NCBI GenBank assembly: GCA_003223875.1
Contig: QHWY01000086.1
Location: 33,233 to 97,232, forward strand
Reading direction: 5' to 3'
Source: Acidobacteriota bacterium
GTDB lineage: Bacteria; Acidobacteriota; Terriglobia; 20CM-2-55-15
DNA length: 64,000 nucleotides
The notes beneath the pieces are model-generated. The model was not told the DNA's origin. It searched no databases and saw only the letters and a list, made by a program, of their open reading frames with translations. Position 1 is the first letter of the stretch. Each line of letters opens with the position of its first letter. The translations under genes and the position numbers were made by a program. This document shows, piece after piece, positions 1 through 64,000 of this stretch.

Positions 1-548
1 TCGTTTACACCCACACCGATCTGGACGGCAACTCCGATGTTTGGAAACTCGACATAAGGAACGGAAGTTCGGAACGTGTGACCGACGCGGAGGAAATCGA
101 CGTCAAACCGGACTGGTCTCCTGAAGGGCGGTCAATCGCCTTTGCTTCTGGCCGCGGTGGCGCTATTTCGATTTGGACGATCCCTGCATCGGGTGGGAAA
201 AGGCTGCGCCTGAACGATGGCGGCTACGCGCCGCGATTTTCACCGGATTCGAAATCGATCTTGTTTTGGAATAGGCAAGCATTGTGGACAATAGATGCGA
301 ACGGCCGGAATCTTCATAAGGTCGCCGCGGGTCTCACGAATCCAGTAAGTGGCGTGTGGTCGCGTAAAGGACCTGCGTTTTTCATCAACAATGAGATTCG
401 CACGGCCGATGAAAAATTGTTTGCGCTTTCAGAGCATTTGATGTGGCCTGAATTCGACGTGCTTCGCGATGGGCGATTTCTGATTGCGCCGATCGATATT
501 CGCGAAACGGGACTGTGGGCAATCGACCTGACTTATAAGGAGAATTGA
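1..548 (+). CDS. TolB-like PD40/WD40 beta-propeller repeat protein, C-terminal portion (5' end lies upstream of window)
   Basis: Frame 3 stays open from base 3. Repeated SPDG/DIW motifs (DVKPDWSPEGRSIAF, RFSPDSKSILF) are typical of TolB-type propeller blades. Confidence 0.6.
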   Translation, partial: VYTHTDLDGNSDVWKLDIRNGSSERVTDAEEIDVKPDWSPEGRSIAFASGRGGAISIWTIPASGGKRLRLNDGGYAPRFSPDSKSILFWNRQALWTIDANGRNLHKVAAGLTNPVSGVWSRKGPAFFINNEIRTADEKLFALSEHLMWPEFDVLRDGRFLIAPIDIRETGLWAIDLTYKEN

Positions 549-549
549 G

Positions 550-1299
550 ATGGAGTTCGATGGGAAAGTGGCAGTCGTTACAGGTGCCACCAGCGGAATT
601 GGAATGGCAACCGTTTTTCGTTTTGCCGAGCAAGGCGCGCGTGTCGCGGCGGTTGGAAGAAAGAAAGAGGTATTGGCGAAGGTTCAGCATCAGAACGTTC
701 GAACTTACGCAGTGGATCTGACCAATGAACAGGAAACCGCCGCCTTTGCCAGGCGTGCCCTTGACGACTTCGGAGGCGTCGACATTCTTGTCAACGCTGC
801 CGGAATCATTGCCAACGGTACGATTGAGAATACAAGCCTCGCCGATTACGACCTGATGATGAATATCAATGTACGCTCCGTCTTTCAATTGACGCAGCTA
901 GTACTGCCATCGATCATCGAACGCAAAGGCAACATCGTGAACGTTTCCAGCGTCACCGGCTTGCGCGCGTTTCCGAATGTCTTCGCCTATTGCGTCAGCA
1001 AAGCTGCCGTCGATCAGCTCACGCGGTGCGCCGCTCTGGAACTCGCTGCAAAAGGTGTGCGTGTGAATGCGATCAATCCCGGAGTCGTTCGTACCAACTT
1101 GCATCTCAACTCGGGCATGAACGCTGACAATTACGCCGCGTTCGTTGAACGAAGCAAAACGACTCATCCGCTCGGCCGTATCGGCCAGCCGGAAGAGATC
1201 GCGGATTTGATTTTGTTCCTGGCCTCGTCCAAGGCAGGTTGGATCACAGGGGTAACCTACTCGATCGACGGCGGGCGGGCACAAACCTGTGCCAGATGA
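550..1299 (+). CDS. SDR family NAD(P)-dependent oxidoreductase
   Basis: N-terminal TGATSGIGMA Rossmann motif, NAAG motif and the catalytic YCVSK (YxxxK) motif. At 249 aa it matches classical SDRs. Confidence 0.9.
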   Translation: MEFDGKVAVVTGATSGIGMATVFRFAEQGARVAAVGRKKEVLAKVQHQNVRTYAVDLTNEQETAAFARRALDDFGGVDILVNAAGIIANGTIENTSLADYDLMMNINVRSVFQLTQLVLPSIIERKGNIVNVSSVTGLRAFPNVFAYCVSKAAVDQLTRCAALELAAKGVRVNAINPGVVRTNLHLNSGMNADNYAAFVERSKTTHPLGRIGQPEEIADLILFLASSKAGWITGVTYSIDGGRAQTCAR

Positions 1300-1327
1300 A
1301 ATCAGCCACAAAAAAAGGCACAAAATT

Positions 1328-1353
1328 CACAAAAAATTTTGTTGCTTTTTGTG
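1328..1353. terminator. AT-rich inverted repeat between convergent genes (possible bidirectional terminator)
   Basis: cacaaaaaa-ttttgttgc-tttttgtg palindrome lies between the SDR stop (1299) and the minus-strand ATPase stop (1360). Confidence 0.3.
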
Positions 1354-1359
1354 ACCTTT

Positions 1360-2898
1360 TCATCCCCTGGTCGGCAACACAACTACGCGCCGCCAAGGCA
1401 CCTCGCCGCGGCTCTCGGAGCCCAAGCCGTGTTGTTCGATTAATAGATGCTGCAACCGCCGGATATGGGCGGCCTGAGGCGCAAGCTCGATCGGTTTTCC
1501 GTAGGACATCACGCGATCCACAGCTTCATTGACTTCGCTGAGGGCTTGTTCTTCTTCGTCCTGCTGATTTTCGAGGCCGAAGCTCTGCATCAGGAAAGCC
1601 TTCATCTGGCTGACCGTATTGCTTCGAATGATGGCGACTTCCAGACCAAGATCCTCCAGATCCTTCACGGTTCGCGGCTGTCGTTTTTCATGCGCTTTCA
1701 GCGTGAGAGCAATGTCGGCATCCTTCGGCGTCTTCGCAATCGTCGCAGATACCTGCAAATCGTTAATCGCACGCAGCAGCCGGTCTTTACTGACGCCGTA
1801 GGGATAAATACGTATCGTCTTGCGACCCGTCGGTTCCTGCGCGGGCCTTTCCCGTTCCCGGCGCTTGGGTACTTCGTGGATGGCCGGAGCGGCTTTCTCA
1901 ACGACTTCGTATCCGTCAGGTTTGCGCAATCGCACCTCGGGCCGCGTGGACCGGCCGCGCAAGAATGCATCAACAACAGAAGACGTATCGTGATAAACCG
2001 AGAACTCGTCGCGATTTCGAATTTCCACTAACGTATCGAAAGTCGGGGGCGCCTTCCGCTCCAAGACCGTTTTTTGGGTGCCGCGCCGCCTGGCTTCCTC
2101 GTCGCTGAGCGTGACTGCATGAATTCCTCCGAGCAAATCCGAAAGCGTTGGATTCATCAACAGATTGTCGAGCGTTTGCCCATGCGCGGTTGCGATCAAA
2201 TGCACTCCGCGTTCGGCAATGGTGCGGGCGGCTAGCGATTCGGCTTCGGTTCCGATCTCATCGATGACGATAACCTCCGGCATGTGATTTTCGACGGCTT
2301 CGATCATGACCGCGTGTTGAAGGTCCGGCCGAGGAACTTGCATCCTGCGGCTGGCTCCGATTCCCGGATGCGCGATATCGCCATCACCGCCAATCTCATT
2401 CGATGTGTCCACGATGATGACTCTTTTGATCAGTTCGGTGGAAAGCACACGCGCGCTCTCCCGAAGAAGCGTGGTTTTCCCCACGCCCGGCCGGCCCAAC
2501 AAAAGCAAGCTCTTTCCGGACTCGATCACATCGCGAAGAATGTCGACGGTTCCAAATACCGCTCGGCCCACGCGGCACGTCAATCCAACGATGATCTCGC
2601 GGCGGTTCCGGATAGCCGATATGCGGTGCAGCGTGCGTTCGATGCCGGCGCGGTTATCCTGCGTGAACGCGCCGACGCGGTGAGTCACATAGTCGAGATC
2701 TTCTCGGGTGATCGGAGAATCGGATAAATTGACGGCGCGGTTTGGAAATCGCGCTTCCGGCGGCCGGCCGAGATCCATAACGACCTCGATGAGATTCTTG
2801 AAGTCGGCTTGACGATGCAGCGCGTCTCGAATGTGGGGCGGCATGACGCGCAAAAGTAATTCGAGGTCGTCCGTGATTTCCCTGCTAGGCAAATTCAC
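1360..2898 (-). CDS. R3H domain-containing AAA ATPase (Ycf45/SpoIIIAA-like)
   Basis: Walker A motif LLLLGRPGVGKTT and a Walker B-like VIVIDEIG segment. The C-terminal region resembles an R3H nucleic-acid-binding domain. Overall length is 512 aa. Confidence 0.7.
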   Translation of the reverse strand: MNLPSREITDDLELLLRVMPPHIRDALHRQADFKNLIEVVMDLGRPPEARFPNRAVNLSDSPITREDLDYVTHRVGAFTQDNRAGIERTLHRISAIRNRREIIVGLTCRVGRAVFGTVDILRDVIESGKSLLLLGRPGVGKTTLLRESARVLSTELIKRVIIVDTSNEIGGDGDIAHPGIGASRRMQVPRPDLQHAVMIEAVENHMPEVIVIDEIGTEAESLAARTIAERGVHLIATAHGQTLDNLLMNPTLSDLLGGIHAVTLSDEEARRRGTQKTVLERKAPPTFDTLVEIRNRDEFSVYHDTSSVVDAFLRGRSTRPEVRLRKPDGYEVVEKAAPAIHEVPKRRERERPAQEPTGRKTIRIYPYGVSKDRLLRAINDLQVSATIAKTPKDADIALTLKAHEKRQPRTVKDLEDLGLEVAIIRSNTVSQMKAFLMQSFGLENQQDEEEQALSEVNEAVDRVMSYGKPIELAPQAAHIRRLQHLLIEQHGLGSESRGEVPWRRVVVLPTRG

Positions 2899-2936
2899 TT
2901 CTCCGCGGCAGGCATCGAATCTGTTACCCTGAAATC

Positions 2937-3296
2937 ATGGTAATCGAGTTACGCCAAGATCGAGATCTCGAACAACTCGTGGAGATTTCGAAAAGCAATC
3001 CGGTACTCATTTTCAAGCATAGCACGCAGTGCTCGATTAGCAGCCAAGCGTACGACGAGTTCCGTCAATTTGCCGAATCGGCCAGCGAGCTGGCCTGCGG
3101 TCTGATTCTTGTCATCGAAAACCCGGCGATATCGGATGCGATTGCCAAACGCTTCAAGGTACGTCACGAATCTCCACAGGTGATCTTTATCAAAGACGGT
3201 CGCGCAGCCTGGCACGCTTCGCATTGGTCCATAACGATCGAGTCGCTAAACGAAGCGCTGAGGCGACATGGCCAACCGGCTCATCAACGAAACTAG
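2937..3296 (+). CDS. YtxJ-like thioredoxin-fold monothiol protein (DUF2847-like)
   Basis: HSTQCSIS resembles the T-C-P-I-S motif of the YtxJ family. The protein is 119 aa and overlaps the downstream thioredoxin-domain gene by 29 bp. Confidence 0.55.
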
Positions 3297-5283
3297 TCCG
3301 TATCTTTTGCAGCACGCTCATAATCCGGTGGATTGGTATGCCTGGAGTGCAGAGGCGCTGGAGCGCGCGGCGAAAGAAGACAAGTTGATCCTGCTGAGCA
3401 TCGGATACTCCGCCTGTCACTGGTGCCATGTGATGGAACACGAGTCCTTCGAGAACCCGTCGATCGCGCAGGTCATGAACCAGAACTTCATTAACATCAA
3501 GGTCGACCGAGAGGAACGGCCGGACCTCGACCAGATCTATATGAGCGCCGTTCAAATGATGACGGGCAGCGGCGGCTGGCCTTTGACCATCTTTCTCCTG
3601 CCGAATGGCGAGCCGATTTTTGGAGGCACATACTTTCCTCCCGAAGATCGATACAACCGGCCAGGTTTCTTGAGGGTCCTCGAAACGATCGCGGAGGCAT
3701 ACCGGACGCGACGCGGGGAAATCATGCAAAACGCCAATCGCTTGCGGGAGCATCTCACCCGCTCCACATTCCGCAAGACGCAGGACGAAACAGTCGACGC
3801 GAATTTGTTGGACAGTGCTTACCGGTCAATAGCCTCACGATTCGATTCGGGTGAAGGCGGATTTGGCAGTGCACCGAAATTTCCTCCCAGCATGAGCATT
3901 GATTTCCTGCTCCGCTATTACGATCGCACCGGCAGTGACCACACCTTGCAGATGGCGACTCTGACTCTCGATAAGATGGCCTATGGAGGCATGTACGACC
4001 AGGTTGGCGGCGGTTTTCACCGTTATTCCACCGACGATCGTTGGCTGGTTCCCCACTTTGAAAAGATGCTCTATGACAATGCCCTCCTCGTACGCGCTTA
4101 TGTGGACGCGCATCGGGTAACAGAGAAGCCCCTCTACAAACGCATCGCCGAGGAAACCCTAGACTTCGTTCTGCGCGAGATGCGCCATCCGAACGGCTCG
4201 TTCTATTCGACACAAGACGCCGACAGCGAGGGCGTCGAAGGCAAGTTCTACGTCTGGTCCTTAAAGGAATTTTCCGATGTCGTCGGTGATGACGCGGAGC
4301 TGCTCGCCAAATACTTCGGCGTCACGGAGCAGGGAAATTTCGAAAAACAAAATATTTTGAATGTCTCACGAGATCCTGAGCTGTTCAGCAAGTTGGAGAG
4401 AATACCGGCTCAACAATTCGAGACCAAAATTGAAGCCGCGAAGAAAAAGCTGTACCGCGCCCGCGAGGACCGCGTCAGGCCGGGACGGGACGAGAAAGTC
4501 CTCACGGATTGGAATGGTCTCATGCTCCGAGCATTCGCTGAAGCCGCTGCCCATTTCAATCGTCATGACTATCGCAGCGCTGCCGAGACGAATGCCGAGT
4601 TCATTTTAACCACGATGTGGGATGGCACGCGCTTGTTACACAGCTTTAAAGAGGGCCGCGCGCGCTTCAACGGCTATCTGGACGATTACGCGAATTTGGT
4701 GGATGGGCTTTTTGCGCTATACGAACTGACGTTCGATTACAAGTGGCTCGAAGCGGCAACGCAAATTTCCGATCGTATGATCCAATCGTTCTGGGACTCG
4801 GCCGACGGCGGTTTTTACTTCACCGGGGAAGATCATGAGTCGTTGATCACGCGTCCGAAAGATTTCTTTGACAATGCCACCCCATCCGGCAATTCGGTCG
4901 CTGCGGAGGCGCTGTTGAGAATAGCTGCAGTTACAGGCCGGGACGATTATCGGCGAAAGGCCGAACAGATTATTCTCAACGCGGCGGGCTTCCTAAAACA
5001 ATATGCCTCCGGATTCGGGCGCATGCTTGCGGCCGCGGACTTCTATGTCGGCCCATCGAAGGAGGTCGCAATTGTCGGCCCTCCGGACGCTTTCCTTGCC
5101 GTTCTGCGGCGGCGGTATTTTCCGCGCATTGTGATTGCGGCCGGCGACGGAGCGGATCGAGTCGCCCTGCTCCGCGACCGCCCACTGATGCATGGCAAAC
5201 CGACAGCGTACGTTTGTCAAGATTTCGCCTGTAAGCAGCCAGTCGTGGAGCTCACGGCATTCGAAGAGCAGTTGAAAGACTAG
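3268..5283 (+). CDS. Thioredoxin domain-containing protein, YyaL/DUF255 family (N-terminal thioredoxin-like domain plus six-hairpin glycosidase-like domain)
   Basis: Conserved [15 protein letters not shown]...[14 protein letters not shown] signature of DUF255 proteins. At 671 aa the size is typical. Confidence 0.9.
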
Positions 5284-5328
5284 TGTTGCGTTTCATAATT
5301 ACGGTTACTCATGGTTCGGCAGAGCCGC

Positions 5329-5485
5329 ATTCCCCTCCTCGCAGAGGAGGGGAGGATGCGCCACCAATAAGATGGCGCGAAGCCACCGAAAGCGGCGCAG
5401 ACGGGTGGTCAGACCGGCACGTCCTGGATTTCGCCGAACTGACCACCCGGCGCTTCGCGCCACCCCTCCTCTGCGAGGAGGGGAA
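5329..5485. repeat. MITE family B copy (termini ATTCCCCTCCTCGCAGAGGAGGGG / CCCCTCCTCTGCGAGGAGGGGAAT)
   Basis: Both ends carry the palindromic CCCCTCCTC-GCAGA-GGAGGGG hairpin. The internal GAACTGACCACCCGGCGC is shared with copies at 27571, 39672, 47144 and 49401. Confidence 0.7.
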
Positions 5486-5578
5486 TTCGTCAAGGCAATT
5501 TTCAAACGCAACACTTGCCCCGATTTCTGAAGAAAAAATGATGTAAAAATTATAGGATGTGGCGCGAGGAGGGCTGCC

Positions 5579-6079
5579 TTGCTCATCATCGGTCTCTCGC
5601 TTTTGTTGGGACTCGCTCAGGTCTCTCAAACAGGTACCTCTCAAACAGGTACCGTGATCGGACTGGTCAAACTTCCCGGGGGCAAGCCCAGTCCGACGGC
5701 GCGCGTTGTTCTGCTTCTTCCGAAGTACACCGAACTATGGAATCGACAGGTCCAGCAGCGCCTGGACAACTACTGGGAAACCTTCAAGCCTGAGTTTGCG
5801 GTCAACAAGCAACACTTCGCGGATTTCTACAAGCTCGCTCATGCCGAGTCACTGCGCTTCGTGATTACGGTGATGCGGCGGGACCTCGGCGATGGCGCAA
5901 CGAAGTACATCAAAGAAACTGCTTCCACGGGCGAATTCCAGTTCGGTGGCATTCCGTTTGGCGCCTATCAACTGCTCGTTCAGGCAACGGCCGCCGGCGA
6001 GGACATCATCTGGTCCCCGACCGTGGACGTTCAAACAAACATTCCTATCTTCGTCGACCTAGGTCGCCCGGTTTCCTAG
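5579..6079 (+). CDS. hypothetical secreted protein
   Basis: Hydrophobic N-terminus MLIIGLSLLLGLAQVS. No recognisable catalytic motif. Confidence 0.4.
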   Translation: MLIIGLSLLLGLAQVSQTGTSQTGTVIGLVKLPGGKPSPTARVVLLLPKYTELWNRQVQQRLDNYWETFKPEFAVNKQHFADFYKLAHAESLRFVITVMRRDLGDGATKYIKETASTGEFQFGGIPFGAYQLLVQATAAGEDIIWSPTVDVQTNIPIFVDLGRPVS

Positions 6080-6131
6080 GGCACGCTGCTGCACATACGG
6101 AAGGTCATGGACAACAACCGGATTTCTAAAT

Positions 6132-7364
6132 TCATTGACGAGCAGCTGTCAATGATTGGGAGCTAGCCTCTAGCTTTTCCTGCACGAGGGCGATCTGTTT
6201 TACAAACTCCGCCTTTAGCTTGGGGTCGAGTGGAGGGGCCGGTTCACCTTTCTTCAAAGCCGGAACAGGATTGATGGGCGTGCCGTTCTTCGCCATCATG
6301 AAATGAAGGTGTGGACCGGTCGCAAGGCCGGTCTGACCGACAAGCCCAACGAGTTCTCCTTGCTTGATCGCGTGCCCTGCACGAATACCCAAAGCGATAT
6401 GCGATAGGTGCGCATACCCACTCGTAAGACCGCTCGCATGCTTGATGCGGACAAGGTTTCCATATCCCCCGTCCCAACCCGCAAATGTGACCGTTCCGTT
6501 CGCAACCGCCACAACCGGACTGCCCGCCGGCACGGCGTAGTCCGTGGCCAGGTGTGCGCGCTCTCTGCCGAGGATCGGATGCATTCTGCGATACGTAAAG
6601 CCGGAGCTGACGCGTGGCGTAAACTTCAAAGGCGACGCCAATATGGCGCGCTTCAAGGAAACGCCCTTTTCATCGTAATAAGAATCCTTGAATCTAAAGC
6701 CGCGGTAATGTCGACCGGCGTTGACCAGTTCAGCCGCCTGGACCTTCCCGTACTTTACGAACGTGCCGTCGTGCAAAAATTCGTCGATGATCAGCCGGAT
6801 CTCATCGCCAGGCTGAATCTCGGTGCTGAAATCGACCTGCCACTGGAAAATTTCGGCAAGTTCGATAGCCAGATACTCGCGCTTGGGGACTTCGTTGAGG
6901 GCTTCCCACAGCGAAGTGTGGATCTCGGCCATAATCGTTTTTTCGCGTATTTCGAGATCGAGTTTCTCGACTTTCGCTTCGTAGGAGTCCGAACCCTTTT
7001 GGACTTTGAGAACACTTTCGTCATCAATCTTGTATTCGAACGCCTTCAACGTTCCGTCGGTCTCCTTTTCAAGTCGGAACGGATTGCCGAAACGCATTTT
7101 GCGCAAATCGAAGACGGGGTGGATGAGATCGGCGACTTCGTTGGCAATCGCGACGGGAACGTCATAGTCCACTAGGGTGGCAACCAAAGTCCTATTCTTT
7201 TGAATCCTGTCTTCGACGACTTGTGTTTTTGGTATCTCGACTGGTGGAGGAGCAAGGACTGGAATGGAACCGACGTTGGATTCCCAATATTTCGGAGTCA
7301 CGGCAACCAAAACGGCCAACAGAAGACACCAAATAAACCCGATTCTACACTTATAAAATGGCAT
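6132..7364 (-). CDS. M23 family metallopeptidase (peptidoglycan DD-endopeptidase-like)
   Basis: HLATDY...GxxVxAxxxGxV...GYGNLVRIKHASGLTSGYAHL...GQTGLATGPHLHF covers the HxxxD and HxH zinc-binding motifs of LytM/M23. An N-terminal signal anchor is present. Confidence 0.9.
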   Translation of the reverse strand: MPFYKCRIGFIWCLLLAVLVAVTPKYWESNVGSIPVLAPPPVEIPKTQVVEDRIQKNRTLVATLVDYDVPVAIANEVADLIHPVFDLRKMRFGNPFRLEKETDGTLKAFEYKIDDESVLKVQKGSDSYEAKVEKLDLEIREKTIMAEIHTSLWEALNEVPKREYLAIELAEIFQWQVDFSTEIQPGDEIRLIIDEFLHDGTFVKYGKVQAAELVNAGRHYRGFRFKDSYYDEKGVSLKRAILASPLKFTPRVSSGFTYRRMHPILGRERAHLATDYAVPAGSPVVAVANGTVTFAGWDGGYGNLVRIKHASGLTSGYAHLSHIALGIRAGHAIKQGELVGLVGQTGLATGPHLHFMMAKNGTPINPVPALKKGEPAPPLDPKLKAEFVKQIALVQEKLEASSQSLTAARQ

Positions 7365-7411
7365 AAGGCCTAAGACTATAGATCAGGGTCAGCGGTCATT
7401 TGTAGGAAAAA

Positions 7412-9124
7412 TCATTCCGCCAGTAGGCGATCTAGCGTAGGCAGCGGCACGGCACTGTGCTTTAAGGAGCGCTCGTGGAAGTCCCGCAGTGAGAACCTGT
7501 TACCCCTCCTCGTTTGATAGTGATCTCGCACGGCGAGCCAGCCCTTCCAGCCCGCGAAATAGGTCGGGAGCTGGCATGACGAAAGTTGAGCCCGTTGTAG
7601 TTTCGCCGTCGCTTCTTCCTTTTCCTGATATGTGTCGTTGATCATCAGGTCGAGCGCTTGCTGATCTGTCATTCCCATGGTATGCAAGCGAACGTCCAAA
7701 ATCGTATTCGCGAGAACGCGCAACAATTGTTTCAGCCATGTGAGACGCATACCTGGATCATTATTGAGATAGCCTTGTTCCGTCATTAGTTGTTGAACGT
7801 AAACAGCCCAGCCTTCGATGTAGGGTCCGTTGCCGAACACATTCCGCAGCAACCGGCGCGATTTCGGCTGTACGTCGTTCGCGTATTCGAGCTGTACATA
7901 GTGGCCCGGCATCGCTTCATGAACAGTTAGATGCTGCAGTCCGTAGTTGTTGTACTCGCGTAACTTCGATTCAATTCGGTCCGCCGACCAATTTTTTGGT
8001 ATTGGAGTAATCCAATAAAACGCTCCCAGCTCGGGCTGAAGAGGAGGAGCGGCGTTGAATCCTCCGACTGCATAGATGCCTCGCATGAATTCCGGCGTCT
8101 CGATGACCTCGAGATTGGAGCGCGGTGGAAGAGTCACCAGATTTTTTTCATGCATGAATGCCGTTGCCTGTTGTAATGTCCTCTTCGCTTCTTCCATATA
8201 AGTTTCAGCCGTTGCGTGTTGTCTAGCGACATCGTCCAGCGCCTGTTTAGGGGTTTTCGGCGCAGCGAGCCTCTCGAGTTCGTGGCGAGTCGATTTGAGA
8301 TCCGCTTCAGCTTCGGCCAGCAACATTTCGGGAGTCTTCCCGGTGGCAAGGATGTACTCGAATTTTCGCACGTACACGTCTTTGCCCAACCTCCAATCGC
8401 TGGTCTTCTTGGACAAGACGCTGGCCAAATACGTGTTGAAATCTTTCAGCGCGGCGATGGCCCGAGTCGCAGCGCGTTCATAATCGGCCTTTTGCGGCTC
8501 AGGTACTTCGCCGCGCAAAGTCTTGTCGATAAGATCGACCGTACCGTCATTCTCTTCACGCGCGACGCGATTCCACACTTCAGGCGCGTCGAGGAGGTTT
8601 ACTCTTGCTTGTTCGAAAAGAGCCGGAACTTTCTCGAGCCGCTTAATGATGTGTTGATAGCGCCGGTCCTTGGGTGCGTATTCGAGGACATAAGGCCCGA
8701 ACAATGCATTGCCCGCCAGTTCGACGTAGACCGTCGGATTGTGTTTGTAGCTTTGGATCGTGTTCAGTTCGAGCAGCGAGAGGTTCAAATTATTCTTCAT
8801 GATTTCAAGATCCGCTCGCTGTTCTTTATCAAGCGAAGATGGATCGAGACCGCTGATGCGGCTTAGAAAACCGTCGTAAAATTTTCGCTGACTCTGGATA
8901 CCCGCCTCGCTGTAATCGTCGAGCATTTCGTCGAGTTGGAGGCCGTTGTGCTCGTGATATCCCGTCTGCGTAGCGCCGACGGGCGAAAGAGCCAGGCTGC
9001 CGTACAAGAGATCTTCAGTAAGTTTTTCGAAATCGGACGCGCCGGATGGGTTATTGGACATCGTGGTTCTGTTCGTGCTGCAACTCACAAGGACGCATAA
9101 AAGGATCGACAAGGTGCGCCGCAC
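7412..9124 (-). CDS. DUF885 family lipoprotein
   Basis: Lipoprotein-type signal (LLCVLVSCST). The conserved HEAMPGHYVQ block is characteristic of DUF885. Length 570 aa. Confidence 0.65.
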   Translation of the reverse strand: MRRTLSILLCVLVSCSTNRTTMSNNPSGASDFEKLTEDLLYGSLALSPVGATQTGYHEHNGLQLDEMLDDYSEAGIQSQRKFYDGFLSRISGLDPSSLDKEQRADLEIMKNNLNLSLLELNTIQSYKHNPTVYVELAGNALFGPYVLEYAPKDRRYQHIIKRLEKVPALFEQARVNLLDAPEVWNRVAREENDGTVDLIDKTLRGEVPEPQKADYERAATRAIAALKDFNTYLASVLSKKTSDWRLGKDVYVRKFEYILATGKTPEMLLAEAEADLKSTRHELERLAAPKTPKQALDDVARQHATAETYMEEAKRTLQQATAFMHEKNLVTLPPRSNLEVIETPEFMRGIYAVGGFNAAPPLQPELGAFYWITPIPKNWSADRIESKLREYNNYGLQHLTVHEAMPGHYVQLEYANDVQPKSRRLLRNVFGNGPYIEGWAVYVQQLMTEQGYLNNDPGMRLTWLKQLLRVLANTILDVRLHTMGMTDQQALDLMINDTYQEKEEATAKLQRAQLSSCQLPTYFAGWKGWLAVRDHYQTRRGNRFSLRDFHERSLKHSAVPLPTLDRLLAE

Positions 9125-9184
9125 GTTCGATAACCTCTCGAGTGACTTTTACCACATGCAGCCGCAGCACGCTACAATGCCCTT

Positions 9185-10243
9185 ATGAAGCTGTTGATCG
9201 CTATCCTTCTCGTGGCCGCTGGCCGGGAGCCAGTTCAGCGGGAAGAACGGCCGCCAGGCGTCGCCAATATCCTTGATGCGTTGGGTCTACTCCAGCCGGA
9301 ATCGGTGCGGTCCATCTTGCTTCTTCATTCAGGCAAGAGTCTTTTGCGTTCCAAGGCCGACGAATTGGAAACCGCTCTGCGGAAGGACCCGAATGACATC
9401 GATGACCGTTTGATGCTGATCGGTTACTACGCATCGAACGGACGCGGCGCGGCAGACCGCTTCCGTCTCCGCACTCACGTGCTGTGGATGATCGGTAACC
9501 ATCCGGAACATGCGGCGACAGCCGAACCGAGCCTGCGCGACCTGCCCGATGATCCAGAGGGTAATTCCGAAATTCTGGAGCTTTGGAAGAGAAATCTCGC
9601 GTCACACTCCAATGATCTGCCGGTGCTCAAGAATGCGGAAAAATTCTTCTTTGGAAAAAATCCCGCAGAGGCCGACCGCCTGATTCATCGTATTTCGGAG
9701 CGAGAACCGAACAACCGCGAATGGGCCGCTGAGTTGGCGAACTTATATCGGATGTTTGGAATTCCTGGGGAGAATATCGACAATCCCGGCGAAAGAGCCG
9801 TTGAAGAATACCGGCGCGTGCTGGAATTAACGAAGAATCCTGCCGCACGCGAAGCGCTGCCGGGCGAAATGGCGGATGCCGCTTTCCGTATCGGAGATTT
9901 TCCGGCGGCAGTGGAGCTGGCAAAAATTTATCTCAAGAGTTCGGATCGTCTCGCCGTGCAGCGCGCTAATACGATTCTGGGCCGCGTCGCGCTACGAACC
10001 GGTCGTTTGGCTGATGCGAAGCAGTATTTGCTCGATTCGGCGGACCCCGGAGCAGCCAAGGACATTGCCTTGTCCGGACCAACCCTTGTGCTTGCCAAAG
10101 AACTAATCGAGCAGGGGGAGCGCGACGTAGTGCTGCGTTACCTCGAGATCTGTCTAAAATTGTGGCCGCGTGGTGAGAATATCCTCCGGATTTGGATCGC
10201 GGATATCAAAACTGGGAGAACGCCGAATCTTGGAGCTCCATAA
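9185..10243 (+). CDS. hypothetical secreted alpha-helical repeat protein
   Basis: N-terminal signal peptide and helical, TPR-like composition. No diagnostic motif. Confidence 0.45.
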   Translation: MKLLIAILLVAAGREPVQREERPPGVANILDALGLLQPESVRSILLLHSGKSLLRSKADELETALRKDPNDIDDRLMLIGYYASNGRGAADRFRLRTHVLWMIGNHPEHAATAEPSLRDLPDDPEGNSEILELWKRNLASHSNDLPVLKNAEKFFFGKNPAEADRLIHRISEREPNNREWAAELANLYRMFGIPGENIDNPGERAVEEYRRVLELTKNPAAREALPGEMADAAFRIGDFPAAVELAKIYLKSSDRLAVQRANTILGRVALRTGRLADAKQYLLDSADPGAAKDIALSGPTLVLAKELIEQGERDVVLRYLEICLKLWPRGENILRIWIADIKTGRTPNLGAP

Positions 10244-10252
10244 AAAAGAAAA

Positions 10253-10282
10253 GCCTGCTGCGGGGTCCGCCCCACAGCAGGC
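10253..10282 (+). terminator. GC-rich stem-loop downstream of the 9185..10243 gene
   Basis: gcctgctg-c-gggg tccg cccc-a-cagcaggc forms a stem of 8+4 bp with a 4-nt loop, 10 bp after the stop. Confidence 0.35.
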
Positions 10283-10372
10283 AAGAATGGGTGTCAATGT
10301 CAATTGGCCCAATCGTTCGACTGAGCTTTCCGGCATAGCCTATCGCGGTGAACCGGAGATTTCAAGAAAAAA

Positions 10373-10391
10373 GATATCGCATTGCGATATC
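10373..10391. promoter_or_regulatory. Perfect 9-1-9 palindrome upstream of marR-like gene (candidate MarR operator)
   Basis: GATATCGCA-T-TGCGATATC sits 25 bp upstream of the MarR start codon. MarR regulators typically bind such palindromes and autoregulate. Confidence 0.35.
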
Positions 10392-10415
10392 CATATCGCA
10401 TCACGATAATCCATC

Positions 10416-10865
10416 ATGACAAGGCGATCAACCAAACCGGACGTGACACTGGCGGATTACCGTGCACTAGCGGAATTCCGTTACGAGCTTCGCCGTTATC
10501 TGGCCTTAAGCGACCAGGCTGCGCGTTTCGCCGGCCTTCATCCCGGACAATATCGGTTCCTCTTGATGCTCAAGGGCCTGCCGGACGGAATCGAACCGAC
10601 CATTGGGAACCTCGCCGGACGGCTGGGCCTTCGTCATCACAGCACGGTCGAACTGGTCGATCGCCTCGAAAAGCGCGGTTTCATTTACAGGGAACGAAAC
10701 GAACGTCACCGCAGTTTCGTCTTTGTGCGAATCGCGCCCAAGGGTGAAAGCATTCTGCGGAAAATTGTGGCCTCCCGTAAGGTGGATCTCAAGAAAGCCG
10801 GCCCCGTTCTCGTCGAAGCGCTGAACACCTTAATAAAAAATAAAGGAGGTCAACTCAAAAGCTAA
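10416..10865 (+). CDS. MarR family transcriptional regulator
   Basis: Winged-helix pattern ...LAGRLGLRHHSTVELVDRLEKRGFIYRERNERHRSFVFVRIAPKGE is typical of MarR. Length 149 aa. Confidence 0.85.
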   Translation: MTRRSTKPDVTLADYRALAEFRYELRRYLALSDQAARFAGLHPGQYRFLLMLKGLPDGIEPTIGNLAGRLGLRHHSTVELVDRLEKRGFIYRERNERHRSFVFVRIAPKGESILRKIVASRKVDLKKAGPVLVEALNTLIKNKGGQLKS

Positions 10866-12715
10866 TGGGGCAGGGGCGCCTTCCCATCCAAAACGAACGT
10901 CAACAGCTTTGGTGGCACGGTCGGCCCATTCGGTACGGTACCGGGAGGCGGCGGCGCATTGGGCAGCGGCGGCGGCAAAGTCCCCAGGCCTCCCAAGAAG
11001 GAAACGTATTGTTGGCCGTCGAGCATATAGGTAATTGGAGGACCCATCCCCCCGCGCAATCCCGACTGAATCTCCAATAGCTTTTCGCCTTTGTTGGCGT
11101 TGTAAGCAACGAAACGACCATCGGGAATAACCTGGAACACAAGATTTCCGGCCGACGTGACGGTTCCCCCTCCGATGCCTCCTCCGCCCGGAGTGCGCCA
11201 ACGTTCTTTTTGGGTAACCGGATCCCACGCCACGAGCATTCCACGCTGTCCTTCGGGTGGAACCGGTCCGACGGCCGGAGGAGAAGGATGCGTTGGTGCA
11301 GGTTGCGGCGGCGGTTCGACACCGAGACCGGTGCCGCGATTGCCGCGGATGATGCCGAGATTCCGCTCTCCCGGCTTGTAAGTAAAGTTCGTATCGAGCG
11401 CAAAAGTGCTGGTGCTGTTCGTCGACGTCGGTATATAGACCAAACCCGTTGCGGGATTGAACGACATCGGCGACCAGTTGTGGGCCCCTCCCGGTCCGGG
11501 TGCCAGTATGATGCTTTCCTTATTTTGATCGTAATGAGCTTCAGGATTGATGATGGGACGGCCGGTTTCCGGATCGATCCCTTTGGCCCAAGTCACCAGG
11601 GCAAATGGCTGAGCGGATATAAACGCGCCGGTAAGGCGATCGAGCACATAATAGAACCCATCCTTATTGGCCTGCATGAGGACTTTGCGCTGGCGTCCGT
11701 TGATGGTCAGATCCGCCAGGATGAACCCCTGGACGCTGTCATAGTCCCAAGAGTCGCCTGGAACGGGCTGGTAATACCACTTCAGCTCACCGTTATCCGG
11801 CTTTACGGCCAGAATAGAACAAACAAAGAGATTATCCTTGCCCTTGGACTGGCGAAGCTGTTCCGGCCAGGGACCACCATTTCCTGTGCCGAGATAAATA
11901 AGATCCGCCTCGGGATCGTATGCCATGCCGTCCCAAACCGTTCCGCCTCCGCCCAGCTTCCACCATTCGCCCGACCAGGTCTCGGCTGCTTTCTTCAACG
12001 CAGGATTCTCGAAGGGTTTCGATGGATCGCCGGGTATCGTATAGAAGCGCCACGCAAGCTGTCCTGTATGGGCATCGTATGCCGCAAAAAACCCGCGCAC
12101 CGGAAACTCAGCCCCGCTTACCCCGATAATGACTTTGCCTTTTGCCATTCGCGGAGCCATGGTGATGGTGTAATTGTCTTGAGGGTACGCCACGCGCGCT
12201 TCCCAGATTGGCTTTCCGGTCTCGGCGTCGAGGGCTTCCAATCTGCCATCGATCACTGGTGCAATGATTTTTCCCTGATATATCGCGAGACCGCGATTCA
12301 CAATGCCGCAACAAATTTTCGGCCGCACAGTGACTTGATTGACTTCGGGATCCCACCGCCATCGTTCCTTGCCCGTACGCGCATCAACCGCAAAGACAAT
12401 GCTCCAGTTCGTAATGCCGTATAACGTGCCGTTCCAAAACAGCGGGGTGGCTTCCTGATTGCCTCCGCCGGTCCCGACGTCATAGGACCATGCCAGGCCA
12501 AGCCGGGTGACATTGGTTGTGTCGATCTGCTTCAGCGGGCTATAACGCGTCTCGCCGGGAGTCAGGCCATAGGTCAGCCATTCCTCGCCGGTCCTTCCGG
12601 CGTTCCGCAGCGCCAGATCATCCACACGCCGCGCCTGCTGACCCGCCGCGATCCAGGTGGCGAATATCAGCCCCAGAACAGCCAGCAACAAAACCATGAC
12701 CTTTCGAATGTGCAT
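10862..12715 (-). CDS. PQQ-dependent dehydrogenase, methanol/ethanol (quinoprotein) family
   Basis: N-terminal signal peptide. Conserved propeller motifs (WSYDVGTGGGNQEATPLF, W-motif repeats). A proline-rich insertion (PPPQPAPTHPSPPAVGPVPP) sits near the C-terminus. No cytochrome domain. Confidence 0.8.
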   Translation of the reverse strand: MHIRKVMVLLLAVLGLIFATWIAAGQQARRVDDLALRNAGRTGEEWLTYGLTPGETRYSPLKQIDTTNVTRLGLAWSYDVGTGGGNQEATPLFWNGTLYGITNWSIVFAVDARTGKERWRWDPEVNQVTVRPKICCGIVNRGLAIYQGKIIAPVIDGRLEALDAETGKPIWEARVAYPQDNYTITMAPRMAKGKVIIGVSGAEFPVRGFFAAYDAHTGQLAWRFYTIPGDPSKPFENPALKKAAETWSGEWWKLGGGGTVWDGMAYDPEADLIYLGTGNGGPWPEQLRQSKGKDNLFVCSILAVKPDNGELKWYYQPVPGDSWDYDSVQGFILADLTINGRQRKVLMQANKDGFYYVLDRLTGAFISAQPFALVTWAKGIDPETGRPIINPEAHYDQNKESIILAPGPGGAHNWSPMSFNPATGLVYIPTSTNSTSTFALDTNFTYKPGERNLGIIRGNRGTGLGVEPPPQPAPTHPSPPAVGPVPPEGQRGMLVAWDPVTQKERWRTPGGGGIGGGTVTSAGNLVFQVIPDGRFVAYNANKGEKLLEIQSGLRGGMGPPITYMLDGQQYVSFLGGLGTLPPPLPNAPPPPGTVPNGPTVPPKLLTFVLDGKAPLPH

Positions 12716-12881
12716 CGTTGGCCTCTTTTCAAGTGAATTGAAAGGGTGGGGGAATTATACGGAACTTTCCATTTCCGGCGGAGATCATTTCATAGCGCAT
12801 CCGGCTCTTATGAGCTAGACTCCGCCTCAGCCCAAAATCTTGGAGATATCCAAAACGTTTCGTTAACGAAAGGAGAATCTA

Positions 12882-13699
12882 TGCGTTTGCGTACAGTAAC
12901 GATAGGGATCGTAGCGGTCGTTCTGGTCGTGCTGGCGTGGAGCCTCGTGGCCCAAACCCAGGCACAGAACAAACCGGCTCAGTTCCTGCAACTGACGATC
13001 ACAACGGTTAAACCGTCAGGGATTAACGATTATGAGGAGTTCGTGAAAAAGCTGAATGCGGCTCGGGATAAGACAGGGGGATCGCCCGCACAGCTCGTTT
13101 ATGCCGTCAATCTCGGAGGACCAGGTTTCACTTTTTATGCGATTACCCAGTGGGAAAAGTGGGCAGACCGCGATAAATTTCCGAACGGGGGTCAGATGCT
13201 CAGGAAGGTCTATGGCGAAGCTGAAGCGGCCCGCTTGCAGAAATTGCAACGTGATGCCATTGTGAACACGCGGAGCGAAGTCTACGCGTATGACGCCGAT
13301 GCCAGCTTGAATCCGAGAGTGATCGATCCGCCGGCGGCCTTCATTAACCTGCAACGGACGGTACTCGAGCCGGGAATGGCTGGAGCATACGCAGCTGCAC
13401 TGGCGAAGCTCAAGAATGCGGAAGAAAAAGCAGGGGACAAGCGGACGATCATCCGGCGCAATGAGATACAGGGCGGAGCTTTCGTGCGCTACCAGGCAGT
13501 GATCGTCAGCAAGCTCAGTGATCGTGATGTGCAAAACCCCAATGCCGGAGATTCCCTAAGGAAAATATACGGCAATGCCGAAGCAACGCAGGTTCAGGAG
13601 ACTCTTAACAAGGCGATCCGCAATCGGACACAAGTCTTCCTGGCCTATCGTCCGGATCTGAGCAAACCGAAAGCGACGGGGGGTGTAAGCAGTAATTGA
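12882..13699 (+). CDS. hypothetical secreted protein with internal tandem duplication
   Basis: Start chosen at ATG 12882, which has an AAGGAGA RBS and the signal peptide MRLRTVTIGIVAVVLVVLAWSLVAQ. Two about 100-aa repeats, each ending in a DRD...RK(V/I)YG(E/N)AEA motif. Confidence 0.55.
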
Positions 13700-13707
13700 T
13701 CCAAAAG

Positions 13708-14039
13708 TCCCTCTCCCTCTGGGAGGTGTTGCAAAACGAGACGCAGTGCGAATTCAAACGACCAGACTACTCAGTCACCCAATGATTGATTTCGTCAGTG
13801 GGTAGTTGCGTCATCAGCGCTTTGCACAAAAAATACATCGTGGGCGCTCATAGAGCGCCCCTACAGTTGCGCACCCCAAGCTGTAGGGGCGGTCTATGAC
13901 CGCCCTGGATTTTTTGTGCAAAGCCCATCATCAGGTAATTTGACAACTGCATTTGACACCGCACATTGGACACTCGATATTTGACAATCCAAGCACCCAG
14001 CGTAAGCCAGTTTTGCAACACCCTCTTCTGGGAGAGGGA
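13708..14039. mobile_element. Composite inverted-repeat-bounded element containing a nested MITE-A and four TTGACA direct repeats
   Basis: Left end TCCCTCTCCCTCTGGGAGGTGTTGCAAAAC and right end GTTTTGCAACACCCTCTTCTGGGAGAGGGA are about 30-bp imperfect inverted repeats. The interior has MITE-A (13819..13925) and TTGACA-like repeats at 13939, 13953, 13967 and 13981. Confidence 0.4.
13819..13925 (-). repeat. MITE family A copy 1 (107-bp near-palindromic element GCTTTGCACAAAAAAT...ATTTTTTGTGCAAAGCC)
   Basis: Near-identical to the copies at 27463, 32855, 52388, 57782 and 60998, in reverse orientation. Flanked by catcag/catcatcag. Confidence 0.8.
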
Positions 14040-14051
14040 AAGCCGCTGCAG

Positions 14052-14756
14052 TCACGCCGGGCGCTCTGACATCGCGATAAGCGCTTGCCGGGCTTCGTCC
14101 ATATTCGAGATTGGAGTTGGGAAAAAGAATCGCTTTTTCTTGTTCGAATTCAGCACGTCGAATCCCTCGGAGTCGATTCCAACCATCACAACCGAAGAAT
14201 CCGCGTGCGCGTAATGCCGCAGTGCGGCCACGTGATCCTCGTTCATATGCTGGAGGATTCTCGCCTCCTGCGACGGAGAAAACGGATTTTCCGACAGGAA
14301 TTCATCCCGTTCGATCCAATAAATTTGGCCGAATCCGCCGATGAATCTCAGTCGGACCAACTCGAGGCGGAAAAACTCGAAGTCATGCGTTCCGGCATAC
14401 TGCCGCGACCCTGGAAAATACCTGAAGTAACGCTCGGGCGCATCGTCCTCGTCCGGACCGAGAAGGCGCGCGTTACCAATACAAGTCAGGCGTCCTCGCG
14501 CCTGCACGTCGTCGGAATCGCCTTTCTCCAAAACGGTCAAGGACACACGCGGGTCGGCAAGGATGTTCCTGGTATGTTGCGCGATCCGGCTAATGTAAAT
14601 GACGGGCCGGCACTGCCGATCGGCGCAGTATGGCGTCACCGAACCGAACGGGTATCCGGGCACGTCGAGCGAGATCGTTGAAAGCACCCCAAAACTCTGT
14701 TGCAAAAACAATCGTCGGGCTTCATTGTGTTCCTTCATTCTTCCGAGTATAGGCAA
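14052..14756 (-). CDS. Pyridoxamine 5'-phosphate oxidase-like / HugZ-like protein with DUF2470-like C-terminal domain
   Basis: N-terminal split-barrel FMN-binding-like pattern (GVLSTISLDVPGYPFGSVTPY...). C-terminal region resembles DUF2470 of HugZ-family heme-utilisation proteins. Confidence 0.55.
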   Translation of the reverse strand: MPILGRMKEHNEARRLFLQQSFGVLSTISLDVPGYPFGSVTPYCADRQCRPVIYISRIAQHTRNILADPRVSLTVLEKGDSDDVQARGRLTCIGNARLLGPDEDDAPERYFRYFPGSRQYAGTHDFEFFRLELVRLRFIGGFGQIYWIERDEFLSENPFSPSQEARILQHMNEDHVAALRHYAHADSSVVMVGIDSEGFDVLNSNKKKRFFFPTPISNMDEARQALIAMSERPA

Positions 14757-14773
14757 GGGGCAAGGAGAAAACT

Positions 14774-15289
14774 ATGACAAGGATCTTTGCAATCGTGTTG
14801 CTGCTTGCGCAGGCAAGCGCAACGAAAGTTCTTCCCGTGACCGATGTGAAGGCGTCCGATATTCAGGCCACGGTCAAAGAGGAAATCGCCAAAAAACTGA
14901 CCGATGTCCCGATTCGTACCGTGGACGCCGGCGGGCACAACATAAGCATCGCCGTTGTCCATCGCGATAATGGAACCAACCTGACGGGCATGGCCGCGCA
15001 TGACAAGGTATCCGAGGTCTACTACATTGTCGAAGGTTCTGGGACATTCGTCACAGGAGGCACGCTCGTCAAGCCGCAAAAGCGTGAAAGCTCCAGCGAC
15101 ACCGTAAAGCAGCTCAGCGGCCCCGGCTATGCCGGCACTGGAATTCAAGGTGGAACGAGCCGGCGCCTATCCAAAGGCGACATGGTCATCATTCCCGCCG
15201 GGACGCCCCACGGGTTTACCGACGTTCAGGAAGCGATCACCTATACCATTGTCCGGATCGACCCCAGCCGCCTTCTGGCGTTGAAGTGA
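14774..15289 (+). CDS. Secreted cupin domain protein
   Basis: Signal peptide, then cupin motifs (YYIVEGSGTF ... MVIIPAGTPHGF). Paralogous to 59061..59630. Confidence 0.6.
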   Translation: MTRIFAIVLLLAQASATKVLPVTDVKASDIQATVKEEIAKKLTDVPIRTVDAGGHNISIAVVHRDNGTNLTGMAAHDKVSEVYYIVEGSGTFVTGGTLVKPQKRESSSDTVKQLSGPGYAGTGIQGGTSRRLSKGDMVIIPAGTPHGFTDVQEAITYTIVRIDPSRLLALK

Positions 15290-15343
15290 GAAGACCAGTA
15301 TACTTCGGTCGAAATCGCAATTATCGCGACGAAGGAGGCGTTA

Positions 15344-16600
15344 ATGTCGAAGAAACTGTTTTTCCTATTGATGATCGCCGCAGTCCTGTCATTCGCCGGA
15401 CTCATGCTTGGCCAAGGTCAAGGGCGGGGCGGCCGGGACGATCAACTCAATTTGCCGGATGGACCGGGTAAAGACATCCTGCAGAGTGCCTGTACGGAGT
15501 GTCACAACCTCCAGATGGCCGTGGGCACCGGCTACAACCGCGAGGAGTGGGGACTCACACTCGAGCGTATGATCACGGCCGGCGCGAAAATGACACCGGA
15601 TCAGATTCCGGTCGTGACGGATTATCTGCTCAAGAACCTCGCAGGAGAAGGCCCGAAACCAGCCGTGATCGTGCCGGGCTCCGTGACGGTGTCTTTCAAA
15701 GAATGGGGGCTGCCGACAAAGGGATCGCGGCCGCACGATCCTTGGGCTGCGCCGGACGGGTCGATCTGGTACAGCGGTATGTATGCCAACGTGATCGGAC
15801 ATGTGGATCCGAAAACGGGACAGATCAAGGAATATCACCTCAAGACGCCACGTTCAGGGCCCCATGGTCTCGTTGGGGATAAAGAGGGCAACATCTGGTT
15901 CACCGCAAATTCCAAGAGCTATATCGGAAAACTTAACCCGAAGACCGGCGACGTTACCGAATACAAACTTCCTGAAGGCGCGCGCGACCCGCACACGCCG
16001 ATTTTCGATCAAAAGGGCACCTTGTTCTTCACCGTCCAGGGCGCGAACATGATCGGGCGGCTAGATCCAAAAACAGGAGACATCAAGATTGTCACATCGC
16101 CGACTCCGCGGTCGCTTCCCTACGGAATGGTCGTAAGCTCGAAAGGTGTACCGTTCCTCGTCGAATTCGGCGCGCCAAAAGTAGCGAGCATCGATCCGGC
16201 AACGCTGGCGATCAAAGAATACCCGCTGCCGCACGAAGAGTCGCGGCCGCGGCGCATCGCGATTACCAGTGACGACGTCATCTGGTACTCGGATTATTCG
16301 CGCGGTTACCTGGGGCGGCTGGATCCGAAAACGGGAAATGTGAAAGAGTGGCCATCGCCGAGCGGCCCGACGTCGCTGCCTTACGGCATCACGACATACA
16401 ACGACATCATCTGGTACAGCGAATCGGGAGTAAAGCCGAACACGCTAGTCCGGTTCGATCCTAAGACCGAGAAATTCCAGACCTGGACAATTCCGTCCGG
16501 TGGCGGTGTCGTTCGAAATATGATGGCGATGAAGGATGGGAACCTCGCGATCGCTGAAAGCGGTATCAATAAAGTCGCGTTGGCGGAAGTGAAGAAGTAG
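15344..16600 (+). CDS. Cytochrome c domain fused to Vgb-like (streptogramin-lyase-like) beta-propeller protein
   Basis: Signal peptide. A single CxxCH heme-binding motif (SACTECHNL) with downstream Met. Then about 7 repeats of the P(H/Y)G(L/M)xxDxxGNIWFT-type propeller motif. Confidence 0.65.
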   Translation: MSKKLFFLLMIAAVLSFAGLMLGQGQGRGGRDDQLNLPDGPGKDILQSACTECHNLQMAVGTGYNREEWGLTLERMITAGAKMTPDQIPVVTDYLLKNLAGEGPKPAVIVPGSVTVSFKEWGLPTKGSRPHDPWAAPDGSIWYSGMYANVIGHVDPKTGQIKEYHLKTPRSGPHGLVGDKEGNIWFTANSKSYIGKLNPKTGDVTEYKLPEGARDPHTPIFDQKGTLFFTVQGANMIGRLDPKTGDIKIVTSPTPRSLPYGMVVSSKGVPFLVEFGAPKVASIDPATLAIKEYPLPHEESRPRRIAITSDDVIWYSDYSRGYLGRLDPKTGNVKEWPSPSGPTSLPYGITTYNDIIWYSESGVKPNTLVRFDPKTEKFQTWTIPSGGGVVRNMMAMKDGNLAIAESGINKVALAEVKK

Positions 16601-16610
16601 CCGGTCGCGA

Positions 16611-16677
16611 CAAATGACAATTGAACCTTGAACATCGGCAATTTCTTCAGAAATGTTTATTGTTCAATTGTCATTTG
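16611..16677. terminator. Perfect 16-bp inverted repeat (CAAATGACAATTGAAC...GTTCAATTGTCATTTG) between convergent genes
   Basis: The stem is perfect and the loop is about 35 nt. It lies between the stop of the 15344..16600 gene and the stop of the 16682..17401 gene. Likely a bidirectional terminator or a small palindromic element. Confidence 0.4.
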
Positions 16678-16681
16678 TCAT

Positions 16682-17401
16682 TTATTGGCGGGAATCCTGA
16701 CAGATGTATTCGAACATCTCGCCGCCGGAAATCCAAGATGACGGCGTTTTCTCCGTGATCGTCCAAGCCCCGGACCAGGGTTTGGTGTACGCGCCCGGAT
16801 CATCAATCGTAAATTCATAGGAAAGCGTTTTGAGATTAGGACGCGAAATCCGTTCGATGAGGTGCAACTGTTCAGTCGTCGGATAAGATCCCGCTACCCA
16901 CTGTTTTTCGTTGAAGCCCACGGAGTCGATTACCAGCGTATCGCCTTCCCAATGCCCGATCGAGTGCCCTAAAAACGTCGGCCTCAAATCATCGCCCGTC
17001 GGATGCGGGCGGCCATCCATATAAATTACGCGCCAGGCGTGCGGGCCGGCAATGTTGAGGATAAAAACGCTCTTGAGCTCCGGCGCTTCGACAATCTCAA
17101 AGCCTGGAGCGTTGAAGAAGGATGGTCCTGTCGCGGGCTTGCAACCGACGAGCGGGGGATAGAGATCCGTGCGCGAAGTTCGGTATTGATAGAGCGCCCT
17201 CGCCCAGGGCTGGAACGGCACATCGGCAGCACGGGGCGTACCGCCCAGGCCCGGCCGCACTTCCCAATAGCCTTTCTTGTCCGGCGTTGATCCCAGGTTG
17301 ACGTGTCCGTCCGGCCAACGCGGCGCAGGCTCGAGAGGCGCTTGAGCGAAGCCATACGTCATCATCACGGAAAAAACTACAAGCCCCGGAATGATCCTCA
17401 T
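16682..17401 (-). CDS. Secreted hypothetical protein (B-domain family, PRWPDG...KKGYW motif)
   Basis: Signal peptide. Shares PRWPDG...GKKGYW...PFQPWA..LY(E/Q)YR motifs with the C-terminal half of the 17820..18941 protein. Confidence 0.6.
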   Translation of the reverse strand: MRIIPGLVVFSVMMTYGFAQAPLEPAPRWPDGHVNLGSTPDKKGYWEVRPGLGGTPRAADVPFQPWARALYQYRTSRTDLYPPLVGCKPATGPSFFNAPGFEIVEAPELKSVFILNIAGPHAWRVIYMDGRPHPTGDDLRPTFLGHSIGHWEGDTLVIDSVGFNEKQWVAGSYPTTEQLHLIERISRPNLKTLSYEFTIDDPGAYTKPWSGAWTITEKTPSSWISGGEMFEYICQDSRQ

Positions 17402-17415
17402 TAGAATCTCCGCGA

Positions 17416-17808
17416 TTACCGCATCGGCAACTTCTGTCCGCTCGCCAGGATCATGTGCGTTGTTTGCTCCGACCCGGCAGCATTACCCCCGTCTTTGGCG
17501 AGAGCGGCGGCTTCAACCGTAACGTTGTCGCCTATCTTCACGGTGTCCCGCTTCCAACCACCGCGGACGAGCGCGTATGGCGGCCCCATTTCGATCTTGA
17601 AGTGCTTCACGGCGCCGCTTTCGTCTTTAGTGTCGATGTAGACAAAGGCGTGGGGATTTACCCAATCCAGCTTTGTCACGACTCCGGAAACCGTTATCGG
17701 TTTTTTCGAATCATACTCGGCATCAAAGGAGTGATGCGCCACGAGCGGCTTCACCGTCAGAAGCGTTACAGCGAATGCAAGTAATAAAGAAACCGTGCTC
17801 AGTTTCAT
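17416..17808 (-). CDS. Secreted OB-fold-like protein (A-domain family; YgiW/BOF-like pattern)
   Basis: Start moved to the ATG with a GGAGAGAG RBS, giving signal peptide MKLSTVSLLLAFAVTLLTV. ITVSGVVTKLDWVNPHAFVYIDTKDESG resembles bacterial OB-fold (BOF) proteins. Paralogue of the N-terminal half of the 17820..18941 protein. Confidence 0.5.
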   Translation of the reverse strand: MKLSTVSLLLAFAVTLLTVKPLVAHHSFDAEYDSKKPITVSGVVTKLDWVNPHAFVYIDTKDESGAVKHFKIEMGPPYALVRGGWKRDTVKIGDNVTVEAAALAKDGGNAAGSEQTTHMILASGQKLPMR

Positions 17809-17819
17809 CTTTCTCTCTC

Positions 17820-18941
17820 CTAACGCACGAATGTCGATTCTGCATTGTCTTCGCAAAAGTATTCCTGAATTTCCTGATCCGGAACCCACTGGATCGTCCA
17901 GCCTCCAGTCCATGTGCGTGTATAGGTTCGCGGATCATCTACCGTCACTTCGTATTTCAATGTGTTCAAATCCGTTCGCGTGAAGCGCTCGATGAGATGA
18001 AGCGCCTCGGTATGAGGCAGGCCGCCCGGCCCGAGCCAAAACTTTTCGTTGAACCCGACGGAGTCGACGACGAGCGTATCTTTTTCCCAATGACCGACAG
18101 AACTTCCGTAATAGCTCGGTACCTGTTCCGCCGACTGGCCGACCGGCCGGCCGTCGGTATAAATAATCCGCCAATTGCGATCGCCGCCCCCCAACAAGAT
18201 CAGAATGCGTCCGAGGTCTCTTTGCTCGATGAATTGAAATCCATTGGGCACGAGGAACTGGCGCGGTCCACCCGGCGGCAGGCACCGCGCCAGAGGATCG
18301 TCTTTGAGAAGGTTGCGCTGGCGATATTCGTATAGCGCTTTGGCCCAGGGTTGGAAGGGAGCGACTTTGTCCGCATCCGCGATGTTGAGCAACAGGCCAT
18401 CCTCGGTCATCGCGATCTTAGTTGCAGAGTTCTCCACCAATACTTTCGTGCTCGCGGTTCCCCAATATCCCTTTTTCCCCGGAGGCGGACCCGGACGAAT
18501 TTGACCATCCGGCCACCGCGGCGCAGGCGGTGCGGGCGCGGTCGCGCGCGCTATTGCGCTCAGGTTGAACAAGCGCTTGCCGGTCCGCGTTAACACAACA
18601 GACTTCGCGAAGACCTGTCTTGTCGTACCTCGTGCCGGCGTACCTTCGACAGTAACGGCGTCACCGATGTGCAGCGCACTTCGTTTCCCGCCGCTTCTCT
18701 CGAGATCGAGCGGATTGCCGAATTGTATGGCCCAGTTCGTGACGATTCCTGATGCATCTTTCGTATCGATAAACAGAAATGCGTTCGGATTGACCCAATC
18801 GATCCTCGTCACAATTCCCTGCAGTTTGACTTGCCGGTTGCTGTCGTAAGTCGTGGAAAAATTGCGCTGCGAAAGAAGAAATGGAGCGGTGCATAGAATC
18901 GCGAGGACAACGGCCGGCAGGATGCTTCTGATCGTCTTCAC
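17820..18941 (-). CDS. Secreted hypothetical protein, fusion of A-domain (OB-fold-like) and B-domain
   Basis: The N-terminal part VKLQGIVTRIDWVNPNAFLFIDTKDASG aligns with the 17416 and 19456 proteins. The C-terminal part aligns with the 16682 protein. Start assigned to GTG 18941 with a GAGGGA RBS and signal peptide; the longest ORF extends to 19082. Confidence 0.55.
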   Translation of the reverse strand: MKTIRSILPAVVLAILCTAPFLLSQRNFSTTYDSNRQVKLQGIVTRIDWVNPNAFLFIDTKDASGIVTNWAIQFGNPLDLERSGGKRSALHIGDAVTVEGTPARGTTRQVFAKSVVLTRTGKRLFNLSAIARATAPAPPAPRWPDGQIRPGPPPGKKGYWGTASTKVLVENSATKIAMTEDGLLLNIADADKVAPFQPWAKALYEYRQRNLLKDDPLARCLPPGGPRQFLVPNGFQFIEQRDLGRILILLGGGDRNWRIIYTDGRPVGQSAEQVPSYYGSSVGHWEKDTLVVDSVGFNEKFWLGPGGLPHTEALHLIERFTRTDLNTLKYEVTVDDPRTYTRTWTGGWTIQWVPDQEIQEYFCEDNAESTFVR

Positions 18942-18942
18942 G

Positions 18943-19347
18943 CTAGTCCCTCGTAATTCGGAAATCACCTTTTGCCGTTCCCTGCCGCCAGGTGCCCGTG
19001 ATCTTGCGATGGTAAGAACCGATATCGTCCAAATTGCCCTCCGCGGTGATGTGAGCCGGACTGCCGGAGGGATCCTTCGCATCTGCTTCTATCCGAATGG
19101 TCCAGTTCGTCACATCCAGGAAAACACTCGCCAACGGAATGGCATCCGGGCCTGGATTGATCAAGCCGGTGACATTCTTGCCGTCCCAGTTCATGACGAT
19201 CGTGAGGTGATTCCGCTGGGTGGCGGTCGGTCCCCAGTCACCGGACCACGTCCCCGTCAGAGGATGGCCTTCCTGTGCGAGCGCAAAAAATGACGCGGCG
19301 AGACATGCCGTGACGCAAAGCAGACGAAAAACTCGTCTCGATATCAT
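18943..19347 (-). CDS. Small secreted hypothetical protein
   Basis: Signal peptide MISRRVFRLLCVTACLAASFFALAQ. Beta-rich, no known motif. Its stop abuts the start of the downstream gene. Confidence 0.45.
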   Translation of the reverse strand: MISRRVFRLLCVTACLAASFFALAQEGHPLTGTWSGDWGPTATQRNHLTIVMNWDGKNVTGLINPGPDAIPLASVFLDVTNWTIRIEADAKDPSGSPAHITAEGNLDDIGSYHRKITGTWRQGTAKGDFRITRD

Positions 19348-19455
19348 AGATCCGCGAATATATCGCTATATAGGTCACACCGCAATGTTCTCACCGGCCG
19401 CCGCCGCGAGATTGTTTCAAGGTGACGCTGCTGTGAAATCACGGTAAGCTACACC

Positions 19456-19854
19456 TTGAAAGGAGCGTACGACATGAAGTTTCGGTTCTTCTCGATATAT
19501 GCAGGCGTTGTCGTTCTCGCGCTTTCGTTCGGAGTGCTTCCGGCTTTGGCTCATCATGGTTGGGCAGGGAATCTCGACGAAGAATTTCAAATTTCGGGAA
19601 CCGTCGAAAGCCCTGTCAGTCTTGCCGGCCCGCACGCGACGATGAAGATACGCGCTGATGGCCATATCTGGGATCTGACATTAGCGCCTCCAGCACGCAC
19701 GGCCGACGCCGGTTTGAAGGAAGGCATCATTCCGATGGGCGCGATGGTGACGATCCAGGGTCACCGCAATCGCGACCCAAAGCGTTATGAGATCAAGACG
19801 GAGCGGGTGATCTGGAACGGCCGCACCTTTAACGTCTACCCTGACCGAAAGTAA
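19456..19854 (+). CDS. Secreted OB-fold-like protein (A-domain family)
   Basis: GAAAGGAG RBS and signal peptide. ISGTVESPVSLAGPHATMKIRADGHIWDL...VTIQGHR follows the same BOF-like pattern as 17416..17808. Confidence 0.5.
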   Translation: MKGAYDMKFRFFSIYAGVVVLALSFGVLPALAHHGWAGNLDEEFQISGTVESPVSLAGPHATMKIRADGHIWDLTLAPPARTADAGLKEGIIPMGAMVTIQGHRNRDPKRYEIKTERVIWNGRTFNVYPDRK

Positions 19855-19875
19855 GGCCTCGCACGGGAGTTCCGT

Positions 19876-20361
19876 TTGTACGAATTCATGGCGTGGCTCG
19901 AGGGTTCCATGCTTGGCCACGCCATGCGGGAGTCCGGTGTGTGGACGTATGGTGTCGTTAATCTCGTCCACATTTTGGGTGTCGCTTCCCTCTTCGGTTC
20001 GGTCCTGGTGATCGATCTTCGCCTGTTGGGTTTTTGGCCAACGACTTCCCTCCCCGCCATTACCACACCAACGGTGCCCATCGCCGCAACAGGATTTACC
20101 GTGGCTGCTTCCAGCGGCATTTGTCTTCTCGCCACGAAAGCGACCGAGTACGTCGACAATCCTTTCCTCTATATCAAATTCAGCGCGATTGCTTTGGGCC
20201 TCGTGAACGTTGGCGTGCTCCATTTCACGTCTGCCTGGAAGGCACGTGGAATACGGGAACTATCACCGAAGGAACAATCGCAATTGGCAAAGATTGGCGG
20301 CATCTCTCTTTTTTGCTGGCTCACCGCGGTTACCGCAGGGCGGATGATCGGTTACTGGTAA
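19876..20361 (+). CDS. hypothetical integral membrane protein (4 predicted TM helices)
   Basis: Hydrophobic segments VVNLVHILGVASLFGSVLVIDL, TPTVPIAATGFTVAASSGICLLA, FSAIALGLVNVGVL and ISLFCWLTAVTAG. Confidence 0.45.
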   Translation: MYEFMAWLEGSMLGHAMRESGVWTYGVVNLVHILGVASLFGSVLVIDLRLLGFWPTTSLPAITTPTVPIAATGFTVAASSGICLLATKATEYVDNPFLYIKFSAIALGLVNVGVLHFTSAWKARGIRELSPKEQSQLAKIGGISLFCWLTAVTAGRMIGYW

Positions 20362-20591
20362 AGAAACAAAGAAGATGTCGCTCGCGAACATTGCTGCATG
20401 CAATTCTTAAGTTGATGGTACCGGCATTAAAACAAAGACTCGTGCTTCCAGTGTTCATGAAAGCGAATCGAAATGAAGATGTTCTCGGAGGCGCCCGCGC
20501 TGATGAGGCGCGGGCGAGGATTGAAACACTGATGACAGCGCGGTGTTTCATCGGTGACTGGGTTGATCTGTGAAATGAAATGATCCGGGCG

Positions 20592-20648
20592 GTGTAGCGC
20601 GGTACGCTACATCTTGCGGTTGATCGGGTGTAACGTGGTGCGCTACAC
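20592..20648. promoter_or_regulatory. Two tandem imperfect palindromes upstream of higB (candidate HigA operators)
   Basis: TGTAGCG-CGGTA-CGCTACA (20593..20611) and TGTAACG-TGGTG-CGCTACA (20629..20647) lie 10-65 bp upstream of the higB start. Confidence 0.4.
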
Positions 20649-20656
20649 TGGCGATC

Positions 20657-20935
20657 GTGATCAAGAGCTTCACGCACAAAGGCCTGAAGCAGTTCTTCCA
20701 GAAAAGTCAGGCGAAAGGGCTCTCCGCCGAAATGCGTCCCCGCGTCCGGCGGGTCTTGGATGCCTTGGATGCCGCCCAGTCACCGGACGAGTTAAATATT
20801 CCCGGCTTCGGGCTCCATCCGCTGAAAGGCGATCGGAAAGGCACGTGGGCCGTCCGGATCACCGGCAACTGGCGCATCACCTTCCGATTCGAGAAGACCG
20901 ACGTGACCGACGTCGATCTGGAGGACTATCACTAA
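20657..20935 (+). CDS. higB: HigB-type toxin (RelE/ParE superfamily, plasmid maintenance system killer family)
   Basis: MIKSFTHKGLKQFF...GNWRITFRFE...DYH matches the HigB_toxin family layout. 92 aa, immediately upstream of the HigA-like gene. Confidence 0.8.
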   Translation: MIKSFTHKGLKQFFQKSQAKGLSAEMRPRVRRVLDALDAAQSPDELNIPGFGLHPLKGDRKGTWAVRITGNWRITFRFEKTDVTDVDLEDYH

Positions 20936-20948
20936 AGGAGCAAGACGT

Positions 20949-21281
20949 ATGGATCAACGCGACATCGATCGGATCTTGAATGGCCGCCAGCGTCGGCCGA
21001 CCCATCCCGGCGAACTGCTGCGGGAAGAAGTACTGCCGGCCGCGAAACTCACGCAGCTCGAGCTGGCGCGGCACTTGGGCGTCTCGCGCAAAACCGTCAG
21101 TGAGATCGTGCTCGGCCAACGGCAGGTGACCGTCGATATGGCGGTGCGTCTGGGCCGATTCTTCGGCAATGGTCCCGGCCTCTGGCTGCGGATGCAGGAG
21201 GCGGTCGATTTATGGGACGCGATCGCGCGGCATCGCAAAGCCTACACCGCCATCAAACCCTTGAAAGTGAACGTGGCCTAG
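20949..21281 (+). CDS. higA: HigA-type antitoxin (XRE-family HTH)
   Basis: HPGELLREEVL...LTQLELARHLGVSRKTVSEIV is the typical HigA HTH. 110 aa. Confidence 0.8.
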   Translation: MDQRDIDRILNGRQRRPTHPGELLREEVLPAAKLTQLELARHLGVSRKTVSEIVLGQRQVTVDMAVRLGRFFGNGPGLWLRMQEAVDLWDAIARHRKAYTAIKPLKVNVA

Positions 21282-21335
21282 AATGTCCGGATTTATTTGC
21301 CATCGGTGCACAAACGCGTGTGCTAGAGTGCGCGT

Positions 21336-21533
21336 ATGATCCGACGCGCCTGGATTGTGGTCTCGGTCGTGTGGACCGGATTTTGGGTGTTTCTTTATAT
21401 CCTCGGCGCCCAAGGACTGACGGCCGCCGAGCAGCTCTCCCTGCGCGCAAATACCACGTTCATGATCGCGCTGCCCTGGATTGCCGGCGGCGTGATCATC
21501 TGGATTATCGCCGGCCGACGGAGCCGTCAGTAA
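21336..21533 (+). CDS. Small hypothetical membrane protein (2 TM)
   Basis: Two hydrophobic helices in 65 aa. Weak evidence, could be spurious. Confidence 0.25.
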   Translation: MIRRAWIVVSVVWTGFWVFLYILGAQGLTAAEQLSLRANTTFMIALPWIAGGVIIWIIAGRRSRQ

Positions 21534-21730
21534 GCGGATTTTGCTACCAAACTTACGGTCCCGGAAGACTTCACACCGTTTTGAACACCCGTTGCGCCGG
21601 TCTCGACTTTGAATTCCTGGAGCGCATCGGGGAATGGCATCGACATATAGCCATTGTCGTAGGGATTGTTGTGATAGGCGCCATCGAGCGTGAAATTCAC
21701 TCCGGTGTTCAATCCGCCGGCCACAGACAC
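21527..21730 (-). pseudogene. Remnant of a TonB-dependent receptor (plug-domain fragment)
   Basis: The 67-aa ORF NFTLDGAYHNNPYDNGYMSMPFPDALQEFKVETGATGVQNG matches the conserved plug-domain block (NxxLDG..NN......P.DAIxEFKV.T). No N-terminus or barrel follows. Confidence 0.45.
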
Positions 21731-21808
21731 GTTGCCTTTGCTGGGAATTGACCTGTCTCGCTGGGTTCGATAGGCTCTGCGGGAACGAGAAGCTTTGAGG
21801 AGGGCACC

Positions 21809-23968
21809 ATGCGATCGCTCGTTTTTGTTCCGGCACTCTCAATTATCCTTGCGTTTTTATCCCACGCAGCTCAAGCACCGGCGCCGTCGTTTACGGTAGA
21901 GCAGATTCTGGGCTTCCCTGCCCCCGAGAATCTCGTTGCCTCACCTGTTGGATCCGCCGTCGCGTGGGCATTTAATGAACGAGGTGTACGAAACGTTTAT
22001 GTAGCCGAAGGTCCCGATTTCACGGCTCGACGTGTTACGTCGTATACGGAAGATGATGGACAGGAGTTAACCCAGCTCTCGTTTTCGCGCGACGGGAAAA
22101 TGATTGTGTACGTGCGCGGCGGCGATCACGGATCGAACCGCCAGGCTGAAGCCCCGCCAAACCCTTCTCAAAACCCGGTGCAGCCACGGATTCAGATATG
22201 GTCGGTACCGGCGGCCGGTGGATCGCCGAAGCTTATTGCGGAGGGCGACAATCCGGTGGTTGCTCCGGATAGCGATCGCATTGCGTTCGTGCGTGAACGA
22301 CGGATTTGGGTCGCGCCGATCGATGGATCGAAGCAGCCTCAGCAAGCATTCTACGCCCGCGGTTCGAGCGAATCGCCATCGTGGTCGCCGGACGGAAAGA
22401 CACTCGCATTCGTCTCCAATCGTGGCGACCACAGCTTTATTGGGTTGTTTACGGGCGTGGACCGGCCGATTCGTTTTGTCGCTCCCTCCACCTCGCGGGA
22501 TTCGTTGCCGGCGTGGTCGGCCGATGGCCGCAAGATCGCCTTTCTGCGCCAGCCCGGGACCGGCGGCACACCGCGCTCTCCGCTCGCTCGGGTGGATTTA
22601 CCGTGGAAGATTGTGGTCGCCGACCTGGAATCTCTGAAAACCGTGACAGCAGTTACGAGTGGGGATATGCCGGTCGACCCCATACTTCAGAATCCCGGCG
22701 GTATCGGTCTTCGCTGGGGTGCCGACGATACGTTGCTATTCATGTCCTATCGCGATGGTTTCCCGCATCTGTATTCGCTGCAGCATCCGGGGTCGACCGG
22801 TAAACCTTTGTTGCTGACGCCGGGTCCGTTCATGGTGGAGCAGATGACGTTGACTCCTGATCGGCGCTTCGTTATCTACAGTGCGAACACGGGTTCGGAT
22901 CGTAGCGATATCGACCGCCGTCATCTTTTCAAAGTCCCGATTAACGCAGCAACGCCCACACCGCTCACAAGCGGCACCGGCATCGAGTGGGCTCCTGTTG
23001 TCACGGCCGACGGCCAGGCGATCACCTACTTGAGTTCGGGCGCTCAGCGCCCACCGGCCCCAACAGTGATCTCCATATCCGGCGGGACCCCGCGTATCAC
23101 TGCCGGCGAACGGCTGCCGGCCGATTTTCCAGCTTCGCAATTGGTGACACCGGAACTCGTCAGCTTCCGCGCCAGCGATGGAGTCGAAGCTCACGGACAA
23201 CTCTTCAAGCCGGCCGGCGGTGTCACACCCAAACCCGCCGTCGTCTACGTCCACGGCGGCGGTCCACGACAGATGATGCTGGGCTGGCACAATCGCTGGG
23301 AATATGCGAACGATTACGGAGCCAATCAATATTTGGTCAGCCGCGGCTTCATTGTGCTCTCGGTCGATTACCGGCTGAGTGTGGGATACGGACAAGCATT
23401 TCAATTTGCAGAGAATACCGGCCCGCGCGGTGCCAGTGAATATCGCGATATTCTCGCTGCGGGAAAGTATCTGCAATCACGTCCGGATGTAGATCCGAGC
23501 CGCATCGGCATTTGGGGCGCATCATTGGGTGGTTATCTGACGGCACTCGCGCTCGGGCGGAATTCCGAAGTGTTTGCCGCGGGCGTCGATATCCACGGTG
23601 TCCACGATCGTTTGCCTCCTGTGAATGCCCTGCAACTGGCGCACGCGATTGTCGGCGACGGAATTACGGAAGCGGATCTGAGGCAGGCGCTGAAGGTCGA
23701 ATACGAATCGTCTCCAATCGCCGCCGTATCGACCTGGAAATCACCTGTGCTGCTGATTCACGGAGATGATGACCGCACGGTCGACTTCCATCAGACGGTG
23801 GACCTGGAGCGCCGGCTGCTCGCGAAAGGCGTGAAGGTCGAGGAACTCGTTCTTCCCGACGACGTCCATGATTCGCTGCTTTGGCAGCACTGGAAAACGT
23901 CGATTGCGGCGATGGCGGAATTCTTCGAAAAAACGCTGAAGAGTCCCGTGCGAGCCGTCACACGGTAA
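21809..23968 (+). CDS. S9 family peptidase (prolyl oligopeptidase / dipeptidyl-peptidase-like) with N-terminal beta-propeller
   Basis: Signal peptide. TolB-like repeats in the N-terminal half. GWGASLGGYL nucleophile elbow (GxSxGG) and the C-terminal LLIHGDDDRTVDFHQT Asp/His region. Confidence 0.85.
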   Translation: MRSLVFVPALSIILAFLSHAAQAPAPSFTVEQILGFPAPENLVASPVGSAVAWAFNERGVRNVYVAEGPDFTARRVTSYTEDDGQELTQLSFSRDGKMIVYVRGGDHGSNRQAEAPPNPSQNPVQPRIQIWSVPAAGGSPKLIAEGDNPVVAPDSDRIAFVRERRIWVAPIDGSKQPQQAFYARGSSESPSWSPDGKTLAFVSNRGDHSFIGLFTGVDRPIRFVAPSTSRDSLPAWSADGRKIAFLRQPGTGGTPRSPLARVDLPWKIVVADLESLKTVTAVTSGDMPVDPILQNPGGIGLRWGADDTLLFMSYRDGFPHLYSLQHPGSTGKPLLLTPGPFMVEQMTLTPDRRFVIYSANTGSDRSDIDRRHLFKVPINAATPTPLTSGTGIEWAPVVTADGQAITYLSSGAQRPPAPTVISISGGTPRITAGERLPADFPASQLVTPELVSFRASDGVEAHGQLFKPAGGVTPKPAVVYVHGGGPRQMMLGWHNRWEYANDYGANQYLVSRGFIVLSVDYRLSVGYGQAFQFAENTGPRGASEYRDILAAGKYLQSRPDVDPSRIGIWGASLGGYLTALALGRNSEVFAAGVDIHGVHDRLPPVNALQLAHAIVGDGITEADLRQALKVEYESSPIAAVSTWKSPVLLIHGDDDRTVDFHQTVDLERRLLAKGVKVEELVLPDDVHDSLLWQHWKTSIAAMAEFFEKTLKSPVRAVTR

Positions 23969-25142
23969 AGATTTCCTGAGGGCACTTGGTAAGCCGCTCA
24001 CACCGGGCTTCCGTGACCAGGTACGTATTCTCCACGCCGACACCGCCCAGGCCGGGATAGAAAACCTTTGGCTCGACTGCCAGAACTACACCGGACTCCA
24101 GAGGCGTATCGAATTTCGGTGCGATCACCGGTGTCTCGTCGAGCTCCAAACCCACGCTATGGGCCACGAATCGGACCTGATTCTCGCCTGCGCCCATGAA
24201 ATGAGCCGCGAAGGAAGTCTTGGCCACCCGATCGAGAATATCTTGATAAATCTGGCTGGGAATGTTTCCGGGGCGGAGTCTCTCTTCGATCCACGTATTC
24301 AGTTCGATGATGTACTTATAGGTGTCCCGCATCTGCTGCGAGACAGGACCAAGCGAATACGTCCGGGACCCATCGGCGATATAACCGGCATAGCCTCCGC
24401 AGATATCGATCATGACAGGTTCGTTTCGTTTCAAGACCCTCCGGCTTCCCATTATCGAAGCAGCCGCGTAAAGTCCGCGTGTACCAACGGGCCCATCGAA
24501 TGCGTGCGGATAAGCCGCCGTCTCGCCAAACGACACCGCTCCATAATGCATCTCCATATTGAAACGCCGGACGCGCGTTATTCCTTGGTGGCCGGCCATT
24601 CGCAGGACGTATTCGATGCGGGCGGCAAGTTCAAATTCCGGCAAGCCATCGCGAAGCTGTGACGGAATATCGAGAAACATCTTATCGAGCTGTTCGGCCG
24701 CGCGCCGGATGCATTCGATTTCATAGGAGGTCTTGACCGCGCGTGCATTACGTATGGCGGACGAACCATCAACAATTTTCGATTTCGGGAAATATTTCGA
24801 TACCTGTTGATACGTCGCCACCGGCAAGACGTCCAGTTCGAATCCGAGAGTTTCGCCGGGATTCGGTATGATCCCCGGCAGTTCGGAGTACGTTTTCAGC
24901 AGAATCAGATTTTTGATGGCCGATTCCGATTTCGCTCGCTGATAGCTCTTACGAATGGCCAGCAACGGCTCGCCATCACGCGGAAACCACAACACACCCG
25001 TCTGCATGGTGCCCGTGAGGTAGTACTGATCCACGTTCTGTAGGATCACCAGCGCGTCGCAATCCATGAATCGCCGCACGCGCTGCCATCGTCGCTCGAG
25101 TTCCTCTCTAGGGATGTATTCGGGTAGTTCCATATCGGCCAT
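23958..25142 (-). CDS. M24 family metallopeptidase (Xaa-Pro aminopeptidase/creatinase-like)
   Basis: Pita-bread fold motifs: MIDICGGYAGYIADGSRTY, HSVGLELDE, and GVGVENTYLVTE near the C-terminus. Confidence 0.8.
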   Translation of the reverse strand: MADMELPEYIPREELERRWQRVRRFMDCDALVILQNVDQYYLTGTMQTGVLWFPRDGEPLLAIRKSYQRAKSESAIKNLILLKTYSELPGIIPNPGETLGFELDVLPVATYQQVSKYFPKSKIVDGSSAIRNARAVKTSYEIECIRRAAEQLDKMFLDIPSQLRDGLPEFELAARIEYVLRMAGHQGITRVRRFNMEMHYGAVSFGETAAYPHAFDGPVGTRGLYAAASIMGSRRVLKRNEPVMIDICGGYAGYIADGSRTYSLGPVSQQMRDTYKYIIELNTWIEERLRPGNIPSQIYQDILDRVAKTSFAAHFMGAGENQVRFVAHSVGLELDETPVIAPKFDTPLESGVVLAVEPKVFYPGLGGVGVENTYLVTEARCERLTKCPQEIFTV

Positions 25143-25159
25143 GATAATATACGCAGCGA

Positions 25160-25330
25160 CAATTCAACCGTACTCCGATGAGGGAAAGCGGTTCAAATCC
25201 GCTACTGCCCCGCAACTGTGAGACGACAGCTCCCCGGCGAGCCACTGCCGAATGGCGGGAAGGCGAACTTCCAATTCCGTCGTCAAGTCAGGAGACCTCC
25301 TGGAGGAATAACCTTTCGAGGGAGAGGCAC
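25160..25330 (+). promoter_or_regulatory. Cobalamin (AdoCbl) riboswitch in 5' leader of TonB-dependent receptor gene
   Basis: AGGGAAAGCGGTTCAAATCCGCTACTGCCCCGCAACTGTGAG matches the conserved GGGAA..GGTG.AAATCC..GCCCCGCAACTGT core. The B12-box GCCACTGCCGAATGGCGGGAAGGCG follows, then the RBS and start codon. Confidence 0.75.
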
Positions 25331-25331
25331 C

Positions 25332-27443
25332 ATGTTCACACCACGTGCGGCGTGGGTTTTCTACGCGATTTCATTTCTGCAGACTCTTTCCGTTCCTCTG
25401 CTCGGCCAGCAGCCTTCAAGTGTTTCAGGATGCGTCCAAGATTCCACTCGAGCATCGATTCCAGGTGCGGCAGTCATCTTGACCGGCTCTAATGGATCCG
25501 GGCGTTTTCAAACCCAAACTGATGACAAGGGATGTTTCAACGTCACTGGTCTTCGCTCAGGCAAATATCGGCTTCAGATTTTGGCCGAAGCATTCTCCGC
25601 TTATGAAAAAGACATCGTTGTGGAAGATGCGGCGAGACTGGACGACGTTGTGCTGGAAATCCATCCGATTCAGGCGGAAGTCGTCGTTACTGCGACCCGC
25701 AACCCAACGCCGGCAGATACCCTTGGTTCCAGCGTCGATGTGATCGACCGGAGCCAGATCGAAGCCTCACATATTCAAACCGCATCCGATGTGCTCAGAA
25801 ATATAGGCGGTGTCGCGGTCGTCCGCACGGGAAATACAGGAGGCATCACAACGCTTTTCAGCAGAGGCGGAAATTCGGATTACACGAAAGTCCTGGTTGA
25901 CGGCATTCCGGTGAATCAGCCCGGCGGCGCCTACGATTTCGCTCACCTGCCTACCGACAACGTCAGCACGATTGAAGTCGTGCGGGGCCCGCAGAGCGCT
26001 TTGTTTGGATCGGACGCCCTTACAGGTGTCGTGCAGATATTTACGACCCGAGGAACGGCGTCGCCTGAGGCCGAATATGCGGTTGAAGGCGGAAACTACG
26101 GAACGTTGAAAGAAGCCGCAGCGCTCCGCGGGGCGTGGAAGAGACTGGATTGGTCGAACACATTCAGCCGGCTCGATACCGACAACATCACACCGAACAA
26201 TGATTATCGAAACGCCAGTTACTTCGGCAATTTTGGATTCACACCCGATTCACGGCAAACATTTCGCGGCACGCTCTTCCACGTTTCCTCGCGAATCGGT
26301 ACTCCCGGCGTCGATGCGCCAGGTTTTACATCGTTCGGTCCGAACGATCATGCCGAGAATCTCGAGCGCGCTGCGGGCGTGACGTATACCGGGTTGATCT
26401 CATCTCGCCTAACGCAGCACCTCGCATATCGCTACTACGATCACGATTACAACTACTTCGGCGCTTTCGGCGTCTCAAACATCCAACACAAGCGTCATCG
26501 CGCCGAGTACCATGGCGACGTAGCGCTCGCTTTGCGGCGTACCTTCGCCTATGGCATCGACTTCGACCGGGAAGAGGCAAACGTCGCGGGTATGCCGCAT
26601 CTCCGTAACAACACGGGATATTACGTACAGCAGCAGGTTCGCGCATGGGATCGCCTCGACCTGATCGGAGGAATTCGAATCGAAGACAACACTACGTTCG
26701 GCGTGAGCGCTAATCCAAGATTCGGCGCCTCGCTGCGCGTGCGGCCGGACCTGAGATTGCGATTTAGCGCCGGGACGGGAATCAAGGAACCGAGCTTTAT
26801 CCAAAACTTCAGTACGAACCGGTTTTTCCTGGGAAATCCTAATCTCATTCCGGAACGGTCGAGAAGTTGGGAAGCCGGTGTCGAACAATCATTCTGGAAA
26901 AATCGGATGACGGCGGATCTCGCGTGGTTCGACAATCGATTTCGGAACCGCATCGAGCTGGATCAGTCCGATGTATTTCAGAACATCGGACGCAGTCTGG
27001 CGCGGGGGGTCGAGCTGCGTACGCGGGCGCGTGTTCGACAAGTGTTGGTGCAAGCGAACTACACCTATCTCGATGGGCGTATACAAGAGTCCACGCAGCG
27101 ATCCTATCCGTTCCGGGCGGGCGATCCGCTATTGCGGAGGCCGCGCCATTCCGGGGACGTCGCCATAACCTGGATCAGTCGAAAATGGAACGCACGATGG
27201 TCGACCGAAGCGGTCGGCCGGCGCGCGGACAGCGATTTCTTCGCGTATCAGGTGCCGCTGACGAGCAATCCCGGCTATTCCGTTTCTGACGGAGCGCTCA
27301 CGTACGAATTTACCCGCTTCGGATCGGCTTACATCCGGGTGGAAAACATCTTCGACCGTGATTATCAGGAAGTGCTCGGGTACTTGGCGCTTCGGCGAAG
27401 CTTCGTTGCGGGAACGCGAATTCGTTTGGGCCGATCCAAATGA
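25332..27443 (+). CDS. TonB-dependent receptor (BtuB-like) with N-terminal carboxypeptidase-regulatory-like domain
   Basis: Start at ATG 25332 after the riboswitch, with a signal peptide. Plug motifs (TGGITTLFSRGGNSDYTKVLVDGIPVN). C-terminal barrel ends with ...RSFVAGTRIRL. Confidence 0.8.
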   Translation: MFTPRAAWVFYAISFLQTLSVPLLGQQPSSVSGCVQDSTRASIPGAAVILTGSNGSGRFQTQTDDKGCFNVTGLRSGKYRLQILAEAFSAYEKDIVVEDAARLDDVVLEIHPIQAEVVVTATRNPTPADTLGSSVDVIDRSQIEASHIQTASDVLRNIGGVAVVRTGNTGGITTLFSRGGNSDYTKVLVDGIPVNQPGGAYDFAHLPTDNVSTIEVVRGPQSALFGSDALTGVVQIFTTRGTASPEAEYAVEGGNYGTLKEAAALRGAWKRLDWSNTFSRLDTDNITPNNDYRNASYFGNFGFTPDSRQTFRGTLFHVSSRIGTPGVDAPGFTSFGPNDHAENLERAAGVTYTGLISSRLTQHLAYRYYDHDYNYFGAFGVSNIQHKRHRAEYHGDVALALRRTFAYGIDFDREEANVAGMPHLRNNTGYYVQQQVRAWDRLDLIGGIRIEDNTTFGVSANPRFGASLRVRPDLRLRFSAGTGIKEPSFIQNFSTNRFFLGNPNLIPERSRSWEAGVEQSFWKNRMTADLAWFDNRFRNRIELDQSDVFQNIGRSLARGVELRTRARVRQVLVQANYTYLDGRIQESTQRSYPFRAGDPLLRRPRHSGDVAITWISRKWNARWSTEAVGRRADSDFFAYQVPLTSNPGYSVSDGALTYEFTRFGSAYIRVENIFDRDYQEVLGYLALRRSFVAGTRIRLGRSK

Positions 27444-27462
27444 GCGTGTGTGGTCGCCAAAC

Positions 27463-27570
27463 GGCTTTGCACAAAAAATCCTGGGCGGTCATAGACCGCC
27501 CCTACAGCTTGGGGTGCGCAACTGTAGGGGCGCTCTATGAGCGCCCGCGATGTATTTTTTGTGCAAAGCC
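27463..27570 (+). repeat. MITE family A copy 2, inserted into a MITE-B remnant
   Basis: Full-length A element. Flanked by tcgccaaac on both sides (TSD). The right-hand TSD belongs to MITE-B sequence. Confidence 0.8.
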
Positions 27571-27645
27571 TCGCCAAACTGACCACCCCGGCGCGACAGC
27601 TTCTATTAAGCTGTCGCGCCACCCCTCCTCTGCGAGGAGGGGAAT
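27571..27645. repeat. MITE family B partial copy (right half only)
   Basis: TCGCCAAACTGACCACCCCGGCGCGACAGCTTCTATTAAGCTGTCGCGCCACCCCTCCTCTGCGAGGAGGGGAAT equals the right half of the 39672..39824 copy. The left half is absent. Confidence 0.6.
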
Positions 27646-27649
27646 ATTA

Positions 27650-28477
27650 GTGGTTGTACTGGTTCTCGCGTGCTGTTCGCCGCCAAGAACTAAGCGCGAA
27701 TCTCCTGGTCCGCCGCAGCGGATCGTCTCCGTTGTTCCGACGGTCACGGAGACCTTGTTTGCGCTGGGACTGGGCGAGACCATCGTGGCCGTTGGCGATT
27801 ACGATCACTTTCCTCCTGAAGTTGAACACAAACCGAGGATTGGCGGGCTGATCAACCCCAACGTCGAGAAGATTATCGAACTTCATCCCGACTTAGTCAT
27901 TTCGTACGGCAGCCAGGACGTTCTCAGCGAACGGCTGCAATCGCTGGGAGTCCAGGTTTTTCCTTTCAGACACGGAAATGTCGAGCAAACGTTGCGTTTT
28001 ATTTTGGACTTGGGCCGAAGAGTCGGGACTGAAGATCGAGCCGAGCAGCTCGTCGCCGGTATTCGTCACTCTTTCGATGAGGTGCGCGCGGTGGCGACCG
28101 CCAACCGGCCGAAAGTTTTCCTGGTCCACGATCGTGCCGGTGGAACTCTCGGATCGTTCTACACCATCGGTTCGCGAGCTTTTCAGCACGATTTGATCGA
28201 GATCGCCGGCGGTCTGAATGTGTTCGGCGAGGTCGATGTCGAGACATTTCAACCCAGCTTGGAAGAAGTGATCCGCCGGAAACCCGACATAATCCTGGAG
28301 ACGTTGTCACCCCCAGCCGATCCTCAAGAGGTCGAGCAACGCAAGAGAGATTGGGAACGTCTGGGGCTACCCAGAGAGCGCATCTATATCGAAGAAGAAA
28401 CGTATTTGCTCGTGCCGGGACCCCGATTCGGTCTTGCAGCGCACCGCATTTCAGAAATTGTTCGCGGAATCAGATAA
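27650..28477 (+). CDS. ABC transporter periplasmic substrate-binding protein, BtuF/FepB-like (cobalamin/siderophore type)
   Basis: Start assigned downstream of the MITE (GTG about 27650). The signal/lipobox-like VVLVLACCS and IVSVVPTVTETLFALGLGETIVAVGDYDHFPPEV are typical of BtuF-family binding proteins. Directly downstream of the riboswitch-controlled receptor. Confidence 0.7.
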   Translation: MVVLVLACCSPPRTKRESPGPPQRIVSVVPTVTETLFALGLGETIVAVGDYDHFPPEVEHKPRIGGLINPNVEKIIELHPDLVISYGSQDVLSERLQSLGVQVFPFRHGNVEQTLRFILDLGRRVGTEDRAEQLVAGIRHSFDEVRAVATANRPKVFLVHDRAGGTLGSFYTIGSRAFQHDLIEIAGGLNVFGEVDVETFQPSLEEVIRRKPDIILETLSPPADPQEVEQRKRDWERLGLPRERIYIEEETYLLVPGPRFGLAAHRISEIVRGIR

Positions 28478-47494: not shown

Positions 47495-49492
47495 ATGATC
47501 TCCATATCAGCGATTCGCCACTGCCTGCTTGGAGCCGCGGTGCTCGCGGGCGCAACAGTCCTTCATGCCCAAATTTCTCCGCTCACACCGGACATTCCTC
47601 CCAGGTTCGAAGTCCCGACTGAATCGTACGATTACGTCAAACGCGACGTCATGATCCCGATGCGCGACGGCGTCAAGCTCCATACCGTCGTTGTCGTACC
47701 GAAGGGTGCGAAGAACGCTCCGATGATCATGACTCGTACGCCATACAACGCAGCGCAGCGGACCGAGCGAGTTCGGTCGCCGCGCATGCTGGCCATTCTG
47801 CCGGAAGGCGACGAAGTATTTGCCGCTGACGGCTACATTCGCGTGTTTCAGGACGTCCGTGGCAAGTATGGATCGGAAGGCGAATACGTCATGACGCGGC
47901 CCTTGAGGGGGCCTCTCAACTCAAGCACCGTCGACCACTCAACCGATGCTTACGACACGATCGAGTGGCTCGTGAAAAATGTCCCGGAATCGAACGGCAA
48001 AGTCGGCATGCTGGGAAGCTCATATGAAGGCTTCACAGTGGTTATGGCGCTGGTCAATCCTCATCCTGCATTGAAAGTCGCGGCGCCGATGAGCCCGATG
48101 GTCGATGGCTGGATGGGAGACGATTGGTTCCATTTCGGCGCGTTCCGGCAGATCAATTTCGATTACTTCACCGATCAGACGACCGTCAAAGGCGAGGGCA
48201 ACCCGATCGTACGGCAAACGCGCGACGACTACGAAAACTTCCGCCGCGCCGGCTCCGCCGGAGATTTCGCACGCGCCGCAGGTCTCGATCAACTGCCATG
48301 GTGGGGCAAAATTTCAGAGCATCCCAGCTACGATATGTTCTGGCAGGCGCAAGCGCTCGACAAAACGATGGCCGCGCAGCCATTGAAGGTTCCCACGATG
48401 TGGATTCAAGGACTCTGGGATCAGGAAGACATGTGGGGCGCCATTCACTGCTATCTGGCGACGGAACCCAAGGATGGCGACAATTCAAAAAACTTCCTCG
48501 TTATGGGACCCTGGCGTCACAGTGGCGTGAACTACAGTGGGTCGACTTTGGGACCGCTGAAATGGGAAGGGGATACGGCGCTTCAGTTCCGGCGCGACGT
48601 GCTGAAACCATTTTTTGATCAGTATCTGAAAGATGGCGCGCCGAAAGCCGATACGCCGCCGGTGTTCATTTACAACACCGGCGAGAACCACTGGGACCGC
48701 TTCAAGTCGTGGCCGCAGGCGTGTGATCGAGGGTGCCCTGGGAAACCGAAGCCGCTTTATCTGACGGCGGGTTTCGGCCTCTCGTTCACCAGTCCCTCAG
48801 CTTCATCTGGATACGACGAGTACGTTTCGGATCCGGCAAAGCCGCTTCCGTATATTCCCCGTCCAGTTCGTGTTGGAGACTCGGATGCATGGAGACGCTG
48901 GCTGGTAACCGACCAACGTGCATTCGCCGATCGTACCGACGTTCTCACATACATGACACCTCCGCTTACCGCCCCGCTGCACATCGCCGGCGCGCCGATG
49001 GTGAACCTCGTCGCTTCGACAAGCGGTACGGATAGCGACTGGGTCGTGAAATTGATCGACGTCTATCTCGATGAGGTTACGAGTCAGGACGAAATGAGCG
49101 GGTATCAGTTGGGGATCGCGATGGACATCTTTCGCGGCCGGTATCGCGAAAGTTTCGAAAACCCGAAAGCGCTGACGCCGAATGTACCGCTGACATACAA
49201 ATTCGTTCTTCCTCACGCGAATCATGTGTTCCTGCCCGGCCACCGGGTGATGGTCCAAATTCAATCGAGCTGGTTCCCGCTCTACGATCGGAATCCGCAG
49301 ACCTTCGTGCCAAATATTTTCTTCGCGAAGCCCTCGGACTACGTCAAGGCAACGCAGCGCGTTTATCACACCAGTTTCATTGATTTGCCGGTTGTTCCAA
49401 ATTCCCCTCCTCGCAGAGGAGGGGTGGATGCGCCGACAGCCAGCAGGCTGACGGCGCAGACGGGGTGGTCAGAACGGCGAAATGACCATTGA
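47495..49492 (+). CDS. CocE/NonD family hydrolase (S15 X-Pro dipeptidyl-peptidase-like)
   Basis: Signal peptide. GYIRVFQDVRGKYGSEGEY and GMLGSSYEGF (GxSYxG nucleophile) motifs. The last about 30 codons are MITE-B sequence. The longest ORF starts at 47414. Confidence 0.8.
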   Translation: MISISAIRHCLLGAAVLAGATVLHAQISPLTPDIPPRFEVPTESYDYVKRDVMIPMRDGVKLHTVVVVPKGAKNAPMIMTRTPYNAAQRTERVRSPRMLAILPEGDEVFAADGYIRVFQDVRGKYGSEGEYVMTRPLRGPLNSSTVDHSTDAYDTIEWLVKNVPESNGKVGMLGSSYEGFTVVMALVNPHPALKVAAPMSPMVDGWMGDDWFHFGAFRQINFDYFTDQTTVKGEGNPIVRQTRDDYENFRRAGSAGDFARAAGLDQLPWWGKISEHPSYDMFWQAQALDKTMAAQPLKVPTMWIQGLWDQEDMWGAIHCYLATEPKDGDNSKNFLVMGPWRHSGVNYSGSTLGPLKWEGDTALQFRRDVLKPFFDQYLKDGAPKADTPPVFIYNTGENHWDRFKSWPQACDRGCPGKPKPLYLTAGFGLSFTSPSASSGYDEYVSDPAKPLPYIPRPVRVGDSDAWRRWLVTDQRAFADRTDVLTYMTPPLTAPLHIAGAPMVNLVASTSGTDSDWVVKLIDVYLDEVTSQDEMSGYQLGIAMDIFRGRYRESFENPKALTPNVPLTYKFVLPHANHVFLPGHRVMVQIQSSWFPLYDRNPQTFVPNIFFAKPSDYVKATQRVYHTSFIDLPVVPNSPPRRGGVDAPTASRLTAQTGWSERRNDH

Positions 49493-49541
49493 TTGAGGCT
49501 TCGCCCTATCGGGCTCGCGCTTCGCGCCCGGCGCGTCAGCT
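49401..49541. repeat. MITE family B copy (rearranged, lacks right terminal hairpin) overlapping the 3' end of the hydrolase gene
   Basis: ATTCCCCTCCTCGCAGAGGAGGGGTGGATGCGCC...GACGGGGTGGTCAG...GGCTTCGCCCTATCGGGCTCGCGCTTCGCG shares blocks with the 39672 copy. Confidence 0.6.
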
Positions 49542-49545
49542 TTGA

Positions 49546-50289
49546 CTACAGCGCGAAACGATTCAGGAACGAGAACCAAGTGGCGAGGCGAGAAAGGCTG
49601 CCAGTGACCATCAGCAAGCCCACTGCAATAACAAGAGCGCCGCTCGCAACTTCTACTGCGTGGAAATGCTTTTTGAAGCGGCCGTAAAAAGATAAGAATT
49701 TATTGAGAGCGAGGCTCGTTAACAAAAACGGAATTCCGAGGCCCGCGGAATAAACGGCCAACAGAAACATACCCTCTGTAACCGTCTGTTTGGTGCTGGC
49801 AATAGTCAGAATACCTGCCAAAATGGGACCAATGCATGGCGTCCAACCGAATGCGAAAGCCAGTCCTAGCACAAATGCGCCCGCAACCCCACGCGGTTTT
49901 TCGACGTTATGAAACCGTTTGTCCTGGTAGAGGGCATTGATCTTGACGATACCGAGCAAATGAATTCCAAATACGATGAGGATAAGTCCCGCAATCCTGC
50001 CCAATAATTGCATCCGTGAGACGAGGACCTGTCCGATCCATGTCGCCGAGGCGCCGAGTAGGATGAACGTGAGCGAAAACCCGGCGATGAACATGATCGA
50101 GTTCAACAAAACTGTCCGGAAAAGCGACACGTCCTTGTCCCGAGCCTTCAGCTGATCCAGCGAGGACCCCGAGATGATGGATATATAGCCGGGGACCAGA
50201 GGTAATACACACGGCGATAAAAAAGAAACCAGTCCGGCGGCAAAAGCCACCGCGATTTGACCTATTGCTCCGTAATCGGTAATGTCCAT
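49546..50289 (-). CDS. ccdA: Cytochrome c biogenesis protein CcdA (DsbD transmembrane-domain family)
   Basis: LSPCVLPLVPGYISIISG contains the conserved Cys in TM1, and a second Cys is in GWTPCIGPIL. 6 TM helices. Confidence 0.85.
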   Translation of the reverse strand: MDITDYGAIGQIAVAFAAGLVSFLSPCVLPLVPGYISIISGSSLDQLKARDKDVSLFRTVLLNSIMFIAGFSLTFILLGASATWIGQVLVSRMQLLGRIAGLILIVFGIHLLGIVKINALYQDKRFHNVEKPRGVAGAFVLGLAFAFGWTPCIGPILAGILTIASTKQTVTEGMFLLAVYSAGLGIPFLLTSLALNKFLSFYGRFKKHFHAVEVASGALVIAVGLLMVTGSLSRLATWFSFLNRFAL

Positions 50290-50361
50290 AAATCTGTAGC
50301 GGCGGTTTCTTTTAAGGCTGCGCGCTATCGCGCTTGCGCTTCGCGGACCGCCAATCTTCCT

Positions 50362-50390
50362 CCGGGGCGGTCATAGACCGCCCCTACAAT
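50362..50390. repeat. Fragment of MITE family A core
   Basis: GGGGCGGTCATAGACCGCCCCTACA matches the A-element core, with no flanking arms. Confidence 0.4.
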
Positions 50391-50969
50391 CTACCTCTGG
50401 ATGACTACATTTGCCGCCGGCACAGCCAGCTTCGTGAGGCTGCCGTCGGAGTCAATCGTAGCCTGCAGCTTCACTTCGCCGACCTCGAGATCGTAAGTTC
50501 GAGGTCCTGCCGTTCGTACTTTGGCTGCTCCCACTCTCAGGTCATGCGGCACAAAGACGGAAAACGAACTCTGCCCCGCCTGGACGCGATACAGCAAGAT
50601 CAAATAGTGATGGAAAAAATTGTTGTCGAGGATGACTCCACCTTCCGGAAATCTGAAATCGGCGGTCGACGTCTCTCCATTCACTGTCGACTTTACCTCG
50701 CTGACGGGCGGCGTCACTTTCACCTGGATGGATCCCTCGCGGCTCGAGGCTTGGTAGGAGGTTACGGCCAATTTCTCGTCCAATTCCATTTGACTGGAAA
50801 TCACGTCGGTGCCAATAGTTGTCTTACCTTCAACGAAGTACCCGGATCCGCGCTTGGTCACCGAGAACTCCTCAGTTCCCATCCTCTTCCCGTCTTTAAA
50901 AATGGTGAAGTGCCCCTGCTCGACCTTTACCGGGGTGAATAATAAAACCAGTGATAAAAAGACATTCAT
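50391..50969 (-). CDS. hypothetical secreted protein
   Basis: Signal peptide. Beta-rich, no motif recognised. Lies between aroK and ccdA on the same strand. Confidence 0.45.
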   Translation of the reverse strand: MNVFLSLVLLFTPVKVEQGHFTIFKDGKRMGTEEFSVTKRGSGYFVEGKTTIGTDVISSQMELDEKLAVTSYQASSREGSIQVKVTPPVSEVKSTVNGETSTADFRFPEGGVILDNNFFHHYLILLYRVQAGQSSFSVFVPHDLRVGAAKVRTAGPRTYDLEVGEVKLQATIDSDGSLTKLAVPAANVVIQR

Positions 50970-51469
50970 AATTTCCGAACGGCCTCTATGATCTCATCGG
51001 CGATCGTTTCGGGTGTCCCATTGTCGGTTGAGACATGCAGTTTCGCCAGCGCGTAATGCGGTTCCCGGCTTTGATATAGCCCTTCCGCCTGTTCTTTGCT
51101 GGTCAACTTCGGCCGTGTACCATCAATTTTCACACGATCGCCGACCTTGGCGAAAGACACTTTAAGCCAAACCGTCAAACCTGTGGTCTCCGCAAGCGCG
51201 CGGTTTTCCGGATCGAGAAACGCTCCACCCCCCAGCGCTATAACCGATTGTTTTAACGAGGAAACTTGCTTCAGTGAGTGGTGTTCGTGCTGCCTGAAAC
51301 GGGCTTCTCCGTTTTCGCGAAAAATATCAGCTACCGTACGCCGCGCCCGCCGCTCGATTTCCTCATCAAGGTCGATGAATTTCCATCCGAGCTTTTTCGC
51401 CAGGCGCCGCCCGACCGTGGTTTTTCCCGAGCCCATGAAGCCAACCAGATAAATGCGACTAACGGACAT
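50966..51469 (-). CDS. aroK: Shikimate kinase
   Basis: IYLVGFMGSGKTTVGRRLA P-loop. 167 aa. Confidence 0.9.
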   Translation of the reverse strand: MSVSRIYLVGFMGSGKTTVGRRLAKKLGWKFIDLDEEIERRARRTVADIFRENGEARFRQHEHHSLKQVSSLKQSVIALGGGAFLDPENRALAETTGLTVWLKVSFAKVGDRVKIDGTRPKLTSKEQAEGLYQSREPHYALAKLHVSTDNGTPETIADEIIEAVRKL

Positions 51470-52298
51470 TGTTGACGCTGACAGCCCCCTTGATATCTTC
51501 GACAGTAACCCTTCCCTTGCGATTCTCGATTCTTACGTCTCCTATGATGCCGCGGATGTCCACCGGACCGTAACGATTCGAGACCTGCTGGTTTCCTTCC
51601 AGGCCCTGAATACTGACCTTGCCATTGCGATTGTCGATTCGAATCGACGAGCGTTTCGGCACGTGCAGCTTTAACGAACTCTTAAATCGCTGCCTCGGAA
51701 TGTCTCGAAAGTCTACCGCATCGCGGTTCGAGACGATTCGGTATCCGGTGCGGCCCGGCTCGATTGAAAATGTGAAATCCTTCGAAAGATGCTCGGCTTC
51801 TTCTTTATTCGATGCACGAACGGTCTTCTTCACGTCCAGAACCACGCGATCGGAATCGGAAGCCCGTATCTCGACGTTGCCGGATCGATTGACAATTTCG
51901 ATGTTCGAATCCAAAGGAACCACGGCCTCCCGATGTTCGTCGAAGCTGAAATTATTGCCAGTGATGTCCCACAAATCGATTTCATCGATATCGAACATAT
52001 TCCCAAGATCGGAACTGATGTTTGCTGCCGTAGTCAACGCGCTTCCCCCAAAAACAACGAACAGGAGTACGGCTATTTCTGAGCGCGAAAATAACGCGCG
52101 GCTACCGTCTGCGTGTCGAAGCCGGCGATAATCGACAATTTTTAATGCTCCCCAACCGATGAGAAGGACGGGCCAGCCGCGTACGACATATCCCCAGATC
52201 GGAAGACCATGTCCCAGACCTTGTACCAGAAGCAGCATCCCAACGGCTGTCAAGGTTACGGCCCAATATATGGCTCCGGCGCCTGGATGGACCCTCAT
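51459..52298 (-). CDS. Membrane-anchored protein with DUF4097-like beta-strand repeats (putative adhesin/envelope-stress family)
   Basis: 2 N-terminal TM helices. Repeated G(N/D)V(E/D)IR...G.V.V motifs (VDIRGIIGDVRIENRKGRVTVEDIKGAVSV). Confidence 0.5.
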   Translation of the reverse strand: MRVHPGAGAIYWAVTLTAVGMLLLVQGLGHGLPIWGYVVRGWPVLLIGWGALKIVDYRRLRHADGSRALFSRSEIAVLLFVVFGGSALTTAANISSDLGNMFDIDEIDLWDITGNNFSFDEHREAVVPLDSNIEIVNRSGNVEIRASDSDRVVLDVKKTVRASNKEEAEHLSKDFTFSIEPGRTGYRIVSNRDAVDFRDIPRQRFKSSLKLHVPKRSSIRIDNRNGKVSIQGLEGNQQVSNRYGPVDIRGIIGDVRIENRKGRVTVEDIKGAVSVNNVR

Positions 52299-52323
52299 TT
52301 TGCGCTACCCAAGGAGGAAATTC

Positions 52324-52510
52324 GGGGTCAGACGGGTGAATTCCCTATTTTGGAACTGCAAAAATAGGGAATTCACCCGTCTGACCGGCTTTGCACAAAA
52401 AATACATCGTGGGCGCTCATAGAGCGCCCCTACAGTTTGCGCACCCCAAGCTGTATGGGCGGTCTATGACCGCCCAGGATTTTTTGTGCAAAGCCCGTCT
52501 GACCCCGAAT
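52324..52510. repeat. 28-bp perfect palindrome (GGGGTCAGACGGGTGAATTCCCTATTTT...AAAATAGGGAATTCACCCGTCTGACCCC) interrupted in its 3' arm by MITE-A
   Basis: Left arm 52324..52351, loop 52352..52359, right arm 52360..52386. The right arm resumes at 52496..52506 after the MITE. Confidence 0.6.
52388..52495 (-). repeat. MITE family A copy 4
   Basis: Full-length element with TSD cgtctgacc (52378..52386 and 52496..52504). Confidence 0.8.
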
Positions 52511-52555
52511 AAAAGTTTCAATTTATAGTGACCTTTCTGAGATAATCGCCCAGTT

Positions 52556-53530
52556 ATGAACCGGAAGTTATTGTTATTATTGATCTTGTCAGCAATTATA
52601 GCAGTTGCATTGTACCGTCTTATAGGACGGGATTTCGATTGGTCCTTGTTTATTACCAGTTTATGGAACGTTCAACCCGGTTGGCTGATGGCTTCCATTG
52701 CAGCGACGTTGCTGACATACGTTGTTCGCGCCTTTCGATGGAAAGTCTTGCTGAACCCTTTGAAATCCATCCGCGTGGGACCATTGATCAGCACAAACGT
52801 TTTGGGATTCTCCGCCATATACCTGATCGGACGAGCGGGAGAAGTCGTGCGGCCGCTCTGGCTCACGCGATGCGAACAGATTCCACTCACGGCATCGGTT
52901 GCGACCATCATCGTCGAGCGTTTCCTCGATACGCTGATGATCATCGCGCTGTTTGGATGGGCATTATTGGTGGTCAAGCTCCCTGCGGCGGCCGGGCACA
53001 CGGTAATGCTTATGAAAAACACCGCCTGGGTGATGGTCGCTGGATCCGTTGCCGCGATGCTTTTCTTGTTTTTCTTTCGAGCAAATGTGGAACGCATTGT
53101 CCGATACGTTCCCATCGCGCGGCTCGCCTCATTATTGAAAAGTTTCTCGGAAGGTTTGTCGTTTCTTGATCGCGGGCGCAGTTTCGGATTAGTCATCGCC
53201 CATTCCATTCTCGTCTGGATCGTCATCGTCCTGCAGTTTTGGTTCATGCTGCTTGGAATGAATTTTCGTCTTTCGATTTCAGCCGCAACTTTGGTCATGG
53301 TTGGAGCAGCCATCGGCTCTGTCGCGCAAGTCCCGGGCATCGGCGGAGGTTTTCAGGCCGGATATGTTTTCTGCATGACCACATTCTTCATTGTTCCCGC
53401 GGAGCAAGCAATCGCGACCTCGCTGGTCGCGTGGGTTTCCTGCTATGTTCCGACCGTTCTAGCGGGCGGACTCTACATGGTCTCTCAGGGTCTGTCGTTG
53501 AAAGATCTCCGAACAGTACCAGTAGAATAA
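52556..53530 (+). CDS. Flippase-like domain protein (lysylphosphatidylglycerol synthase TM-region family, UPF0104)
   Basis: N-terminal pattern [14 protein letters not shown]...[32 protein letters not shown] is characteristic. 8 TM helices. Confidence 0.65.
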
Positions 53531-53534
53531 AATA

Positions 53535-53993
53535 ATGAAATGTCCGTTCTGCGGTCATCTTCAGGATAAGGTGGTCGATTCGCGCGAAAGCAAGGAAGGC
53601 GACGCGATTCGCCGCCGCCGGCAATGCCTGGCGTGCCAGCGGCGTTTCACGAGCTACGAGCGCATCGACGAAATACCGTATATGGTAGTGAAGAAGGACG
53701 GACGACGCGAACGGTTCGACAGACAGAAGGTTTTGGCGGGTTTGCTGAAAGCCTGTGAGAAGCGCCCGGTCTCGATGGTCCAACTCGAAACGATTGCGGA
53801 CAAAGCTGAAGCGGTGGTTCAAGAATCGAGCGAACGCGAGATCACCACGCGGACCGTCGGCGAGATGATCATGAATGAACTCAAGAATCTCGATAAAGTG
53901 GCCTACGTTCGATTCGCATCAGTCTACTTGGACTTCAAAGATGTCCAGGAATTCATGACGGAGCTGAAAGATCTCCTGAAAAGCCGGGAATAG
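53535..53993 (+). CDS. nrdR: Transcriptional repressor NrdR
   Basis: [46 protein letters not shown] zinc-ribbon plus ATP-cone. 152 aa. Confidence 0.95.
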
Positions 53994-53999
53994 TTTCTC

Positions 54000-54362
54000 A
54001 TGTACTTCGAATTCGTTGCACAAGCGCGGGAAGGCGCAACCTGGAGCCCGACCGTCGACGTCTGCGAGCGGACCAGCGAAATCGTGATTGTCGTCGAAAT
54101 GCCCGGAGTGCATCGCGCCGATATCCAGTTGTCCTGGAACGACGGAATCCTAGTCATTTCGGGAGTGAAGCGCCAAACGCCCCCCGACTACGGTGTCGCG
54201 AAATACCTGTGCGTCGAACGCACATATGGGCACTTCCGTCGCGAAATTTCCGTCAACTTGCCAGTCGATTACAAGGAGGCAAAAGCAGAACTAAAAGACG
54301 GACTCATGAAAATCCACCTTCCCAAGTCTAAGCCAGAGGTAGTGAATATCCCGATCCTGTGA
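54000..54362 (+). CDS. Hsp20/alpha-crystallin family small heat-shock protein
   Basis: WSPTVDVCERTSEIVIVVEMPGV alpha-crystallin domain. 120 aa. Confidence 0.9.
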   Translation: MYFEFVAQAREGATWSPTVDVCERTSEIVIVVEMPGVHRADIQLSWNDGILVISGVKRQTPPDYGVAKYLCVERTYGHFRREISVNLPVDYKEAKAELKDGLMKIHLPKSKPEVVNIPIL

Positions 54363-54388
54363 AATTCGGGGGATTAGGCATATAGATT

Positions 54389-56824
54389 ATGAGCATGGAG
54401 CTGGTTAAAGCGGATCAAGGCCCTGAACAGCAACAAGTTAGTATCCCGGATGTTCTCCCGGTGTTGCCGCTTACCGACATCGTCGTCTTTCCTTACATGA
54501 TCGTGCCGTTATTTGTGAACCGCGAGCGCTCCACGAAAGCTGTAGATCAAGCTCTGTCGGAAAACCGGATGATCCTATTGGTATCGCAGAAAAACGCGAA
54601 TGTGGACGATCCGAAGGCAGAAGATTTGCACGACTTCGGGACCGTTTCCGTGATCATGCGCATGCTGAAGCTGCCAGACGGCCGTGTGCGAATCCTGGTT
54701 CAAGGCTTTTCACGCGCAAAAGTGGAATATTTCGACGATTCGAAGCCGTACATCACGGCTAAAGTCGAGCCGAAGACAGAGCCCCAAGTGGTTCCGAATT
54801 CGCCCGAATTCGAAGCACTCATACGGAACGTGAAGTCATCTCTCGAAAAAATGGTCTCTCTCGGTAAGAACATTTCTCCAGATCTCGTGGCTATCGCAAC
54901 GAATATCGACGATCCAGCCCGGCTGTCGGATCTGGTCGCTTCCAATCTCGATCTCAAAATCGATAAAGCGCAGGAGGTCCTCGAGCTGATGGATCCTGTG
55001 GCGCGACTGCGCCGCGTTCATGAATTGATGGCGAAAGAAATCGGAGTGCTCGAAATTCAGAACGACATCAACACTCAAGCTCGTGGCGAGATGGATAAAA
55101 GCCAGCGCGAGTTCTATCTTCGCCAGCAGATGAAAGCGATCCAACAGGAATTGGGTGAAGGAAACGAACTTCAGGAAGATATCGAGCAGTACCGAACCAA
55201 AATCAAAAAAGCCAAAATGCCGACCGAGGTGACCGAAGAAGCCGAGCGGCAGCTTGGACGGCTAGAGCGCATGCATCCGGATGCGGCGGAAACCGCCACA
55301 CTGCGCAATTATCTCGACTGGATGGTTTCGCTGCCTTGGTCGAAATCGACGAAAGACAATCTCGATCTGAAAAAGGCCCAGAAGATCCTCGACGAAGATC
55401 ATTACGGGCTCGAGAAAATCAAGGAGCGCATTGTCGAGCACCTCGCCGTACGCAAGCTGAAGAAAGACACGAAGGGCCCAATTCTCTGCTTTGTCGGCCC
55501 GCCTGGCGTCGGTAAAACCTCTCTCGGAAAATCCATCGCCCGAGCTTTGGGCCGCAAATTTGTTCGAATGAGTCTGGGCGGCGTTCACGACGAGGCGGAA
55601 ATCCGCGGACATCGTCGCACATACGTTGGCGCGATGCCGGGGCGGATCATCCAAAGCATTCATCAGGCAAGCACCAACAATCCAGTCTTCATGATGGACG
55701 AGGTCGATAAAATCGGTGCGGATTTTCGCGGCGATCCTTCATCGGCATTACTCGAAGTTCTCGACCCGGAGCAAAATTTCGCCTTCAGAGATAACTATCT
55801 CGGCGTGCCGTTCGACCTTTCAAACGTGATGTTCATTACGACAGCCAACATGCTGGATCCAATTCAGCCGGCGTTTCGCGATCGGATGGAGATCATCTAC
55901 CTCAGCGGCTACACGGAAGAGGAAAAAATCGAAATCGCCAAGCGACACCTGATTCCGAAACAAACCGCAGAGCATGGTCTAAAGAAAGATCAGATCCAAT
56001 TTAGCGACGAAGGACTGCGGGCCATCATCAATCTGTACACGCAGGAAGCGGGGTTACGGAATTTGGAGCGCGAAATCGCTGCCGTGTGCCGCAAGGTTGC
56101 CAAACAGGTTGCGATCGGGGAGAAGAAGAACCGAAAAATTCATACCGACAATTTGGATCAATTCCTTGGACGTCCGAAGATTTTTCAGGAAGAGCTGCTG
56201 AAACGTGATCAAGTTGGAGTCGCAACAGGCCTGGCCTGGACACCTGTCGGTGGGGATGTGCTATTTGTCGAAGCGACCGCAATGAAAGGTCGCGGGACTC
56301 TCACGCTTACAGGGCAACTCGGTGATGTCATGAAGGAATCGGCGCAAGCGGCGCTCAGTTACGCCCGCTCGCATACGAAAGAGTTCGGAATCAGCGACGA
56401 CTTCTTTTCGAAGCATGACATTCACGTGCACGTGCCCGAAGGGGCGATTCCCAAAGACGGGCCATCAGCGGGCGTCACGATGGCAACGGCCATCCTGTCG
56501 CTGCTGACCCAGAAAGCCGTCCATCGAAAAATCGCCATGACGGGCGAAATTACGTTGCGCGGCGAAGTGCTTCCCGTGGGCGGCATCAAAGAGAAAGTGC
56601 TGGCGGCGCGCCGCGCCAAAATCGACACAGTTATTCTGCCGTCATTGAACAAACGCGATCTCGAAGATATAAATGAGACGATCCGCAAGGAGATGAAATT
56701 CATCTTTGTCGATGACGTCAAGAGCGTCTTCAAAGCAGCCCTGCTCGAAAACAAGAAGCCTCTGAAAACCGCCGCGCGACGAAGCCCGCGCCGTCTGCCG
56801 AAGGGCGCTGAGGCCACGGTGTGA
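54389..56824 (+). CDS. lon: ATP-dependent Lon protease
   Basis: LON N-domain. Walker A GPPGVGKTSLGKSIA. Catalytic PKDGPSAGVTMATAILSLL (Ser) and K in the C-terminal domain. 811 aa. Confidence 0.97.
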   Translation: MSMELVKADQGPEQQQVSIPDVLPVLPLTDIVVFPYMIVPLFVNRERSTKAVDQALSENRMILLVSQKNANVDDPKAEDLHDFGTVSVIMRMLKLPDGRVRILVQGFSRAKVEYFDDSKPYITAKVEPKTEPQVVPNSPEFEALIRNVKSSLEKMVSLGKNISPDLVAIATNIDDPARLSDLVASNLDLKIDKAQEVLELMDPVARLRRVHELMAKEIGVLEIQNDINTQARGEMDKSQREFYLRQQMKAIQQELGEGNELQEDIEQYRTKIKKAKMPTEVTEEAERQLGRLERMHPDAAETATLRNYLDWMVSLPWSKSTKDNLDLKKAQKILDEDHYGLEKIKERIVEHLAVRKLKKDTKGPILCFVGPPGVGKTSLGKSIARALGRKFVRMSLGGVHDEAEIRGHRRTYVGAMPGRIIQSIHQASTNNPVFMMDEVDKIGADFRGDPSSALLEVLDPEQNFAFRDNYLGVPFDLSNVMFITTANMLDPIQPAFRDRMEIIYLSGYTEEEKIEIAKRHLIPKQTAEHGLKKDQIQFSDEGLRAIINLYTQEAGLRNLEREIAAVCRKVAKQVAIGEKKNRKIHTDNLDQFLGRPKIFQEELLKRDQVGVATGLAWTPVGGDVLFVEATAMKGRGTLTLTGQLGDVMKESAQAALSYARSHTKEFGISDDFFSKHDIHVHVPEGAIPKDGPSAGVTMATAILSLLTQKAVHRKIAMTGEITLRGEVLPVGGIKEKVLAARRAKIDTVILPSLNKRDLEDINETIRKEMKFIFVDDVKSVFKAALLENKKPLKTAARRSPRRLPKGAEATV

Positions 56825-57744
56825 AGCTCGAGGATCTCGGTGAAGGCGGCTTCATCCGAAAAATCCGCGAACGATTCAAAGCGGCGGTGGTTGTTCCAAT
56901 TGGTGACGACGCCGCCGTTTTTGATATTCCTTCCGGTCATTCTCTCGTGTTCTGCTCCGACCTGCTCGCCGAGAACAGTCATTTCATTCGTAATCTGCAT
57001 CCGCCGGATTCGATTGGCTACAAATCCGTCGCGGTCAATGTCAGCGATGTGGGCGCAATGGGAGGCACGCCGCTTCATTTCCTGATCTCATTTGCTGCGC
57101 CGGGCGATCTCGATGTCGCCTGGGTTGATTCTTTTTTCGACGGTGTCGCGAAAGCATGCGCGGACTTCGACATTTCCCTCATTGGCGGCGACTCGTCCTC
57201 CTCCGACCGGATCTTCCTTGATGTTTCGATGATTGGCACTGTTCCCTCGGGCAAAGCAGTTCGCCGCTCCGGCGCAAAGTCAGGGGATTCAATCTATGTT
57301 ACCGGACAACTCGGCGGTTCAGCTCTGGGCCTCGAATGCTTGAAATCCAGGGATCTGAAAAATCGGGCGGTTCGAAGGCATCTCTATCCCGAACCGCGTC
57401 ACAAAGTTGGTGCGGCGCTTCGGGAGCGAGTGCACGCGATGATCGATATCAGCGACGGACTTTCCACGGATCTCACCCATATCGTGGAGGAATCGAAGGT
57501 CTCCGCTCGCATCTACAAAGATCGGCTTCCGGGATGGCCTGATGCCGCGTCCAATCACATCCTGCATGGAGGGGAAGAATATGAATTGATCGCCGTCTCT
57601 TCGCAGGATCTCGCAGAGGTGGTGATGAATGTGCCTCTAAGACGGATCGGAGAAATCATCGACTCCGGATTCGAAAACCAAGTCTTCCTCATCGATGGCC
57701 CTCAGGAATCCGTCTTGAGTCCTCTCGGCTGGCAACATTTCTGA
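56821..57744 (+). CDS. thiL: Thiamine-monophosphate kinase
   Basis: GTG start overlapping the lon stop. AIRS-like fold motifs (IGDDAAVF, VAVNVSDVGAMGG, IGGDSS). 307 aa. Confidence 0.8.
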   Translation: MKLEDLGEGGFIRKIRERFKAAVVVPIGDDAAVFDIPSGHSLVFCSDLLAENSHFIRNLHPPDSIGYKSVAVNVSDVGAMGGTPLHFLISFAAPGDLDVAWVDSFFDGVAKACADFDISLIGGDSSSSDRIFLDVSMIGTVPSGKAVRRSGAKSGDSIYVTGQLGGSALGLECLKSRDLKNRAVRRHLYPEPRHKVGAALRERVHAMIDISDGLSTDLTHIVEESKVSARIYKDRLPGWPDAASNHILHGGEEYELIAVSSQDLAEVVMNVPLRRIGEIIDSGFENQVFLIDGPQESVLSPLGWQHF

Positions 57745-57752
57745 AAACAGAT

Positions 57753-57779
57753 TACCCTCTCCCTCTCTAGGAGAGGGTA
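57753..57779 (+). terminator. Stem-loop after thiL (TACCCTCTCC-ctctcta-GGAGAGGGTA)
   Basis: 10-bp stem with 7-nt loop, 9 bp after the thiL stop. Its 3' arm is duplicated as the TSD of the adjacent MITE-A. Confidence 0.4.
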
Positions 57780-57781
57780 GG

Positions 57782-57888
57782 GCTTTGCACAAAAAATCCT
57801 GGGCGGTCATAGACCGCCCCTACAGCTTGGGGTGCGCAACTGTAGGGGCGCTCTATGAGCGCCCACGATGTATTTTTTGTGCAAAGCC
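57782..57888 (+). repeat. MITE family A copy 5
   Basis: Full-length element with TSD gagagggtagg (57771..57781 and 57889..57899). Confidence 0.8.
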
Positions 57889-57915
57889 GAGAGGGTAGGG
57901 TGAGGGTCTCAAGAT

Positions 57916-58281
57916 TTGACAGGCTTGCGACCCTCACCCGGCGCGTCAGACTTGCGTCTGTCGAGCCGCCGCGAGAGTCAGCGGATCTACGAAGGACGCG
58001 CGCCTGGAAATGGCGCAACATTAGTCATTGCGGGAGATGTGATGTTCTGGGGAGATCTGAATCAGAAGTTCCGCGCTTTCGATGCAGATACAGTAAAGAT
58101 CCTCTGGGAAGCGACTCTCGGCGGACCGATTCAAAACAGCACGATCAGGTATCGCGTGAACGGGAAGCAATATGTTGCCGTGGTGACCGGCTTGGGATCG
58201 ATCACCGCAAATCTCTTCACCCAAGCCGGAATCAGTCCACAACGCAACAAGGCGATTCACGCATTCGCGTTGCCGAATTAG
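57916..58281 (+). pseudogene. 3' fragment of a PQQ-dependent dehydrogenase gene (last about 90 aa only)
   Basis: GATLVIAGDVMFWGDLNQKFRAFDADTVKILWEATLGGPIQNSTIRYRVNGKQYVAVVTGLG matches the C-terminal blade of quinoprotein dehydrogenases (compare 10862..12715). No N-terminal 500 aa, signal peptide or RBS. A MITE-A lies immediately upstream. Confidence 0.5.
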
Positions 58282-59037
58282 CTATTTTGGCTGCGGCGGA
58301 GGGTACGCCTTATTGGCCAGGCTGACAGGATTCACATCGCCGCGATGGCACGTCCAGCAGGTGACCTTCTGCTCGCCGACCGGAAAAACGCCTGTGCCGG
58401 GAAATTGCGCATTGATCTGCCGCACCAGCATGATCATCTTCCGCGCAATATCTTTTCGTGGGTTAAGATCGTACTCCTGAGGCTTTCCACCGCCATGGCA
58501 GTAGTTGCAGTCCACGCTCAGCGCGTCACGGAACTCGCCCATCAGAGAATCTGCGCCGTGGACGTGTGTTTCCACGGGCAGCAACTTTAAGCTGGTTCCT
58601 GGAACCTGAGCCGGCGGTGGATTGCCTAACGAGTTACCACGATTGTAGAACTTCTTCGGCGCCATGATCTCCGGTTTTACGTTTCCGCGATGGCATGTCG
58701 AGCAATCGACTTCATGATAGCCATCAGGGAAAACCCCGGCGCTGCTTGGGAAGGTGGTGTCGATCAGCCGGACCATCGAGATCATCTTGCGCGCCATTTC
58801 TTTCTCGGGTTTCATGTCGGCCGCAAAATCGCCCTGCACGTGGCAATGCGTGCACTGCACACCAAGAGCCTCATTGAAGCCCTGCATCACGAACCGGATG
58901 TCGGTTTTCGGATCCAGCAGTTTCAGATTCTTCGGTGGTGGCAATGGAGCCCCTCCGCGCTGGCCGCCGCCGCCCCGTTCCTGAGCGAAGGTCGAAACGG
59001 GCAGCAGGAGAAACAGAATGATGATGAGTAGTTGCAT
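58282..59037 (-). CDS. Tetraheme c-type cytochrome
   Basis: Signal peptide and four CxxCH motifs (CTHCH, CSTCH, CNYCH, CWTCH). 251 aa. Confidence 0.8.
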   Translation of the reverse strand: MQLLIIILFLLLPVSTFAQERGGGGQRGGAPLPPPKNLKLLDPKTDIRFVMQGFNEALGVQCTHCHVQGDFAADMKPEKEMARKMISMVRLIDTTFPSSAGVFPDGYHEVDCSTCHRGNVKPEIMAPKKFYNRGNSLGNPPPAQVPGTSLKLLPVETHVHGADSLMGEFRDALSVDCNYCHGGGKPQEYDLNPRKDIARKMIMLVRQINAQFPGTGVFPVGEQKVTCWTCHRGDVNPVSLANKAYPPPQPK

Positions 59038-59060
59038 CGGTCCCCCTTGTGTCCTTTTGT

Positions 59061-59630
59061 TTACTTCAAATTGAGCGCTTTGTCAGGATCGATCACGACC
59101 CGGACAATGTCGGTCTTTTCCGTCACTTCATATCCCGGCAGATGTGGAACACCGACGGGAATAATCATGATGTCACCGGCTACATACTTCTGGGCGGTGT
59201 AGCCTTTGATCTTGCCACTAACGCTCGGTCCACGAACGGTCTTTACGGACTCGCTCGCGGGATCGTCCTTCGTCGGGTTCTCTAGTTCGCCTCCAATCAA
59301 GAACGTTCCCGTACCGCGGATGACGTAATAGAGTTCGGTAATATCGTTGTGAGCCCATCCCCCTAGGTTCGTATTGGCCGGCCTCGGATCGAAATGCAGG
59401 AGATAGGCGCCAAGGTTGTAGCTTTTCGCGATATCGACTACGCGCGCGGGATGGTCTCCGTTTGTTTTCATCAGCGCTTCGAGATCGGCGTGCGGGATAA
59501 AGGTAAGCTTTCCCCCGGCGGCTTTGCTTTTGTCCGCCTGAAGTTGGCCCTTGTTCTGAGCTTCGGCCGAAGATAGGGTAATGGCGACGATCAATACGAG
59601 AACGACGAATGTCCAAGAACGAATTCTCAT
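59061..59630 (-). CDS. Secreted cupin domain protein (paralogue of 14774..15289)
   Basis: Start at the ATG with an AAGGAG RBS (signal peptide MRIRSWTFVVLVLIVAITLSSAEA). Cupin motifs YYVIRGTGTF and IMIIPVGVPHLPG. The longest ORF extends to about 59687. Confidence 0.6.
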   Translation of the reverse strand: MRIRSWTFVVLVLIVAITLSSAEAQNKGQLQADKSKAAGGKLTFIPHADLEALMKTNGDHPARVVDIAKSYNLGAYLLHFDPRPANTNLGGWAHNDITELYYVIRGTGTFLIGGELENPTKDDPASESVKTVRGPSVSGKIKGYTAQKYVAGDIMIIPVGVPHLPGYEVTEKTDIVRVVIDPDKALNLK

Positions 59631-60102
59631 CTTCAATCTCCTTCGACAGGTGGGTATACCATGAACCGCCTTGGCCTTTGATGTCAAGCAAAGGGATTAG
59701 CCATTTTTAAGGGGCAGCGCCCGTTATCCAATGTCGCAGAACACACCTGATGTCAAGCCGCCAGCGGCCACAAGCCGGCGAAATCAGCGACAAGCCCGGG
59801 GCGCAGCTATCCCTTCCGTTTTGGAAGCGATGGCGGAAAATCCGCCGCCATCTCCGTTAAGGATGCTGGAAGAGTGCAAGGTTCTCTACGATAAGAGACT
59901 CGTCAAAGACTTTCGGGTAGTGCCAAAAGTTCTATGAAAACAAGGTGAAGGGTCTTTGCGCCCCATGGACGGTTTGGCGCATGCCATGGATGGCAGACTG
60001 CGGTCAAGCTGGTTACAGCTTGTGACAGGATACTTGCATTCGCGCATGGCCTGCTCTCGCCGGACGCAAAGCGGATGTTTTGAATGCAGGAATTCTGAAA
60101 CT

Positions 60103-60522
60103 CTACTTGAGTTTGAGCGATGGCAGAAATGGCGATTCAGGCCGGGGCGAAACTGTCCGCTTGATAGGATCCACGATCAGATCCAGCCGTTCGAGAACGA
60201 GTTGCCCTATTAATGGTTCGCATCGAGGAGGGCCCACGAGGCAATCGGTATCCATTTGTCGATCCTTTAACGTAAGAGACAGGAGCCGGGCTCGGGGGAG
60301 TTCAATCTTCTGTTCATTCGCAAGCGTGACAATGATCCTACCGTCGCGTGGCAGCCCCAATATGTCGACAACATCTTCGGGAAGAAGCGTCATGACGGCT
60401 CCTGTATCTACAAGGCTATCAAGCTCGACGCGCCGGACACGCGAACTATCCATGTGTCCAGCTTCCGCCAGGATGCGATCAGTTTGGTTTTCCAGGATAA
60501 TTGTGGCGCGAACTTCACCCAT
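60103..60522 (-). CDS. Retropepsin-like aspartic protease (clan AA, TIGR02281-like)
   Basis: DSLVDTGAVMTLLP contains the D-T-G-A active-site motif. Start placed at the ATG with an AGGGAG RBS, giving 140 aa; the longest ORF reaches 60690. Confidence 0.55.
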   Translation of the reverse strand: MGEVRATIILENQTDRILAEAGHMDSSRVRRVELDSLVDTGAVMTLLPEDVVDILGLPRDGRIIVTLANEQKIELPRARLLSLTLKDRQMDTDCLVGPPRCEPLIGQLVLERLDLIVDPIKRTVSPRPESPFLPSLKLK

Positions 60523-60651
60523 AACGTTCTCCCTTAGATGGCATTGTACTCCAGCAGATCGGACCGCACGGTGCCGTCGCATGGCGGTCCCAAGAACCTT
60601 TGCGCTCATCGTCAAAGCGCCAAGGTCACCTGCATCTTCAATCGATGTCAA

Positions 60652-60952
60652 TGTCAATAAGCCCGTTAAGGTGACCGGAAAGGTCACCAAACTCGATCTG
60701 GTGAACCCGCACTCATGGATTTATGTGGACGTAACCGAACCCGACGGAAAGGTCACCAACTAGCGCTTCTAGCTCGGCGCCCCGAACGCTCTCTTTCGGC
60801 TTGGATGGAAAAAAGATACAGTCCCGTCGGGGCTCGAAGTCGTTGTGACCGGCTTTCAGGCCAAATCCGGCGGACCTGTGGCTAATGGGCGCTCCGTCAT
60901 CCTGCCCGGCGGCAAAACACTGGAGAGCGGTGGCTCGAATCCTGAGAAATAA
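60652..60952 (+). pseudogene. Frameshifted copy of the OB-fold-like A-domain gene family
   Basis: NVNKPVKVTGKVTKLDLVNPHSWIYVDVTEPDGKVTN ends at a stop at 60763. The homology (FRLGWKKDTVPSGLEVVVTGFQAKSG...) continues in the +1 frame to 60952. No signal peptide remains. Confidence 0.45.
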
Positions 60953-60965
60953 CACAAGGCGCACA

Positions 60966-60998
60966 CCCCAATTCACGAATTAGATTCGTGAATTGGGG
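60966..60998 (+). terminator. Perfect 15-bp stem-loop CCCCAATTCACGAAT-tag-ATTCGTGAATTGGGG
   Basis: Immediately downstream of the pseudogene stop. Its 3' arm is duplicated as the TSD of the adjacent MITE-A. Confidence 0.35.
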
Positions 60999-61103
60999 CT
61001 TTGCACAAAAAATCCTGGGCGGTCATAGACCGCCCCTACAGCTTGGGGCGCGCAACTGTAGGGGCGCTCTATGAGCGCCCACGATGTATTTTTGTGCAAA
61101 GCC
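60998..61103 (+). repeat. MITE family A copy 6
   Basis: Full-length element with TSD gtgaattggg (60988..60997 and 61104..61113). Confidence 0.8.
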
Positions 61104-61127
61104 GTGAATTGGGATGTGCGCCCCCTT

Positions 61128-62669
61128 TTACAGCTTCATGGCCGCGCGTGTTCTCTGGACCAGAACATTATCCTTCTCGCCGCTGCCTTTCAAATAGAAA
61201 GAGCTTGCCGCCAGGAACTGAGCGCGCCACGCCGGACTCACCTTGAAATAATCTTCGAGGATCGCGCAACTATATTTGTAATCGTGAGCATCACGCCCTT
61301 TCAGGAAGACCAACCGTCGTGCTGCATTCATGAGATCCTGCGGCGAGCCGCCGTTGCTGAGATAGTGATGAATCTTCTTGGCCGCGCTCATGCGGTCTCG
61401 ACCCACTTCGCTAAAGATTTCCTCTAGCGCGCCTCCAGATTCTTTGACGGCGAGCGGTTTTACATCCTCGATGCGGACGTCGGCGACTTTGCCTCTGACA
61501 GCATCGCGGAACAGGGTAATGAAGGCACAGTCCTGAAGGAGCAAAAGCTTTCTTGTAACGTCATCGCCGCTGGCCTGAAACGCATAGCGCAGCGCATTGG
61601 CGGAACTCATCGAATGAACGTTAGGAACGTTGGGCTGCCTCATGACGATTTCGCTGGCAGCGACAAAAAGGGCATCCCATATCGAGTGCGGTGAAACACC
61701 ATGGTTGATCAAGGCAACGGCTTTGTCGCACGCTTCCTCGCTGCTTCCCTGGCGAAGCACCGCCAGCATATCTCGAGTCGCACCATCATCAAGTTTTCCA
61801 CTCATCCAGGCCGGACCCATGCTGGCAACCAGTTTCTGATTCCTCCGCCAGGGCCGGTCAGCAAGCTGATCACTCAAAGCCGGCGTGCTGTTCTTCACAT
61901 CGTGATTCAAGCAGGCGTACGCCAGCGAGCGGAGAACCGCCTCGGCGTGCTGCCAACCGATGAACTGGAGCAGTCGCCAGCTATGGCCTACAAAAATCGC
62001 TTTATGACCGATGGAACGAAAATCGCGAGCCCCGAATCGATAAAAAAGTTCGTAAATCTCGTTGGCTCCCGCCGAGCGCACAAGCCCGGCGACGGCTGCG
62101 TCCGCGTTCTTTTCATCCCAATTCTCCATCGCAGTGATGAACGCCTCTTTTGCCTTGTGAGGAGGCGGAACGATGCTTTCATTGACCGGCGCCATTCTCC
62201 AGCCGCTGTCCTTTTGCTCCATCGCTTGCGATTTCTTGAATTCGTCGAGCGCCCAGAATATCGGCAGCCATCGATCGGTCTCCGGTGACGCAAGACTTTC
62301 CTGATGGGCCGCATTCACTACCATGACGGCGTGGAACTTGAAGCCGACATTCGGCCGAGGAGCGATATTCCGAACGCCGGCCAGGAACAGAGCGGCGACG
62401 ACCTGCTGATACGTCGCTCCTTGATGAATGCGCTGAGCAACCTGCTCGAGCAGCTCCGCCTGCGGTGTGTCTTCGATAAGCCGGACCAACGGCTCGATTC
62501 CCGCACCGAGCCTAACTAATGCCGGAGTCACTTTCGCTTCCTGTGCCGATCCTGGCGGCACGTTTTTGAGGAACGCAAAACTTCCAGCACTGATCCCGGC
62601 GACTTTCAGAAACTGGCGGCGTGTCGTTTTGTCTTGCATAATGTCCTCCTGTGAATTTGGGACAGACAC
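61128..62669 (-). CDS. Tat-signal hypothetical protein (513 aa, alpha-helical)
   Basis: Twin-arginine motif TRRQFLKVAGISAGSFAF near the N-terminus. No catalytic motif recognised. Possibly DUF1800-like, but I cannot verify. Confidence 0.5.
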   Translation of the reverse strand: MSVPNSQEDIMQDKTTRRQFLKVAGISAGSFAFLKNVPPGSAQEAKVTPALVRLGAGIEPLVRLIEDTPQAELLEQVAQRIHQGATYQQVVAALFLAGVRNIAPRPNVGFKFHAVMVVNAAHQESLASPETDRWLPIFWALDEFKKSQAMEQKDSGWRMAPVNESIVPPPHKAKEAFITAMENWDEKNADAAVAGLVRSAGANEIYELFYRFGARDFRSIGHKAIFVGHSWRLLQFIGWQHAEAVLRSLAYACLNHDVKNSTPALSDQLADRPWRRNQKLVASMGPAWMSGKLDDGATRDMLAVLRQGSSEEACDKAVALINHGVSPHSIWDALFVAASEIVMRQPNVPNVHSMSSANALRYAFQASGDDVTRKLLLLQDCAFITLFRDAVRGKVADVRIEDVKPLAVKESGGALEEIFSEVGRDRMSAAKKIHHYLSNGGSPQDLMNAARRLVFLKGRDAHDYKYSCAILEDYFKVSPAWRAQFLAASSFYLKGSGEKDNVLVQRTRAAMKL

Positions 62670-62710
62670 CGAATTGTTTGTGCTTCAGCAATTCGGTGTC
62701 TGTCCTCGAA

Positions 62711-63742
62711 TTACCTTCCGAGCGGCGTCGTAATCGCGATCAGATCCGTACCGCCCGAACCTAACTTTGGTCTCTCCCACCTGACCGTCCCGCGCGGAAT
62801 CCCGGAATTCGCGCCCATTCCAGAGAGCATTATCGTGAACGTGCGCTTTTCCTGCGGCCCTAGTTTCGGTATTTCGAATTCCGCCGCGTTGGTGTTCGTG
62901 ATAGGGTCGCGATGAATGCCGGTGTAACCGCCACCGGTTGTTGCTTCCACGACAGTCGTTACTTCTTCAGGATCTCTTCCTCTGAGCAGTGGGAGCGTAA
63001 CTGTGATGTACTCGGCCGTAAGACCTTTGCCTGGCCTTCCAGTGTTCGAAACAGTAATTGTGTATGTGACGCTGTTTTCACCAATGACTCCATTGCTGAT
63101 CTCTGCGTTGATGGGAACTCGTAGTCCTTGTTCGACAGAGAAAAATTGCCAGAGTTCTTGTAACGTTGACTCGGACACCTGCTCGCGCGAGAAATTGCCC
63201 ATTCGAAGATGACGGGAATTCGCGTGATCCGGCGCGGACGTGTGTTGGTACACCTCCGTTTTGAACCATTCGTAATCGCCGCCCAAACCGCCCGCAGTTC
63301 GACGCGGATTTGCAAAGATCGCCGCGTGACATTGTCCGCAGCCGGATTCGATGTACAGTTTTTGTCTCGGAGTGGCGAGCGGCGGAACCGGCGTGCGCCA
63401 CATCGACCCTGGCTCGGCGGACTTTGGCAAACTCGCCAAGTAAGCTGCAACCTGCGCGATTTGCTGATCGTTTAAATTCTTGTCCGCCACAAAGGCAGGC
63501 ATGGTTTTTCCCGCTCCCTGACGTACAACGCGCAGGAACTGAGCGGTGGTGAGTTGATGGCCGGCGAGAGGTTTAGCAAATCCCCCCTCGCCGCGCTCAC
63601 CGTGACAAAGTTTGCAATCATTCTCGAGACCAAAATACCCTTGCCAAATTCGTTTCCCTTCCTGAATGTCCGATGCGCTGGGCGTTTGAGCTTGAGCAAT
63701 AGCCAAGGGAAGCAAAACCAACACAATAAGAATGCGACGCAT
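62711..63742 (-). CDS. Secreted c-type cytochrome domain protein (two CxxCH)
   Basis: Signal peptide. CKLCH and CGQCH heme-binding motifs. The C-terminal beta-rich domain is of unknown function. Confidence 0.7.
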   Translation of the reverse strand: MRRILIVLVLLPLAIAQAQTPSASDIQEGKRIWQGYFGLENDCKLCHGERGEGGFAKPLAGHQLTTAQFLRVVRQGAGKTMPAFVADKNLNDQQIAQVAAYLASLPKSAEPGSMWRTPVPPLATPRQKLYIESGCGQCHAAIFANPRRTAGGLGGDYEWFKTEVYQHTSAPDHANSRHLRMGNFSREQVSESTLQELWQFFSVEQGLRVPINAEISNGVIGENSVTYTITVSNTGRPGKGLTAEYITVTLPLLRGRDPEEVTTVVEATTGGGYTGIHRDPITNTNAAEFEIPKLGPQEKRTFTIMLSGMGANSGIPRGTVRWERPKLGSGGTDLIAITTPLGR

Positions 63743-63819
63743 TCAAGCCTCCTGGGTTCGGCGACGCCATCATACATCTGGTATCATCGCAGCTCCAATA
63801 CCGACTGAAGGAGAACAGA

Positions 63820-64000
63820 ATGCTTCCTCCTGCCGAGTTTGCTCGCGATTTGCTGAAGGAGGCCCAGGACACGCACCCGTGGCTGCATCATCCGTTGTTC
63901 CACATGATCTGGAGCGGGAGCCTCTCGCGCGATCAGGTTCGCAACATCATCCGCCAGCAGGGCGCATTCTTCCTCGACACGCTGCGACACGCCGCATGGA
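63820..64000 (+). CDS. PqqC/TenA-like heme-oxygenase-fold protein, N-terminal part (3' end beyond window)
   Basis: AAGGAGA RBS then ATG. HPWLHHPLFHMIWSGSLSRDQVRNIIRQQ resembles the PqqC N-terminus ([28 protein letters not shown]). The reading frame stays open to the window end. Confidence 0.4.
   Translation, partial: MLPPAEFARDLLKEAQDTHPWLHHPLFHMIWSGSLSRDQVRNIIRQQGAFFLDTLRHAAW

Follow-up and report, generated by a model that had tools for sequence, protein, structure and literature searches.

A dense family of miniature inverted-repeat elements from an uncultured soil Acidobacterium, very probably a recently mobile MITE

A family of short repeats (family A) found in a 64,000-nucleotide stretch of an Acidobacteriota genome (the window) is very probably a non-autonomous DNA transposon, or MITE, of an uncultured soil Acidobacterium. 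The presence of all features that define a MITE at the sequence level is supported: small size, absence of a transposase orf, inverted repeats, target duplication and near-identical copies. The host assignment reflects exact protein matches, namely PYS02656.1 and PYS02672.1 (both 'MAG: Acidobacteria bacterium') and soil metagenomes.

A 46-nt consensus probe with up to three mismatches has exactly six matches in the window (0 expected by chance). The corresponding six copies (Table 1) are 107-109 bp long, lie on both strands and are intergenic; each has 0-2 changes relative to the consensus, with which copy 5 is identical. In an alignment of seven sequences (the six window copies and one at L009), mean column identity is 97%. 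The probe search and the alignment bear out the six near-identical copies on both strands that had been described from the DNA without database searches (hereafter the sequence-only reading); the copies were located correctly, except that some ends were off by 0-1 nt because one G is common to the element and its flank. Direct repeats had been noted at five copies, but are present at all six. Their length is 9 bp at five copies (at one of which only 8/9 positions match) and 10 bp at copy 5, not 9-11 bp as had been given: three had been overextended into bases that double as the terminal G of the element. The seventh copy, in L009, has the 9-bp duplication CTCCCTCTG on both sides. The 10-bp duplication of copy 5 counts against the explanation of family A that is set out below.

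Table 1. Copies of family A, their flanking direct repeats, and stand-alone REP-like doublets in the window.
Feature	Coordinates	Strand	Description	Flanking direct repeats
MITE copy 1	13818-13925	-	108 bp; terminal C mutated to G at 13818	13809-13817 CGTCATCAG and 13926-13934 CATCATCAG (match 8/9)
MITE copy 2	27463-27570	+	108 bp	27454-27462 and 27571-27579, TCGCCAAAC (9 bp)
MITE copy 3	32854-32961	+	108 bp	32845-32853 and 32962-32970, GAGTTGATG (9 bp)
MITE copy 4	52387-52495	-	109 bp; 1-nt insertion	52378-52386 and 52496-52504, CGTCTGACC (9 bp)
MITE copy 5	57781-57888	+	108 bp	57771-57780 and 57889-57898, GAGAGGGTAG (10 bp)
MITE copy 6	60997-61103	+	107 bp; 1-nt deletion in T run	60988-60996 and 61104-61112, GTGAATTGG (9 bp)
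Stand-alone REP-like doublet	50290-50390		CTGTAGCGGCGGT[39-nt insert]GACCGCC, spacer, GGGCGGTCATAGACCGCCCCTACA; no terminal repeats	
Decayed stand-alone REP-like doublet	32768-32828		GTAACGGCGCTCTGTGTGCGCC ... GACGGTCATAGAAGC; directly after STAS gene stop	

Copy 1 lies between convergent genes at 12881-13699 (+) and 14052-14687 (-), as called from L103. Copy 2 is located 23 nt past a TonB-dependent receptor gene and ahead of a Peripla_BP_2 gene, with a cobalamin riboswitch upstream of it. The insertion disrupts the first 7 nt of a repeat 74 bp long, the paralogue of which (39752-39825) is intact. Copy 3 follows a STAS-domain gene at a distance of about 100 nt; the decayed REP-like doublet is about 25 nt away from it. 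The remaining three copies each occupy the 3′ arm of a hairpin: copy 4 in one with a 28-bp stem between divergent genes, copy 5, which follows an AIRS-domain (ThiL-like) gene, in TACCCTCTC...GAGAGGGTA, and copy 6, 25 nt past the stop of a minus-strand orf (61128-62669), in CCCAATTCACGAAT...ATTCGTGAATTGGG. Contig L001 diverges from the window exactly at 61103, the right end of copy 6. Thus the 3′ arm of a pre-existing hairpin was the landing site of three of the seven copies (six in the window, one in L009), and another repeat that of one.

In the soil-metagenome contig L003, the site of copy 4 is empty and carries a single CGTCTGACC; its 7.2 kb of right flank match the window at 100% identity, and the true left flank is also in the contig. 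A syntenic relative (L119, 82-86% nucleotide identity) is free of the element over 12.3 kb, a segment that covers the sites of copies 4 and 5. Strains sharing 98.5-99.7% identity with the window carry copies 1-3. The sequence-only reading had proposed looking for empty sites in relatives, and they exist for copy 4 (L003) and for copies 4 and 5 (L119); the outcome of the refuting checks that it had named favours mobility. The suggestion of recent, transposase-mediated mobility made in that reading is upheld by these absences and by the repeat that copy 2 splits. Family A can be considered a recently mobile MITE because of the flanking duplications, the empty site and the absences from L119, and its insertion is recent, with polymorphism persisting in the natural population.

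The terminal inverted repeat, GGCTTTGCACAAAAAAT, is a perfect 17-mer at both ends of the element; three of the 14 ends of the seven copies deviate from it, each by one substitution or deletion. Two REP-like units, each made up of GTAG and a GC palindrome, form the core; they are head to head, with a 14-nt spacer between them. The single long hairpin that had been proposed is confirmed by folding, at -46 kcal/mol (z = -10.9) for the element as single-stranded DNA and about -73 kcal/mol (z about -10) for the RNA of either strand. With 107-109 bp, the element is too short for any transposase orf. Some orfs overlap copies 2, 5 and 6, but these only start inside the element or pass through it. At or above the gathering threshold, no Rfam family matches the MITE, and the sole match in the window is the cobalamin riboswitch (25137-25318).

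The 17-mer also forms the ends of further MITE families, whose 9-bp duplications are perfect (L025, L032, L049, L060, L075). These families have unrelated cores, and their hosts are MAGs of Pyrinomonadaceae, Planctomycetota and Dehalococcoidia; across the 17-mer families, the duplication is 9 bp long in 11 of the 12 best-preserved insertions. The cores of the Planctomycete MITEs contain different GTAG-plus-palindrome units. Those of the Pyrinomonadaceae MITEs contain no REP-like units, indicating that the ends rather than the core are the shared functional part. At some loci of Dehalococcoidia and Pyrinomonadaceae, additional copies of the 17-mer come after it in inverted orientation.

In REP elements, a GTAG head precedes a short, GC-rich palindrome; they form inverted doublets that fold into hairpins and are mobilised, like REPINs, by RAYT transposases. 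The core of family A resembles them in having GTAG-plus-palindrome units in inverted, hairpin-forming doublets. Such units number 14 in the window (0 expected by chance), and some form doublets without the outer repeats, both in the window (Table 1) and at L009 2984-3040; these fold with z = -3.3 (window 50288-50392) and z = -9.2 (L009). The stand-alone doublets directly follow gene ends, as REPs do, and their units are arranged tail to tail, as opposed to head to head in the MITE. The 192-aa gene beside the doublet at 50290 has no Pfam match. The second unit of that doublet has the same sequence as the MITE's left inner hairpin, and the match at 50362-50390, which had been taken for a core fragment, is real as a sequence match; it is not a MITE remnant, because REP-like units also occur alone and terminal repeats are absent. 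The interpretation of this match as a broken MITE was rejected in favour of one unit of a stand-alone hairpin pair.

The inverted core units, their occurrence alone and the different GTAG-plus-palindrome units of the Planctomycete MITEs with the same ends would also be expected if the whole element were a REPIN, i.e. a REP doublet dispersed by a RAYT enzyme (HUH/Y1), with outer repeats that are merely part of the hairpin. This is extremely improbable, as every copy has precise terminal repeats as well as a target duplication of 9-10 bp and the empty site is exact, whereas REPINs have neither DDE-type terminal repeats nor target duplications, and to our knowledge the single-strand transposition of HUH enzymes leaves no such duplication. 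Furthermore, the same ends bound the Pyrinomonadaceae cores that have no REP-like units, and among the called genes of window positions 11805-33968 and 47241-61103 there is no RAYT and no Pfam match to a Y1 transposase (Y1_Tnp). The REPIN interpretation is accordingly disfavoured by the duplications and by the absence of Y1_Tnp from the regions covered.

For a MITE, the mechanism would be that a DDE transposase encoded elsewhere binds both terminal repeats and the element is inserted at a 9-bp staggered cut, repair of which would leave a 9-bp direct repeat. The likeliest enzyme would be a transposase of the IS903 group (IS5 family) that acts in trans, as for ISAba12 and MITEAba12; this source is favoured with modest confidence, and is proposed because of the GGC ends, the 9-bp duplication and the similarity of the terminal repeats. 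ISAba12 is presumably placed by ISfinder in the IS903 group of the IS5 family. IS903 and IS102 share with family A the GGC termini, the 9-bp duplication and 14/19 terminal bases, the last being the comparison of the IS102 end GGCTTTGTTGAATAAATCG with the MITE end GGCTTTGCACAAAAAATCC, in which the first seven positions are among those identical; IS903 itself is 1,057 bp long with a transposase of PF13737 plus PF01609, whereas family A encodes nothing. The MITE end matches the ISAba12 end at 13/13 positions only if a 3-nt gap is allowed, and the end of L118 (IS903 group) at 12/17 without gaps. GGC termini and 9-bp duplications were read directly at IS903-group elements L113, L116, L117, L120, L125, L126, L127 and L183, and environmental elements of this group, several of them with perfect duplications of 9 bp, have ends that read GGC(T/G)(T/C)TG(T/G)TGC(A/G/C)(T/C/G)AAA. 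In every IS903-group end sampled, an extra TTG/GTG triplet is present between GGCnnTG and a C(A/G/C)nAAA or AATAAA motif (CACAAA in ISAba12). The MITE repeat lacks the triplet; therefore, it is similar to the sampled IS903-group variation but not within it.

The closest known system is that of MITEAba12, 113 bp long, and its proposed parent ISAba12 in Acinetobacter; the two have GGCTTTGTTGCACAAA as their end and duplicate 9 bp, and identity of MITEAba12 to candidate parent insertion sequences is limited to the terminal repeats (PMC6382973). MITEAba12 is like family A in being non-coding and about 110 bp long (113 versus 108 bp), in having terminal repeats of 16-17 bp that start with GGCTTTG and contain CACAAA, and in duplicating 9 bp. 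The ISAba12 repeat has the TTG triplet, while the family A repeat continues with AAAAT, and MITEAba12 has 90 copies over about 31 genomes, a density far below that of family A with six copies in 64 kb. Family A differs further in its Acidobacteriota (soil) host, in its core of REP-like units and in that no co-resident parent insertion sequence was found within the loci searched.

A full-length insertion sequence with the same terminal repeats, which the sequence-only reading had proposed as the source, was sought and did not appear in the loci and scans covered. No transposase adjoins the 17-mer at the 89 genome loci listed as holding it; two metagenome scans for the terminal repeat together with the NW..YN motif of the IS903 group yielded no matches other than seven chance matches, and a scan of viral contigs with the same pattern yielded none. 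An autonomous element with matching terminal repeats did not appear among the matches listed for these loci, for the two metagenome scans or for two viral scans. With 14 diverse IS903-group transposases as tblastn queries, neither the window nor any locus that carries the MITE gave a match, i.e. no IS903-type transposase relative nearby, and neither tblastn nor the motif-dependent pattern scans detected a PF13737 plus PF01609 transposase bounded by GGCTTTGCACAAAAAAT.

The absence from the scans of an IS903-group element with the exact MITE end is one of several observations that would suit movement of the MITE by another DDE family with ends that likewise begin GG..TG, namely IS1595 (ISPna2 group), IS1, IS256/Mutator-like or ISKra4/ISLre2. 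Another is that the repeat is three bases short of all sampled IS903-group ends, and the repeated inverted 17-mers at Dehalococcoidia and Pyrinomonadaceae loci are not an IS903-like architecture. The ISfinder end rules are GGCnnTG for the ISPna2 group of IS1595 and GGnnnTG for IS1, and GGCTTTG would fit both. These families are nevertheless an unlikely source, given that IS1595 duplicates 8 bp rather than the 9 bp of 11/12 best-preserved insertions, that similarity to the IS903 group extends beyond the first seven bases (in both IS102 and, with the gap, ISAba12), and that the nearest precedent is ISAba12's MITE of 113 bp, which also duplicates 9 bp.

Correia elements (CREE) of Neisseria are another counterpart of family A: dense, about 100-150 bp long, near-palindromic, bounded by terminal inverted repeats and located between genes, where they can act on transcription and RNA processing. 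We know of no autonomous partner of Correia elements either. They differ in that they duplicate TA instead of 9 bp, have unrelated 26-mers as terminal repeats and are known only from Neisseria. The density of about one copy per 10 kb had been called very high; it is high, but within the range that known dense families such as the Correia elements reach.

In a consensus scan, one orientation of family A contains an intrinsic-terminator-like module (GGGCGGTCTATGACCGCCC AGGATTTTTT), and the best three terminator-like matches of positions 44500-64000 are inside MITE copies 4, 5 and 6, which fit the consensus of a GC-rich stem-loop with a T run after it. The canonical module is directed as a terminator for the neighbouring gene in 4/6 copies; in copy 2, inside an operon, it faces the other way. 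Along with the intergenic position of every copy, these matches and orientations would also suit a structural or regulatory module under host selection, such as a terminator or a hairpin that stabilises mRNA, which was spread by recombination or is ancient and now immobile. This is highly improbable: as a sole explanation, it is contradicted by presence/absence polymorphism in a population with a 100% identical right flank, by the lack of the element in the syntenic relative L119, by the 97% identity between copies, which argues for a recent burst, and by the target duplications, which recombination does not make. As a MITE, family A is genuine but belongs to a common type of bacterial mobile element, and individual copies of it may possibly have been co-opted as terminator or stability modules. 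Judging from the consensus scan and the orientations of the six copies, the terminator-like module and, if transcribed, the RNA hairpin of about -73 kcal/mol could alter the termination or stability of neighbouring transcripts.

Family A is a real element, and its earlier interpretation as a MITE was right in substance. The six copies reported for the window were recovered as exactly six sites by a 46-nt consensus probe for which up to three mismatches were allowed (0-1 observed; none expected by chance in 100 shuffles). An alignment of these copies with a seventh, from a contig designated L009, has a mean column identity of 97%; no copy is more than two changes away from the consensus (range 0-2), which copy 5 matches exactly. 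The limits of each copy were fixed by the terminal repeat on both strands, a perfect 17-mer (GGCTTTGCACAAAAAAT) that is present at both termini in inverted orientation. Direct repeats of 9-11 bp had been claimed for five copies; they are found at all six, and their length is 9 bp (10 bp at copy 5), the longer repeats of the sequence-only reading having arisen because they take in a G with which the element itself begins. The single long hairpin that had been proposed is supported by folding of the single-stranded DNA (-46 kcal/mol, z = -10.9), and the RNA folds at about -73 kcal/mol on either strand (z about -10). G+C content averages 52-58% in the window, with no compositional break at the copies. 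A gathering scan against Rfam assigned the element to no family, blastn against plasmids with the MITE as query gave no match, and a literal search for the terminal repeat across 8 million papers returned only an unrelated coronavirus paper. A CRISPR or tandem array was rejected, because the copies lie scattered over both strands at distances of 3-25 kb.

Family A copies, stand-alone REP-like doublets, and other short elements bounded by the same 17-mer (window coordinates unless a contig is named)
Feature	Location	Strand	Flanking duplication	Context
Family A copy 1	13818-13925	-	CGTCATCAG / CATCATCAG, 9 bp, 8/9 match	
Family A copy 2	27463-27570	+	TCGCCAAAC, 9 bp	
Family A copy 3	32854-32961	+	GAGTTGATG, 9 bp	
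Family A copy 4	52387-52495	-	CGTCTGACC, 9 bp	3' arm of hairpin with 28-bp stem
Family A copy 5	57781-57888	+	GAGAGGGTAG, 10 bp	3' arm of palindrome TACCCTCTC...GAGAGGGTA
Family A copy 6	60997-61103	+	GTGAATTGG, 9 bp	3' arm of palindrome CCCAATTCACGAAT...ATTCGTGAATTGGG
Family A, seventh copy	L009 107-214		CTCCCTCTG on both sides	
REP-like doublet	50290-50390			no terminal repeats
REP-like doublet, decayed	32768-32828			no terminal repeats
REP-like doublet, intact	L009 2984-3040			no terminal repeats; just after HSP20 gene; RNA fold z = -9.2
Short 17-mer-bounded elements	L025, L032, L034, L045, L049, L070, L092			Pyrinomonadaceae and Blastocatellia MAGs
Short 17-mer-bounded elements	L059, L060, L063, L078, L080			Planctomycetota
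Short 17-mer-bounded elements	L065, L075			Dehalococcoidia

The recent mobility proposed for family A is upheld by three independent lines: an empty site, absence from a relative and an intact paralogous site. The search for empty sites identified a soil-metagenome contig, L003, that carries the copy-4 site unoccupied. L003 is 100% identical to the window over 7.2 kb (52494-59707) and also contains the true left flank; at its junction, where CACCCGTCTGACC is followed directly by CCGAATAAAAG, there is a single CGTCTGACC and no element, whereas in the window the element stands between two copies of CGTCTGACC. Since the local hairpin arms and the copy-4 junction share only about 14 nt of sequence, a de Bruijn assembler with k of at least 21 could not, by our reasoning, have skipped the element. 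The relative, L119 (GCA_003223855.1), is syntenic with window 47457-57745 at 82-86% identity and has no copy of family A within 12.3 kb; its intergenic DNA at the copy-4 site is 99 bp, and at the ThiL-like gene the following gene starts 7 nt later. Copy 2 interrupts a 74-bp repeat within its first 7 nt; this repeat is restored by removing the copy and one duplication, and the paralogue of this repeat at 39752-39825 is uninterrupted. Copies 1-3 were found in all three close strains sampled, which together with the empty copy-4 site indicates that most insertions are common to the species, with one or more still segregating.

Proteins of the window are exact matches to PYS02656.1 and PYS02672.1 ('MAG: Acidobacteria bacterium'), both carried by a contig of 106,967 bp, and soil-metagenome contigs are 98.5-100% identical to window 47241-61103 and 11805-33968. 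L009 (VBON01000195.1, 3.4 kb), from the same soil project, is labelled 'Nitrospirae bacterium NS_11'; it has a family A copy at 98% identity and shares the REP-like doublet of the acidobacterial window, and its filing under Nitrospirae is suspected to be a binning error. The metagenome contig L001, from 13864, tracks the window to the last base of copy 6 (61103), after which it runs into a gene for histidinol dehydrogenase that the window does not have at that position, and two others, L002 and L005, both end inside a family A copy. Family A would account for these contigs breaking or turning chimeric at its copies: either the MITE disrupts short-read assemblies in this way or it marks a rearrangement.

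All family A copies are intergenic, and copies 4, 5 and 6 each lie inside the 3' arm of a pre-existing palindrome. This landing pattern (n = 7 sites) may reflect either a target preference or the survival of harmless insertions. The loop of the copy-4 hairpin (52324-52386) is inverted between the window (TTTTGGAACTGCAAAAA) and L003 (28-89, TTTTTGCAGTTCAAAA), which reflects a genuine flip of the hairpin or else an ambiguity of assembly within a perfect palindrome. Copy 2 separates a TonB-dependent receptor gene (25329-27440) from a periplasmic-binding-protein gene (Peripla_BP_2, 27647-28474); both genes are 3' of a cobalamin riboswitch (RF00174, 81 bits, 25137-25318, plus strand), an arrangement suggestive of a B12-uptake operon. 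In 44500-64000, copies 4, 5 and 6 contain the three top-ranking terminator-like matches. The terminator-like module of family A is GGGCGGTCTATGACCGCCC followed by AGGATTTTTT (also given as GGGCGGTCTATGACCGCCC-AGGAUUUUUU), and the A run of the terminal repeat, read on the opposite strand, supplies its T run. It is oriented toward the end of the neighbouring gene in copies 1, 3, 5 and 6 and in the opposite direction in copy 2, while copy 4 is between divergent genes; these orientations would fit the survival of non-polar insertions, a match that at n = 6 proves nothing. Because copy 2 is inside a riboswitch-controlled operon and several copies replace or split native terminator hairpins, it is plausible, judging from their placement, that family A insertions alter host gene expression.

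Other repeats and genes of the window were also recorded. Another repeat family, with a length of about 160 bp and located at 5328-5488 and 39671-39826 with partial copies at 27573-27646, 47142-47190 and 49399-49447, has ends that are themselves palindromic (ATTCCCCTCCTCGCAGAGGAGGGG ... CCCCTCCTCTGCGAGGAGGGGAAT) and seems to be a further MITE-like element; one of its partial copies is the insertion site of family A copy 2. A 68-nt direct repeat with 71% identity (17263-17330 and 18461-18528) probably represents paralogous genes and not a mobile repeat, since several neighbouring genes there are of the DUF6152 family (gene calls from contigs L101 and L103). A gene pair encoding a HigB-like toxin and an HTH_3 antitoxin lies at about 20650-21280 (L103 8849-9473), upstream of an S9 peptidase gene.

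The core of family A consists of two units, CTGTAGGGGCGGTCTATGACCGCCC (minus-strand reading) and CTGTAGGGGCGCTCTATGAGCGCCC, head to head with a 14-nt spacer. Each unit (also written GTAGGGGCGGTCTATGACCGCCC) has the architecture of REP sequences: a GTAG head, then a GC stem of 8 bp with a loop of 3 nt. A degenerate pattern of the unit occurs at 14 sites in the window (none expected by chance), 12 of them inside the six MITEs and two in stand-alone doublets. What had been called a core fragment of family A at 50362 does match a unit of the family A core, and it belongs to one of these doublets, which has no terminal repeats. Planctomycete MITEs with the same ends contain different GTAG-plus-palindrome units (GTAGGGTGGGC..GCCCACC). 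We read the core as REP-like DNA of the host that would have become enclosed by two transposon ends. That the element as a whole arose as a REPIN, a REP doublet moved by a RAYT (Y1) transposase, was rejected in view of its duplications and terminal repeats; the Pfam hits recorded for genes called in window 11805-33968 and 47241-61103 include no Y1 transposase.

In ISfinder, the IS903 group of the IS5 family is characterised by GGC termini together with a duplication of 9 bp. IS102, a 1,057-bp element of pSC101, has the end GGCTTTGTTGAATAAATCG, which agrees with the MITE end (GGCTTTGCACAAAAAATCC) at 14 of 19 positions, the first seven among them. The IS903 group is large, with 854 clusters (50% identity) scoring below 1e-30. 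Its ends as read in metagenomes and viral contigs are GGCGTTGTTGCATAAAT, GGCTTTGTTGCATAAAT, GGCGTTGGTGCATAAAT, GGCTCTGTTGCACAAATCG or GGCTTTGTTGCGCAAAGG, those sampled from the contigs of about 1 kb retrieved by a profile search with 25 diverse representatives being GGCGTTGTTGCATAAAT or GGCTTTGTTGCATAAAT, and perfect 9-bp duplications were read at the environmental elements L113, L116, L117, L120, L125, L126, L127 and L183. Common to the MITE end and the group are an outer GGCnnTG and an inner CAnAAA; between them every sampled member of the group has a TTG or GTG triplet that is missing from the MITE end. With both motifs kept and the triplet missing, the transposase for family A is probably, and only probably, one of the IS903 group. 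The Acinetobacter element ISAba12 has the end GGCTTTGTTGCACAAA, duplicates 9 bp on insertion and has been put forward as the driver of MITEAba12, which is 113 bp long (PMC6382973). MITEAba12 is the closest described relative of family A in design; family A is unusual for its REP-like core, for a terminal repeat that crosses phyla and for its missing parent.

That parent, a full-length IS with family A ends expected as the source of the transposase, was searched for and not found. An exact scan of GTDB genome contigs for the 17-mer gave at least 89 stretches, mostly chance matches (by our own arithmetic about 70 are expected in 596 Gb). Among the matches listed there was no IS903-like gene at the 17-mer loci and no transposase between distant 17-mer pairs; candidate pairs 1.2-3 kb apart (L010, L012, L018, L037, L050, L052, L055 and L058) were rejected, as they enclose ordinary genes and no transposases. 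An NW..YN motif is conserved in at least 80% of 91 IS903-group representatives plus IS102. Two metagenome scans with exact patterns of repeat, gap and this motif gave no matches and then seven chance matches, in one unrelated low-complexity gene, and viral scans with exact patterns gave five matches presumed to be chance and then none. The MITE end was not present among 80 IS903-group loci in viral contigs, and peptides encodable by the repeat (GFAQK and others) were absent from all retrieved transposases. An IS102 protein search and a plasmid tblastn were swamped by enterobacterial IS903B.

About twenty of the matches listed, which number at least 89, are short elements bounded by the inverted 17-mer, whose cores resemble neither that of family A nor each other. 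Perfect 9-bp duplications flank those of L025, L032, L049, L060 and L075, and that of L059 matches over the 6 bp available before the contig end. Unrelated cores with a shared 17-mer and 9-bp duplications leave the terminal repeat and the 9-bp stagger as the conserved, and on this comparison presumably the functional, part, as would be expected if related transposases mobilised them in trans. Mini-hairpins of about 45 bp, made of the 17-mer and, 13 nt further on, its own inverted copy (ATTTTTTGTGCA), occur in Dehalococcoidia MAGs (L043, L044, L050, L053, L076) and Pyrinomonadaceae (L030). At L030 there are three further motif copies within 140 nt, and L043 and L076 have about 130 nt in common after the mini-hairpin. 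The mini-hairpins were not counted as MITEs; they may represent one end of a larger transposon, or else an operator.

A composite reading, which taken as a whole we consider unlikely, is that family A is a branch of a MITE superfamily that spans Acidobacteriota, Planctomycetota and Chloroflexota and is defined only by the 17-bp end and the 9-bp duplication, that the transposase belongs to a lineage, IS903-like or other, that has yet to be described and is scarce in, or absent from, the MITE-carrying genomes, and that host REP-like doublets were picked up independently in at least two phyla. If this reading were true, family A would be a hybrid element, in principle recognisable by a DDE enzyme through its ends and by a RAYT through its core. 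A 17-bp end found in three phyla, with REP-like passengers, offers a tractable case for studying the assembly of MITE cores and the identity of the transposase that serves them. An active and dense MITE is documented in an uncultured soil Acidobacterium, with both occupied and empty alleles from natural populations; it is useful as a strain-level marker and is evidence for ongoing genome change in a poorly studied phylum.

What the first reader, a model, noticed from the sequence alone, without database searches (positions are those of the whole stretch)
52324..52510. MITE-A preferentially lands in the 3' arm of pre-existing hairpins
In three copies the duplicated target is the 3' arm of a perfect stem-loop:
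- a 28-bp palindrome at 52324..52386, resuming at 52496;
- the thiL terminator hairpin at 57753..57779;
- a 15-bp hairpin at 60966..60998.

This suggests structure-directed targeting of terminators or REP-like hairpins, as with some REP-associated or ssDNA transposition systems. Such insertions could modulate termination of thiL, the DUF4097 gene and the flippase-like gene.
Basis: seen in the sequence. Interest (0 to 1): 0.5.

Follow-up and report, generated by a model that had tools for sequence, protein, structure and literature searches.

The report
Ordinary MITE nested in palindromic repeats
A 108-bp non-coding mobile element does sit inside one arm of three DNA hairpins in this window, but across 75 independent copies it picks targets by a weak symmetric sequence motif and piles up inside other repeats that happen to be palindromic, so it does not appear to recognise hairpins.

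Summary
Three of the six MITE-A copies in the window split the + strand 3' arm of a perfect stem-loop, each with a 9-10 bp target duplication. Near-identical contigs still carry the unoccupied, intact 32-bp-stem palindrome at site 1.

The interpretation mostly fails.
- Of 75 independent MITE-A sites from soil metagenomes, 85% do not touch a hairpin.
- Leaving out the three motivating sites, 8 of 72 overlap a hairpin, against about 8% of roughly defined intergenic positions (P = 0.21).
- Arm choice relative to the element is 6:5, and the position within the hairpin is not fixed.
- Folding energy of the target sites equals that of random sites.

What is real is nesting. 29% of sites lie in other dispersed repeats, against 12% of intergenic controls (P = 6e-5), and those repeats are often palindromic. 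Once this is accounted for, unique hairpins are hit at chance (2 of 53, against 3.7%).

Targets share a symmetric motif: G or C at both ends of the duplication, and A or T three bases outside it. The motif predicts which position is used inside hairpins. One REP-like hairpin family is a fixed-position hot spot.

The inverted repeats, the 9-bp duplication and a related autonomous element with an IS903-like DDE transposase rule out single-strand transposition. Site 1 lies between two gene starts, so it is not a terminator.

The parts
52320..52386 (.). Pre-existing long palindrome, left part: 5' arm 52320-52351, loop 52352-52360, first 26 nt of the 3' arm 52361-52386. It belongs to a dispersed family with AAATTCGGGG...CCCCGAATTT ends.
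   Evidence: stem 32, loop 9 after removing the element. Intact empty alleles in L278, L280 and L281. Paralogous copies in L051/L140 and L100.
52378..52386 (.). Target-site duplication, copy 1 (CGTCTGACC), site 1
   Evidence: Empty alleles carry a single copy.
52387..52495 (-). MITE-A copy, 109 bp, with terminal inverted repeats GGCTTTGCACAAAAAAT. Strand is given relative to the orientation of copies 27463, 32854, 57781 and 60997.
   Evidence: As a single strand it folds into one long hairpin: -45 kcal/mol, z = -10.3.
52496..52504 (.). Target-site duplication, copy 2 (CGTCTGACC), site 1
52505..52510 (.). Last 6 nt of the palindrome's 3' arm (CCGAAT), displaced by the insertion
57753..57779 (.). 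10-bp-stem hairpin 9 nt after the stop codon of the thiL-like gene. It is part of a dispersed repeat (GGAGAGGGTAGGGTGAGGGTC...GACCCTCACCC) and remains intact because the duplication copies its 3' arm.
   Evidence: It is terminator-like only on the - strand.
57781..57888 (+). MITE-A copy, site 2. Duplication GAGAGGGTAG at 57771-57780 and 57889-57898.
   Evidence: Present in all 10 orthologous contigs.
60966..60998 (.). Hairpin at site 3. The ancestral stem is 14 bp perfect, about 23 bp with one mismatch. It lies between the upstream gene region and the 3' end of ORF 61128..62669 (- strand).
60997..61103 (+). MITE-A copy, site 3. Duplication GTGAATTGG at 60988-60996 and 61104-61112.
   Evidence: Present in L276, L277 and L279.
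13818..13925 (-). MITE-A copy not in a strong hairpin. Duplication CGTCATCAG / CATCATCAG. It is nested inside a larger element bounded by inverted repeats, about 13709-14040.
27463..27570 (+). MITE-A copy, duplication TCGCCAAAC. It is inserted at the edge of another dispersed repeat (27573-27646).
32854..32961 (+). MITE-A copy, duplication GAGTTGATG, with no hairpin at the target

Best explanation
MITE-A is a non-autonomous cut-and-paste element, mobilised in trans by a DDE transposase that is a distant relative of the IS903 group of the IS5 family.

**How it inserts**
- The transposase binds the 17-bp terminal inverted repeats (GGCTTTGCACAAAAAAT).
- It makes cuts staggered by 9 bp (occasionally 10) in double-stranded target DNA.
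- It chooses targets by a weak, two-fold-symmetric sequence motif: A or T three bases outside the duplication on each side, G or C at duplication positions 1 and 9, and A/T-leaning positions 2-3 and 7-8.

**Why copies end up in hairpins**
- Copies accumulate in intergenic DNA, and 2.4 times more often than expected inside other dispersed repeats. These repeats are tolerated landing pads, and some carry a good motif match.
- In this genome those repeats are largely palindromic: REP-like hairpins at the ends of another MITE, and long AAATTCGGGG...CCCCGAATTT palindromes. About 15% of copies therefore sit in a hairpin arm or loop.
- The three hairpin hits in this window are such nested insertions, plus small-number clustering. 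The hairpin is a bystander, not the recognition signal.

**Shown:** inverted repeats, duplication, motif, nesting excess, an empty allele, and a related autonomous element.

**Inferred:** that the same transposase clade moves MITE-A in this genome, and how much of the nesting excess comes from tolerance and how much from hot-spot sequence.
For: **Element type**
- Six copies in the window with perfect 17-bp inverted repeats.
- 65 of 75 sites have a 9-bp duplication and 10 of 75 have a 10-bp one.
- An orthologous empty site with a single CGTCTGACC in contigs more than 99% identical to the window.

**Transposase family**
- The repeat is 13/17 identical to the verified IS903 inverted repeat, with the first 7 bases identical. 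IS903 also makes 9-bp duplications (PMC2577343, Table 1).
- L261:740-4629 is a 3.9-kb element with the same inverted repeats and a perfect 9-bp duplication. It encodes a SWIM + DDE_Tnp_1 transposase.
- That transposase's best NCBIfam model is NF033579, the model IS903 itself hits at 353 bits. It is 28% identical to IS903 across the DDE domain, E = 5e-12.

**Motif**
- G or C at duplication position 1 in 57 of 65 sites and at position 9 in 60 of 65. A or T at positions -2 and +12 in 49 and 47 of 65.
- A matrix trained only on non-hairpin sites ranks the position actually used 1st to 10th of 61 in all ten hairpin sites. The leave-one-out median for non-hairpin sites is 6.

**No structural preference**
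- The 45-nt target folding energy has a median of -4.4 against -4.2 kcal/mol for random sites, Mann-Whitney P = 0.33.
- Local control within 40 bp: 11 observed against 8.6 expected, z = 1.2.
- Arms split 6:5 relative to element orientation, with offsets of 4-26 bp.

**Nesting**
- 22 of 75 sites lie in other dispersed repeats, against 12.1% of intergenic and 4.1% of all control positions, P = 6e-5.
- Hairpin given repeat: 9 of 22 against a control of 31%, not significant.
- Hairpin given unique DNA: 2 of 53 against a control of 3.7%.
Against: - The REP-like hairpin position is hit in 5 of 40 copies. Motif-matched generic intergenic positions are hit at 1.4% or less (odds ratio about 10, Fisher P = 4e-4). 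The simple matrix does not explain how strong this hot spot is.
- The mirror position on the other arm also satisfies the core motif, yet it was used 0 times out of 5-6.
- Five of 15 perfect stems of 14 bp or more in the sample carry an insertion, although the loci were chosen because they contain the element.
- Gene calls used to define 'intergenic' are rough (longest-ORF heuristic), so baselines could be off by up to about two-fold.
- The cognate transposase of MITE-A itself was not found in about 0.9 Mb of related DNA.
- The target motif differs from the published IS903 motif, WTTYA-N9-TRAAW.
Confidence: 0.7

Rival explanations
1. Structure-directed targeting. The transposase recognises extruded hairpins or cruciforms, or hairpins on single-stranded DNA. 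It inserts into one arm of REP-like elements or terminators.
For: - Three of six window copies lie in hairpin arms.
- 11 of 75 sites overlap a hairpin, against 2.8% genome-wide.
- The REP position is a hot spot about 10 times beyond the motif prediction.
- Five of 15 long palindromes in the sample are occupied.
- In elements from other phyla that share the terminal repeat, 4 of 25 sites overlap stems of 9 bp or more, against 4.1% of intergenic positions.
Against: - 85% of sites are not in hairpins.
- Unique hairpins are hit at chance, 2 of 53 against 3.7%.
- There is no fixed geometry: hits fall in the loop centre, mid-arm, the stem base and just outside the stem.
- The same palindrome family is hit in opposite arms.
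- Arms split 6:5 relative to the element.
- Target folding energies equal those of random sites.
- The position used within hairpins is predicted by a motif learned from non-hairpin sites.
- Inverted repeats plus a 9-bp duplication plus a DDE transposase relative are incompatible with HUH-type single-strand transposition.
Confidence: 0.12
2. Survivorship only. Insertion is essentially random apart from the weak motif. Purifying selection removes copies from genes, promoters and functional terminators. What remains is enriched in junk repeats, which are palindromic here.
For: - The nesting excess is 2.4-fold over intergenic, and no hairpin effect remains after conditioning on it.
- Sites 2 and 3 are fixed in all related contigs, while site 1 is still polymorphic.
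- The duplication leaves the thiL-proximal hairpin intact.
Against: - All five or six REP hits use exactly the same position, in both element orientations and with different duplication variants. Tolerance alone cannot explain this; the chance of coincidence is roughly (1/31)^4.
- A sequence-determined hot spot is therefore needed as well.
Confidence: 0.13
3. Composite spread. A hairpin-bearing repeat that already contained MITE-A was itself copied around the genome. The recurrent hairpin-plus-MITE-A junctions would then not be independent insertions.
For: The REP-like hairpins form the termini of another mobile-looking element, found as pairs 100-180 bp apart.
Against: - Each REP hit has its own perfectly duplicated target variant: GCGAGGAGG, GCAAGGAGG, CTCAGGAGG, GTTAGGAGG.
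- MITE-A occurs in both orientations relative to the REP.
- Flanks outside the hairpin differ between hits.
- Site 1 has an orthologous empty allele.
Confidence: 0.03

Closest known systems
IS903 (IS5 family, IS903 group) and MITEs derived from such elements
   Same: - The terminal inverted repeat starts with GGCTTTG and is 13/17 identical to the IS903 inverted repeat.
- The target duplication is 9 bp.
- The target-site motif is symmetric (palindromic) around the staggered cut (PMC2577343).
- A related autonomous element encodes a DDE_Tnp_1 transposase whose best NCBIfam model is the IS903 model NF033579.
   Different: - The related transposase is only 28% identical to IS903 and scores below the NF033579 cut-off (120 against 140 bits).
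- It carries an extra N-terminal SWIM zinc finger.
- The target motif is W-N2-[S-N7-S]-N2-W, not WTTYA-N9-TRAAW.
- About 13% of duplications are 10 bp.
- The hosts are soil bacteria from several phyla rather than enterobacteria.
Nested MITE or IS insertions into other repeats ('safe havens'), as seen in many repeat-rich bacterial genomes (from general knowledge)
   Same: - 29% of MITE-A copies lie inside other dispersed repeats, against 12% expected.
- MITE-A is itself a target for other insertion sequences: an IS1182-like element in L066 and an IS110-family element in L096.
   Different: Nothing essential. Here the host repeats are strongly palindromic, which gives the appearance of hairpin targeting.
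REP-specific insertion sequences: IS1397/ISKpn1 (IS3 family) and IS110/IS621-type elements (from general knowledge)
   Same: Some copies sit in REP-like hairpins at a reproducible position. Five or six hits fall at the same position, covering the last 2-3 loop bases and 6-7 bases of the outer arm.
   Different: Those elements insert almost exclusively into REPs, at one fixed position. MITE-A has only about 7% of its copies there and about 70% in unique DNA.
IS200/IS605 elements and REP/RAYT (REPIN) systems: single-strand, hairpin-guided HUH transposition (from general knowledge)
   Same: Association with hairpin-forming DNA.
   Different: Those systems make no target duplication and have no terminal inverted repeats. 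They insert 3' of a short specific sequence on single-stranded DNA. MITE-A has 17-bp inverted repeats and a 9-bp duplication.

Membership tests
MITE (non-autonomous DDE transposon derivative) | Short (under about 300 bp) with no coding capacity | tested here: met
   107-109 bp. The whole element folds as one hairpin.
MITE (non-autonomous DDE transposon derivative) | Terminal inverted repeats | tested here: met
   GGCTTTGCACAAAAAAT at both ends: 12 matches in the window against 0.22 expected.
MITE (non-autonomous DDE transposon derivative) | Target-site duplication of fixed length | tested here: met
   9 bp at 65 sites and 10 bp at 10 sites, out of 75.
MITE (non-autonomous DDE transposon derivative) | Many dispersed copies, with presence/absence polymorphism | tested here: met
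   89 distinct sites in metagenome contigs. Empty allele of site 1 in L278, L280 and L281.
MITE (non-autonomous DDE transposon derivative) | An autonomous partner with the same terminal repeats in the same genome | tested here: inconclusive
   None was found in the window or in 449 kb of MITE-A loci. A relative with the same terminal repeats and a 9-bp duplication exists on an unrelated contig, L261:740-4629.
IS5 family, IS903 group | Terminal repeat beginning GGC and similar to the IS903 inverted repeat | tested here: met
   13/17 identical to GGCTTTGTTGAATAAATC read from an annotated IS903, with the first 7 bases identical.
IS5 family, IS903 group | 9-bp target duplication | tested here: met
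   IS903 duplication length from PMC2577343, Table 1.
IS5 family, IS903 group | Cognate transposase passes the IS903-group model (NCBIfam NF033579, cut-off 140 bits) | tested here: not met
   The L261 and L014 transposases score 120.5 and 115.5 bits. This is their best model but falls below the cut-off. IS903 itself scores 353 bits. They are therefore distant relatives, not members by NCBI's criterion.
IS5 family, IS903 group | Target motif WTTYA-N9-TRAAW | tested here: not met
   The observed motif is A/T at -2 and +12 with G/C at duplication positions 1 and 9. It shares the symmetric architecture but uses different bases.
Single-strand hairpin-guided transposons (IS200/IS605, REP/RAYT) | No target duplication and no terminal inverted repeats | tested here: not met
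   Both are present.
REP- or hairpin-specific insertion sequences (IS1397/ISKpn1, IS110/IS621 type) | Nearly all copies in hairpin repeats, at one fixed position | tested here: not met
   64 of 75 sites do not overlap a hairpin. Positions within hairpins vary from the loop centre to the stem base.
Terminator-targeting elements (for example group IIC introns) | Insertion at a fixed distance from an intrinsic terminator (stem plus U-tract) at gene 3' ends | tested here: not met
   - Site 1 lies between two start codons.
- The thiL hairpin has no T-run on the thiL strand.
- Unique hairpins are hit at chance.

The most novel reading that the evidence does not exclude
The SWIM-domain IS903-like transposase that moves this family may have a true, structure-assisted preference for cruciform-prone palindromic repeats. 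That would explain two things the simple sequence motif does not:
- the REP-like hairpin position is about 10 times hotter than motif-matched sites;
- a third of the long perfect palindromes in the sample are occupied.

It would be an unusual case of a double-strand DDE element using extruded palindromes as preferred entry points.
Probability: 0.12. Interest if true: 0.45.

Novelty: new member of a known kind. Interest (0 to 1): 0.2.

Why it matters
For annotation, this is a caution. In repeat-rich soil genomes, a MITE seen inside hairpins is most simply explained by nesting in other palindromic repeats, not by structure-guided transposition.

The useful by-products are:
- a defined MITE family: 17-bp terminal repeat, 9-bp duplication, target motif;
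- evidence that it was active recently, from the polymorphic site 1;
- a link to a little-described SWIM + DDE relative of IS903 whose terminal repeats occur in at least six bacterial phyla.

MITE-A also carries a hairpin plus T6 module that resembles an intrinsic terminator. Its insertions could therefore affect read-through between convergent genes, independently of the hairpins they land in.

Tried and rejected
1. **Autonomous partner among unpaired terminal repeats.**
   - L066 (1964 bp) is a MITE-A copy interrupted by an IS1182-like element, with duplication CATAG in the loop of MITE-A's internal hairpin.
   - L096 (1803 bp) is a MITE-A copy with an IS110-family element inside it.
   - The 1.8-kb stretch in L014 between two inverted copies encodes no transposase.
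2. **Scan of viral contigs with the 15-nt terminal repeat.** It gave 112 loci, mostly chance single matches. L274 and L237 are phage structural genes. Only L253 (a 317-bp variant) and, found later, L261 were real.
3. **Protein search with the IS903 transposase.** It returned only close enterobacterial relatives, which did not help find the partner.
4. **Literature search for the repeat string.** Only unrelated primer hits came back.
5. **Inverted repeats around the L014 transposase.** None were convincing, and the locus may be cut.
6. **Rfam.** MITE-A has no match; the only hit in the window is a cobalamin riboswitch.
7. **Hairpin plus MITE-A spreading as one unit.** Considered and rejected: each hit has its own duplication variant, both orientations occur, and an empty allele exists.
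8. **Assembly artefact.** Considered and rejected: the three sites recur in independent assemblies. Some copies without a duplication may still be chimeric joins; L276 breaks synteny exactly at a MITE end.

Full report
**1. What is in the sequence**

The window holds six copies of a 107-109 bp element. All are bounded by perfect 17-bp terminal inverted repeats, GGCTTTGCACAAAAAAT: 12 matches against 0.22 expected by chance. The copies start at 13818, 27463, 32854, 52387, 57781 and 60997. Each is flanked by a direct repeat of 9 bp, or 10 bp at 57781.

- **Site 1 (52387).** The element splits the 3' arm of a palindrome. After removal of the element and one copy of CGTCTGACC, the palindrome has a perfect 28-bp stem, or 32 bp with the ATTC/GAAT extension, and a 9-nt loop.
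- **Site 2 (57781).** It follows a 10-bp-stem hairpin at 57753-57779 and duplicates GAGAGGGTAG from that hairpin's 3' arm.
- **Site 3 (60997).** It duplicates GTGAATTGG from the 3' arm of a 14-bp perfect stem, about 23 bp with one mismatch.

The other three copies are not in strong hairpins.

**2. The hairpins came first, and the element moved recently**

A look-up of the thiL-like protein returned ten contigs 99.2-99.8% identical to the window. L278, L280 and L281 carry site 1 empty. They have the intact palindrome, a single CGTCTGACC and no element. L276 and L277 carry the insertion exactly as in the window.

This shows directly that the duplication was made by the insertion. It also shows that the insertion is polymorphic among near-identical strains. 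Sites 2 and 3 are occupied wherever they are covered.

**3. What kind of element it is**

Terminal inverted repeats and a fixed-length duplication are the marks of a DDE transposon acting on double-stranded DNA.
- I read the IS903 inverted repeat from an annotated plasmid copy. It is GGCTTTGTTGAATAAATC at both ends of a 1057-bp element.
- MITE-A's repeat is identical to it at 13 of 17 positions, including the first seven. IS903 also makes 9-bp duplications (PMC2577343, Table 1).
- A genome-collection scan for the repeat pair found elements of 89-118 bp in MAGs labelled Planctomycetota, Acidobacteriota (Pyrinomonadaceae, Granulicella), Abditibacteriaceae, Verrucomicrobiota, Rubrobacteraceae and Hyphomicrobiaceae. 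They share the same 15-nt ends and 9-bp duplications but have unrelated interiors.
- One held locus contains a full-length relative, L261:740-4629 (3890 bp). Its inverted repeats are GGCTTTGCACCAAAAGTCC and GGCTTTGCACAAAAAGTCCC, and its 9-bp duplication AGCCTATGC is perfect. It has subterminal TGCACCAAAA repeats and a 478-aa SWIM + DDE_Tnp_1 transposase. It also carries a DNA methylase-Mrr fusion as a passenger gene.
- That transposase's best NCBIfam model is NF033579, at 120.5 bits against a cut-off of 140. IS903 hits the same model at 353 bits. The two proteins are 28% identical across the DDE domain, E = 5e-12.

The family is therefore mobilised by a distant, SWIM-bearing relative of the IS903 group. 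The cognate copy for MITE-A itself was not found in the DNA I hold. A single-strand (HUH) or REP/RAYT-type mechanism is excluded by the inverted repeats and the duplication.

**4. Testing "preferentially lands in hairpins"**

A metagenome scan with a MITE-A-specific pattern gave 120 loci totalling 449 kb. These contained 109 complete copies at 89 distinct sites. Seventy-five of those sites have a clear duplication. I rebuilt each empty site and asked whether the duplication overlaps a perfect hairpin with a stem of at least 8 bp and a loop of 3-24 nt.

| Measure | Observed | Baseline |
|---|---|---|
| Overlap, all 75 sites | 11 (14.7%) | 2.8% of all positions; 7.9% of rough intergenic positions |
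| Overlap, without the 3 motivating sites | 8 of 72 | P = 8e-4 against the whole sequence; P = 0.21 against intergenic |
| No hairpin within 30 bp | 76% of sites | not computed |
| Local control, positions within 40 bp | 11 | 8.6 expected, z = 1.2 |
| Folding energy of the 45-nt target, median | -4.4 kcal/mol | -4.2 kcal/mol, Mann-Whitney P = 0.33 |

**5. Testing "3' arm"**

A palindrome in duplex DNA has no intrinsic 3' arm. The label needs a reference direction.
- Relative to the element's own orientation, the hits split six 3' to five 5'.
- The window's own three differ: 52387 is inverted relative to 57781 and 60997.
- The geometry is not fixed. The centre of the duplication lies 4 to 26 bp from the hairpin centre. 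Hits fall in the loop centre (L013, L016, L068), mid-arm, flush with the stem base (L137, L144) or just outside it.
- A second copy of the site-1 palindrome family (L100) is hit in the opposite arm, at a different position.

**6. What does choose the target**

The 65 sites with 9-bp duplications show a two-fold-symmetric motif.
- G or C at duplication position 1 in 57 of 65 sites, and at position 9 in 60 of 65.
- A or T three bases outside the duplication on each side, in 49 and 47 of 65.
- Weaker A/T preferences at positions 2-3 and 7-8.

I trained a symmetrised matrix on non-hairpin sites only. It ranks the position actually used 1st, 1st, 1st, 2nd, 2nd, 3rd, 3rd, 4th, 7th and 10th of 61 candidates at the ten hairpin sites. 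That is at least as good as the leave-one-out ranks for non-hairpin sites, whose median is 6. Inside hairpins the element follows the same sequence rule as elsewhere.

**7. Where the hairpin signal comes from**

Twenty-two of 75 targets (29%) lie inside other dispersed repeats. The comparison figures are 12.1% of random intergenic positions and 4.1% of all positions, P = 6e-5. Those repeats are often palindromic: 31% of intergenic repeat positions overlap a hairpin, against 3.7% of unique intergenic positions.

| Target class | MITE-A sites in a hairpin | Control |
|---|---|---|
| Inside a dispersed repeat | 9 of 22 (41%) | 31% (P = 0.23) |
| Unique DNA | 2 of 53 (3.8%) | 3.7% |

The hairpin association is therefore fully accounted for by nesting in other repeats. 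Unique hairpins, the class that would include ordinary gene terminators, are not favoured.

In the window, the targets at 13818, 27463, 32854, 52387 and 57781 all lie in or against other repeats.

**8. A real hot spot, and what remains unexplained**

The sample contains 40 REP-like hairpins of the form CCCTCCT-n(3-8)-AGGAGGG. They usually occur as inverted pairs 100-180 bp apart, so they look like the termini of another MITE.
- Five of the 40 carry MITE-A, and a sixth hit lies in a degenerate copy (L095). All are at the same position, with a duplication of the form NNNAGGAGG followed by GGA.
- The hits are independent. The duplication variants differ (GCGAGGAGG, GCAAGGAGG, CTCAGGAGG, GTTAGGAGG), and each is perfectly duplicated. 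Both element orientations occur, and the outer flanks differ.
- The position fits the motif. Even so, its occupancy of 12.5% is about ten times that of motif-matched generic intergenic positions, which are hit at 1.4% or less (Fisher P = 4e-4).

Extra sequence determinants, neutrality of the site, or some help from cruciform structure could each explain this. I cannot separate them with the tools available.

**9. Functional claims**

- **Site 1 is not a terminator.** It lies between the start codon of a DUF4097/LiaF-like gene (51459..52298, - strand) and the start codon of an LPG_synthase_TM gene (52556..53530, + strand).
- **The hairpin after the thiL-like gene is not a canonical thiL terminator.** The gene (AIRS domains, 56821..57744) is followed by a hairpin with no T-run on the thiL strand. 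The pattern scan calls it terminator-like only on the opposite strand. It belongs to a repeat family. Because the duplication copies the whole arm, the hairpin remains intact next to thiL.
- **MITE-A carries its own terminator-like module.** The strongest terminator-like motifs in the region are inside MITE-A: GGGCGGTC-TAT-GACCGCCC followed by AGGATTTTTT. Any effect on read-through would more likely come from the element's own module.

**10. Verdict**

MITE-A is an ordinary MITE, not previously catalogued as far as I could find, of an IS903-like SWIM-DDE clade. It has a weak symmetric target motif and a tendency to nest in other repeats that are palindromic. Structure-directed, 3'-arm-specific, terminator-directed and single-strand targeting are not supported.

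Caveats:
- 'Intergenic' rests on a longest-ORF heuristic.
- The metagenome sample mixes related strains, and some contigs are chimeric at repeats.
- The cognate transposase of MITE-A itself was not recovered.

Noticed in passing
L261:740-4629 (IMG/VR contig); also L001-L042: The 15-nt end GGCTTTGCACAAAAA with 9-bp duplications bounds short elements with unrelated interiors in MAGs labelled as at least six bacterial phyla, plus one dubious archaeal MAG, L019. L261 holds a 3.9-kb autonomous relative with a SWIM + DDE_Tnp_1 transposase (IS903-like but below the NCBIfam cut-off) and a passenger DNA methylase-Mrr fusion gene.
   Followed up: partly
window 52456-52476 (+), 57819-57801 (-), 61035-61017 (-): Each MITE-A copy carries a module resembling an intrinsic terminator: an 8-9 bp GC-rich stem, GGGCGGTC-TAT-GACCGCCC, followed by AGGATTTTTT from the terminal repeat. 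These were the top hits of the terminator scan. The hairpin at the other end sits 8 nt from its T-run.
   Followed up: no
window 5327-5375, about 5463-5490, 27620-27646, 39670-39718, 39752-39825, 47142-47190, 49399-49447: REP-like hairpins (ATTCCCCTCCTCGCAGAGGAGGGGTGG, and the reverse form CCACCCCTCCTCTGCGAGGAGGGGAAT). They often occur as inverted pairs 100-180 bp apart, so they look like the termini of a second MITE family. There are about 40 copies in 395 kb of related DNA, and they form a fixed-position hot spot for MITE-A.
   Followed up: partly
window 52320-52510 (minus the MITE); L051:5389-5464, L090:2341-2400, L108:4828-4878, L100:3113-3192: A family of long perfect palindromes (stems of 23-35 bp) that share the ends AAATTCGGGG...CCCCGAATTT but have different interiors. 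At site 1 the loop is inverted between alleles: GGAACTGCA in the window against TGCAGTTC in L278 and L280. A second family of long palindromes is built from TTGAACATTGAACA units (L054, L099, L137).
   Followed up: partly
L066:622-2585 and L096:128-1930: MITE-A is itself a target for other elements. In L066 an IS1182-like element (DUF772 + DDE_Tnp_1_6, inverted repeats GAGCYGTGAAAAAA) sits in the loop of MITE-A's internal hairpin with duplication CATAG. In L096 an IS110-family element (DEDD_Tnp_IS110 + Transposase_20) sits in MITE-A's centre.
   Followed up: partly
L276:10284 onward; L014:2463-4474: In L276, synteny with the window ends exactly at the right end of the site-3 MITE-A and no duplication is present. 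This is either an assembly join through the repeat or recombination between copies. In L014, two inverted copies have swapped flanks, consistent with an inversion between them. About 14 of 89 sites lack a duplication.
   Followed up: partly
window about 13709-13737 and 14010-14040: An inverted-repeat pair, CCCTCTCCCTCTGGGAGGTGTTGCAAAAC ... GTTTTGCAACACCCTCTTCTGGGAGAGGG, brackets the MITE-A copy at 13818. That copy therefore appears nested inside a further element of about 220 bp bounded by inverted repeats.
   Followed up: no
window 25137-25318 (+): Cobalamin riboswitch (Rfam RF00174, 81 bits, E = 2e-18). It is the only Rfam family in the window that passes its gathering score.
   Followed up: no
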